Made by a program: the position numbers and the translations under genes. Below are positions 1 to 64,000 of a stretch of 64,000 nt of DNA, in pieces; within the stretch, counting starts at the first letter, position 1; every line of letters starts with the position of its first letter. The DNA comes from Mustelus asterias (lineage: Eukaryota), in the NCBI RefSeq assembly GCF_964213995.1, contig NC_135823.1:64356001-64420000 (forward strand). The letters are read 5' to 3'. The notes beneath the pieces were generated by a model that saw only the letters and a list, made by a program, of their open reading frames with translations, ran no database searches and had not been told where the DNA came from.

Positions 1-435
1 CACAGCCTTGTGGTGCATCGGTGTTGAGGTCGATCGTGGAGGAGATGTCGTTGCCGATTCTTACTGAAGTCTAGGGTTTAAGTCTAAGATCCAGTTGCAG
101 AGAGAGGAACCAAGCCCCAAGTCACGAAGTTTGGAGAGAGTCTCATAAGAATAATGGTGTTAAAGGCTGAGCTGTAGTCTATGAATAGGAGTCTGGCATT
201 GGTGTCTTTGTCATTTGGGTGTTCCAAGGTGAGTGTAGGGCCAGAGAGATGGCATCTGCTGTGGACCTGTTGCGGCAATAGATGAACTGTAGTGGATCTA
301 GGTAGTCGAGGAGGCAGGAATTGATTTGTGCCATGACTAACCTTTCGAAGCACTTCATAACGATGGATGTCAGAGCCACCGGATGATAGTCATTAAGGCA
401 CCTGCCTGGCTTTTCTTTGGTACCAGGATGATGAT
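1..435 (-). mobile_element. Rex1/Babar-clade LINE reverse transcriptase fragment (frameshifted)
   Basis: ORFs 179..493 and 84..353 give [19 protein letters not shown]...[19 protein letters not shown] and [15 protein letters not shown], typical Rex1-type RT motifs split across frames. Confidence 0.8.
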
Positions 436-510
436 GGTACTTTACACAATTACAAATAATGCTTGGGATAAAAGTTTTACTGTAACACATCAATATGTTC
501 AGAACTACCA

Positions 511-1128
511 GAGAGGCGCGGTGGCGTAGTATTGTCGTCGCTGGACTAGTAATCCCAGAGACCGCAGGGTACTACTCTGGGGACCTGGGTTCAAATCTCA
601 CCACAGCAAATGGTGAAAAGTGGAATTTAAAAGTCTACTGATGACCATGAAACCATTGTCATTGTTGTAAAAACGTATTTGGTTTACTAATGTCCTTTTA
701 GGGAAGGAAATCTGCTGTCCTTACTTGGTCTGGCCTACATGTGACTCCAAACCCACAGCAATGTGGTTGATTCTTAAATGGGGAGGTGATGGCCTAGTGG
801 TATCACCACTAGATTATTAAACTCAGAAATTCAGCTAATGTTCTGGGGACTCAGGTTCAAATCCCGCCAAGGCAGATAATGGAATTTGAATTCAACAAAA
901 TAAATCTGGAATTAAGAATCTACTGATGACCGTGAAACCATTATCGATTGTTGGGAAAACCCATCTGGTTCACTCATGTCCTTTAGGGAAGGAAATGTGC
1001 CATCCTTACCTGGTCTGGCGAACATGCAACTCCAAACCCACTGCAATGTGGTTGACTCTCAACTGCCCTTGGGTAATTAGGGATGGGCAATAAATGCTGG
1101 CCCAGCCAGTGATACCCACATCCCATGT
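511..1128 (+). mobile_element. Two tandem tRNA-derived Deu-domain SINEs (SacSINE1-like), ~511-780 and ~781-1128
   Basis: tRNA-like head (TGGCCTAGTGG...GGTTCAAATCC) and shared body AATGTCCTTTAGGGAAGGAAATCTGC..TCCTTACCTGGTCTGGCC..CAGCAATGTGGTTGACTCT; same family at 27806 and 47850. Confidence 0.7.
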
Positions 1129-1130
1129 GA

Positions 1131-1257
1131 CTCACCTGCTGAAGGAGCAGCGCTCTGAAAGCTCGTGATTCCAAATAAACCTGTTGGACTTTAACCTGGT
1201 GTCGTGAGACTTCTTACTGTGCCCACCCCAGTCCAACACCGGCATCTCCCCATCATG
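1131..1257 (+). mobile_element. Penelope-like pLTR fragment with degenerate hammerhead motif (CTGCTGA core)
   Basis: ctcacCTGCTGAaggagcagcgctctGAAAgctcgtga followed by ccaaataaacctgttggactttaacctggtg, matching the termini of the element at 18840-19974. Confidence 0.75.
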
Positions 1258-2989
1258 ATTAACTATGACTAATAGCTAGTGTGCAATGTACGTACACTAC
1301 AAATCAAGAACAGTAGACTCAAGATCCACAAAATTTCCACTTTATCCATAATCTGCAGTTCTTTGATATGCAAAATAAGCATGCTGAAGAATATAATCAT
1401 TTTCCACTGTTCATCTGCAGTGTTCTTGCTTTTCTGCTGGGAACATTAATTTCCAAAAGGCAAAGTTTACGACTTTACAATTAATCTCATGAAAGTGTAC
1501 AGCTGAACAGCTGATAGAGAATAAGGGACCTGGTGTATCAAATGTACAGTCATGCAACAGCTATGAAACTATCTGTGGTCTGGACAAGTGGTCTTTCTTC
1601 TACTATGCATGTATTAGTTTCCCTCCAGAGTTGAAGAAACCATTTACAGCATTACCCGCATCACGCAGTAAGCAAAGTAACCATTCTGTACCTGCAAGAT
1701 TCTATAAACTAGAAAAAGTGACCAGGGGCAAAGAGCAAAGTTTATTTTTACCCTTCTCTTCTATTTTAAGTATGTGTGGGAAACGTGTGGATGAATAGAT
1801 TTTTTTAAATGATCAAAATAAGAAACAATTTGCATTCAAAAATCCATAAATTCCACAAAGGAACATTTAGTCATTATCATAAGCGCAAGAATTAAATATT
1901 TTGTTCTTCATATTTTCCGCGCACGCGCACACACTACAGAAACAGTAGAACAGTTTGCACAAACACCCAGTATCCAGATACCACATGAATCACTGCTTAC
2001 CTCTTCCAGTATGGTATCTCAAGTGCCAAGAGCCAGAGGAACCAGGGAATTTATGCGCTGAGCACATATGCCAGTTCATCACTTAGAGGAGAAACAACCA
2101 CTCAAACTGGGACTGCTTCCAAAATGTTTTTAAGGCTCAACATTAAGGTCAAAAGACCAGTTCAGCAGTTTGCAAGAGTCACTGACTTGATATCTCGCTC
2201 TGTGAAAAGCGAGTACAGCTATATAATATTCTTGACCGCGGAACGCAATGAGCTGTGTTAGTGTTAACAGTTGAGATCAATACGGCTTTATTTACAGGGT
2301 TCCATCTGAGGGATCAGCATTCAGCTCAAGACCCGAATGCTGCCAATCTCTCTCGCTCCCTCTCTCAGGATGTCAAAACAACCAGATAGAACCAATGCCT
2401 AGATTATATAATATAAAACATATCTTAACATCTAAACAGATGGGGGTTATCATTTTGTTCTCTCCTTGAAATGCTTTTAACTCTTTAATATCCAATGCAT
2501 CAAGTAACACACAGGTCCAATTATGCGCAAAATTCTATATACCAACATATAACAAATAGCAGCATGTGAACTGAAAAAATTAATGCAATGCCAGAGTTCC
2601 AATGCCAAGCAGAATCAGACAGCTTCTTGCAATCTGTGGCTTCATCTGACTCCCTCAACTGGGTTACTAGCTGAATTCACTTAAAAATTCCCATCTTCTT
2701 TCATGCGTACCCCATCACCAGTAGCTGCTTATAAGTTTGCAATACATTCAAAGCTCTCCAGTGTAATAACTCATTTTAAACACCCAACAAATCAGAATGC
2801 ACAAAAGAACACTCATTATTCCCTGCTGCTTTTTCTGACCTTGAAATAACCTTGATAGGTTGTTGAGATAATGAGAGAAGCCAAGCAGCAGAAATCCAGA
2901 CAAACTTTCAACAACAGTCTCTTAATTAATCTCAAGACTTATTTTGACCACTTCTCCATTGAGACTACCTAATCAGTGCTATTAAAGGG

Positions 2990-3270
2990 ATAAACTGGGT
3001 TAACATGCAACAACAGCCTTTACATAATGCCTTGAATGTAAAAAATGCAGAACACATCTTCTGAAGTGCGTTCTCCATTCCCAGCTCACTCCTGATGAAA
3101 GAACACAGGGCGGCCCGCAGAAACATTTCAAAAATACTCTGATAGCTGACTTGAATATTAGCTTTGACCTCAACAGCTGGGAAGAATGTGCATTGTACCA
3201 CCCATAATGGCAAGCTCTGCTTCAGGGTCTAGCTGGTTTTGAAGCAGGGTGGATGAAGGAGGTGGAAGGC
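2990..3270 (+). mobile_element. Old RTE-clade LINE C-terminal remnant
   Basis: Translates HLLKCVLHSQLTPDERTQGGPQKHFKNTLIADLNISFDLNSWEECAL, resembling the RTE C-terminal motif RxxGGQxKRFKDxLKxxL...WE. Confidence 0.55.
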
Positions 3271-3294
3271 ATGAGAAGAAAAAAGCTCAAGAAG

Positions 3295-3597
3295 TTTAAA
3301 GTTTATTTATTAGTGTCACAAGTAGACTTACATTAACACTGTAATGAAGTTACCGTGAAAATCCATCCCCTAGTCACCACACTCCAGTGCCTGTTCGGCT
3401 ACACTGAGGGAGAATTTGGCACGGCCAATGCACCTAACCAGCATGTCTTTCAGACTGTGGGAGGAAACCGGAGAACCCGGAGGAAATCCAGTCAGATACG
3501 GCGAGAACATGCAGACAGTGACCCAAGCCAGGAATTGAACCCGGTCTGTGGTTCTGTGAGGCAGTGGTGCTAACCACTGTGACACAATGCCGCCAAG
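3295..3597 (-). mobile_element. tRNA-derived V-SINE (HE1-like), TAATAAATAAACTT-tailed subfamily
   Basis: Minus strand cagtggttagcac..gcctcacag..gggttcaattcc head, V-domain ttctccggtttcctcccacagtc, tail gtgacactaataaataaac. Confidence 0.8.
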
Positions 3598-3733
3598 GTG
3601 TGTAGCCCCTTATCAACCATGGGCTGACCAACTCACTAACAGACAAATGACTGACTGCTGATGGGGAATACGAATTTTGGGGTTTTTTTTGTTCCTTCCT
3701 TAGCCTTTTGCTTTCCCCTTTTCACGTCATTTA

Positions 3734-4495
3734 GAGTCATAGAGGTTTACAGCATGGAAACAGGCCCTTTGGCCCAACTTGTCCATGCCGCCCTTTTTTT
3801 TTAAAACCCCTAAGCTAATCCCAATTGCCCGCATTTGGCCCATATCCCTCTATACCCATCTTACCCATGTAACTATCTAAATGCTTTTTAAAAGACAAAA
3901 TTGTACCCGCCTCTACTACTACCTCTGGCAGCTTGTTCCATACACTCATCACCCTCTGTGAAAGAATTGCCCCTCTGGACACTTTTGTATCTCTCCCCTC
4001 TCACCTTAAACCTATGCCCTCTAGTTTTAGACTCCCCTACCTTTGGGAAAAGATGTTGACTATCTAGCTGATCTGTGCCCCTCATTATTTTATAGACCTC
4101 TATAATATCACCCCTCAGTTTCCGACGCTCCAGAGAAAAAAGTCCCAGTCTATCCAGCCTCTCCTTATAACTCAATCCATCAAGTTCTGGTAGCATCCTC
4201 GGAAATCTTTTCTGCACTCTTTCTAGTTTCATAATATCCTTTCTATAAGAGGGTGACCAGAATTGTACACAGTATTCCAAGCGTGGCCTTACCAATGTCG
4301 TGTACAACTTCAACAAAACATTCCAACTCCTGTATTCAATGTTCTGACCGATGAAACCAAGCATGCCCAATGCCTTCTTCACCACTCTGTCCACCTGTGA
4401 CTCTACTTTCAAGGAGCTATGAACATGTACCCCTTGATCTCTTTGTTCTGTAACTCTCCCCAACGCCCTACCATTAACTGAGTAAGTCCTTACCT
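3734..4495 (-). mobile_element. CR1 LINE 3' fragment
   Basis: ORF 3888..4463 LYTTLVRPRLEYCVQFWSP...LERVQKRF..FSLERRKLRGD..TRGHRFK; 3' tail ctatgactct. Confidence 0.9.
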
Positions 4496-5019
4496 TGCAT
4501 GGACTTCAACCACACCCCCTCCCTGCCTCTGTCTGCTCTCTTTCTCCCCCTCTACTCTAGGACGGCATGGCAAGTGTCTTTCCTTGCTGCAAAGGACCAT
4601 CATTAGATTGGGATGTAGAAAATCACAGTGGTGTGTTCTTCAAATTGGAATTTTAAAAAATATGGATGTCAAGCCAGGGGAAGAGAGACTAAGAAATCTG
4701 ACCAAACGTTGGGTCTTAAAGGAGAAAAATGGGATGAGGCAAAGGAACTTGGCAGAGAATTCTAGAACATGAAGTTGAGTAATTGAAGATGTGACTATCA
4801 ATGATAGTGTGAAGGAGGTTGAAACCAGAGACCAACAGAGACCTGAAGCAAGTTACAAATAGGACATGGCCTTGAAAGAATTCAAACGTGGAGAATAATT
4901 TCAAATTTGATAAATTGTCACACAAGCTGCTGCTGTTGGTCTGCAAGAGTGGGGGTGAGGGATGATGGGCGAAAAGGATTTGGTATGGTTGGGATAAAGG
5001 CAGAAGTTTAGCTAAATTG

Positions 5020-5320
5020 GTTTTACAGAGCATGGGATACAGCCATTCATTGACTCCGTCTACACTTCCCGTTGTCTCGGAAAAGCAGCCAGCATTATCA
5101 AGGACCCCACACACCTCAGACATACTCTCTTACACCTTCTTCTGTCAGCTAATCTTTCTTTACATCCTATCTGTAACTGCAGCACTATATTCTGCACCCT
5201 CTCCTTTCCTTCTGCCCATGTACTCTATGAATGGTATGCTTTGTCTGTATAGCGCGCAAGGAACAATACTTTTCACTGCATCCCAATACATGTGACAATA
5301 ATAAATTAAAATCAAAGCAA
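5020..5320 (+). mobile_element. Rex1-type LINE 3' end fragment
   Basis: cagccagcattatcaaggaccccac..., tail atacatgtgacaataataaattaaaatcaaa shared with copies at 34795, 45547 and 50826. Confidence 0.7.
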
Positions 5321-8149
5321 AGTATTGGGCTAATTGAACCTGGGAGGTGATAAAGGCATGGATGAAATTTTCTGGCAGATGTGATGAACATTACATCTCT
5401 GCACTCCATTAGCAATACCATTCAGATATCAGCCAGTTAAAACAAACTATTTGTATGATCGCTTCATTTAGGGAGTAGTGAATGTACGCTAGCATAATTA
5501 TCAAAGGACTAAAGAGCAACTCAATATTACTTTAAACCTCACTCATTATTACTGTTCAGGGTCCATATGTTGGTTGTTACTATATTGAAGTTATTCAATT
5601 TTGTTTTGACTATCAATCACCAGTCTTAGAATAGATTCACAGGTCATTAATTTTTATAACACATTCTCCTGATCTGTGAAAGCTGCTATTTATAGTGAGC
5701 ATCTTTTTTTGTCCTGCCAGTTAGAGCCCCAAACATCAAGGTTGTGAATACTGTTAAAGAATACAATTAGCCTCATTCAGTCAGTTTTGTTTGACTTTGT
5801 TGGGAAACAATGTCCACACAGGATCTTCAATATAAACTGTACGATTAAGCTTTGAAGTCGTTGTGCATTGAAGTGTAATTGTCTTACTGGGACTTGATGT
5901 AAACGCATACATTGATTTAATTCTGAGCAACACTGGCTTAGCTAGTTAATCACATACTAATTCCAAAGAGTAATCGTACAATGTTGTATCTCAAATAAAT
6001 TCCCTGTTAAAATTAACCCCTTACACAAATACGGTTCTAACAAAATGTACTAGAGAAAGCGAGGACACTATGTTTCGTTTTAGCAAAATAAATCAATATT
6101 GAAATCATAGAAGAATTACTCAATGAATATTGGTAAACATAAAAATGTAGCTCTGTAAATGTATCTGGAATTGAAATGCTAATTACTAATTCAGTCTAGT
6201 GAATTTATTTTGCGTCTGTTACTGCAATCATGGATATAAATGTGATAATTGTGGTGAAAACAAATATGCTAAACAACCACAATCAATGAGAAACAATGGG
6301 AAAAGCTTAAAAAGGATGTCCTGGGGAAGGGGAAGAGAGGAAGGGGGAGGGGGTGAGAGACAATGATAGAAGGAGTGTGAAGGTGAGAGGGAGGAAGTAA
6401 GCGGGAACAATGAGGAAAGGGCAGAGATCCATATCTTAGAATTCAAGCAATGAGATGAGCATAATTTCACACTCAAACTCAAGTCGTACTTCTGAGTTTA
6501 CTGTGTTGTATTGTTTTTTTTCCATTCTTCTAACTTGCATATGGGAAATAGTTGATCTTCAAACATGTCATTAATCAAACACGAGGACAGAACATGCCTC
6601 ACCACCATTGTGAAGGATGCAGCATTCTGCCACATTCCCCCAAAGAACATTTCTATTCACGAACTTGAGAACAGTGATCGTAAACCACTTGGGAGAGGGG
6701 GATAGCGAAGACCTAATCTTGGCTTATAATGAAATGTTTATTTCACTTCCCTCAAGGCAAATTCAATGTTTCTTCACAACAAGGGGCTAAAGAGAAATCT
6801 ATTAATCCATGTTTGCTACATTTCCTTCTGTTTTCCTGTGAGAGCAGTGTTTATCAGGTTAGCACAATTTCTGTAACTCTCAGCTTGGTATCTGTGCTAA
6901 AAAATGCATGAAAAATCATGGGACCAAACCATTGTAAAAATCACTTCATGACACAGCATGTTAAAGCATCACTTGACATTAAAACAAATTAAGAAACAAG
7001 TTACTTGAACTCATGTAGTCCAAATCTAATACTGCAAATTATGAAATACTGAACTTTTATGAAGTCAAACATAGATCACATTCCTGATTTATTTAGTGTG
7101 CAAGAGTAGAGTGAAGAATAAAGCAAACTCCTGTCCAAGAGGGTATTGAAATTAATTTTCAAAATTGATTTTGTCTATTTTAAATATTTCAAATGTTCAA
7201 GTGAACATTTGATGCTAAACCCAAGCAAAATTAGATGCAATGCCACCCAGAATCAATTGTCTAAACACCAAATTTGCACTTTTCACACAGCTCCATATCA
7301 GAAAATCAAAAATATACCAGGACTTTTGTCCACAAAATAATAAGCTGAGCATCTGACAATGCAGGCGAGTTATAAGTCTATCAAACACAATCAAAGTTTT
7401 CAACTTATTAACACATGTAAATTAAGTGCGAAGAATTAATTTTGCACTTTAATAAGATCCAACTATTTATCTGCAGCAGGATGCTAGCATGAAGAAACTG
7501 TTTGATATTAGTTCTAGGGGCAATCCATTAAGTGACCTTACACATGAGACAACTTCTGTTAATATATCTGGATTCAGTACTACAGTAAATGACCTTGCAA
7601 AAAGGGGATTCAATGGCAATTGTACCAACTCAGCTGAATGTGCAATACTGGTCACTTACTTCAATGTTTGCCAGGATGATATTGATAAGACCAGGATCAA
7701 TAGGTAAAACCCATCTCCCATCCCATCTATTCATAAGCTTGCTTGCCTTTATGTTTCTGGCAAATTAATTTCCAACATGAAAATAGATTTGCACTCTGAA
7801 AGAACAAGAGCTTTCAATTAAAATAATTTAAAGAGGCAGCTGAACTGTATCTACAAAATGATTTGATTTGGACGGCAACTTCAGTACATTATGCCCACCA
7901 AAATAGTTTTGTTCTTGTTGTATTCAAGGATCTTTTCATCAGACCGCCAATGATACATTCTTTACCTCAGCAGTGTGTTTTACTTTTTAAACGGCAAATC
8001 ACTTGCAGAATGCATCTGCACTAGGAACAGACAATGTGAGCAAATGTGAAGTGATTGTGGTATACTTTGCTCAAAAGAGTCAAGTATACTTATGATCTGA
8101 AGTAAGCTCAGTACTATGGAGGGTGAGCATGTCTTTTCTCATTAGAACA

Positions 8150-8480
8150 ATGTATATTATGACACAATAGGAGTGTGTAAAATGTTGCAAGGATGAGACA
8201 GATAGTTAGAAGTAGACTGTTGAGATCAAGAATGAGAGGTGATCTATATAAGATATTATGCCAGAGAGTTAGAGGACCGGACAGGAAAACCTTCTTCACA
8301 GAGGCTATGAAATTCAATTCCAGCATTTGTGGTGAAGAGAGAAATTGTCAGTATTTAGATTGGATGGGTGAATTAAAGAAAGAGTTGAAAGGACATGAGA
8401 ACAGGCTGGGTAAATGTGAATGGGACGATAGATTTGCATGGAGAATCAACACTGATATGGACTGCTTGGGCCAAGTTGTC
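8150..8480 (+). mobile_element. Degenerate CR1 3' fragment
   Basis: RSRMRGDLYKI motif in ORF 8193..8528 and a CR1-like 3' UTR. Confidence 0.55.
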
Positions 8481-8790
8481 TATTTAAGTAGTCTGATCGA
8501 CAGCTATTTTCTATATATGGTAACTTAGGGGAGCCAAATCTGATTGGGGTCACTAATGCAGTCATGATTTGTGTTGTTCCTCAGAAAATTAATTTGAGAG
8601 GACATAAACACGGAGTATTTAGAAGGATTTTCTGAAATAATTATATGGCCGGATTACTTTTTTGATCATCCAGTCTGAAAAAGAATTTTTGGGAAGTTAT
8701 AGGTTCACAACATATGAAATTAACATTTTATTGGCAAAAAATGGCAATTCATTGGTTGGGGCCACTCACACTAAGTAAGACATTGTTTAA

Positions 8791-9230
8791 AAATTGAAAA
8801 TGCTGTAAAATCTCGGCAGGTCTGAAGCATCTGTGGAGAGAGAAGAGAGCCAGTGTTGCGAGTCTGGATAACCCGTCATCAACTCTAATGAAGAGTCATC
8901 CAGACTCAAAACACTGGCTTGATTATCTCTCATGATGTGGAGATGTCGGCATTGGACTGGGGTGAACACAGTAAGAAGTCTCACAACACCAGGTTAAAGT
9001 CCAACAGGTTTATTTGGTAGCAAATACCATAAGCTTTCGGAGCACTGCTCCTTCGAAGGAGCAGTGCTCCGAAAGCTTATGGTATTTGCTACCAAATAAA
9101 CCTGTTGGACTTTAACCTGGTGTTGTGAGACTTCTTACTTGATTCTCTCTCCACAGATGCTGTCAGACCTACTGAGATTTTCCAGCATTTTCCGTTTTTC
9201 TTTCAGATTCCAGCATCCGCAGTATTTTGC
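8791..9230. mobile_element. Older Penelope-derived inverted-repeat element (family B) interrupted by the 8931-9139 insertion
   Basis: Inverted arms aaaatgctg.aaaatctcggcaggtctga.agcatctgtggagagag / ctctctccacagatgctgtcagacctactgagattttccagcatttt; central degenerate hammerhead-like ctaatgaagagtcatccagactcaaaac. Confidence 0.6.
8931..9139. mobile_element. Palindromic Penelope-like pLTR insertion (family A) containing a perfect 170-bp palindrome at 8970-9139
   Basis: 85-bp arms checked base by base, centre cttc|gaag; flanked by ttgatt(a/c)tctctc near-duplication. Confidence 0.9.
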
Positions 9231-10314
9231 CTTTACCATTGCTTAAAAATTCACCTGTATCACATACACTTAAAAAACTGTGTTAAAAATTACATTTTTG
9301 TGCTACGTGTACAGTAGCTCATGTAAATCCAACATTCCTCCCGGTTTGCAACACTGCAAATTGCCAAAGAAAATTAAGAATCAAACCTTAACAGATGAAA
9401 ACTTTCCCGACTGATTATACTCCCAACTACGAGTTTGCATTTATCTTTTTTTTCTCAACAGTTCTCCATTTTTAAGAGTTTGTATGCAGAACAAGAACCA
9501 AAACTGAGGATGGGCTTAACATTGTTTCATTCCCCCAATATCGCAACCAATTCTGAATTTTTATAGTTAAATTTAATTTACTGCAACACTTTTAAGCTTC
9601 ATACAGACAAAATACTACATTCAAAGGTTGAACACTTTACGCTGCAAATAGCATTATCCTGCTGCTCCACGTATAGCATTCATACACACACTAAAGTTCA
9701 CTCTATTCGAGCCAAAGATGATGGCTGGGTACCAAACTCAAGCTGCACGTACATTACAACTATAGTATTCGTGTGATGCTTAGCAAGACTCACAGGGTGA
9801 AGCTTCTAAGCCAAGAGAAAGCTCTTACATTGCTTAACTCCAGTCAGACCAAACTTTATTCTAGATTCCTAGTCCAATTTTACCACTGACCCTCACCTGT
9901 GACATATTTTGTTCCCTCTGCTACTTTTGCCACCCAACACATTAGAAACTAGTTTAGGTAAACAAAACTTTGGGCTGTAGGAATTTTGAAGATCAATCTC
10001 ACCTCATGAATTTGGGACAGAATTTGGACATGAGTGTTGTAGTTTTCATCATTAAAATTATATTTGTCACATGCAAGCAAAAGTATTTAATAGCCATGTC
10101 ATTTTGAATTGATGCATTTCTCCAGTTTTCAAGATCAAACCACAGCATTTCAATTCTTCATGACGACTTAAAATCAGAGAGTGTGAAACTGTCGGGCCTA
10201 TTGTGTATCCAGGAAATAACTGCACTTTTATTTTTAAAAAGCACTGTTAACACAGAATATTAATGCCATCACTTAATCTATTTAAACAGTGCTCTCCAGG
10301 AAGACACAGCTTTC

Positions 10315-10926
10315 AGCCTTGCTATAGAGGGAGTACAGTGAAGGTTTACCAGGTTGATCCCTGCGGTGGCAGGTCTGTCATATGAGGAGAGACTAAATTG
10401 GTTAGGATTATACTCACTAGAGTTTAATGTGAGGGGGGATATCAGAGAAACTTATAAAACTCTAACAGGGTTAGACAGTGTAGATTCAGAAATAATGTTC
10501 CCGATGGTGGGGGAGTCCAGAACTGGGGGTCATAGAATCCCTACAGTGCAGAAGGAGGCCATTCTGTACCAACCACAATCCCACCCAGCTATTCCCATAA
10601 TCTGTCATATTTACCTTGCTAATCCCCCTGACACTAGGGTTAATTTAACAAGCAAAAGTATTTGACACTCATGTCATAGTTTGAGGATAAGGGGTAAACC
10701 TTTTAGAACTGTGAGGAGAAATTTCTTCACAGAGAGTGGTGAATCTGTGGAATTCACTACCACCAAAAGTAGTAGAGGCCAAAACGTTTTCTGATTTCAA
10801 GAAGAAATTAGATATAACTCTTGGGGCTAAAGGGGCATTAAGATATTAAATTTGATGATCAGCCATGATCAAAATGAATGGTGGAGCAGGCAAAGGCCGA
10901 ATGGCCTCCTCCTGCTTCTAGTTTCT
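10315..10926 (+). mobile_element. CR1 3' fragment interrupted by a SINE piece (~10530-10672)
   Basis: GLSYEERLNWLGLYSLEF..RGDIRETYK..ESRTGGH; resumes after a second gtcatag with gtttgaggataaggggtaaacc. Confidence 0.8.
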
Positions 10927-11330
10927 AAAAAAAATAAGAATTAACGGGCAGCTCAAAGAAACTCACTGCGATAACAACTGTGGGTTTCCAGATTACGTCA
11001 GTCAGATCGGACGTGTGTGCGACCATCTGTCTAAAAGACAACACTGGCTGGAGCTGGATTATGGTCGAAGCAAACTCGCAGCAACTAAGTAGAGGGAGAA
11101 CGCCGAGCTGGTTTTAATGCAAGGCCCGGAGAACTGGCGAGAGTTTGCACCCCTTTAAGTGAGCGACTGGCTTCTCAAATGAAATAAATTGCAGCCATAA
11201 TAGAGTTTGTCAGTTTGTCTCAAGGTAAGCAGTTACTGGACATTGGGGGGGGGGGGGGGGGGGGGCTAGGGTCGGCTCTATCGCCGTTAGTTTTGAGCCC
11301 CCCTCCCCGGGACGAGAGGAGAGAGCTCAC

Positions 11331-11564
11331 CTTCCGCACTCGCATCAACTCGGGGTAAAAGAACTCGGGGCAACTCTTCTCGCTCGACTCGGTGAGAGCC
11401 AGCGTGTGGCGCGACGTGACGGCCGATATTTGCCCCTTCACCAACAGCACGGCGCCAGCGGAGGCCGCCTCCTCCTCCTCTTCCTCCTGGTCCTCTTTCT
11501 TCTTCTTGAGGAGAGGAGCCGAGACGGGCAGCGTAGTCAGGGACACTCGTCGCGGTTCGGCCAT
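11331..11564 (-). CDS. UBN1: Ubinuclein-1, first coding exon (78 codons, phase-0 donor AAG|gtgagc); rest of gene lies left of the window
   Basis: MAEPRRVSLTTLP...LALTESSEKSCPEFFYPELMRVRK resembles the ubinuclein N-terminus (CPEFFYPEL as in UBN1); head-to-head with GLYR1 as in human 16p13.3. Confidence 0.88.
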
Positions 11565-12051
11565 GTTGCGGCCGGAGCGGGACAGCTCCCCCCCCCCTCT
11601 TCACCTCACTCACTCAGTCAGTCCCGTCTTTTTCTCTCTCTTCCCCCCTTTGTTGCTCCGGTGCTGAGAGCGGGTGGGGGGGAGGAAAGGTGGCGGCGCC
11701 GCCGACAATCGCAAATCCCTTTCAACAGCAACAAAAACAAACCCGACAAACTTCGGCCGCCGCCATCTTGCCGAGCCGCCGCGCATGCGCGCGAACCCGC
11801 GGGTGGGGGAGGGGGGAAAGCTCCTCATTTCCCCTCCCCTCCAGCAGCCGGAATTATTATTTTTTAATTTCTCCCCTCAAAAAATTCTTTCTGCCCCCTC
11901 AGACAGAGGACTAGGGATAGTAAGTCTATAAATAGGCATGAAATAGAAAATAATAATGCGATCGGAGGGTGTTGACCTTTGCCCCGTGGCGGTCACGTGG
12001 GGCGGGGTGGGTGTTGGGCGGGAGGGCGATGGACAAGTTGCTGTGAGCAAG
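11565..12051. promoter_or_regulatory. CpG-rich bidirectional promoter UBN1/GLYR1
   Basis: Start codons are separated by 487 bp and divergent; YY1 motifs 11759-11770 (-) and 12048-12059 (+); NRF1 GCGCATGCGC 11781-11790; E-box GGTCACGTGG 11991-12000; GC box next to it. Confidence 0.8.
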
Positions 12052-12089
12052 ATGGCGGCGGGCAGCTTGCGGGTGGGAGATCTGGTCTG
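12052..12089 (+). CDS. GLYR1: GLYR1 exon 1 ([13 protein letters not shown])
   Basis: caagATGG start, donor TG|gtaaga. Confidence 0.95.
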
Positions 12090-15000
12090 GTAAGAGGCGG
12101 TAGCCAGACTTTCCCTCTCCCCCCCCTCTCATCTATTACTGATTGTTATTGCCGCGCGGATATTTTTCAATCCCTGCCCCTCGATTATCTCTCTTCTAAA
12201 TCTTATTTTGCTTTTTCTCCTCTCTTGTTTTTAAAAATATATATATAATCTTTTTTTCCCCCTTTTTCAGGGGGAAGCTGGGTCGGTATCCACCCTGGCC
12301 CGGAAAGGTGAGTCACAAACACAACATGTTTAAAGAAAGGAAACCGTTTGACCTGTTGTTGCCTGTCGTCAGGAATCGGTGTGGGTTTGTGGAAGATTAA
12401 ATGGGTGTGGTGGTGAGGAGGAGGAGGTCGAAAGCTTTATTGTGGTGGTTTTGTGTTGGGAGTTCAAACCAAAGATTTTGCAACTGACTGACCCTTGGAA
12501 CCTTCCTTCTGAGGAGGCTCGGAACATTATTGTGGTGATCCTGTGTTGGAATTCATACCAAAGATCTCCTGACTGACTGAGCATTATCGTGGTGGTTTTA
12601 TGTTGGAATTCATGCCAAAGATCTTACGACTGACTGACCCTGAGAATCCTTCTCCTGAGGAGGCCCAGAGCATTATTATAGTGTTTTTATATTTTGATTT
12701 AATTTATTTTTTGCATGTATTGGGGTACAGTGAAAAGTATTGTTTCTTGCGTACTATGCAGACGACATGTACTGTTCATAGAGTACATAGGGAAGAAGTT
12801 CAAATCAAAAGATGTCATGACTGACCGACCCCAAGAACCCTCGTTCCGAGGATGAAGAAATCATGTTGTGCAGATATCGGGGCCACTTGAATTTGAATCA
12901 ATTTTATTGAACACCAGACCTCTCGGGTTGCAGCAACCCTTTTGTTAGTGAAACTCAACTGTTTTCACTGCGATAAATACCCCTTGTTGACGAGTTAAAT
13001 CTGAAAAATGTCTTTAGTTTAAAGAGCAACAAACATTTAAGATATAGGTGCATCTCCACATTTTGAATGCATATTTTGCAAAAACAAAGTTACACCCTTC
13101 TGTTTGAAATCTCCTTTCTCTTTTCAAGTTGCACTTTCATGTATGGTGTTGTGTTTTTAGTAACTTAAGACCAGATCTCTGACTTGCCTCTAAAGGTTAA
13201 TTTCAGTAGCAAGGAGAGGAACAGCTGATCCTAAGAATTAATAGCCAAAGTATGATGACTGAGCAGTTTTTGATGAGCTGCCACATTGACTGAAGTAAGG
13301 CTAGTGGGAGGCATGAAAGCAGTTGTAGTATTTCTCAGAGAAAAATTGCAGTATTTTTCAAAGTTGCTAAACCTGTAACATTATTTAGTAATACAAGTTC
13401 AGGAATGTGGTTTAACTTCTGGTCTAGCTCTGCAATCTGCCAGAGGTAATTCTTCCAATTCCTTCTCCCAAGTGTTTAAGTTTGTTTATTAGTGTCACAA
13501 GTAGGCTTATGTTAACACTGCAATGAAATTACTGTGAAAATCCCCTAGTCGCCACACTCCGGCGCCTGTTCAGGGACACTGAGGGAGAATTTAGCATGGC
13601 CAATGCACCTAACCAGCACGTCTTTGGACTGTGGGAGGACACCGGAACATCCAGGGGAAACACACGCAAACACGGGAGAATGTGCAAACACACACAAACA
13701 AGTGACCCCAAGCTGGGAATCGAATCTGGGTCCCTGGTGCTGAGGCAGCAGTGCTAACCACTATGTCATGATATCAGAGAAGGGGGAAAGGTGTGAGCTG
13801 GCAAGGCAGCATCAAAATATAACAGATATTTTTAAATAACTAGTGGATCAACACTAAAGTCAAATAACTATTTTAATATGAAGTAATTCTAAAATAACCT
13901 TCAATGTTCTGATTTTCTTCTGGGGAATTGTGATTCTCATTTAATGTCTGTATAACTGATTTACAATTAATTATCAATGTTTTCTTGTTTTAAGATTGTT
14001 AATCCACCCAAAGATCTAAAGAAACCACGAGGCAAAAAATGCTTCTTTGTAAAATTCTTTGGAACTGAAGACCAGTAAGTCATCTTTTTTTTAAATGCAC
14101 TCTTGGACAGGCGTAGTTTAATCCGTAAAAAAGCTGTTGCTATGTTGACTAAACAAGCTAGCTATAGTCTACCAAAGTTTACACCACTGATCTGTCACTT
14201 TGCACTTATTTCCTCACCTTCCTCAGTTGCCACCTCCACTCCTCCCTTCCATGAGATTCTTCTCCTGCTGCTTGATATTCTATCTATCAGTTAGTAGATC
14301 CTGGCACCCATTCTAGCTGAGAATGCAGAGTAAAAATAGAACGGTACAAGTCGGCCATTCAGCCTCTTGGGCCTGTTCTGCCATTCATTTAATCATGGCT
14401 GAATGGTAGCTTGACTTCATTCACCTGTCTTTTACTCTATGCCCCTTGAAACCCTTGCCTAACAAAGACCTGTCTCAGTTGAGTTTTTTTCAGTTGACCT
14501 ACTCAACAGCTTTTTGTGGGAGACTATTCCAGATTTCCACTACCCTTTGTCTGATGTTCCCTGGATGACCCAGTCCTAATTTAAGATTATGCCCCTCTTG
14601 TTCGGGGCTCTCTCCCATGAGGAAATAATTTCTCTAGCCTATTAAATCCTTTTATAATCTTGAAAGCCTCTACAGTTCCCCTTTCATTGAGACCTCTCCT
14701 TAGCCCTTTTTAAACTGCTGCTGAAATCAGATTCAAAAACCCTTCTGTCGCCATGAAAATATTGTTGCCCTCTAACGACACATTTAAAGATCCTGAAGCT
14801 GCAAGTTTGGATCTTTTCAGTTCAGTTTTAGCGGTTGTCAGATCACTGCCGTCATGAATGATGTCCAACATCACTGACCGTGGTCAGTTTCTTCTTTGCC
14901 TCCTCAAACCTTTCAGCCTCTGACTTTTTATCATGGTGCTGTCCTCCCTTGCCTCTTAATTTTCTAGCTATGTGGGACAGCATGCTTCTGCCCTTGATCA

Positions 15001-18000
15001 TTAGGTCGCAGCCAAAACATATCCAACAATCATCTTGATTGCTTCCCGTCCCACCCCTTGAGAGCCTGTCCAAGGATCTATCCTTGGCCCAGGCTTGCTG
15101 ATCTATGTGGTATACTCTTAACATCTGCCACTGGGTCATTTTCCATCTCTATGGTCAACATCCAATATCCATCATTTCCTCAACTTTTCTCTGTGGGTCA
15201 GATACAAGTAACAAATTCCTTTATCCACTCCATGCCCATCCTTAGCCTTTTACTTAGGTTGAGGAAGACCTTACAAAACTGCATGTGCTGTTTAATGCTG
15301 TGCTGGGTTTCCAATCTTGCACCCTGTCTGTTGTAGAAACTGCTTGTTTTCATCTATGTAGATCGCCTGCTTTGCGATAGAACTTATCTTTTTTTTTAAC
15401 TTTAGTGTGTTATTCCAGTGCTCTGTATTAATGTAATGACGGTGCTACGTTTTCAACTTGTGATGAGAGTAGCTGAGTAATAGATCACCTTTTATCCCAG
15501 TCACCACCAAGCATTCACAGGTCAGGTAAACCTACAGGTCCTACTGCGGGACTGGAGAAGTACTTGCAATTCTCCTTTTGTTTTCTAATTAAATTCCTGC
15601 CCCCTCCCGCAGCTCATTGGGAGAAAGGCATGTTTCCATTGAATATCAAAAGGCTAAGGGATCCATCGATAAGAAGCTCTGTGTTGGCATAGATCAACTT
15701 CCTTCATAGTGCAAGAGGCCAGTTGGGATATGTTATAAACTCTTAACATTTAGTATCTACCAGGCTGGTGCCACTGAACTATAAAATGGTTGATCTTATG
15801 TAAGCAGTACAGATGGCTCACACTGAGACTTGGTGCAGCAAATCTTGAGGGTATGATTGCTTCTCACTGATATGAGCAACATAACAATTTATTTAACAAG
15901 GCATGCTCTCTCTCCTCAAAACTGCGCAGATCCAGGCAACTGACGATTGGTTTTGTCAGTTTTTAATTTGCATGCTGTGATGAAACCTATACAATTGCAT
16001 TAATGTTGTTAATCCAGTGTTAACTTTTACACTAATAACCACATGATGTTGTAATTATTCTGCAACGTTAGCAAATCTGGGCAAGGGGTGGCAGGTCGAG
16101 AAAGTAATAAATTACAAACAGCTTAACTGTGCAGAGTAATTACAGATAAAATCATCAGGACATTTGAGTAGTTGTGTAACTAAATAGCGCAGTAGAAACT
16201 GTTTCATCCCTTTTGGTGGAAACCAATTTCTGTAAATTAGCTGATCATGTATGTCGTAATTCCTGCAACTTCCTGCTTGTGCACGACGCAAGTCACCTTC
16301 AGAAGTCGATTGCATTTTCCTAAAGGAATGGCGAAATTAATGAGGCACAGGATATTGTTGGAAATGCCATGAAGATAGTTGGGCTCTCTAATCGAGACAC
16401 ACAATCTTAGGTTCATGTTGTTTGAATTTGAATAGCATAAATCATTGAGCAATACTTATTAAGGCTTTATACAAATGATCTGTTTGAAGACAGAAATTCA
16501 GTTTAAACAAGACAAAAATAGAGACTGACTGACTACCTTATGTTTTGCAGTGCATGGATCAAAGTAGACCAGCTTAAATCCTATCACCTTCACAAGGAGG
16601 AAATGATCAAATCTACCAAAGGGAAACGGTTCCAACAGGCAGTGGATGCTGTTGAGGAATTTATTAAATCTAAGGTAAGGTGTGCCATTGCCTCATGGAT
16701 CAAAAATGTTCTCACAAATTAGTTTGAGAGAATAAGTCAGGGTTTCACAATGTATCTTTAAACTGGTTTCCATATAAAGCTCACTTGTGTTCCAGGATCA
16801 TGGACTTTTAAGTGTATGGTGTCAAATCTGAAGGTCCTTTGTGCTTCCTGAATAAATATTATACCTACCTGAAGAGTACTGATGTTCCTGCATGTGTGTT
16901 CTAAACAGTAAATCTCATTTACTTTGAATGGAGTGGATGTAAGCACCTGTACAGTGTTCTTTCCATGGGTGATGGAATTGAAGTTTGAGATGGACAGCTT
17001 GAGTGCATAACTAAAATAAAAATAGAAAATGCCAGGAGTACTCAGGAGGGTAAATGGTATCTGTGGGAAGAACATTGGAAAAGGTTGGGGTTGGGAATTT
17101 TTGGACTATGCATTGATTTGTTTTGCTTGCTGATCATGTTATATGACGGGCAGTTTTCTCTGCACAACTATTGCTTGACCTGCACATTTCTAGCATTAGT
17201 GGTTATTTTACTTTGTATAACTGTGTTGCTTGCCTGTTATTGATGCTACAGTAAATGGTTTGGACTGGGTTGATGATAATTCTCCATTGTAACAATCCTA
17301 CAACAGCTTAAACTCAATTCCATAACTGCTTAAATATATGTAAACACAATATGCAAATAATTGAGTGTGAAATGAAAGCCATTGATGTTATGGAGACCTG
17401 ATCTGTGGGATTGACTTACCCTGAGGGATGCCATAAATGAAGTTTAATTAAAAATCTTCTCCAGTTAAATATTGCTAAGACTGAAGTCACTTTTCATTTT
17501 CCACTACCAACTCCATCCCTTCAAAGTCTGAGATTAACCCAGTCTATTTGCAATCTCGGTGTTGCATTTCATCCTGCGATGAGCATATTTGTGCTATTAC
17601 GAAGACCACCTATTTCCATCTCCATAACATCTCTCATCTGCTGACATGTTTATCCAGGCCGTCATTCCCTCCAGACTTGACTATTCCAGTGCACTCCTGG
17701 CTGGTCTCCCATATTCAATCTTCTGCAAAAATAGGTCACCAAAATTCTGTTGCCTGTCTTGCAGGATGTCCCATTCCCCTATCCGCCCCTGTGCTCATTG
17801 AACTACATTTTAAAATTAGTATGTTTGTTTTCAAATCCCCCCCCCCCCCCCCCCCCCCCACCGCCCTTGCCCCTTTTCCAATGCAATGATCTTCCCAGAT
17901 ATTTGTGCTCCTCTAATTCCGATCCCTTGTGTATTCCCAATCATAACTGCTCTATCATCGATATCTAATTTCAGTTGTCTCATAGAATCCCTACAGTGAA

Positions 18001-21000
18001 GAAGTAGGCCATTCGGCCCATCAAGCCTGCACCGACAACAATCCCACCCAGGTCCCACGCCACATATTTACCTGCTAATCCCCTGGCACTAGGGGCAATT
18101 TAGCACAGCCAATCCACCCAACCAGCACATCTTTTGAGTGTGGGAGGAAACTGGTGCACCTGGAGGAAACCCACGCAGACATGGGGAGAATGTGCAAACT
18201 CCACACAGACAGTCACCCGAGGCTGGAATTGAGCCTGGGTCCCTGGTGCTGTGAGGCAGCAGTGCTAATCACTGTGCCACTGTTCCGTCTCAGCCCCAAC
18301 CCCTGGAATTACTTCACTACGTCTCTGCACCTCTCTAACTCGCTTTCCTCCTTGAAGACTTTCCTTTAAAGCCTTTCTCTTTTGACCATCTGAGCTAATC
18401 TCTCCTTTCGCTTGATGTCAAATTTTGTTTTATAATGCTCCTGTGAAGCACCTTGGGATGTTTTACATTTAGTTAGCATCTTCAACATATAGGTTGCTGT
18501 TGTTATGGCCAGTACTGCACGTGGAGTATAAATCATAGTCCTACAGGCCTTTTAGAATGTGTTCTATCTGTATCATGCAGTGGTATCTAGGCTTCATTTT
18601 TAATGGGCAATTAAGTCAAAACGGGTTTACTGCCATGCTGTTACCCAGTTAGTTTGACTATTAATGTGAGGAATGATTATTGTGTGATATGTGTTTGGAA
18701 TGTTTGAGCTTTAAAATTTGAAGAAAAAATAAATTTGGTACCTGGAAAAATCATAGCATTTGCATCACTTATCAATGATTTTTACCAACACAGATCTTGA
18801 ATAATTAATGAGTAAAGGAACTCTGGATATGGTCTTAATACAGTAAGGAGTCTAACAACACCAGGTTAAAGTCCAACAGGTTTATTTGGTAGTAAACGCT
18901 ACCAGATTTTGGAGCGCTGCTCCTTCGTCAGGTGAGTGGGAGATCTGCTAGCAAACAGGGCATATAAAGACACACACTCAGTTTACAGAATAAGGAATAA
19001 TGATTGGAATGTGAGTCTTTACAGCTAATCAAGTCTTAAAGGTACAGACAATGTGAGTGGAGGGAGCATTAAGCACAGGTTAAAGAGATGTGTATTGTCT
19101 CCAGACAGGACAGTTAGTGAGATTTTGCAAGTCCAGGCAAGTTATGGGGGTTACAGATAGTGTGACATGAACCCAAGGTCCCGGTTGAGGCCGTCCTCGT
19201 GTGCAGAACCTGGCTATCTGTCTCTGCTCAGCGTCTCTGCGTTGTCGTGTGTCGTGAAGGCCGCCTTGGAAAACGTTTACCCGAATATCAGAGGCTGAAT
19301 GCCCGTGACCGCTGAAGCGCTCCCCAACAAGAAGAGAACGGTCTTGCTGGGTGATTGTCGAGCGGTGTTCATTCATCCGTTGTCGTAGCGTCTGCATGGT
19401 TTCCCCAATGTAGCATGCCTCGGGACATCCTTTCCTGCAGCGTATCAGGTAGACAATGTTGGCCGAGTTGCAAGAGTGTATACCTGGTGGATGGTGTTCT
19501 CACGTGAGATGATGGCATCCCGTGTCGATGATCCGGCACGTCTTGCAGCGGTTGCTGTGGCAGAGTTGTGTGGTGTCATGGTCACTGTCCTCCTGAAGGC
19601 TGGGTAGTTTGCTGCGGACAATGGTCTGTTTGAGGTTGTGCGGTTGTTTGAAGGCAAGAAGTGGGGGTGTGGGGATGGCCTTGGCGAGATGTTCGTCGTC
19701 TTCAATGACCTGTTGAAAGCTCTGGAGGAGATGTTGTAGCTTCTCCGCTCCGGGGAAGTACTGGACGACGAAGGGTACTCTGTCCACCGTGTCCCGTGTA
19801 AATTGAGTTTGTGTGTTTATATGCCCTGTTTGTTGGCAGATCTCCCACTCACCTGACGAAGGAGCAGCGCTCCGAAAGCTAGTGGTGTTTGCTACCAAAT
19901 AAACCTGTTGGACTTTAACCTGGTGTTGTTAGACTCCTTACTGTGTTTACCCCAGTCCAACGCCGGCATCTCCAGATATGGTCTTAATGACAGGCTATCG
20001 GTCCTGAAGATTGTTTGAGACCAGATTCAGTGTAATTGCACATGGACAGGCAGTTCACATTTTTAAAATATGGGCAGAGATATTTATATTGGAGAGCGGA
20101 TAGGAAGTCTGCACTGATGCAGATTTCTCATTCATACTGATTCTTTCAGTGTGGTGTTGCACGCGAAACAAGTGAGGTGTAGCCTTCAGATGAAATGAGA
20201 TTAGAGGGCAGGAGGATCATGTCTGGGTGCACAGATGTTAGTGTATTCAATCCCAATTTTCATTATATCCATTATAAATTTCTATATTTGTGTGTGTGTA
20301 AGTTTGTCACACGATAATTACATCCATCTGCCATTGGTACTGCTGTTATGCTGACACTAAATGGAGCATGTAATTACAGAATGACAAGTTTGGATGGACA
20401 ATTTCCCTTAAATTAGTATGTGAGAATTTATAATGTGGAAATTTGACAGGAACTATGCCCAAATGCATAATTTTAATATTACTAATTACACCTGGTAAAT
20501 CAGGGCATGTTATTCTCTTGCCTATCTTTGATGTCTTTGTCTGACTTTCTCACCTTTTGTGTCTCCTCTCTCTCGCTCTTTCTCTCCCCCTTCACTCCTC
20601 TTATTTGCTTATACCCACATTTTTGTTTTCTTTGTGGTTGGCTGTTTTCCTTTAGTTGGTATAGTTTGGTATTACACAATGTGCGAGAGCCAATGGCTAT
20701 TGTCTGCCTTTAGGATTGGGGCTGCAGGGAAGATTTGCCCTCCTCCAATTCACTCATGTTCCACCCAGCCTTTCCGTTCATCATGATTTATTTCCCTTTG
20801 ACTCGACCTCTTGTGTTATCTGTTCCCACTGCTGCTCAATTTACCGGCTTCCCTTTTCCCTTCCTGTTTGCTCTTTTTACAATAAAGTACAGGAGAAAGG
20901 AAACTGTTTTTCCAACTCTGTCCCAAGGGTATTAGAAATTAGCGGCTCTGTTTCACAGCTATACGTGATCCGCATTGTCTTTCTGTCAGAATAACACCGA

Positions 21001-24000
21001 TGGGGCCTCAGGCTGCAAGATTGCTGTCTGATAACCCTCACCTGCATGTCTGCTGACTGCTTTGTCAGATCACATTTTTTTTTTTTGCAGATCTTGTAGA
21101 TAAATCTTCCTGTAATGTTGAATATCCAAAGTATTGATGATCTTCACTTCCTCTGCCTATTTACCCAAATGTATAACAATTCTGGCCCTTTGCCCGTTGA
21201 TTTTAATTGCTTCACTGTTGGTGGCCTTGCTTTCAGCTGCCTGGGCTCTGATATTCCCTCCCAAAATCCCTGCAATTCTACCTTTATTTTCTTCCATAAG
21301 TGTACCCACAACCAAGCTTTTGGTTGCCTTTTTTGATATCTCCTTGTGTGTGCATCAAGTTTTTGTTTGTTTTACGACTCTGGGAAGTACCTGGACGTGT
21401 TTCACAGTACCATTTAATTTCAACTTTTTTTAAACTTAAAAATAAGGGCGGGGGGGTGGGGAAATCGCTTGTTTAATTTCTACCTTTTTTATTTTTCCGT
21501 TACCAATAGTTTTAACTGCAGTCTCTCAGTGCCAGGGACCCAGGTTAAATTCTGGCCTCGGGTCACTGTCTATGTGGAGTTTGCACGTTCTCCCCGTGTC
21601 TGCGTGGGTTTCCTCCCACACTCCAAAGATGCGCGGGTTAGGTGCATTGGCCATGCTAAATTGACCCCAGGGGATTAGAAGGGTAAATGTGTGGGGTTAC
21701 GGGAATAGGGCCTAGGTGGGATTGCGGTTGGTACAGACTCGATGGGCTGAATGGCCTCCTTCTGTACTGTTAGGATTCTATGATTCATCATTTTCAGTTG
21801 ATTTCTTAAAGTGGAGGTTTTTCTGTTTGCTTGGAATTATTCTCCTCTTCCCTTTTCTCAGTATCAACATTTTTCGTTAAAATTTAAGGCTTCTGGCCAG
21901 ACGGTTCCCTTGTGCCTAGCACCACGGAACCTGCCTGTATGTCAGCCCTTGCATCCCTAATGGACCAGAATGTGACTTGTGTATGTTGCCCAGGGATTGA
22001 ACAGAATCACGTCACTGTAATTGGTTTACTAATGTGAAATCAGGCGTATCAAGTTCTCCTATTCTTCTGGTGGGGGAAGAATGAACACTCTATTCATAGT
22101 ACAACTTCAGCTGTAAATGATAAAATGTGGATTTGGTGATGATCTCTTGGATAACCATGCCCTGGACACACTCGTTTATAAAGGCCTTAATTGACTAATA
22201 GCAGCAAAACATGCCGTTTGCATTTGATGCCTTTTACTAGCATTGTAATCAACATATCTTTTTTTTTGAGTGTGGGAGTGGTTTACCTAAGTGTGTGGCT
22301 CCTTTAAATGTTTATTTTTTGCACAGTAACTTAAAGGCTTTAACCAGTGTGCAGCCTGTGTGGGGAACATTAGGGTTGCTGCACAGCTATAATGGAAGTT
22401 GGTAACAAAATCCTACTTCCGAGCTGCCTGCTGAGGGCACGTCACAGGCCACAGATGTCATCTGCTAAATTCAGCTCCACTGCTTACTGTAGTCAAGAAA
22501 ATCTAGCTCTACCAAATTGCTCTGAGGAATGTGATTTATAATTTTGAATATTATTGATAAAACAGAATGGACCAATGAACGAAATCTATGAAGGCACTAT
22601 ACTGAATTTGAACACTGGTAGAAATGTTGTAACCAGTGTGAACATTTGTGCAATAGAACATTAAAATCATTTGAGTCGAACTTCATGATTAACTTTTTAA
22701 ACTCCTGCTCATTGAGATATCTTCAAGGTCGACTGTAATATGGATTTGGTCATAAATTGATTCCCTTGAAATAACATTCAACAATTGCCACATCACTACA
22801 CATAAAGGAACAGTTAACATGGCTTTTGGGCAGAAGCATATCAGTGACTTTACCTTTTGACTAATTTATTTTCAGGTATCTTCATTCACCTCGTCTGAAG
22901 ATAAAAACAGGCACGTTTCGTCTGACGGTAAAAGACAAAATTCCTCTTCAGCAGAAATTTCAGAGCACAGTGCAAGGAAGAGGGGGCGACCGCCAAAGGA
23001 AGAAAAGGTTGGTCGAGGAGGGTAGACTTTAAATTATTTTCCTGTGACTCCAGTACACTTGTGCACATGCTAGTTGCTAGTACATGTCCAGGCATAGTGC
23101 AAGAACAATGTGTTTTTTCTTCTTCTGCAGGGAAATGGTTCATATAACTCGTGATATGGCGGTTAGGGCTTCTAGTGGAGAAATTAAACCGTTCAGTTAA
23201 CTAAAATGATTAATGCATAGTAATGCTGTGCACAGGAGATAATGTATAGTCTCTATTTATACAATGTGACTTTTGTATTTTCTTTCTCCCACTTCAGGAT
23301 GCCTTCCCTGAGCCGTCCTTGGTGAAGAGGTTGGTTACGGGTCCAGTTGCAGGATACAAATGGAAGGTGAGTCACAAGTTTCTTTAATTCCGAAAGCCAC
23401 CGGGGCTAGCCATTTTGTAAAGTTTTTATTGACACACCCAATACATTAGAGGACTGCCCTCAATCATATTGATGCCAACGAGGCTTGTGGCAGTAAATTT
23501 GGGGAACATTGGATCTGTTTGAAAAGTTGGCGTGGAACACTAGCTGGTAACTATAGAATCCTGTTACTATCCATTTGTTATTTGGATTTTCTCAAAAAAT
23601 GTAGTTATTCCGTACTTTAACATTGTGGCAGCTGATATAAAATGCATTGTTTGTGCTTCCCTTTTGAAATTCAACATATATCGATCGCCCAGGCACGGCT
23701 CCCAAAGAGTAGTATTGCTGGCAGACTGGCCAAGTTGTTCCACTACAGCTACAACACTGGCAATCTTGAGGTGAGAGTGACAGCCCTTGACATCAAGGCC
23801 GCATTCGACCGAGTGTGGCATCAAGGAACCTTGGTGAAACTGGAATCAATCGGTTTCAGGGGGCAAACAGTCTGCTGGTTGGAGTCATACCTGGTACATA
23901 GGAAGATGGTTGTGGAGGGTCAGTCACGTTAGCTTCAAGACATCTCTGCAGGAGTCCCTCAGGGTAGTGTCCTAGGCCCAACAATCTTCAGCTGCTTCAT

Positions 24001-27000
24001 CAATGACCTTCCCTCTGTCATAAGGTCCGAAGGGGGATGTTGGCCGATGTGCATGTTCAGCACCATTTGCTGCAATCAAGTGGAACTTGCTTCGTAATAA
24101 ATTGCTCACTGACGGTCAGTTAGGATATTGCCAGGGCAACTTGGCTCCTGAGCTCATTGCAGCCTTAGTTCAAACATAGGCAAATGTGCTGAACCACGGA
24201 GGCGAGAGTGACTGCCCTTGATATCAAGATTGCGTTTGATTGAGTATGGCATCAAGGAATCTGAGCAAAACTGGAGTCAATGGGAATCAGGGAGAAAACT
24301 CTCTGCTGGCTGGAGTCATACCGTCACATAGGTGGTGGTTTTTGGAGGTCAGTCATTTCAGCTCCAGGACATCACTGCAGGTGTTCTTCGGGACTGTCGT
24401 CGGCTCAACTCCTCAGCTGCTTCATCAAAGACCTTCCTTCCATCGTAAGGTCAGAAATGGGGAAGTTCTCAGATTACACAATGTTCAGTAACATTCACGA
24501 TTCATCAGATGCTGAAACAATCCATGTCCAAATGAAGTCCACGTCCAAATACAACAAACCCTGGACAATATCCAGGCCTGGGCTGACAACTGGCAAGTAA
24601 CATTCATAGTAAGAAGTTTAACAACACCAGGTTAAAGTCCAACAGGTTTATTTGGTAGCAAAAGCCACACAAGCTTTCGAGGCTCTGAGCCCCTTCTTCA
24701 GGTCATTCATGCCACACAAGTGTCAGAAAATTGCCATTTCCAACAAGGGAATCTAAACATTGCCGCTTGACACTCTGTGGCATTGCCATCACTGAATTCC
24801 CCACTATCAACATCCTGTGTGTTACCATTGACTAGCAACTGAACTGGGTTAGCAATTTAAATACTGTAGCTACAGGAGCAGGTCAGGGGCTAAGAATTCT
24901 GTGGTGAGTAACTCCCCTCCTGACTCCCCAAAGCCTGTCCATCTGCAAAGCACAAGTCAGGAGTGTGATGGAATATTCTCCCCTGGTCTGGATGAGTGCA
25001 GTTCCAACAACCCTCAAATGATTGACACTATCCAGGACAAATCAGCCCACTTGATTGACATCCTTTCCACAAACATTCATGACCTCCACCACACTAGCAG
25101 CAGTGTATACTTACTGTGAGATGCACTACAGGATCTCGCCAAGGCTCTTTAGACAGCACCTTCCAAACCCATGACCATTACCTTCGAGAAGGACGAGGGC
25201 AGCATATGCACGGGGAGCACCACGACCTAGAGATTCCCGTCCAAACCATTGGACGGGAATCCAATTCTGTACAGCTCTTTGAGGGTTCGCAAAAGTATGT
25301 TTCTATGTTGTGTAGTGAAAAATGTGCCTTCAACATCAGTTTTTCTCTGGTCCACTGATATAACCAACCTGCTTTTCCCTGAATCATTGGCACTAAAAGG
25401 TTTAAAAATAGAACGTACTAGATGGCTTACTTGCTGGAATCTTTAGCTGCATTCTCTGCTGCTTTTGTTGAGGCTTGATATGGAGGATTAGAACAGCTTT
25501 ACAGTTTAGGTTCAAAAAGACCAGGGATAAATGTTTTCAAATCTGAATTCCCTGTGATCTCTAATTATAACGCGCACACTCCTTTTGGGAGTTGAAAATC
25601 TTCGCAATACTAATCTCATTGGGTTTTTAATTTGGCTGTCAGTCATTTTGTAATAGCAATTGGCTATAGCACCAGCTACAGCAAGTGATGACACCCTTCC
25701 TAAAAGGATGATTTACTTGGACAGTAAATGATAAACTTCCACTCAGTATGACTTGTCATCTTCATTTATTGTGTATTGTTTCTACAGGAAGGAGAATTGT
25801 AAACTACTTGACTGACTACTAAACAGGGTCCATACGGAAACTAGAAAGATCAGGGGTAGAAAGAACTTAGTACACTCAAATCTTGCATGAATTCAGAAAA
25901 CCTTTTAACTTCCAGGAAAACAGTGGCTGAATTTACCAACATTGTTTAAAATTTATTTATTAGTCACAAGTAGGCTTGCATTAATACTGCAATGAAGTTA
26001 CTGTGAAAATCCCTTAGTCGCCACACTCTGGCACAATGAGGGAGAATTTGGCACGGCCGATGCACCGAACCAGCATGTCTTTTGGGAGGAAACCGGAGGA
26101 AAGCCACTGGGTGAATGTCCATGACCCAAGCCGGGAATCGAACCCAGGTCCCTGGCGCTGTGAGGCAGCAGTACTGAAGAGAACGGCAAAATATAGTATT
26201 TCGTTCATCGTTCTCGGGCACTTTGGCTTTTGAAAATCAAGTTGCATTCTACCTAACTAGTTTCATCTTCTGTTTGATGCTGAAACCAGCAATGTTAGCT
26301 ATGCATGATTAAATTGGCATAATTTATAGTGTAGAGTACTATGCTAGTTAGAACTTGCCTTGAATGTTAAATTGAATGATCAGTTGAATAACTTCTTAAG
26401 GGTTTTTGTTAATAGGAACTCCTAACTTGTGGGTGGACTGAGTGCTTGTCATGTTTGAATCACAACTGAGACAGTGAATATTTAAATGGTGCTTTGTGTG
26501 TCCTCGTGTAGAAAAGTAGTGCAATGGATAGAGAATTTAGCTTTAGCGCTGTCTGGTATAACAGAATGAGAGGCTAATTGTTTGCTTCATGTATACAATG
26601 TATGTATTGTAATTGTCACTTTCAGATCTCCGATGGAAAAGGGGGTGTTTCAAACTTAGGTTCTTTCTTGAGAGATCCTTTGGAGGACAATTGTGCTAGT
26701 CACTCCAATATAGAGAATCCCTACCGTGCAGAAGGAGGCCATTCGGCCCATCGAGCCTGCACCGACAGAAGTCCCACCAAAGATCTATCCCCGTAACCCC
26801 ACGTATTTACCCTGCTAACCCCCCTTACACAAAGGGGCAATTCACCATGAGAGAAAATGCTGGAAAGCCATGGCCAATCAATCTAACCCCCATGTCTTTG
26901 GATTGCGGGAGGTAACTGGAGCACCCAGAGAAAACCCACACAGACACGGGGAGATCATGCAGACTTCACAAGTTGCCCAAGGCTGGAATTGAACCCGGAT

Positions 27001-30000
27001 CCATGGTGCTGAGAGGCAGCAGTGTTAACCACTGTGTTACCAGCTTGCTTCAGTCTAAGCATCTTCAATTTAGAATGTAGATTATACTGTACCCTAGAAA
27101 CTTACCAAATGTGCCTTGTGATTTGAACTGGATATTTGTGAGGGTTTTTACCCTATGGGGGTGTTTCAATCTCTTTGGAAGCCAGATACAGATCATTACA
27201 CAGCAAATGAGTTTGCATAGCAACAGTTGATGATTGGACCCCATTCAGTTAGTACAATGTGACTTGTGTAACATTACAAAATAACAAACATGCTTCCCTT
27301 CCCCACATCCGGTTATCCTTCTAGATGTAAATTTAATATCCGAATATTCTTTTTAACTATCTGGACCGAGTGAACGCTTTCACTCGAGCTTCATCTTTAG
27401 AAGTTTGACGGCACATTTATTTTAATCTCTGTTCACAACCTATGGTGTGACCTCTGCCAAATAATCATTACCGAGCAACCGAGACAGGGGAGTCTCCCTA
27501 ATGTGTGAAATCTTTGGGAAGCAACTTCAAAACTGAGCTCGTTGGTGTTTTAATCATGCTTTGTCTCAGTACCTCTATTTAGTTAAACTTGTTTGAATGT
27601 ATTTAACTCATCAAGCCTTTAAATATAACCGTCATCTGCCCCAATTTCCTCCTGAGGGTCAGAAAATCTTGAATCTAGACATCCATACAAAATGGAGAGT
27701 AGGGGTTAATTGATAAAAGCTGTGTTCGCATGAACCTAGATTAGGTCAACTGCCCTCACCGGTGAATCTTGTGCAACCAGGATTTGAAGTCGGTTGTAGA
27801 CTACAGGAGAGGTGATGGCCTACTGTATTATCGCTAGACTATTAATCCAGAAACTCAGCTAATGTTCTGGGGACCGGGATTCGAATTCCGCCACGGCATT
27901 TGAATTCAGTAAAAAGAAAATATCTGGAATTAAGAATCGACTGATGACCCATTGTCGATTGTTGGAAAAACCCATCTGGTTCACTAATGTCCTCCAGGGA
28001 AGGAAATCTGCCGTCCTTGCCTGGTCTGGCCTACACATGATCCCAGAGCCACAGCAATGTGGCTGACTCTCAACTGCCCTCGGGCAACTAGGGATGGGCA
28101 ATAAATGCTGGCCAGCCAGCGACGCCCATGTCCCATGAATTTTTTTAAAGTGATTTTTATACTGAGGTTACTGACTTTGATTGGAGAACGTAACCGAGAT
28201 AATGTATTTAGGTTGGTGCATTCGTGATCAGAATCATTGCGATACTAATGATTTATTAAAGCAGAACAGAGACCCCTCTGTCCCATTCCATGCTTCCTTC
28301 AAATGAATATACAGCTTTGCAGTAATTGAATTACCCAAAAGACTTGGAAGAAAAAGGTCTCGAGTGGAAAACGGTGAGCGCTATTATTGACAGCCTCGTT
28401 TATGGTAGTGGAAGCTGACCTGTTGGTAGCTTTCTGCCCAAAAGATGGGAGTGATAAATGGTTGCGAAAGTGTTGAACGTCCTTTGGTCCATTTCTTTCC
28501 GAAACACTGAATCATTGCAAAGCTGCTGTGTTTTCTTGTTGACTAGATTTCTATTAATAAACCTCGTCAGGGAGGGAGGGAATTTCTGGTGCAATTTTCC
28601 CACTCGTCTCGAATAGAAATCTTCATTCAGTTCTAGTATTGGAGTATGATTACTCGCCTTGCTCAGATTTGGTTTTTCTAATTGCAGCAAGTAAAGGACG
28701 ACCCTCACTTCCATCACTTTCTGCTCAGTCAGTCTGAGAAGGTAAGATGGTGCATTTAGTGTGCAGTCTAGTAGTGCAGTTCATTCCAGTAATAAGCAAA
28801 ATGCTAGGTAGCAGAAAACTTTGGTTTCCTTTCTAATTATGCTTCACCTTTTTACCCCATTTTATAGCTGCATTTTCCTAAATATGTTGCTGTTGTCTTT
28901 TGCCTTATTGGTGAGAAGGTCTTGGTTGACTGCCAGTGTGTTCAGCTAACTGAGGGTGCGCTTGCTGCAGACGGTCAACAAATGTGTTTCCTCAATTCAG
29001 GATACATTATCCTGGGGTATCCGGTGTCTGGTAACAATGGAAACTGATCCTACAGGCAGAAAGCAACTAGACTGACCCGTTACTGGGCCACAAAATATTA
29101 GCCCATCAAGACCTGGTGTTCTCACTTTTACTTAAGTATCCTGTTATTTGAGTAAAGTACAGACTTGATTGATTTTTAAAAAGCGGTTTAAAAGAATTAA
29201 TTTAAAATTGCATTATTTTACCAAATAACTGTTTTAGGGCTATTCGGCTTGAGACTAACCACAACTTCAGCGTTTAGCGCAGGGCAGATCAACCCAGAAA
29301 TACACAAGTTGTGATCTGTCACTGTTGCTCCATCATAGACTGTGCTGTGGGCCCCCACCCAGAGGTAACCTCACTGTCCCCTTGACACATAACTGAAATC
29401 AGTCCCTTTGCCCAGAAGTTCCCCTGTTCAGCGCTCTCGTTGCTGTCAGAAACAGGATTTAAGAAGTTGCACCTTTCTCTCAGTTGGGTGTAACCAGGAT
29501 TTTAACAACCATCTCAGTATTAACTTGCTGAGCAAAAGATCAGTTCATGAAAGCATTGTTTTACATCTGTGAGGTGTTGGTTAAAAATCTCCATTTTGGA
29601 TTAATTTTTCAGAATATTTCTGCCCTCAGCCCATGTGTATGTGCACATGTTTTATTCTGAATTTTTTAAGTGATTTGATTTTGGTGCTTTATGTTTCCTT
29701 GATAAGAGAATTTTTAAAAATGTGATTGGCTGCTTGGGACAGCTTGACGACAACTAACTCCGCACTTTTGAATCCCTATTGTATAATGTTGCCACGCATT
29801 GCATGGTGAGAGAATTCCCATTCTCGTCGCTGAGATTGCTAGACCTCTCGGCACGAATTCCAAGCTCAGTGTTCCTGCTTCAACACTAACTGCAAGCGCT
29901 GGGTCCAAATGTTCTTTGAAGATGAGAACCAAAAACCCCACGTATTTGACATAGATAGAATGCAAGACTGGGCGGAGAAGTGGCAGATGGACTTCAACCC

Positions 30001-33000
30001 GGATAAGTGTGTAGTGATCCATTTTGGCAGATCCAATGGGATGGAGCAGCAGTATAAAATGAAGGGTACCATTCTTAGCAGTGTAGAGGATCAGAAGGAC
30101 CTTGGGGTCCGGGTCCATAGGACTCTTAAATCGGCCTCGCAGGTGGAGGATGCGGTCAAGAAGGCGTACGGCGTACTAGCCTTCATTAATCGAGGGATTG
30201 AGTTTAGGAGTCGGGAGATAATGCTGCAGCTTTATAGGACCCTGGTTAGACCCCACTTGGAGTACTGCGCGCAGTTCTGGTCACCTCATTACAGGAAAGA
30301 TGTTGAAGCCATTGAAAGGGTGCAGAGGAGATTTACAAGGATGTTGCCTGGATTGGGGGGCATGCCTTATGAGGATAGGTTGAGGGAGCTTGGTCTCTTC
30401 TCCCTGGAGAGACGAAGGATGAGAGGTGACCTGATAGAGGTTTACAAGATGTTGAGGGGTCTGGATAGGGTGGACTCTCAGAGGCTATTTCCAAGGGCTG
30501 AAATGGTTGCTACGAGAGGACACAGGTTTAAGGTGCTGGGGGGTAGGTACAGGGGGGATGTCAGGGGTAAGTTTTTCACTCAGAGGGTGGTGGGTGAGTG
30601 GAATCGGCTGACGTCGGTGGTGGTGGAGGCAAACTCGTTGGGGTCTTTTAAGAGACTTCTGGATGAGTACATGGGATTTAATGGGATTGAGGGCTATAGA
30701 TAGGCCTAGAGGTGGGGATGTGATCGGCGCAACTTGTGGGCCGAAGGGCCTGTTTGTGCTGTGACTTTCTATGTTCTATGTTCTAAAACCAGAAATATGG
30801 GCCGGGATTTTCCGGCCGTTCACATTCTGCCACCGCTGCAAGCAAGGACGGAGAATTTGGTGCTCGGCCAAGTCTCCGTTCACCGCAGCCCGGCCAGCGA
30901 ATCCCACTGGCCTGAACAGCCGGCAAATTCCAGCCATAACTTTTCATCTAAAGCAGATGCTGATGAATGTTCGCTAAATATCTTTTGCATGTCGTATGAG
31001 GAATTGGTATAACAAAATCTTGTGTTTCCATCGGTCTCTCAGACTTCCTCCCCCAGTTACTTGATGGCAATAGTTGTGATAACTGTATTGCATGAAACAT
31101 GCTGGCTTCATGACACAATGCTATCAAGTCATTCAGTTTGCATGACTCTTTAAAGGTTGAAACTCCTCCTTCCCCTTCGTTCTTCGTTTCTGTGCACCCA
31201 GCATAGAATCATAGAATCACTGCAGTGCAGGAGGAGGCCGTTCCGCCCATCGAGCATGCACCGATGGCAATCCCACTCAGACCCTCTCCCCATAACCCCA
31301 CGTATTTAACCTGTTAGTTCCCCTGACATTAAGGGGCAGTTTAGCATGGCCAATCAACCCAACCCACACATCTTTGGATTGTGGGGGTTAAGAACTCGGG
31401 TAGGCAACCTCCTCTCAGGTAACCCTGAAATGCACTGCAATAATTGAAGTCCTATCCACAACATTGTGGCCGCAATCGGCAGTTCACCCTATATATGGGG
31501 ATGGCATGAATGTTGGAGCATAGCACATTGAACTGTCATTGTACATTCAGTATCAATGTGTTAATTGTCCCTTCTGATTCTATATATTCAAAGATCTGAC
31601 TGAACAGAGACCCATCTGAACTGTGGTTTTGAATATAGAATGGGTTACTTTGTAGTCTACAGAAGTAATTTAGCGTAAATGTAAAAAGTACTTGGAGTGC
31701 TTTTGTATTTGGGGAACTGAGAATATATTTTTTGTGTCTGCCTCGTTGTAGCTGTCAAATTAGCCCATCAGAAAGACCAAGCTGTCATTGATATGCCTCC
31801 AGATTTACTATTGGACCAAATAACTAGATGAAAGTCAAACATTTTAAAAAGTCTGTGACTTTGAAACCTACTATTTTTAGATTGCGGGTCATGCGACTCT
31901 CATGTTGTATTTTTCCAAGTTTTGAAATTCGCATGTGAATACTTAACACCTTGTGCTGTGTTCTTTTATAGTATTTGAAACTGGCATTAGCCCATTTAAG
32001 ATTAAAGATTTTATCGTTTGATTTATAAACAACACTAAAATTTACTAATTGTAAAGTATATAAACTTATCAGTTGCCTAGTGGCATTCTGTGAAAATAGT
32101 ATTTTTGCACTAAAATTGTCGCACTATATGCTTAGAAAACACAAAACAATTCTTAACGTGCAAACTGATTGCATTTTAAGCTCATGTATTTAAATTAGTG
32201 TCCAATGAAATTTATCAAATCTGATTAAGGAAGATTTCCCATTAGAAAATCTTTTAAAATCCCTTTTAAGCTGTAGTTCGTTCCAATTTTTTAAAGTTTA
32301 TTTATTAGTCACAAGTAAGGCTTACATTAACACTGCAATGAACATAGAACATAGAAAGTCACAGCACAAACAGGCCCTTCGGCCCACAAGTTGCGCCGAT
32401 CACATCCCCACCTCTAGGCCTATCTATAGCCCTCAATCCCATTAAATCCCATGTACTCATCCAGAAGTCTCTTAAAAGACCCCAACGAGTTTGCCTCCAC
32501 CACCACCGACGTCAGCCGATTCCACTCACCCACCACCCTCTGAGTGAAAAACTTACCCCTGACATCCCCCCTGTACCTACCCCCCAGCACCTTAAACCTG
32601 TGTCCTCTCGTAGCAACCATTTCAGCCCTTGGAAATAGCCTCTGAGAGTCCACCCTATCCAGACCCCTCAACATCTTGTAAACCTCTATCAGGTCACCTC
32701 TCATCCTTCGTCTCTCCAGGGAGAAGAGACCAAGCTCCCTCAACCTATCCTCATAAGGCATGCCCCCCAATCCAGGCAACATCCTTGTAAATCTCCTCTG
32801 CACCCTTTCAATGGCTTCAACATCTTTCCTGTAATGAGGTGACCAGAACTGCGCGCAGTACTCCAAGTGGGGTCTAACCAGGGTCCTATAAAGCTGCAGC
32901 ATTATCTCCCGACTCCTAAACTCAATCCCTCGATTAATGAAGGCTAGTACGCCATACGCCTTCTTGACCGCATCCTCCACCTGCGAGGCCGATTTAAGAG

Positions 33001-36000
33001 TCCTATGGACCCGGACCCCAAGGTCCTTCTGATCCTCTACACTGCTAAGAATGGTACCCTTCATTTTATACTGCTGCTCCATCCCATTGGATCTGCCAAA
33101 ATGGATCACTACACACTTATCCGGGTTGAAGTCCATCTGCCACTTCTCCGCCCAGTCTTGCATTCTATCTATGTCTCGCTGCAACTTCTGACATCCCTCC
33201 AAACTATCCACAACACCACCTACCTTGGTGTCGTCAGCAAACTTACCAACCCATCCCTCCACTTCCTCATCCAGGTCATTTATGAAAATGACAAACAGCA
33301 AGGGTCCCAGAACAGATCCCTGGGGCACTCCACTGGTCACTGACCTCCATGCAGAGAAAGACCCCTCCACAGCCACTCTCTGCCTTCTGCAGGCAAGCCA
33401 GTTCTGGATCCACAAGGCAACAGCCCCTTGGATCCCATGCCCTCTCACTTTCTCAAGAAGTCTTGCATGGGGGACCTTATCGAACGCTTTGCTGAAGTCC
33501 ATATAGACCACATCCACCGCTCTTCCTTCGTCAATGTGCTTGGTCACATTTTCAAAGAACTCAACCAGGCTCGTAAGGCACGACCTGCCCCTGACAAAGC
33601 CGTGCTGACTACTTTTGATCATACTAAACTTCTCTAGATGATCATAAATCCTGTCTCTCAGGATCCTCTCCATCAACTTACCAACCACTGAGGTTAGACT
33701 CACCGGTCGGTAATTTCCCGGGCTGTCCCTGTTCCCTTTCTTGAATATAGGGACCACATCCGCAATCCTCCAATCCTCCGGAACCTCTCCCGTCTCCATC
33801 GACGAAGTTACTGTGAAATTCCCCTGGTCGCCACACTCCGGCGCCTGTTCGGGTCAATGCACTTAACTTGCACGTCTTTCAGAATGTGGGAGGAAACCAC
33901 GCAGACACGGGGAGAACGTGCAAACTCCACACACAGTGACCCAAGCCAGGAATCAAACCCGGGTCCCTGGCGCTGAGAGGCAGCAGTGCTAATTACTGTG
34001 CTGCCAATTCTCTATTCTGATTTGGGTGATCTCGCCAATCAGGTTTTTTTTAAATATTGTGCCTAGTATAAGTGACTTGAGTTTGAATTTCTACTGTTCA
34101 GTGTTACCCCATTTCATTGCTATCAGGCCCATGGATCTTGGTGATAGTGCAGTCTGAACATGTAGCTATCTAATCTATTACTCCTTTTGTACTTGATGTA
34201 AAACACTGGGCAACAAAGAATCTTTGACATGGCAAAACAATAATTAGAATATATTTCATTTTGGAGAGGAGGGAGCTGGTGGTGGATTGAAAGAAATGTT
34301 CATAGAAAATAATTTTATTGCTCCCAATGGTTACAATAGCTATTGTCTTCCAGCATTTCCGTGTTGATTTTCTGAAAGTCATGCTAGTTTAAGAGATCAT
34401 CTTTAAATAATACATCTTTATGATTCCTGTGTTGTCAACTTAACATGTGGAGACCTGAAATACAAACCATATAAAGCTGTATGTTTCAGATTGTATCATC
34501 CAAATACATGTTGAAGTTCAAGTACTTGGCACCAAATTGTGTAGATTTATTTTCTATAGCACAGAAAAAGTAATTGGCTCCATTGTTATTCGTTAACAGT
34601 CAGAGTCGTGTTCTGCTATCATTCAAAAACTGAAGAGCACAGCAGAAGAGGTTGGTAACACGTTCATTCTTTTCCATTTTTAAATGTCCTTTGGAGTAAA
34701 GAAAAAGCATTAACTTGGTCAGTCTAAATTAAATCTCAATGTTACAGCACAAAAACATGTTTTTCACACAAGCGACCTAATCGTTCTCCTGCTCTTGATT
34801 TGATTTATTATTGTCACGCGTATTAGTATCCAGTGAGAAGTGTTGTTTATTGCGCGCTATACAGACAAAGCATACCGTTCATAGAGAAGGAAAGGAGAGA
34901 GTGCAGAATGTAGTGTTACAGTCATAGCTAAGGTGTAGAGAAAAATCAACTTAATACGAGGTAGGTCCATTCAAAAGTCTGACAGCAGCAGGGAAGGTGC
35001 TGTTCTTGAGTCGGTTGGCACGTGATTTCAGACTTTTGTATCTTTTTCCCGGTGGAAGAGAGTATGTCCAGAGTGCGTGGGGTCCTTGATTATGCTGGCT
35101 GCTTTTCCGAGGCAGCAGGAAGTGTAGACAGTGTCAATGGATGGGAGCCTGGTTTGCATGATGGACTGAGCTACGTTCACGACCTTTTGTAGTTCCTTGC
35201 GGTCTTGGGCAGAGCAGGAGCCATACCAGGCTGTGATACAACCAGAAAGGATGCTTTCTATGGTGCATCTGTAAACGTTGGTGAGAGTCGTAGCCGACAT
35301 GTCAAATTTCCTTCGTCTTCTGAGAAAGTAGAGGCGTTGGTGGGCTTTCTTAACTATAGTGTCGGCATGGAATAACCTTGCATGGTCCTCCTTTTCAAGC
35401 ATCTGTTTTCCCCTTGAGGAAAAAAGTTACGGACTTCAACAGTTTTACACCCTTCTGACATGTTGATCAAAGTCAGTCTGGTTTCAATCTTGCAATAAAA
35501 TTTGAATTCCCCGTTAATTCTTGCTGTGATTAACTAAAGATTCTCTTGAGCTTTCTCAGCCTGAGTAAAAATAACCATAACTTGTCAGATCTCTGCATAG
35601 GCTGTTTACATAAGGGGTTACACCCAGCAAGCACAGTGGCCCAGTGGTTAGCACTGCTGCCTCACAGCACCAGGGACCCAGTTTCAATTCCCCCGGCTTG
35701 GGTCACTGTGCAGAGTCTGCAAGTTCTCCCCGTGTCTGTGTGGGTTTCCTCTGGGTGCTCCGGTTTCCTCCCACAGTCCAAGGATGTGCAGGTTAGGTGG
35801 ATTGACCATGCTAGATTGCCCTTTAGTGTCGGGGATTAGCTGTGGTAAATGCATGGGGCTGTGGGGATAGGGTCTGGGTGGGATTGAGGTCAGTGCAGAG
35901 TCGATGAGCCAAATGGCTATGAACCCATGTTGTGTACCCTTATTGTCCTTTTTTTTCTATCATGGGAAGGTTGAACAGGCTGGGCCTGTATCTATTCAAC

Positions 36001-39000
36001 TTTAGAAGATTGAGAGGTGATCGTATTGAAACATACAAGCTCCTGAGGGGACTTGATAGCGTGGATGCTGAAAGAATGTTTCCCCGTTGGGAGAGGCTAG
36101 AACTAGGAGACTCTGTTTAAAAATAAGGGGTCTCCTATTTACCATGCAGATGAGAATTTTATTCGGAGGGCCGTGACTTTTTGGGACTCTGTTTCCCCAG
36201 AGAGCAGTGCAGGGTCATTGAATATCTTTGAAGGCAGAGGTGGGTAGATTCTTGACTAATAAGGACACCAAAGGTTATCGGGCATAGGCAGAATATGGAC
36301 TTGAGGCCACAATCAGCCATGGTTTTATTGAATTGGAGCAGGCTTGAGGGGCCCGATGGCCTATTCCAGCACCTAATTTGTAATGTGTGTAAAATTCTAC
36401 ACACTGATTTAATGTGTGCCAACTAACATCTACATGACCTCTGTATTCTGTTGGATCAAAACCAAGAATTCTACTTGCCTTATCGACTTCGTTATCAACT
36501 TTCAATGACCTACAATACTGGTATCCCTTTCTCCTGTAAGTCACACACCACCCGTACATTGATGGTGTATTTCCTTTCTGTGTTCCTCTTCAGTTGCTTA
36601 TTTTGCTGCATTGGAACTGCATCAGCCAGTTTGTTTCAGGCTGTCTGTGTCCTCTTTCAAAATTTGGTGTCATCAATATGTTTGATACAGTTTTGAAAAA
36701 GTGACCCAACATAGGCTTCTGAAATAGCATTTGCTCGGTCTTCGAGTGGCGAAACCGCCATTTGCAGTTGCCCGATGCCTCCATTCTCTATAATATGCCA
36801 TTCTCTTTGCCATGAAGATCTTGTGTGATACCTTACCAATTTTTGGAAAAAAAACATATCACTGCATTTTTTCATCTCCTATTTCAAAATCCTTTTGGGT
36901 TAGTCAAATGCAACCTGTCTTGGTTAGCACTGCTGCCTCACAGCTTCAGGGACCCAGGTTCGATTCCCGGCTTGGGTCACTGTCTGTGCGGAGTCTGCAC
37001 ATTCTCCCCGTGTCTGCGTGCGTTTCCCCCCACAATCTGAAAGACGTGCTGGTTAGTTGGATTGGCTGTGCTAAATTCTCCCTCAGTGTACCCGAACAGG
37101 CGCCAGAGTGTGGCGACTAGGGGACTTTCACAATAACTTCATTGCAGTGTTAATGTAAGCCTAGTTGTGACACTAATAAATAAATTTTTATCTATTTCGG
37201 CTGGCCTTGGTGTAACTCCTGTTTCTTCAAGTTCTTAGTCATTTCATCCCATATTTGTAGAACAGTAGTTTACCAAGAACTAAACTGAGGTAACTGGCCT
37301 ATAATTTCCATCTTATGAAGAGAATTGTCAGATTTGTCATCTTGCAGTCTCTGATACAATTTTCCTTGCTGTATAATTTTCAGCAGTCTTAATCTAACAT
37401 CACTCTTTATGGATCTTTGAATGTAAGCTGTTAGATCCTATTGATTTGTCTACCTTAAATTTGAGAAATTTAAGTGCATTTTATCTTCAAATGGCCCTTT
37501 CAATAATTGTTCCACATCCCACTGCTGGTTTAAAGTTTTGGTGTCACAAGTCGGAACACTGCAGTGAAGTTACTGTGAAAATCCCCTAGTTGCCACACTC
37601 CGGCGCCTGTTCGGGTACACTGAGGGAGAATTTAGCATGGCCAATGCATCTAACCAGACTGTGGGAGGAAACAGGAGCACCCGGAGGAAACCCATGCAGA
37701 CACTGGGCGAATGTGCAGACTCCGCACGGACAGTGACTCAAGTTGGGAATTGAACCCGGGTCCCTGGCGCTGTGAGGCAGCAGTGCTAGGCGCTGTGAGG
37801 CAGCAGTGCTAACCACTGCGCAGCCCATAATGTTGTTCTAAGCATATACTTGCTTTCTATCACAAGCTTGTCCCCTCGTCTAGGTGGGGAAAATTATTTA
37901 AGTCTACAATGTAATATATCAGTGCACATGATCCCTCCTTTTTAAGACCGTAAATAACCTGTCATATGATGGGCGAGCTAATGTCCTTCTTCACACACGA
38001 CTTGAAAGGTGGAAATTGAGGGTGATCCTCTTTAAGGGTTCTTCGTTGAAATCTCATCTTAATGTGAATGAACTGATCTTCTTTGATCTCCACAGGAAGC
38101 AGAATCAACATCCATCCAGGCTGCAGACAGTACAGCAACCAACGGCAGTGTGACTCCGACGGACAAAAGGTAAAGGCCTGAGAAAAAATATTAAATGTCA
38201 TGCTCCATTTGATAAAGTGATTGGGGTTGGGCCTTAATATCAAGATCGAACCTTTGCCAGCACGAGTGAAATCTCAAATGCCTGAAGTATCGTCGCTGAA
38301 AGTTTGTATTTGAAGGGATCTGCAAATGCTTACCTGGCCAACCTGTCAAATGTGTTCTGGCCACGTCGCTGACCCATGACTCCAAAGATGACCATCGAGA
38401 GCTTCACTGATCAACATAGCTGCAGAGGGAGATACATTTGGTCTTCTCACCATAACTGATTTTCCAATAAAGAGTTCAGATAGTCATTATGTTGATCACA
38501 TTAATTGATCATTGCATTGACAATGAGTCATGCTTCATTGATCAGTAATAAACATCTGGTAATTAAACGCTTTTTAAAAAAAAATGATCATATAACTAAA
38601 ATCCTGACAGAAGGATCCTTGCTTCTGAGTTTACAGATTTACCTGTGGGGCTTTTATTACAGTTTAATGTATTAAACAGTATAGGAAACCACAGGATCTT
38701 ATTCCTTGTCGTTGCTCAGTATAACTTAATGTGTTGGACTTTGCTGAGGTCGTGGCTTATTCATAGCATCATTGAACCCCTGCAGTGCAGAAGGAGGCCA
38801 TTTGGCCCATCGAGTCTGCACCGACCACAATCCCACCCAGGCCCTATCCCCATAACCCCATGCATTTACCCCAGCTACTCCCCCAGACATTAAGGAGCAA
38901 TTAAGCAAGGCCAATCCACCTAACCTGCACATCTTTGGATTCAGTCTGGCATTTGATCCCCTTTCCATTTGTGCAATAATTGAGGTAAGCCCACTTTATA

Positions 39001-42000
39001 CCAATCAAACTTTAATCAGATGCAGGTGGATGTCATTGAATCATTGCTCAAAGTTAATAAAATTCAATGGCTTAAAGGAGCCGTTCCTTTCTGATGCACT
39101 GTTTATATTTTCTGTGATTGACTGGAGAGATTAACAAACTGCTGACATGTTTCATGGGGTAAAAAGCCACTCGTTAGAATGTGCATTGGAAGATGTCTAT
39201 GGGCGGGAATCGTGGTGGGCAGGACACAGACCATGCAAAGATCCGTTCAGCTCAGGCGGGATTTTCCGGTCTTGGGGCGAGCGTGGCCGGAAAATCCTAC
39301 CCTATGTTATATTTTCCCTTTTTTGCGTTGGAGAAACCCCAGCTCTGGCCAGGCAGCTTTTGAAGGCTTTGCATTGCCCAAGACCGTATCACTTAACTTT
39401 TAAAATAAACAGCAATACCAAAAGAAAATGATGATAAATACTATGTTTGCATATTGTCTAATGAGGTTAGAGCGGTTAGGCTTGTATCCATTAGAGTTTA
39501 GTAAGAGGAAACTTGATTGAAATCTGATCCTGTGAGGTATTGGCAGGGTGGATGTGGAAAGGATGTTTCCTCTGGTCAGAGTCTAGAACTAGGAAGTCAC
39601 TGTTTTAAAAAAAAAAATAAGGGGTCGCTCGTTTAAAACAGATGAGGAGAATTTTTTTTCTCTCGGTCGAGAGTCTGGAACACTCTTCCTCCAAATGGAA
39701 GCAGAATCTGTGAACATTTTCAAGACAGAACTAGATGGGGGTGAAAGGTTATCGGGGGTAGGCGGGGATGTGGAGTTGCAATCTGATCCGCCATGATCTT
39801 GTTGAGGGGCCAAGTGGCCTACTCCTAATTTGTATGCTTGTACATGATCGAAAACGGTTATCTGGAGCGGAGGCATTGATTAGCCATAATGTGGATTAAG
39901 TTACAGAAGAGGCTTGAAGGGCCATGTAGCCTGCTCTTGGTCTTTGTTCCAACATAAATTCATTCTAACTGGTGTTCAACAAGCCATTCAGCTGAAAACC
40001 TGATTAGGTCCCAGAAGTCAGTTATAATAACCAAATGATTAGGTAACCCTAAGGAGTTAATTTACTACAAAATGTACTCTTGGCATATATATAAATGAAA
40101 TATATATATCCGCTGTAAGGAAGAGCTCTTTGAGGAGGTTTCTATAGGACTCGCACTCTTATTCCCTGTGTAAAGTGTAAGCAGATTTCAGAAGAGCAAT
40201 CTCTTGTTAAATTTGTGGTTCTTTATGCACCCCAGTAATCAATAAAATTTAGTAATATTACACGAAAATCTAGAACTTGGGATCTTCATGAATGTTCTGC
40301 CTTATTTCAGACTTTTGGTGGGAATTGCAGAACTATTACCTTTTATCTGTTTATCGACATATTTGTGCAAACTGATCTGATAGCAGGTGGGACGATCTGG
40401 AAACAGCGACTGAATTAATTAACGTTGGTTGAAATGATTTAGTGATTTAAACATTGTGGGGTTTACGACTGGTTCAGGCGCCTTGTATTGAGCTTGATAA
40501 TCAAGACCATCCTTTTTAATCATCAACCCAGAAGAAAAATCCATAATTAGGTAAGTTAAATGTTTCCAAATTAACAGAAGCTGCTGCTAAAGTTATTGAG
40601 ACTCCTTTAAGCTCAAGGGTGAAGTCTTAATTGCTTCACAGTTTCTGTTCTCTGCTGCCATTTGAAATAGAGATTTATATCCATTCAGCAACTCTGTTTA
40701 ATAAAAGTTTCCAACTCTTCGAACTACTTTGTGAAATAAGTTTGCATTTCATTTCCAGTACAAATAAATGTCATGACGGCATTGGGTTTTAAATAAAAGA
40801 CGTAACTAATCTGGATAGATATAAATTTTGAGGAATGAAATTATTTTATTCCTGTTTTGCAGGATAGGCTTTCTTGGTCTAGGCCTAATGGGGAGTGGAA
40901 TTGTTGCAAATCTCTTGAAGATGGGGCACACTGTCACAGTGTGGAATCGCACAGGAGAAAAGGTATGCCACCTCCAAACTTCTGATCTGTTTCCTATCGC
41001 GCTTGCTCAGCTGTTACTGTCGGCTTTGCTTCAGTGGTTAGCGCCCTTACCCCTTGTGTCAAAATGTTGTGGGTCCCAGTCCCACTCCAGAGACAACAAA
41101 CAATTCATACCACACTTCAGTGCACTGTCAGAAATGCTGTCTTTCGGATCTCGAACAGGAGATTTCTCCATGTGTCCTGGTCAGCATTTATCTCAACAAA
41201 TATCACTGAAAAACAGAATATCTGGTTCTGTATTTCACTTGTGGATAAACATAGAAGATAGGAGCAGGAGGAGGCCATTTGGTCCTTTGCGCCTGCTCTG
41301 CCATTCACGATCTTGGCTGATCGTCAAACTAAATAGCCTAATCCTGCTTTCCTTGCTGTATGTAAATTAGTTGCCATATTCCCTTAGCATGGGAGTATGG
41401 TGTTGAGATAGTGCGGTCATGGCCGATCCTCTAAATGGCTCAAAGGGCCAAATGACCTACTTTTCTGGGTTTACTTTATAACGCTGACCAGACTTTAGAA
41501 GTCCTTCATTGGTTGTAAAGGGCTTTGACGTTGTAAAAAGTGCTATAGAAATTAAGATTTCTGTCTGCCACTTCATGAAGCACCTCATTGGCTCTAAAGT
41601 GCTTTAGATGTCCTGAGGTGTTGTGTGAAAGTCCTTCCCTTTACTGCATGCCAACATGCCCTGTAAGATGGAACTAGAGTGCACAAGGCCCTTGGGGCGG
41701 CACGGTGGCACAGTGGTTAGCACTGCTGCCTCACAGCGCCAGAGACCCGGATTCAATTTCGGTCTCGGGTCACTGTGTGGAATTTGCACTTTCTCCCCGT
41801 GTCTGCATGGGTTTCCTCCGAGTGCTCTGGTTTCTCCCCATAGTCCAACGATGTGTGGGTTAGATGGATTGGCCACGCTAAATCAACCTTTTTTATATCG
41901 GGGGAATTAGCAGGGTAAATATGAGGGGTTACAGGGATAGGAGCTTGGGTGGGATTGTGGTTGGTGCAGACTCGATGGGCCAAATAGCCTCCTTCTGCAC

Positions 42001-45000
42001 TGTAGATTCTATGAACTGAACAAACTCTGGTTATGCTGCCGATGTGACAACCGGGATTGAACCAAAAATTGGGTGTGCAATACCATATAAATCAAATGTC
42101 TGTTTTGCTTTCAATACTGCTTCATTCCTGTTCAAAAAGTCAGGCCCATTCCATTGGCATCAAGGCTGAACTCACAAATGTATTAAGCCCCACTCTCGTA
42201 GCTCTCTGACACAGCAATTTGGAACACCAGTTTCCTGTGAAAGTACCCTTTTGAAAGGAATGTATGTGGTTTGTTTTTGAAGTGGGAAAATTTATCAAAT
42301 GCCTCTTCGTTTTGTGGCAGTGCGACCTTTTTCTCCAGGAAGGGGCACGTTTAGGACGGACACCAGCGGAGGTGGTTTCTACGTGTGATATCACACTCTC
42401 TTGCATTTCTGACCCAAAGGCAGCTAAAGACGTAAGTGCATCTACTGTTTCTTAGCCTGATTGGCTGAGCGGCAATGAACCATAATGTTAGCTCTCTTAA
42501 TATTCTTAAGTAATGGGAGGAATGTTAATATTTACATCTCGACGTGTTTTCAGTTAACCTTGTTTATAAAAAAAAAAAGCTCTAACGATCTGAGTATTTG
42601 CAGCAAGTTTTGTTTTGTGCTTTCAGCTGGTTCTGGGTCCCAGTGGAGTGCTGCAAGGGATTCGACCAGGCAAGTGTTATGTTGACATGTCTACAGTGGA
42701 TCCCGAGACATCCACAGAAATCTCACAGGTAATAAGCTGAGTAGATTTCACAGAGCATAAAACTTACTCTTGTCTTGAAGATTGGGCTTGTACCAATTTT
42801 GAGGGGGTGGGGGGGAAACTAATGTCATTCAAAGCAAATTTGTGAAATGTGCCTCTTTCCGTGGTCTGGCTGCATTGCAAATTACTGGCACCACTGGTCC
42901 AAGTCGAGGTCTCTTTATAAATGTGGTGGGCTGCTTCAATCAACTGGCAAATCCTGTAGTTAGACGATAATTACCACCTTCTTTCTGAAATATAGAATTT
43001 AGTTACAGCTTTGTTTCATTTATCTGGCCTGGCCTGTGCTTCCCTTCTAATGCTTTGCTTCAGTCGTTCATCTGAAAGTATTTGTGTTGGAGGGGGGAGT
43101 GGGCATTGGCTAGACTGCTAACTTGTGGATGAGACTAATATAGTCAGGATTTGATCCCTGCTGCGGCTGAGGTAGAGTTGGCACCTGTCTCCTTGCCCTA
43201 GCTGCAATTTTTTAAAAATTAGATGTGGGGATGTCAAGGACCTGCCATTGGACAGAGAAGTGAAGACTATCCGTCTAAAGACATTTCTTTGCTATCCTTG
43301 TATTGTTTCCCAGCCTGCTCTTCTGGAGCTTTTAGACCATAAGACATAGGAGCAGAATTAGGCCACTCGGCCCATCGAGTCTGCTCCGTCATCCAATCAT
43401 GGCTGATTTTTTTCCTCATCCCCATTTTCCTGCCTTTTCCCCATAACCCCTGATCCCCTTATCAGTCAAGATCCAATCTATCTCTGTCTTAAAGACACTC
43501 AATGACCTGGCCTCCACAGCCTTCTGCGGCAAAGAGTTCCACAGATTCACCACTCTCTGGCTGAAGAAATTCCTCCTCATCTCTGTTTTAAAGGATCGTC
43601 CCTTCAACCTGAGGTTGTGCCCTCTGGCTAAAGGTCTTCCTACTTATTTCACTGTTAGCACCAAGCTTTTATTTCCGTGTTCTATGGCCACTCCTGAAAT
43701 GTTTGCCTTTCTGTTTTCTCACACAAGCCTTGTGCTCCTGTTCCTTCCTTCCAGTCTGGTCTGAATGTTTCTTTTTCACTAGTGTCCGGTCAATTTCTTG
43801 TGACAAATCATTGTATAGAAAACGTAGAGTTTGGCTTTCCCAATAGCTCGATGGGCAAATGTCATCAAAGTGTGATACTGAGCCATTGCAATGGAGAATG
43901 TTCAAGGTTTGGTCCTGAAGTGTGCTGAATTAGCTGAGCTCAGTTGATGCAGCAGTGCAAGTGGGACAAAAGGCCTCAATCTCCCTGCGATCGGGAGGCT
44001 AAACATTAACTACAATGGCCAATCCTGATCATTACCAATCACTCCCCTTCAACAGTGCACAGTGTGGGCTTGGCCAAAAAAAACCCAGGATTGACAGGAT
44101 GCAGAGCCGAGTCCTTTTAAGATGCAAAAATGTGGAAGATTCTGTGCAATGTTAGGATAGATACATTGAGTTTTTAACCATGGATTTAATTAATTTTAGT
44201 GTGTATGATTGGCAAGCGGTGGGTGACTACACCAGGGATTTTCTTGGCACAAAATGGAAGTGTTTCTGAAAGAATTGAGTGCTTTTAAAGTTTATTTATT
44301 AGTCACAAATAAGCTTGCCTTAACACTGCAATGAAGGCCATAATGTGGAGATGCTGGTGTTGGACTGGGGTGGGCACAGTAAGAAGTCGCTCAACGTCAG
44401 GCTAAAGTCCAACAGGTTTATTTGGTGTCACTAGCTTTTGGAGCGCTGCTCTCACCTGATGAAGGAGCCATGCTCCGAAAGCTCGTGATACCAAATAAAT
44501 CTGTTGGACTTTAGCCTTGGTGTTGAGACTTTTTACTGTGCCCACTGCAATGAAGTTACTGTGAAAATCCCCTAGCCGCCACACTCTGGCTCCTGTTCGG
44601 GTACACGGAGGGTGAATTTAGCATGGTCAATGCACCCTACCAGCATGTCTTTCAGACTGTGGGAGGAAACCGGCGCACCCGGAGGAAATCCACGCAGACA
44701 CGGGGAGAACATGCAGACTCCGCACAGATAGTGACCCAAGCCGGGAATCGAACCCTGGCACTGTGAGGCAGCACTGCTAACCACTGTGTCACCGTGCCAC
44801 TCCCTGTTGTTTTAAAAATCTCTTGGGTCACCTTGGACCTCATTGGTGATGGTTTCAAAGCTTTCCTGACCCGATCTAACATTCCAACTTGTGCCCCGCT
44901 TGGTGCCATGGGCCAGTTTTCTGATTCCAGTGTTGTGTATGACGCTTCGTTAAGATCTTGAGGTTGGCGGACTTTACCTGGGCCGCTCTCTTTACAAACT

Positions 45001-48000
45001 CCACAGCCAGTAGCCGGGACTGATCTGTAATTGTTACTCCGTTGCATAGGTGATCACTTCCAGGGGGGGGCGCTTTCTCGAAGCACCAGTCTCTGGGAAT
45101 CGGCAACTGTCGGAAAATGGAATGCTGGTGATCCTTGCTGCTGGAGATGAGGCATTATTTGATGATTGTAGCAGCTGTTTTCAGGCCATGGGGAAAAAGT
45201 CTTTCTATTTGGGTAGGTTTGCGTTTACAGAATCCTCCAAACCCTTTCTCTCCCTATATATGAATTGTCTTGATAGATTTGTTTACTGTGCTGGAAAACT
45301 CAATGTCTCAAAGTGTTATTTCGGGAGGAAAGGCCAAATCGTACTTTGTGATTAAAATTAAACATCATAGAATCCCTACAGTGCAGAAAGAGCCATTCGG
45401 CCCATCGAGTCTGCACTGACTTTCAGACAGGATACCACCCAGGCCTTTCCTATAACCCTACATATTTGCCCCGCTAATCCCGCTGACCTACAAATCCTGG
45501 GACTCTTAAGGGACAATTTAGCATGACTAATCCACCTAACCTGCACAAAAGGTCATGAATGTAGCCCAATCCATCGCACAAACCAGCCTCCCATCCACTG
45601 ACTCTGTCTACACTTCCCGCTGCCTAGGCAAAGCAGCCAGCATAATTAAGGACCGCATGCACCCCGGACATTCTCTCTTCCACCTTCTTCCATCGGGAAA
45701 AAGATACAAAAGTCTGAGGTCACCAACCGACTCAAGAACAGCTTCTTCCCTGTTGCCGTCAGACTTTTGAATGGACCTACCACGCATTAAGTTGATCTTT
45801 CTCTACACCCTAGCTATGACTGTAACACTACATTCTGCACTCTCTCCTTTCCTTCTCTACGAACGGTATGTTTTGTCTGCATAGCGAGGAAGAAACAATA
45901 CTTTTCACTATGTTAATACATGTGACAATAAATCAAATCAAACATCTTTGGACTGTGGGAAGAAACCGGAGCACCCGGAGGAAACCCACGCAGACACGAG
46001 GAGAATGTGTAAATTCCACACAGACAGTGACCCAAGCTGGGAATCAAACCAGGTCCCTGGAGCTGTGAAGCAACAGTGCTAACCACTGTGCTACCGTGCC
46101 GCCCGCACATGTTAATACATGTGACACTAATAAATCAAGTCAAACATCTTTGGACTATGGGAGGAAACCGGAGCACCCGGAGGAAACCCACACAGACACG
46201 GGGAGAACGTGCAAACTACACCCAGGCGGTGACCCAAGCCAGGAATCGAACCGGGTCCCTGGCGCTGAGGCAGCAGCGCTAACCACTGTGCTATCGTGCC
46301 GCCCCTCCAAAACATGAATTCTACCACTTCAAAACTCTGTTCAAATGGATCCCTTTTTATTATTGCTGTGTAAATTTTTTATACTGTATATGCTGCTAAG
46401 CTAACTAATGGAACAGCCTAAAAGCAACTGAGCGTGACTCTCTCCCCAGAGAGGAGGTGACTTGCACACATGAAACAACCTGATCAACAAAGCATTCTGA
46501 CTGTATCCTCCCCTTTTTCAAGCTTGCTAATGTATTCCCTACACTGCTAAATAATAACCTGTGCTTTTTTAAAAAATCGACCTGAAGAGCGATTAGATTT
46601 GATCCTTTTATGAGATCCCTAATGAGGAGACATCCCATCCTTCCAGTGCTTAATTTGCAGAACTAATCTGTCTAATTGAAAGAAAAATCTTAAATAAAAG
46701 CTGATCTGGCAGCACCGGTGAGGTGGGAAACGGGGGTTCAAGTTTCAGCTTGATGAGCTTTGCCCAAGGGTCATAAACCTGAAATGTGAACTCTGTCCCT
46801 CTCTCCGCAGATGCTGCCAGACAGGAGTATTTCCACATTTTGTGTTTACGTTGTATAACCGAGGGTGTGAGGCCATCTCACAAGTCTGAGCATGTGTGAA
46901 GTTAATTCGATGTGCACTTTCTGCTTTCCGGACTAAGTGGAGCACTATATGGGCCTGCTTACATTATTGTTTCCTTTCCAGGTGAGGTGGGTAATGCGTC
47001 GAAGATGATGCTGATTGTAAATATGATCCTGGGCAGTTTCATGGCTTCTGTTGCGGAAGGATTCACGTTGGCTAAGATAGCCAGCCAGTCCCAAGAAGTG
47101 CTGCTTTACATCCTGAGTCAGGGACCTTTGGCAAGTGCTTTTCTGGACCAGAAGTGCCAAAGTAACTAACTTTCTTTCTAATTTCTTTTGAGTGGAATTG
47201 GTTGATGCCGAGGATGCTGATTGCCTGAATTTAGTTAATTAATCCTAGATTCATAGAAACAGATTAATTTCCAGTTAGCCATCCAAATGCAAATACTGCC
47301 AATGGAAGCACATTGGGGATTAGTTTAAACGTGGATCCATTTGTAAGCAACATAACATTTGATACTGGGCATTAATTTTTTAGGATCTGTAGTATTTGAG
47401 GACCTGCATCATTGATGATGGGTATATTCTTTGCTTTCTGTAGTTATATTGTTCAGGGCCATTTTGCAAAGTTATTTCAAACTTGCTTCAAATGTCCTTT
47501 GGTGCAGTATCCAGGGATGCCATAAGTTCATAGAATCCCTACAGTACGGAAGGAGGCTATTTGGCCCATTGAGCCTGCACTGACCACAATCCCACCCTAT
47601 CCCCATATATTTACCCTGCTAATCCCCTGAAACTAGGGTCAATTTAGCATGGCCAATCAACCTAACCCGCACATCTTTGGACTGTGGGAGGAAACCGGAG
47701 CACCCGGAGGAAACCCGTGCAGACTCCACGTTGTGCAAAAAACTGTTTGTTTGATAAACATCTTTGAAAGCTGGGAACGTTAGTGCGGTGCACAGTTGAT
47801 TCCTGTCGAGATATATATTTAATTGCCTGATTCAGTTGCAATCCATGACACGTGAGTGGTGGCAGTGGCAGGGTGTTGTAGCTGGGCTGGCAATCCAGAG
47901 ACCCAGGGTAATGGTCTGGGGACCCAGGTTCAAATCTCACCATGGCAGATAAAAATCAGGAATTAAAATTCCAATTGTAGAATTCCTACAGTGCAGAAGG

Positions 48001-51000
48001 AGGCCACTTGGCCTACCGAGCCTACCACCACTGACAATCCCACCCAGGCCCAATCCCTGTAACCCCACGCATTTACCCTATTTATCCTCCTGACACTAAG
48101 GGGCATTTAGCATGGCCAATCAATCTAACCTGCACATCTTTGGACAGTGGGAGGAAACCGGAGCAAACCCACGCAGACGCGGGATTGTCTTAAAGACGCA
48201 TCTGGTTCTCTGATGTCCTTTTAGCAAGGGAATCTGCCAACTTTACCTAGTCTGGCTGACGTGTGACTCCAGATCCACAGAAAAGTGGTTGACTCTCCAC
48301 ACAAAAAAAGCCCTCTGAATTGCTCTCGAGGGCAATACAGGCTTGAAGGTGACTTCCGATTGACACAGTTACTGTTCATGCTTGAAGAATAGAATTCTTA
48401 GTGTCAGGAATCCAGACAGAACTTTAATTCTCCTTTGGTGTCAGGAGGATCAGCAGGGTAAATGCGTGGGGTTACAAGGATTGGGGTCTGGGTGGGCTTG
48501 TCAGTGGTGCAGGCTCAGTGGGCCAAATGGCGGCCTCCTGCACTGTAGGGATTCTACAATTGGAATTTTAATTGGGTGTACTGGGATATTACTTAGCTGT
48601 GTCACAAGCCAGGTAAGCTTTTTGGTTGGCTGTAAGAATGAAGAGGAGTCTGAAAGTGACTGCTTGCAAAAGAAAATCCAGTATTTTTTTAAAGATCTGA
48701 CCAGAATATTTACAGATTTCTACAGAACTTTAATCTTGCTCAACCCAAAATTGTAATTAGTTTAATGTTTTTTCTGATGTTCTAAGCTATGTAATGATGA
48801 ATGACCAGCAAACCCATTAACTCTGATTCCATTTGTGATTCTCTCTCTCTCAGATATTTTACAGGGAAACTTCAAGCCCGACTTCTTGTTGAAACACATA
48901 CAGAAGGACATCAGGTTAGCCATTGCTATGGGTGATTCTGTCAATCATTCAACTCCAATGGCTGCTGCGGCCAATGAAGTAAGTTTTGAGCATGTTATGC
49001 CCCTAATAAATCACAAATATTGGACGAGTTCCTTGTATCGGTGGGATGGCGTGGGGTACCTGTTTGCGGTCCTAATCTGTTGAACTGTTCAGAGTGCCAC
49101 ATAATGAAGAACAGCATTCCTAGAGGTTCCTGATTGTTGGGGGAATAATGTGCAGATGGAATGGTGTATGTCGTTTCAGTCGACAGTGGGACCTACCACA
49201 GCTTATTGTTGTCCTAATCACAGTGCTAGAAAGCTGTGGGTGTGTATGTTTGCCTATTTATACAAAGAAAATTACATCACAGGACCAGTCCAAAGATGTG
49301 TGGGTTAGGTTGATTGGCTATGTTAAAATTGCCCCTTAGTGTCCTGGGATGCGAAGATGAGAGGGATTAGCGGGTAAAATATGTAGGGATATGGGGGTAG
49401 GGCCTGGGTGGGATTGTGGTCGGTGCAGACTCGATAGGCCGAATGGCCTCTTTCTGTACTGTTGGGTTTCTATGATTTCTAGGCCCTTCGGCCCTCCAAG
49501 CCTGCACCAACCATGCTGCCCAACTGAACTAAACCCCCTACCCTTCTGGGTCCGTATCCCTCTATTCCCATCCTATTCGTGTATTTGTCAAGACACCCTT
49601 TAAAAGTCCACTACCTCCCCTGGCAGCGAGTTCCAGGCACCCACCACCCTCCATGGGGAAAAAAAAACTTGCTAAACGTGTAAAAACACGTGTAATGTGT
49701 TAAAACTGTCACATGTTATGCACTACTTCAATCCTGCTATCAAAACTCAGTCTATTAGAGAAGCAGTACATTTAATAAATATCTAACAAAATATTTAAGC
49801 TTGCCTAATCCATGCATCTACTTTGACATGTTGGAACAGAGGAATTATTTAAAATTTTAGGTCATTATTGTCAAACAGCAGGGTTTTTAAAAATAGTTGC
49901 CAAGTCATTTAAAAGATTCTGAAATCGATGAATGCCATATCAAATGTTCAATATTTCTCATCTTCTACACTCCTTATTCAGTTTCGCCTTTGCTTTATCT
50001 TTCAAACTTTAACTCGGGTTTTATGACAAATTTATTTCATTGCTAGTTAAACTGACACAAGACAGTGCTTTGTTCAATCACGATGTGGAGATGCCGGCGT
50101 TGGACTAGGTTGGGCACAGTAAGAAGTCTCTCAACACCAGGTTAAAGTGCAGCAGGTTTATTTGGAACCACGAGCTTTCGGAGCGCTGCCCCTTCATCAG
50201 GTGAATGGATTCCTCTCACTCCTCCACTCACCTGATGCAGGAGCAGCGCTCCGAAAGCTCATGATTCCAAATAAACTTGTCAGACTTTAACCTGATGTTT
50301 GTGAGACTTGCGCCATCATATTTGAGGAATTCTGTTGTAGAAGCGTGATTGGTTGCTTGTCAATTCTGTGTTCATAGTTTAGGTTAAATTATTGTGCTCT
50401 TCATGTAAAAGTTCTCCCAAGGTTTTTTCATTCTTTTGATTTCTTGCTGATTTTAGTAATTGAAGAGTTGAGAGCCCAAATCTACCTGTGTTATAGTGCA
50501 TTCATGGTTTGGCTGGTGTTCTCCACCGATGTATCCACAATAGCTTTGAATGTTACCTTAAATTTTCTGTTGGTTAAGAGATGCCCTGAGCATAGAAGGT
50601 GAGAGGTGAAAAAATTAACTTTTAGTGCCATGACGATGGCAGTATTGTCCACTACAAGCATTGTAAAATGTAATATTTGAAATGGCCGCATAGACTTAAA
50701 TTAGTTGTATCAATAATTTGGCAATAATCTGATTAGGAACTATGTTCCTCTTACCGTTCCAAAGCTTTGCAGTGCGAATACTGCAATATAAAATCTAGTA
50801 ATGGTAAATCTACTTGACGATCTAGCTTGATTTGATTTATTATTGTCACATGTATTAACATACAGTGAAAAGTATTGTTTCTTGCGCGCTATACAGACAA
50901 AGCATACCGTTCATAGAAAAGGAAAGGAGCGAGTGCAGAATGTAGTGTTACAGTCATAGCTAGGGTGTAGAGAAAGATCAACTTAATGCAAGGTAGGTCC

Positions 51001-51672
51001 ATTCAAAAGTCTGATGGCAGCAGGGAAGAAGCTGTTCTTGAGTCGGTTGGTGCGTGACCTCAGACTTTTGTATCTTTTTCTCGACGGAAGAAGGTGGAAG
51101 GGAGAATGTCCGGGGTGCGTGGGGTCCTTAATTATGCTGGCTGCTTTTCCAAGGCAGCGGGAAATGTGGACAGTGTCAGTGGATGGGAGGCTGGTTTGCG
51201 TGATGGACTGGGCTACGTTCACAACCCTTTGTAGTTTCTTGCGGTCTTGGGCAGAGCAGGAGCCACACCAAGCTGTGATACATCCAGATAGGATGCTTTC
51301 TGTGGTGCATCTACTGCCTTCATATCTGATATTAATTTGATTTTGGAACTGATGAACTGGATTTGTGAAAGCAGGATGATCCCTCTCCATTTTCCCCATC
51401 CTCTCTCTTAGTCTTCCAGTGTTTTGCAATTTATAATCTGTTCAATCCTAACCCCAGTGCTGGTAAATGGAGCTCAGGTGGGAGATCAGATGTTTCTCGC
51501 GTGTTGGTGCAGGCTCGTAGGGCCTCTTCTGCACTGTATGATTTCTTTGAATTTTGACATTAATATCAATCTTTTCTGATTTATTATTTTCCTGTAGGTG
51601 TTTAAGAAAGCAAAGGCGCTGGGCCAGTCTGAAAACGATATGTCTGCAGTATACCTGGCCTGCAACCAGTGA
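12052..51672 (+). CDS. GLYR1: GLYR1 (NPAC/NP60, cytokine-like nuclear factor): 16 coding exons, 1515 nt, 504 aa; PWWP, AT-hook, LSD2-binding linker, inactive beta-hydroxyacid dehydrogenase domain
   Basis: Exons 12052-12089, 12271-12307, 13995-14074, 16551-16674, 22876-23007, 23298-23366, 28688-28741, 34600-34650, 38096-38169, 40863-40962, 42321-42431, 42627-42728, 45050-45212, 46982-47161, 48854-48978, 51598-51672; all GT-AG with consistent phases and an open frame to TGA. Confidence 0.96.
12271..12307 (+). CDS. GLYR1: GLYR1 exon 2 ([16 protein letters not shown] motif)
   Basis: ttttcag| ... AAG|gtgagt. Confidence 0.95.
12415..12855 (+). repeat. Degenerate ~90-bp tandem repeat (~4 units), 4th unit interrupted by a Rex1 tail (~12692-12795, minus)
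   Basis: Recurrent attgtggtg..tgttggaattca..ccaaagat..gactgactgaccc..gaacc..gaggagg. Confidence 0.7.
13476..13765 (-). mobile_element. V-SINE (HE1-like)
   Basis: Same head, body and tail as 3295-3597. Confidence 0.8.
13995..14074 (+). CDS. GLYR1: GLYR1 exon 3 ([27 protein letters not shown])
   Basis: tttaag| ... CA|gtaagt. Confidence 0.95.
14340..14690 (-). mobile_element. Old CR1 3' fragment
   Basis: ggccattcagcctctt..cctgttctgccattca..atcatggctga..ttccagatttccactaccct, typical reverse-strand CR1 3' end. Confidence 0.55.
16551..16674 (+). CDS. GLYR1: GLYR1 exon 4 ([41 protein letters not shown])
   Basis: ttttgcag| ... AAG|gtaagg. Confidence 0.95.
17440..18480 (+). mobile_element. L2-like LINE 3' fragment with a nested V-SINE (17981-18280, minus)
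   Basis: [37 protein letters not shown] motifs; tail gtgaagcaccttgggatgtttt. Confidence 0.65.
18840..19974 (-). mobile_element. 5'-truncated Penelope-like retroelement (Neptune-type GIY-YIG endonuclease remnant) with inverted pLTR and 14-bp TSD
   Basis: Minus frames: [12 protein letters not shown]...[11 protein letters not shown]...[12 protein letters not shown], then [32 protein letters not shown]...AEQRQIARF; inverted arms ~18840-18985 / ~19798-19943; TSD gatatggtcttaat at 18826-18839 and 19975-19988. Confidence 0.9.
19849..19885 (+). ncRNA. Minimal type I hammerhead ribozyme motif, intact core, predicted cleavage after A19881
   Basis: tcac-CTGACGA-a-ggagc(agc)gctcc-GAAA-gc-TA-gtgg. Confidence 0.72.
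21520..21785 (+). mobile_element. V-SINE (HE1-like), CR1-type tail
   Basis: ggtcactgtctatgtggagtttgcacgttctccccgtgtctgcgtgggtttcctc...ggattctatga. Confidence 0.8.
22876..23007 (+). CDS. GLYR1: GLYR1 exon 5 (44 aa, ends with AT-hook [11 protein letters not shown])
   Basis: ttttcag| [44 protein letters not shown] |gttggt. Confidence 0.9.
23298..23366 (+). CDS. GLYR1: GLYR1 exon 6 ([23 protein letters not shown])
   Basis: cttcag| ... AAG|gtgagt; resembles human [24 protein letters not shown]. Confidence 0.88.
23715..25250 (+). mobile_element. Two consecutive degenerate CR1/L2-group LINE RT fragments
   Basis: [16 protein letters not shown]...CWLESYL...[22 protein letters not shown] occurs at ~23775-24060 and again from ~24205. 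Confidence 0.8.
24608..24703 (-). mobile_element. 96-bp Penelope pLTR fragment with hammerhead core, 7-bp TSD cattcat
   Basis: Minus: ac-CTGAAGA-a-ggggc(tcaga)gcctc-GAAA-gc-TT-gtg; cattcat at 24601-24607 and 24704-24710. Confidence 0.8.
25950..26172 (-). mobile_element. V-SINE (HE1-like), internally deleted
   Basis: Same tail and tRNA head as the other copies. Confidence 0.75.
26712..27040 (-). mobile_element. V-SINE (HE1-like), CR1-type tail
   Basis: agaatccctac.gtgcagaaggaggccattcggcccatcgag ... ggcagcagtgttaaccactgtg. Confidence 0.75.
27806..28140 (+). mobile_element. Deu-domain SINE (SacSINE1-like)
   Basis: Close match to 781-1128. Confidence 0.75.
28688..28741 (+). CDS. GLYR1: GLYR1 exon 7 ([18 protein letters not shown]; LSD2/KDM1B-stimulating motif)
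   Basis: attgcag| ... AAG|gtaaga; [11 protein letters not shown] matches the NPAC linker. Confidence 0.95.
29948..30785 (+). mobile_element. Young 5'-truncated CR1 LINE (copy 1)
   Basis: Open frame [21 protein letters not shown]...GIEGYR*, 3' (TTCTATG)n tail. Confidence 0.95.
30798..30936. mobile_element. Small MITE-like element with terminal inverted repeats
   Basis: ggccgggattttccggc ... gccggcaaattccagcc; related termini at 39201-39302. Confidence 0.45.
32340..33803 (-). mobile_element. Young 5'-truncated CR1 LINE (copy 2), uninterrupted 459-aa RT frame, inserted into a V-SINE (32292-32342 + 33804-34003)
   Basis: ORF 32420..33799 with [32 protein letters not shown]; host SINE split at cactgcaatgaa|gttactgtg. 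Confidence 0.97.
34600..34650 (+). CDS. GLYR1: GLYR1 exon 8 ([17 protein letters not shown])
   Basis: taacag| 51 nt |gttggt; same length and pattern as human PAVCYQAITKKLKICEE. Confidence 0.8.
34795..35372 (-). mobile_element. Rex1-type LINE 3' fragment
   Basis: ORF 35028..35402 [12 protein letters not shown]...[18 protein letters not shown]...IIKDPTH. Confidence 0.85.
35626..35920 (+). mobile_element. V-SINE (HE1-like)
   Basis: gtggcccagtggttagcactgctgcctcacagc head and V-domain. Confidence 0.8.
35960..36385 (+). mobile_element. CR1 3' fragment
   Basis: [30 protein letters not shown]. Confidence 0.75.
36920..37187 (+). mobile_element. V-SINE (HE1-like); an opposite-orientation copy lies at ~37530-37827
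   Basis: Standard head, body and taataaataaa tail. Confidence 0.8.
38096..38169 (+). CDS. GLYR1: GLYR1 exon 9 ([25 protein letters not shown])
   Basis: ccacag| ... AG|gtaaag. Confidence 0.95.
39460..39950 (+). mobile_element. Degenerate CR1 3' fragment(s)
   Basis: gaggttagagcggttaggcttgtatccattagagttt..aataaggggtcgctcgtttaaaacagatgaggagaa. Confidence 0.6.
40863..40962 (+). CDS. GLYR1: GLYR1 exon 10 ([33 protein letters not shown], Rossmann motif)
   Basis: ttttgcag| ... AAG|gtatgc. Confidence 0.97.
41695..42012 (+). mobile_element. Full-length V-SINE (HE1-like)
   Basis: ggggcggcacggtggcacagtggttagcactgctgcctcacagcgcc...ctgcactgtagattctatga. Confidence 0.85.
42321..42431 (+). CDS. GLYR1: GLYR1 exon 11 ([37 protein letters not shown])
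   Basis: tggcag| ... GAC|gtaagt. Confidence 0.97.
42627..42728 (+). CDS. GLYR1: GLYR1 exon 12 ([34 protein letters not shown])
   Basis: tttcag| ... CAG|gtaata. Confidence 0.97.
43335..43628 (-). mobile_element. CR1 3' end
   Basis: ORF 43416..43607 [22 protein letters not shown]. Confidence 0.85.
44337..44542. mobile_element. Inverted Penelope pLTR pair inserted in a V-SINE (44286-44797, minus), 13-bp TSD cactgcaatgaag
   Basis: TSD at 44324-44336 and 44543-44555; arms match family A. Confidence 0.85.
44452..44488 (+). ncRNA. Minimal type I hammerhead ribozyme motif, canonical core, predicted cleavage after C44484
   Basis: tcac-CTGATGA-a-ggagc(cat)gctcc-GAAA-gc-TC-gtga; stem I tcac/gtga. 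Confidence 0.75.
45050..45212 (+). CDS. GLYR1: GLYR1 exon 13 ([16 protein letters not shown]...[13 protein letters not shown])
   Basis: gcatag| ... G|gtaggt. Confidence 0.97.
45364..46305. mobile_element. Nested cluster: V-SINE (minus) split by a Rex1 3' end (~45547-45941, plus), followed by a second tail+SINE unit
   Basis: SINE ...ctaacctgcaca | Rex1 ([32 protein letters not shown]) | catctttggactg... Confidence 0.8.
46700..46848. mobile_element. Highly degenerate family-B Penelope-derived inverted element
   Basis: tctggcagca... aagggtcataaacctgaaatgtgaactctg..ctctctccgcagatgctgccagac. Confidence 0.45.
46982..47161 (+). CDS. GLYR1: GLYR1 exon 14 ([22 protein letters not shown]...[11 protein letters not shown])
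   Basis: tttccag| ... A|gtaact. Confidence 0.97.
47529..48560. mobile_element. Cluster of SINE fragments (V-SINE pieces; Deu-SINE ~47850-48340 split by a V-SINE)
   Basis: Diagnostic SINE sequences as above. Confidence 0.7.
48854..48978 (+). CDS. GLYR1: GLYR1 exon 15 ([41 protein letters not shown])
   Basis: ctctcag| ... GAA|gtaagt. Confidence 0.97.
50079..50309. mobile_element. Inverted Penelope pLTR pair; intact hammerhead on minus (50168-50204), mutated core CTGATGC on plus (~50228-50264)
   Basis: Minus: tcac-CTGATGA-a-ggggc(agc)gctcc-GAAA-gc-TC-gtgg. Confidence 0.8.
50826..51314 (-). mobile_element. Rex1-type LINE 3' fragment
   Basis: [17 protein letters not shown]...[32 protein letters not shown]. 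Confidence 0.85.
51598..51672 (+). CDS. GLYR1: GLYR1 exon 16 ([24 protein letters not shown])
   Basis: cctgtag| ... TGA. Confidence 0.96.
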   Translation: MFKKAKALGQSENDMSAVYLACNQ

Positions 51673-54600
51673 CCACAACAATGTTTTAATTGTTTCCTTT
51701 TAAATTCGGGGCCATTTACTTTGGGTTTTCTTTTATGTTTCCATTATCAGTAACTGCTCTAATCTGCCGCACTGGCCATTGTATGTTGATTCCTTTGGCG
51801 ACTGAGAGTGATAATGGTCCAGACCCAGCCAAATCTTATTAATACACTGGCACGCGGCACCTCCTGAGACTGTGAAATAAGCATGTGCCGACCAGCTGCT
51901 GCTTTTCTTTTCGGTTGTAATTGTGTTAGGATGATGTTTAAGAAGGTATGGAAAGATGGGTTGTTGACAAAGATGGATGCTAGTGTTAACCCTTTTACAG
52001 TTGGTTTTGCTGGCTTTGTTATGTACCTCCTGATGTGGTAACCGCTGATATAAGGCCAGTCCTGGTACTGCCAGTCACCGGATACAGTATTATATCACCA
52101 AGTCATCAGTGACAAAAGTACAAAACCCATGAAGCAATCACCTGAATACTGCTGAGAAAAGTGAGGTACACCAACAGTTTCAGGGCCTGTGCTGTGGTGA
52201 TTTTTTGCAGTGAATTTTATTCTCTGGTTACCGTAGTGATGCCAGTGTGGGTTGTGTATATAAGTCAGAATGTCTGTCTGGTATTGTTGCTCTGTACAAA
52301 ATGAAATCTCTTCACCCAACTGGTGTCCTGCTTAATGTTTCCCACGTGGCTTGCACTAGAGGGGGGGAAAAATAAACCACAAATAGCGCTGTAAAGTCTG
52401 CACGCTTCCTGAGCAAGTCCAGTTCCTACTAACATTTATCTCGTGGTTGTCTTGGGAGTTTTAAAAACCTGTGATGATCTTTGTATCTTTTGAAAACTTT
52501 TTTTTTTTGCTGCCTTGATTTAAAAGAAAATGTTTAGTGCTGAACAGAGTTATTCACGATTTTTCTGATCAGACTGACTTTTTTTGTGTGATTCCAAATG
52601 TTTTGGGACCCTCTTAAGAATGTTGCAGTATTAAACCAGTAGTACACGCTGGGGAGACTCGAGTAAGTTTATTTTTCTGTGCATAACTTGCTCCCAGCGC
52701 CACCCTGTACATTATACCATTTATACAATTTCTGTATTTAGTGCATGATTGTACTTAACCTATAATTATAGGTTTTTTCTTTAAATTTGTATTTATTTAC
52801 CTTCCTCAGTTCAAAGTATTTTTGTTTCATTCGCCCACGTACTTTATTTAAAAAATAAAAGTTATGCAAAACCTGTCCGTTGCGCTGTAGACCCATGATC
52901 CTTGTGGGTCTTTGCGCTGCTGATACGCTCACGTAGATCCAAACTTGGGAATGTAAATTGGACGTGGCTCCAGTTGCTTTTTTTAAAAAATTGTTTTTAC
53001 GTTACTGACACCCGATCGTTGCATGGAGTGGGTGTGGAATGTAACCTTGGTCACTTTACTTTGCGAGGCATGTGATCACTTTTGGCTACACCAAAGCATG
53101 ATGGTCAGATGTTTAACCTGACCGTCCGTTTGGACCTAAAAGATGGGTCGAATTCCATTTGAGCAGCTTTTAATGACAATGTTCAAGAGTGGCCAAATTT
53201 GATTGGGATTGGCCCTTGGATTTCTGAGTGGGACAAGGGACATTAAAAATTGGAAAAGTTAATCTAAAATGCATGCACCCCCCTGATTGCCAGCAGCCCA
53301 TTGAGGAATAGTTTTCTATTCCTGCCTGTGAAAAAGTTTAGAAATATCAGTTGCTCTCAAAAACGGTTCTTGCCTTTGCATGAACTCTGTATCTTGCATG
53401 CTCTGAAATAAGAGTCTGCCCTTGCGTACACTGAGAATGGGATCTATTTGAAAGTTTTCGCTGTGGTTCTATTCATAAATAAAATGTTTTACGTAAAAAA
53501 TGTACAGATGGCCTTTTCCGAGCTCGTCACCCTCCTTGAATTCGAGAAGCCCTCAAGATAAACGGGTTGGGCACAAATGTCAGGCGGATGGTGCACGAGA
53601 AGGACTGTGCTTAACTCGAGCCTGCAGTAACCTGTCTCGTGGATGTTGCTAACCCCGTCTCGCCAAATATATAAAGAGATGTCTTTTGGCTTGCTCGTCC
53701 TGGAATATCTTTTATTTAAAGAAGAAACTGGATGAAGGCACAGTTCATCATGGAGCACCATACCAGCTCTTTCGTTCAAGCTAAACGTTTTATTGCAGAA
53801 CGCTGAGGGGGGTCACGAGACTACTGTACATCTCTGCGTTAGAGGTTATTGTGACTAGAACCACTTTTTTTTTTCTATGAGAAATCTGGGACTTTGAAGT
53901 CATTCCTAATTTCAAGATGCATCAAAAAATGTTGGCTTACGATCACTAACAGCATTTTACATTTTCTATGCGTTGTGACTTAATTTTTGGAAGGAGAATT
54001 TATTTAATTACGTGATTAATGAATAATTTTCTTGCACAACACCATTACTGGGCTTTCACTTTACATCAAAGGTTTGTTTGCTGGAGTTATTGAACCATTG
54101 CCTTGCAGTGCACAGGGTGGCCTGTTTCTGTCATAGGGAATGGTGCACATCCCCAGTGCTGTCGTTTCACAAAAATAGCCTGTTCTGTTGTACTAATTTT
54201 TAAGAAAATCTACCTGTAAATGTTACTTCCACTGCTACATGACACCGCCCCCCCACCAAAAAAAAGCACAGTATTGCCATCCATCCATATGCACCAGTTA
54301 ATGTTCAGTTAAACCTTATCAGATAGGATTGGTATCAAGGTTACTTAATACAGATCTGGAATATCACCCTCTAGAAAAACACCAGTTAATTTGTAATATT
54401 GGCACTGGCGAACCTTCTGCAAAGGTCTTGACTGCAGATAGAACCTCCTGTAAAGAGCACTTGTGTACACAAACTACTGTGGTATTTCTGTCAATTTATT
54501 GTACTTTCGTTCCTTGCTCCAATGTAGCCTGAATTTAAAGTTGCATCCAAACTGCACAATATCCTGTCAATGCATTTTTATATAGCTTACAGTATTTCAT

Positions 54601-54840
54601 TTTAAGATCGATATTGCAGAAATTGGCTACTATTTTTATGGATCCACAATTATTTTGTTATGTACAAAATTGTATACAGTTTGTCAAATGAGTATTCGGA
54701 AGTGTAGTGAATATTTTTTTTAAATGTGTTAAGTTGAGTCTAGCTTGGTCAATAAATGCTGTTATTGTTCAGGAAATTGGTTTATAATTGTCTCTGCATT
54801 TTATTTTGGTGTGCAAATAAAAATAACGTCATAGCTTCTT
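51673..54840 (+). other. Probable GLYR1 3' UTR with alternative poly(A) signals
   Basis: ~3.1 kb free of recognisable repeats, U-rich; AATAAA at 52854, 53478, 54751 and 54816. Confidence 0.55.
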
Positions 54841-56074
54841 GCATAGTGATTCTAATAGAACAAATCAGTTGGGACAAGTACTGAGCTTAGTGGAGTCATC
54901 ACTTCCATGGGGGAGACCCAATGTGACATAATGGGCCAACAAGGTGGGTCCTTCACGGGATTTGGGAGATTCCCCGCCTCAGTTGCTGGTTGATCAGAGG
55001 CTAGCAGTACCCCAGTGCCAGCAACGTCCCTGGCAGCAGTGGGGGCTGCCAGTAATGCTGCTCGGCCCAAGGATCTCTTGACAGATCCCTGGATTTAGGT
55101 CAGTTGAGGCAGGATTGAGCTGGTCAGAGAGAGGGGCAAAGGTGGTTTTCATGGCCTGTCAATGAGTGACTCATTAATGAGCTTCTCTGGCATCCTGTTG
55201 CAGGGATGGGATTCTTGCATCAGGTGCTTCCCACCTCCCAATTTAATGAGGGACAATTTTCCTGATGAGAATCTACGGGTATCTCTATCCAATTCTCCCC
55301 ATGCCACTGTGCCTGCTTTGGTTTCAATTAAATTTTATCCATTCCGTTCATGGGATATGAGCTGAACAGCATTGGCTAGCCAGCATTTTTATTACCCATA
55401 ATTGCACTTAAGTTGTTGAGTGAGGTACCTTCTTGATTTGCTGTAGTCTCTTTTTTTCATTCATTCAAGGGATTTGGACTTTGGTGAGCTGCCTGCCTTG
55501 AACCAGTGCTCTGAGAGGAAGCATTGAGGAAAGGCATGGTGCTTGCAAAGGTTTGGGAAGAGTGTGTCAGCCTGATTGGAGAGGGAATGAGTAATAGAAA
55601 CTGATTAGTGTAGAATGGTTAAAGCATAGGAAGAGACCATTTGGCTTGTGTCCAGGCCGGCTCTGCACACCTAGTGCCACCCACCCCCCATTTTCCTCAG
55701 AGACCTACAATTCTTTTCTGTTCAGATTGAATCTGCTTCCACCACATTCTCATGATTTTGAACAACTATCAAATCCCAACCTTTTCCCAGCTTTTTGAAG
55801 CTATTCATGACACAAGTCCCCCCATTTCTGGAACCATTCTGAAAACTTTTACTGCACGCTATAATATCTTCACATCTTGAAAGGTGGTGAGAATTAGACA
55901 CATTCCAGCTGAGGCTGAACCAGTGTTTTATACGGGTTTATCAGAACTTTCTTATTGTCAGCCCCGTACCAATCTTTCTCTTTACAGACTTGGCAGGATA
56001 TGAATGCTGGAAATACAGGGCATTTATTTTGCGAGACTGAAAAATTTGACAAGTGGAGGAGAAATAATGCAGTG

Positions 56075-56337
56075 GGATGGCACAGCGGTTATCACTGCTG
56101 TCTATCAGCGCCAGGGACCCGTGTTCGATTCCTGGCTTGGGTCACTGTGTGGAGTTTGCACATTCTCCCCGTGTCTGCATGGGTTTCCTCCCACAGTCCA
56201 AAGACGTGCTGGTTAGGTGCAATGGCCGTGCTAAATTCTCCCTCGGTGTACCAGAACAGGTGTTGGAGTATGGCGATTAGGGGATTTTCACATGCAGTAT
56301 AAATGTAAGTCTACTTGTGACTAATAAATAAACTTTA
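56075..56337 (+). mobile_element. V-SINE (HE1-like)
   Basis: Head, body and gactaataaataaacttt tail. Confidence 0.8.
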
Positions 56338-58059
56338 AGATAAGATTTGAGGAAGTTAAGGTTAGACAAATGCATTTAACCAGATCCAGGCTTCATTATT
56401 TATATTAAAAAAAACCTGGTGTTAACAGTCCGTGTGCGACTCATTTCTCTGCAAAAAAAAAAACCTGTAGTGTGCACACACATTTCAATTTTCATAGCAC
56501 TTTGCTGGCAGTTGTTTACGAGTAAACTCATCGGATAAATTTTCTTGTTTTCAGAATAGTTCAAGGTGAAACGTCATGCATGATTTAGTGCAGTACTTAT
56601 CTTGATAAGTGTGGTCTTAAATTCTGTGCAGTAAAGCTCTAGCCCCAGATTTGATAAGAACATGAAGGTACACAGCTGTTGCAATATACTTCTGAACTGC
56701 AGCATACAACTTTCTTCACATACTGGGCTATATTACATTTCTACTTTAATTCTGCTGCATTCTTTGATTTTTCTCTTGACACAAATGACTTATTTTCCAT
56801 TTGTCAGGTTTTATCATTTCATAGAAAAGTGCAGAAGAGGCCATTTGGTTCATCAAGTCTGCACCGACCACAATCCTACCCAGGCCTTATCCCCATTACA
56901 ACATGCATTTACCCTAGCTAGCCCTCCTGATACCAAGGGGCAATTTAGCATAGACAATCCACCTAACCCGCACATCTTTGGGCTTAATAAATGGTCGGGC
57001 ACTACCTTAAGCTTTCTGGTGCATTTGTGATTTTTGTCTTTGTATCACTGTGACTTTATATTTTGGGTATAGATAATTCAATGACTTCAATAGTACTCCC
57101 ATCTTTGAGTTAAGCAGTGAAAGATGTGACAGCCTATGATTGCATTAAGCTGCAGTCGGAGCATTAAGAATCCCGATTACACTATGCAAATTGCCATCAT
57201 TTTATTTTGGCTTTTATATATTACGTTTATGTTCAAATGCTTGATGTTTTGTTTTCTAGTTTATGCTGCTGTGCCAGCATGGTGCTTTGTAAGGGTAGAG
57301 ACTTCAATGTCTATCACATGGCTGCACAGGAATCTTTCTGATCTTACTACCTGCCATTGGTGTAGGTGGGAAAGACGTGCAAGTTGATACTCCATTGTAG
57401 AGCCATAGAAATGTTAGAGAAGGAGGCCATTTGCCCACCAAGATCATCATGTCTTGGGGTACAACTTGAACTTGGGAGTTTATGGCTCAGTAGATAGGAA
57501 TGCTGCAAGAATAGACTTTATAAAATATTTGGAAGAACATCACAAACTGACTATTGCAGAAAGAGCAATGATAATCATGTGTATATCGATCATGTTGTAC
57601 TGTTGGAATGCTGAAGAAATATCAGAGACCTTTCAACATGATCATTACAAAGAGTGCAATGCTATTTAACTTGAGCAGGTGGCTGCCTAAGACCTTTCAG
57701 CCATAGTGCACCGAGCGGAGGGGAATTGTAGAGAACTCTTTGGGCTGTATCACATTGAATGTATATGGCGTTTGTTACAGTTTCCTCCCGCAGTCCAAAG
57801 ATGTGCAGGTTGGGTGGATTGGCCATGCTAAATTGTTCCTTAGTGTTCAAAGATGCGTTGGGAAGGTGAGGGTGGGTTAGCAGGGTAAATGTGTGGTGTG
57901 GGAGGTTAGCAGGATAAATGTGGGGGGGGGGGGCTCTGGGGAGAGGCCTGGCTGGGATGGTCTGTTAGGGTCAGTACAGACTCGATGGGCTGAGTGGTCT
58001 CTGTTGGGATTGTGTTTAGGATCCAATTGCCTCCCTCAATCCCTGCCTCCTGCCCCAGC

Positions 58060-58308
58060 AGTGAGCAGCTGTTGGGCTGGGAGCCGTGCTCTCTGGGCCG
58101 GGACGCTGCTGGGGGACAGAGGGGCAATAGCCGGGTTGTCTGCCCATCCCCCAGGGCCCGCACCGGGAGGCGGAGGGGCAGCGCCGAGGACCGGGTTTCC
58201 GCAGGGGCGGGGGCGGGGGGTGGCGCTTAGAGCGGGGCACAGCCGGAAGAGGTGGAGTGGTTTTGCGGCGGACACCGGAAGTGGTGCTCTCGCCCTTCAG
58301 TCAGCGGG
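58060..58308 (+). promoter_or_regulatory. CpG-rich ROGDI promoter
   Basis: GC boxes 58204-58218; ETS motifs CCGGAAG 58243-58249 and ACCGGAAGT 58274-58282. Confidence 0.7.
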
Positions 58309-58344
58309 ATGGCGGCGGCGAGCGATGCGGAGAGAGGCGTGTTG
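58309..58344 (+). CDS. ROGDI: ROGDI first coding exon (MAAASDAERGVL); exon 2 not found in the window
   Basis: gggATGG start, phase-0 donor TTG|gtgaga; resembles human ...MAATAAERAVL exon 1; ROGDI follows GLYR1 in the same orientation in human. Confidence 0.72.
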
Positions 58345-58439
58345 GTGAGACACAGACACCGACACCCAGAGACACACACACACACACAGACCCTCAACCC
58401 GGGGAGAGAGAGCCCACTCTGCCAGGGAGACCAGAACCG

Positions 58440-59601
58440 GGGGGGGAGGAGGAGGCTGCGGATACGGGGGGGGGAGGAGGGGGCTGCGGATACGGGGGGG
58501 GGAGGAGGGGGCTGCGGATACGGGGGGGGGAGGAGGGGGCTGCGGATACGGGGGGGGGAGGAGGGGGCTGCGGATACGGGGGGGGGAGGAGGGGGCTGCG
58601 GATACGGGGGGGGGAGGAGGGGGCTGCGGATACGGGGGGGGAGGAGGGGGCTGCGGATACGGGGGGGGGAGGAGGGGGCTGCGGATACGGGGGGGGAGGA
58701 GGGGGCTGCGGATACGGGGGGGAGGAGGGGGCTGCGGATACGGGGGGGGGAGGAGGGGGCTGCGGATACGGGGGGGGGAGGAGGGGGCTGCGGATACGGG
58801 GGGGGGAGGAGGGGGCTGCGGATACGGGGGGGGGAGGAGGGGGCTGCGGATACGGGGGGGGAGGAGGGGGCTGCGGATACGGGGGGGAGGAGGGGGCTGC
58901 GGATACGGGGGGGGAGGAGGGGGCTGCGGATACGGGGGGGGAGGAGGGGGCTGCGGATACGGGGGGGGAGTGGAGGAGGGGGCTGCGGATACGGGGGGGA
59001 GGAGGGGGCTGCGGATACGGGGGGGAGGAGGGGGCTGCGGATACGGGGGGGGGAGGAGGGGGCTGCGGATACGGGGGGAGGAGGAGGGGGCTGCGGATAC
59101 GGGGGGGGAGGAGGGGGCTGCGGATACGGAGGGGGGGAGGGGGGAGGAGGGGGCTGCGGATACGGGGGGGAGGAGGGGGCTGCGGATACGGGGGGGGGGG
59201 GAGGAGGGGGCTGCGGATACGGGGGAGGAGGGGGCTGCGGATACGGGGGGGGAGGAGGGGGCTGCGGATACGGGGGGGAGGAGGGGGCTGCGGATACGGG
59301 GGGGAGGAGGGGGCTGCGGATACGGGGGGGGGAGTGGAGGAGGGGGCTGCGGATACGGGGGGGAGTGGAGGAGGGGGCTGCGGATACGGGGGGGGGAGTG
59401 GAGGAGGGGGCTGCAGATACGGGGGGGGAGTGGAGGAGGGGGCTGCGGATACGGGGGGGAGGAGGGGGCTGCGGATATGGGGGGGAGGGGAGGAGGGGGC
59501 TGCGGATACGGGGGAGGAGGAGGCTGCGGATACGGGGGGAGGGGGCTGCGGATATGGGGGGGGAGGGGGCTGCGGATACGGGGGGGAGGGGGCTGCGGAT
59601 A
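58440..59601 (+). repeat. G-rich minisatellite, unit ~GGAGGAGGGGGCTGCGGATAC(G)n (27-30 bp), roughly 40 copies
   Basis: Directly visible; degenerate gcggatacc copies continue to ~60800. Confidence 0.97.
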
Positions 59602-60242
59602 CCTGGGTGAAGAGGGGCTGTGGATGGATGGCCGCAGGTGAAGGATTGACTGCGGATACCTGGAGGGGGATGAGGGTCTACAGGTTCCCAAGGGGGCTGG
59701 GGCGGGGGGGCTTTGTATACCCATTGCAGGAGCTGCAGCTATCTGGAAAGTAAAAGGTGGTGATGAAGGAATGGCGGGGCAGGGGGGCGGGGTCAGATAA
59801 TGCAGTTTGGGTACTAGCGATGGAGACAAAGCTGGGATGGTGGATATCGGTGATCTGGATACCTTGGGGACAGATATCCATGGGTGGGTATGCATTCTAA
59901 ATGGTATCTGAGGGGTGGGGGGGGAATGCAGGGAGTCCAGGTTCTGAGAGGGTGGATAACAGGGGGGGGGGGGGGGGGGGGTAATGGAGTTTGGGTTCTT
60001 GAAGGCAGACGTGACAGCTGATTCCTGGTGCGGTGGATACCAGGGTTTTGGTACCTGGAAGTCAGATACCTAGCAGGCTGGATACCTGAGGGTCATATAC
60101 AGGCGAGAGCAGCAGATAATGGGGGTCCTGGTAGTGGGGAGGATATGATGTGGAGATGCCGGCGTTGGACTGGGGTAAACACAGTAAGAAGTTTAACAAC
60201 ACCAGGTTAAAGTCCAACAGGTTTATTTGGTAGCAAAAGCCA

Positions 60243-60280
60243 CACAAGCTTTCGGAGCTGCAAGCCCCTTCTTCAGGTGA
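60243..60280 (-). ncRNA. Minimal hammerhead ribozyme motif, intact core
   Basis: tcac-CTGAAGA-a-ggggc(ttgca)gctcc-GAAA-gc-TT-gtg. Confidence 0.7.
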
Positions 60281-60580
60281 GTGGGAATTCTGTTCACAAA
60301 CAGGGCATATAAAGACACAAACTCAATTTACATGAATAATGGTTGGAATGCGAATACTTACAACTAATCAAGTCTTTAAGAAACAAAACAATGTGAGTGG
60401 AGAGAGCATCAAGACAGGCTAAAAAGATGTCTGGAGACAATACACACCTTTTTAGCCTGTCTTGATGCTCTCTCCACTCACATTGTTTTGTTTCTTAAAG
60501 ACTTGATTAGTTGTAAGTATTCGCATTCCAACCATTATTCATGTGTCTTTATATGCCCTGTTTGTGAACAGAATTCCCAC

Positions 60581-60618
60581 TCACCTGAAGAAGGGGCTTG
60601 CAGCTCCGAAAGCTTGTG
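60581..60618 (+). ncRNA. Minimal hammerhead ribozyme motif, intact core, predicted cleavage after U60615
   Basis: tcac-CTGAAGA-a-ggggc(ttgca)gctcc-GAAA-gc-TT-gtg. Confidence 0.7.
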
Positions 60619-61847
60619 TGGCTTTTGCTACCAAATAAACCTGTTGGACTTTAACCTGGTGTTGTTAAACTTCTTAGTGGGGAGGATAGTCAGAGGAGCC
60701 AATACTTGATGCGGATACCGGCAGAGTGACAGGAATGGGGTGGTGGGTACTGGGGGTGAGGGCAGATACTGCAGGTGGTGGTTACCAGGAGTCGGGGTAC
60801 CAGGAGCAATTGCATCTTCAGTTTCCCAACAGCAAAGCTTGTGGTTTTAGAAGGAGTGAAGAAATATATATATTAACATTTGATAGGTGTGCTCCAATAT
60901 GTGAGAAATGGATGTTAAAAGCATTTTGTTTTGTCATGTTTTCAGTCGTGGTATTTCTATATAGATATACTTGCGCTGTGGACCTTATTTTGACAGGACG
61001 CAGAATGAAATTGTGCAGATATCATGGCTTAACTAAGCTTAAGGAAACATCATGGTTCAAAATCCTGAAACTCCCTCCCTCACCATACCTTTGCTATATC
61101 GATTGAGTGATTCAAGAAGGCAGCTCAGCACCACCTTCTCGAGGGCAATTAGGGATGGGCAATAAATGCTGGCCTCCCAAGAATGAATGAAAAATAATTT
61201 GACAATGTACCTTTAAAATGTGTTTCACACGCATTATACTGGAGATGTTATTTCTGTTTTCCGTTGCTGTGTTTAGGAGATGTATGGCACTGTCTATGAA
61301 GTCATCAGACATTGTGAAAAGCTTTCGGTTGTTAATTTGAGCTGGCCAGACTTAAAAACAAACTGTTCTGGAAAGGCAGATTCTTTTCAGCCCCATTCAT
61401 TGTAGCTCAACAGGCAACACCAAGCTATTTAATATTGGCCTTATTGATTCTCTGGAGAGCTAGTGCTGACGTGATGGGCCCAATGGCATCCTGTGCTGTA
61501 ATGATTCAGTGATCTTCCCGTGAGTGTCTGAGCTCGTTTGATTGCAAGTTGCTCATGAATTTTGGCGTTTTACTTCCACAAGGATTCCCTGTTCTTCTAA
61601 TTTGATTTGTAGAGGGGCTGATTTATCTCAGCTGCTCCCCCTGTGTGATTTAAATAGTTGTAGGAAAACCATGTAATTCCTTTTTTCCAGTGAAATGAAT
61701 TGTAGATGGACTATTGGGCTGAATTAGTAAGTGGGCTTCAATAACAAAAAAAAATGTAAGTAGTAAATACACTTTCACTGCAAGCGCAACAGTTTTTTAA
61801 TAAGTAGAATGAGAGTAAAGCAGTAATTTGTACAAATATTTTTAATC

Positions 61848-62177
61848 GTAGAATTCCTACAGTGCAGAAAGAGACCATTTGGCCCATCGGGTCTGCACCG
61901 ACTCTCTGAAAGAACATTCCACCCAGGCCCTCCCTTCTGCCCTATCCCTGGAACCCCACCTATTTACCATGGCTAATCCACCTAACCTGGACATCTTGGG
62001 AAAGTAAGGGACAATCTTACCATGGCCAATCCACTTAACCTGCACATCTTTGGACTGTGGGAGGAAGCCCACGCAGGCACAGGGAGAACATGCAAACTCC
62101 AGGCTGACAGTCGCGCAAGGCTGGAATCAAACCCAGCTCACTGGTGCTGTGAGGCAGCAGTGCAAACCACCGTGCCG
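61848..62177 (-). mobile_element. V-SINE (HE1-like)
   Basis: Standard head, body and CR1-type tail. Confidence 0.8.
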
Positions 62178-63143
62178 ACCCAAAAGACATTCCACAATCT
62201 TTTGTATCTTGAAAAGTCATTAAAGCCATTGCAGGCTTATAACATTGGTTTAATGTTCATACTGTGGTTTGGAAATAATTCTGAGGAGAGAATTACTATG
62301 GCTATTTCCACCGGAGCAGAGAAGACTAGAAAAAGATTTCAACTTTTAAGAATTATTAATGGCGTTAGGACCGGATAAGGAAGGATAGTGACATTAGAAG
62401 CAGAAATGTTAGAGACCCGTAAAAAGAATATTCTATCAATTCCTTTATTTGCCTTTGAGACGTAGATTGTTGAACATTGTGACCTTCTGAAGTGAGTTAG
62501 GTTTCCTGTAGAATTCTCGAGTTGATTTGGTTCAGATCTACACTTTGTTGAACTCACTCTTGCTTCAGAGTGAGCGAGGGCTCATTACTGCTGTCTTCCA
62601 ACAGTGTTTCAGTTGATGTGGCGTTTCTTTTTCCTCCTGCCCCTGTTTGCTTGGTTGAACCAGTTTTTAACTCACCTGTCCGTATATGCTTTAAAATGAA
62701 TTTGATTGGCATGTCTTGTCGTTATTGTTGGAGACCAAGAAATTATATTTTTGATCTTTTAACCTCTGAAACTTTTGACACATTTCAAAATAGAAAACAG
62801 CAGGGGTGGGCTTATTTTGTCCTTGGGGGTTTTGCATGTCTGAAAACTCTCTGGTTGGTTAGCCGTTTCCATTGTATCAATAGAATGACAGTTGATTAAA
62901 GTACTGCACTTTGCATTTTTAATGCCTTCCTGAGATAGTTCCTGTTTGAAGTGACCGTGACACCCCCTCTTGGTGTGAAATTCTATGCAACAGCTCTGCA
63001 GCATAGCTCATCTAGAAACTTCCCAGAGAAGTCGTCAACTTACAGAGTTAGATATCAGATGGCTTGTGGCAGCCATTTTTGATCGGTATCTTGTATTTTT
63101 TTAAACAGGTCTTCTTTAAGTAGTTCATAGAATTATAGAGTTC

Positions 63144-63456
63144 ATAGAATCCCTACAGTGCAGAAGGAGGCCATTCGGCCCATCGAGTCTGCACCGACCA
63201 CAATCACACCCAGGCTCTATCCCCATAATCCTACTTATTTACCCTACTAACCCTCTGACACTAAGGGGCAATTTACCACGGCCAGTCAACCTAACTCGCA
63301 CACCTTTGGATTGTGGGAGGAAACCGGAGCACCCGAGGGGAAACCCACGTAGACGCGAGGAGAATGTGCAAACTCCACACAGACAGTGACCCGAGCCGGG
63401 AATCAAACCCGGGTCCCTGGCGCTGAGAGGCAGCAGTGCTAACCACTGTGCCACCC
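63144..63456 (-). mobile_element. V-SINE (HE1-like), full length
   Basis: Standard head, body and CR1-type tail. Confidence 0.85.
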
Positions 63457-63620
63457 ATAAAAAAACAGATTGTGTGTCTCTGAATGTGTCTCTGGCGAGC
63501 TGGTGAGGTTGTAGGTAAATTTCACTCCGTCACAGTTTCCTATTATTCTGACAACAGTTGTGGAAGAAGTGATTCAGGAACTAACATTTTTTGGGGAAAT
63601 TCCAGTTTAACATAGGCATG

Positions 63621-63879
63621 GTAGGCCGCAGGGGATTCTGGGAGATTGTGTTTTTTTTAGTATAAAAGTCACTCACCTGAGGGGTCTGGCCTCATTTGTT
63701 CGACTGGAGCAGGACAGAGGGAGAGATTCTTAGCAGCAGTGCTGAGGGTGAGTAAAGTGCTGTGATTTATTTAATCCATTTTTTCGCGGGCTTTTTTTTC
63801 AAGGGTTTAAACTAAGGGAAGTGAGAGTAGGCCGCAGGGGATTCTGGGAGATTGTGTTTTTTTAGTATAAAAATCACTC
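63621..63879 (+). repeat. Direct repeat of a ~54-bp module (63621-63674 and 63827-63879)
   Basis: gtaggccgcaggggattctgggagattgtgttttttt(t)agtataaaa(g/a)tcactc occurs twice, 206 bp apart. Confidence 0.85.
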
Positions 63880-64000
63880 TATACAGCGGGCAGCGTCAGC
63901 AGCGGACAGTGGAGTGAGTGGGGAATAGAGTGTGAACTGGCTTTGGCTCACAGGGCTTCGGCGAGGACAGGCAGAGGCAGGCTAGGGTTTCACTTTTAAA

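Follow-up and report, generated by a model that had tools for sequence, protein, structure and literature searches.

Insertions of Penelope-like elements (PLEs) have been described as combining an inverted arm, a tail and a target duplication (PMC8557442, PMC3846280), and for those of the Neptune/Nematis type, whose endonuclease is C-terminal, a CX2-5CXXC linker between the reverse transcriptase (RT) and the endonuclease serves as a criterion (PMC8557442). The minimal hammerhead ribozymes of metazoan PLEs fall into many sequence families and display a CUGANGA core, an extra nucleotide before stem II, G10.1-C11.1, and no helix III beyond the palindromic 15.2-16.2; pairs of such motifs on opposite strands, 100-700 bp apart, were already noted in the same account, which in its excerpted form makes no mention of cartilaginous fish (PMC4209133). 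The function of PLE hammerheads has been called unclear (PMC8557442), and their cleavage was found only with the element's protein in studies of the Poseidon element of Anolis (PAc), in which two copy ends approximately 36 nt apart define a tail lying some 60-100 nt downstream of the cut (PMC11167929), an arrangement shared with the element analysed below. Animal non-LTR retrozymes likewise have a type I hammerhead, a relation to PLE pseudo-LTRs (pLTRs) and short non-coding copies, which form head-to-tail repeats, each 150-450 bp long, and in the classical case combine canonical hammerheads with circular RNAs (PMC7229834, 10.64898/2026.07.22.740005).

The window (the whole 64,000-nucleotide stretch of Mustelus asterias DNA analysed here) contains seven insertions, with 12 arms in total, at the places where a previous sequence-only reading had located them. 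That reading had called them mostly palindromic, and five of the seven are indeed head-to-head inverted pairs (8931, 18837, 44337, 50079 and 60146), the other two (1131 and 24608) being single arms. The insertions and the features found within them are:

1130..1258, plus strand: insertion from an old subfamily, one tailed PLE arm truncated at its 5' end
8931..9139, unstranded: insertion, a perfect head-to-head pair with the tail on the left arm
18837..19977, unstranded: insertion, a long minus-strand arm joined head-to-head to a short plus-strand arm
19080..19499, minus strand: PLE ORF fragment with a frameshifted GIY-YIG endonuclease
19850..19884, plus strand: intact minimal type I hammerhead motif
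24608..24703, minus strand: insertion, one tailless arm from the young subfamily, flanked by a 7-bp duplication (24601 and 24704)
44337..44542, unstranded: insertion, two arms of an old subfamily joined head-to-head and flanked by a 13-bp target duplication (44324 and 44543)
44453..44487, plus strand: intact minimal hammerhead motif
50079..50309, unstranded: insertion, a head-to-head pair of an old subfamily
50169..50203, minus strand: intact minimal hammerhead motif
60146..60674, unstranded: insertion, a young head-to-head pair with arms 99% complementary and the tail on the left arm
60243..60279, minus strand: intact minimal hammerhead motif of the young subfamily
60582..60618, plus strand: intact minimal hammerhead motif of the young subfamily

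Target duplications accompany five of the seven insertions, one of them imperfect (that of 8931..9139, with starts at 8918 and 9138) and one only 7 bp long; those of 18837..19977 (at 18826 and 19975) and of 60146..60674 (at 60132 and 60675) each measure 14 bp, and a search at the flanks of 1130..1258 and 50079..50309 revealed none. The single arm at 1130..1258 starts 35 nt upstream of the predicted cut, and both arms of 8931..9139 start 25 nt upstream of it and end before CUGA, a loss that had been recognised earlier. The long minus-strand arm at 18837..19977, which corresponds to nt 2023-2990 of the PLE unit, lacks a tail, the tail being carried by the short plus-strand arm. Its GIY-YIG fragment reaches 21.7 bits, where the Pfam cut-off is 22.6. 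The suggestion that the family was mobilised by a parent like this copy is not supported, as 18837..19977 is itself broken and 5'-truncated.

The proposed Penelope origin stands: all arms in the window correspond to the 3' terminus of an autonomous PLE encoding RT and GIY-YIG domains, aligning with the last 100-1000 nt of its unit. That parent unit is 3,021 bp long and occurs in tandem, with the same period in loci L151, L152, L157 and others, which corresponds to a pseudo-LTR structure. Tandem units inside one locus differ at 3-4 of 1,530 nt, as against 15 of 1,513 in the one valid comparison between loci. The unit contains an 892-aa ORF whose ATG is located after the tail, 99 nt past the predicted cut; in PAc, by contrast, the ORF begins within stem II and includes the tail (PMC11167929). 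A single ORF with RT and with a GIY-YIG domain at its C-terminal end, the arrangement by which EN+ PLEs are recognised, is present: in ORFs of 823 aa and 892 aa Pfam placed RVT_1 above its cut-off (E 8.5e-10 for the parent ORF), with GIY-YIG below its own in L041 (E 0.001) and unlisted for L157. Among the Atlas neighbours of the ORF RVT_1 is present and GIY-YIG occurs in part of them, and a PDB sequence search with the 892-aa ORF gave no matches. The translated ORF contains CX4CXXC, which fits the Neptune/Nematis linker and makes the element a putative member of that type. The shark element differs from PLEs of that type in its target duplications (12-13 bp here, 8-10 bp in the rotifer examples; PMC8557442, PMC3846280), in its apparent lack of a (TA)n target bias, and in its approximately 280,000 arms.

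Those arms make up 2% of the sampled DNA, in agreement with the high copy number that had been proposed. Recent mobility is upheld for one branch, in which many uninterrupted 912-aa frames (among 150 scored matches) and the 3,021-bp tandems are found. The window copies do not constitute one family of seven, as had been supposed, and instead fall into several subfamilies of differing age, with approximately 79-98% identity to a young unit. An apparent truncation hot spot at unit position 2938 was rejected as a BLAST alignment artefact of subfamily indels.

A descriptor of the minimal type I hammerhead, requiring paired stems I and II, matched five times in the window and not once in any of 100 Markov-1 simulations, so that the motif is not a product of chance, and its identification as a minimal type I hammerhead with a palindromic AGCU stem III was upheld. 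An Rfam scan of the window returned no hammerhead family, only sub-threshold matches to miRNA hairpins that are due to the palindromes. The motif shares with the metazoan minimal hammerheads all of the features listed at the outset, and differs from them in its 5-bp stem II and, in the young subfamily, in a stem I that is predicted to be extendable to approximately 6 bp with a bulge (PMC4209133). The pattern is not common to all seven insertions: only six of the 12 arms have an intact core, and only five also have a 3-bp stem I. Core damage affects the arm at 1131 (A6 changed), both arms at 8931, the left arm at 18837 and the truncated, tail-bearing left arm at 44337 (G12A in each), and the right arm at 50079 (A9 changed), whose left, minus-strand partner is intact and carries the tail; the arm at 24608 has an intact core, and in it the 5' strand of stem I is incomplete. 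Variation in single genomic copies therefore includes ordinary decay, and the claim that it follows hammerhead rules is valid at the level of subfamilies. Across 19 recurrent hammerhead types 99.3% of stem cells are paired, and three of the eight pairs of stems I and II vary on both sides; the covariation score of 0.284 was reached in none of 500 shuffles (which ignore kinship) and slid controls gave at most 0.094, although the count of covarying pairs was equalled in 21 of the 500. The cleavage base, said never to be G, is very nearly so restricted among 175 full-core arms (T 104, A 67, C 3, G 1), as is N7, said to be T, C or A (C 83, A 77, T 13, G 2).

On this evidence we consider it highly probable that the seven insertions are 5'-truncated 3' ends of an abundant autonomous PLE, and that the hammerhead belongs to the pseudo-LTR of that parent; it is likely the parental RNA, not that of the stubs, on which it acts. 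Efficient self-cleavage as dimers, which had been cited as established, is contradicted by the finding that monomers of minimal hammerheads remain uncut and that dimers and trimers are cut only at a low level (PMC4209133). Nor does the palindrome supply a dimer, because its two motifs lie on opposite strands and its arms fold into one long hairpin that buries them: in predicted folds of read-through RNA the motif at 60582..60618 is fully paired with the other arm and that at 19850..19884 is buried in the arm-arm hairpin. No same-strand motifs near enough to dimerise were found in the window insertions, such pairs being confined to tandem parents, with a spacing of 3,021 nt; in two-strand folding of the motif the catalytic dimer was not the lowest-energy fold, a result that says nothing on activity.

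By analogy with the anole Poseidon element, which belongs to another clade, the enzyme would nick both strands approximately 13 bp apart, each nick would prime reverse transcription, with two internal positions in the RNA (some 63 and 99 nt past the cut) as the starting points, and the resulting pair of incomplete cDNAs would be joined head to head; both-strand priming of that kind would explain the palindromes (PMC11167929). The motif may cut only part of the RNA pool, either with the help of the protein or by dimerising along a tandem transcript; most templates would then escape cutting, and the cut minority (in the young subfamily a few percent) would leave arms that start at the cut. The youngest subfamily has 49,966 arms, of which 1,148 have their first base exactly at the predicted cut and 343 at -2; this excess is possibly a trace of cutting in living cells. 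At +1 the control is dominated by a variant with a 2-nt deletion (89 among the first 100 listed), which leaves only a rough range of approximately 165-450 true starts. In a second subfamily of 49,395 arms the peak is weak, with 306 starts at 0, 71 at +2 and 331 at -2; given capture chances of approximately 0.28, 0.28 and 0.42, respectively, the count at 0 does not clearly exceed that at -2.

Arm starts also accumulate at the front edge of the hammerhead, between -45 and -30 (28 of 123), most strongly in the old subfamily of 1131, 44337 and 50079. Several subfamilies have a TATA-like word 26-30 nt upstream, which the second subfamily lacks. For the partners of long arms, a comparison of start site against structure as the source of this pile-up gave 2 of 7 versus 22 of 58, the pairs being few. 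That the genome records germ-line hammerhead activity, with a few percent of the young copies made from cut RNA and the front-edge pile-up marking the start of transcription, is a proposition that we regard as evenly poised.

A competing account, somewhat doubtful in our estimation, is that the hammerhead is inactive in vivo, and that the excess at the cut arises from junction chemistry (a favoured join through a hairpin or microhomology) or because transcription begins, with a cap, at that base. The lack of a clear peak in the second subfamily fits such an account, as does the observation that none of 52 near-full-length copies, recognised by their ORF start, begins at the upstream cut (27 of them extend past it). 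Anole RNA-seq yielded no reads ending at the cut, whereas here genomic copies pile up there in one subfamily, and cleavage was not needed in vitro (PMC11167929). Among the first 100 listed cut-start arms, counted by eye, 32 share a single preferred hairpin junction and 39 carry G at -1; the sequence of the junction or a capped end could account for this. Against this, approximately 780 cut-start arms remain, versus 343 at -2, once the hairpin class is removed; the partner arm extends beyond the cut by more than 3 nt in only 1 of 36 cut-start pairs, compared with 8 of 36 for starts at -2 (p 0.03), as a hard template end predicts; and ORF-start sequence precedes 2 of 50 cut-start loci, as if the enzyme had run off the 5' end and jumped. 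The covariation of the stems across subfamilies also speaks against an inactive hammerhead, and it would take a coincidence to place a transcription start on the exact scissile bond. The stretch is covered by three sets of contigs from other organisms, guessed to be RNA; contigs cannot show RNA ends.

For PLEs, an inverted arm, a tail on one side and target duplications (12-13 bp here) belong to the textbook anatomy, an inverted 5'-truncated copy that ends on one side in a tail of 30-40 bp being among the traits of EN+ PLEs. Exactly one tail is present in 69 of 76 inverted pairs, and an exact shared flank word of at least 10 nt in 44 of 75 (34 of them 12-13 nt), compared with 1 of 75 mismatched controls. 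That the palindromes arise by snap-back, in which one cDNA folds on itself and extends along its own strand, was proposed for PLEs as self-priming (PMC3846280), and we judge it unlikely here. Both arms carry an identical hammerhead string in 24 of 37 pairs (2000 shuffles gave a mean of 2.0 and a maximum of 8), in keeping with the main explanation as well as with snap-back, and arms are often near-equal in length with hairpin-like junctions; the arms of one of the 37 pairs are of clearly different loop types, so that a single-template origin is not absolute. Simple snap-back of a tail-primed cDNA requires the tail on the longer arm and cannot produce the observed pattern, in which it lies on the shorter arm in 23 pairs (including 18837 and 60146 in the window) and on the longer in 15.

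That the stubs form the non-coding, retrozyme- or SINE-like family originally envisaged, with short hammerhead RNAs from pLTR-bearing copies mobilised in trans by PLE protein, is very unlikely: the front-edge starts, the TATA-like word, the capacity of PLE pLTRs to mobilise sequence in trans (PMC3846280) and a preprint deriving animal retrozymes from pLTRs (10.64898/2026.07.22.740005) favour it, but the copies are dispersed head-to-head truncations with minimal motifs, none of the seven insertions holds a short head-to-tail hammerhead tandem (their arms being single or head-to-head), arm lengths form a continuum that reaches full length, breakpoints as well as target duplications vary from insertion to insertion, the TATA-like word is absent from stubs starting at -35, and half of the window arms are core-dead.

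Because the class and its anatomy are already published, the seven insertions alone are ordinary, and the excess of starts at the predicted cut is the fresher point; a search of published papers found no description of this PLE family or of a cut-site footprint. If the reading of the copy starts as traces of cut and uncut RNA is true, approximately 280,000 copy ends would map the 5' ends of PLE RNA together with its two priming sites, and would provide a direct handle on what PLE hammerheads do. The roughly 50,000 near-identical young ends, the many intact ORFs and the excess at the scissile bond would together offer a cheap in vivo read-out, and the young family would be good material for the biochemistry of both-strand priming.

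The sequence-only reading had proposed seven insertions in the window (at 1131, 8931, 18840, 24608, 44337, 50079 and 60146), and a motif scan and self-BLAST located all of them. Five are head-to-head pairs and two are single, which makes 12 arms (individual copy ends) where 64 kb holds 4.8 on average. All 12 align, at approximately 79-98% identity, with the 3' end of a Penelope-like element (PLE) unit encoding a reverse transcriptase (RT) and a GIY-YIG endonuclease, which bore out the proposed Penelope derivation; because identity spans that range, the copies are of several ages, with 24608 and 60146 belonging to a young subfamily. The hammerhead pattern that had been ascribed to all seven insertions is present with an intact core in 6 of the 12 arms (5 of 12 also having a 3-bp stem I), while in the other 6 the core is cut short or altered by mutation. 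A minimal hammerhead descriptor produced 5 matches in the window versus 0 in 100 simulations; an Rfam scan of the window gave no hammerhead match.

The same reading had regarded the insertions as retrozyme-like. The available portions of PMC7229834 and of preprint 10.64898/2026.07.22.740005 describe retrozymes as short head-to-tail repeats, whereas the two motifs of each window palindrome sit on opposite strands, head-to-head, and same-strand motif pairs were found in tandem parents only. A retrozyme identity was rejected because the arms are truncated PLE ends, single or in head-to-head pairs: the seven insertions are truncated PLE copies carrying a known minimal hammerhead. A literature search of papers' main text found no prior description of this family or of the cut-site footprint considered below.

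A GIY-YIG fragment lies in a minus-strand frame at window 19080-19499; a first look through the 3.68-Gb genome to which the window belongs gave 153,397 candidates for it. Traced through that genome, it led to an 823-aa RT and GIY-YIG frame, whose N-terminus as query recovered many uninterrupted 912-aa frames. At 20 loci with 912-aa frames the element forms a 3,021-bp unit, often tandem, with one coding-strand hammerhead per unit. The ORF of one locus, L157, is 892 aa long, its ATG lying directly after the tail (the 30-40-bp extension at one end of a copy) and 99 nt past the predicted cut, and a CX4CXXC linker precedes its endonuclease; in the accessible part of PMC8557442 such a linker marks Neptune/Nematis-type PLEs, and by this motif the parent would be placed with that type. 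In a sample of 60 evenly spaced 10-kb stretches, 11,958 of 600,000 bases belong to the family, with 45 anchor-defined arms, which extrapolates to approximately 276,000 arms genome-wide (95% range 201,000-369,000); two exact motifs by themselves account for 49,966 occurrences (young subfamily) and 49,395 (a second large one). Young intact 912-aa frames at two loci (L156, L169) adjoin pseudo-LTRs (pLTRs) of the second subfamily, so both subfamilies own intact ORFs or recombine. At L153, three units repeat in tandem every 2,991 bp and all contain an identical shortened 566-aa frame, reflecting either repeated rounds of copying on a single template or a subsequent duplication in place. Seven copies with an identical 5' junction at the ORF start (L124-L126, L132 and L137-L139; contig C15, 80-84 Mb) are a segmental cluster, not separate insertions.

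Palindrome anatomy was characterized in 76 inverted pairs from the window, random stretches, 20 stretches picked for motif matches and search loci (a sample that leaves out L171-L280, counts one locus twice and contains a local duplicate). The tail occupies exactly one arm in 69 pairs, both in 4 and neither in 3. Target duplication, as an exact flank word of at least 10 nt, accompanies 44 of 75 testable pairs versus 1 of 75 mismatched controls, the word being 12-13 nt long in 34 of the 44, and in 24 of 37 pairs the hammerhead strings of the two arms are identical (2.0 expected). Known PLEs share the inverted copy, the 30-40-bp tail confined to one side and the target duplication, as described in parts of PMC8557442 and PMC3846280. 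According to PMC11167929, the protein of an anole PLE nicks both strands of DNA and extends each, with reverse transcription beginning at two internal sites flanking the tail; by analogy, we infer that the palindromes here would arise from two cDNAs, similarly primed and joined head to head. A simple snap-back is the poorer fit, since the tail is often on the shorter arm (23 pairs, with 15 on the longer).

The cleavage base, said never to be G, is nearly so, with G once among 175 full-core arms. The proposal that the stems vary by hammerhead rules was upheld: across 19 types, each in at least two loci, 99.3% of stem cells pair, double changes affect two stem II pairs and also the initial stem I pair, where C-G becomes U-A, and the covariation score was matched by 0 of 500 shuffles that ignore relatedness (21 of 500 such shuffles reached the number of doubly changed pairs). 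Because the stems pair and covary, the active lineages kept the fold. The motif is the min-HHR of PMC4209133, which reports pairs on opposite strands 100-700 bp apart and self-cleavage that is absent for the monomer and no more than low for the dimer, contrary to the efficient dimeric cleavage that had been supposed. The predicted fold of read-through RNA pairs the motif with the opposite arm; in that of 60146 (-440.9 kcal/mol) the motif is fully paired. Three subfamilies, and no others, carry 6-bp palindromes, each different, at the same pLTR spot approximately 46-41 nt upstream of the cut, just before stem I, examples being:
60572-60577, 6-bp pLTR palindrome
19840-19845, 6-bp pLTR palindrome

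The window also contains host-gene sequence with Pfam matches:
40825-41367, plus strand, NAD_binding_2 exon
45050-45352, plus strand, NAD_binding_2 exon
We take these exons to be GLYR1-like, and a minus-strand gene start at 11223-11600, without a Pfam match, to be UBN1-like; if these readings hold, several insertions would be intronic. Between the two NAD_binding_2 exons, and reading in the same direction as they do, is the intact plus-strand motif at 44453. Elsewhere, 836-bp arms (29948-30783 and 32340-33175) of a CR1-like LINE 3' part, 100% complementary and 1,556 nt apart, are either an inverted duplication of very recent origin or an artefact of assembly, and a long G-rich low-complexity tandem array at 58400-59600 has open frames in all six phases.

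Starts of copies pile up at the front edge of the hammerhead: of 123 uncensored arms, 28 begin between 45 and 30 nt upstream of the cut. The density there is 1.75 per nt, compared with 0.45 between -99 and -60 and 0.09 beyond; 5 of 27 near-full-length copies that run past the cut also show front-edge starts. Several subfamilies have a TATA-like word 26-30 nt upstream, which the second large subfamily lacks, and Drosophila Penelope has a TATA-less internal promoter according to the accessible part of PMC2377424. The pile-up may reflect a transcription start site or structure.

At the predicted cut itself (the UH bond, position 0), where a start was counted only with three mismatches directly upstream, the young subfamily (n=49,966) displays 1,148 starts versus 343 two bases upstream. 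If the capture chance is near 0.42, cut starts make up approximately 5% of its arms; in the +1 control, matches to a deletion variant drowned the signal. Partner arms were compared for the first 40 listed loci of the cut-start and -2 sets, which are not independent, since some loci are the same insertions (L223 and L235 were dropped from the former, their best matches lying 321 and 443 nt away). Within these overlapping sets, the partner overshot the cut by over 3 nt in 1 of the 36 cut-start pairs versus 8 of 36 -2 starts (p 0.03), and the tail lay on the start-defining arm versus the partner in 27 versus 9 cut-start pairs and 14 versus 20 -2 pairs (p 0.007). Against cleavage, the first 100 listed cut-start arms, counted by eye, include 32 with one hairpin junction in common and 39 with a G at -1. 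The second subfamily gave 306 starts at 0, 71 at +2 and 331 at -2 (capture chances approximately 0.28, 0.28 and 0.42) and so no sharp peak, position 0 not standing clearly above -2. The footprint is a genuine excess of counted starts in one subfamily, and cleavage is a possible cause of it.

ORF-start sequence directly precedes 2 of 50 distinct cut-start loci. At L194 and L222, cut-start arms immediately follow sequence taken from the ORF's initial 92 nt, and contig set X2 has a joint on L152 from 5084 to 4896 with the same jump pattern; these joints look as if the enzyme, on reaching a 5' end, had jumped to a site further downstream, or else had copied a small circle. Because 0 of 52 ORF-start copies begin at the upstream cut and 27 extend beyond it (in 20 cases by over 100 nt), cut RNA is at most a minor template for this family.
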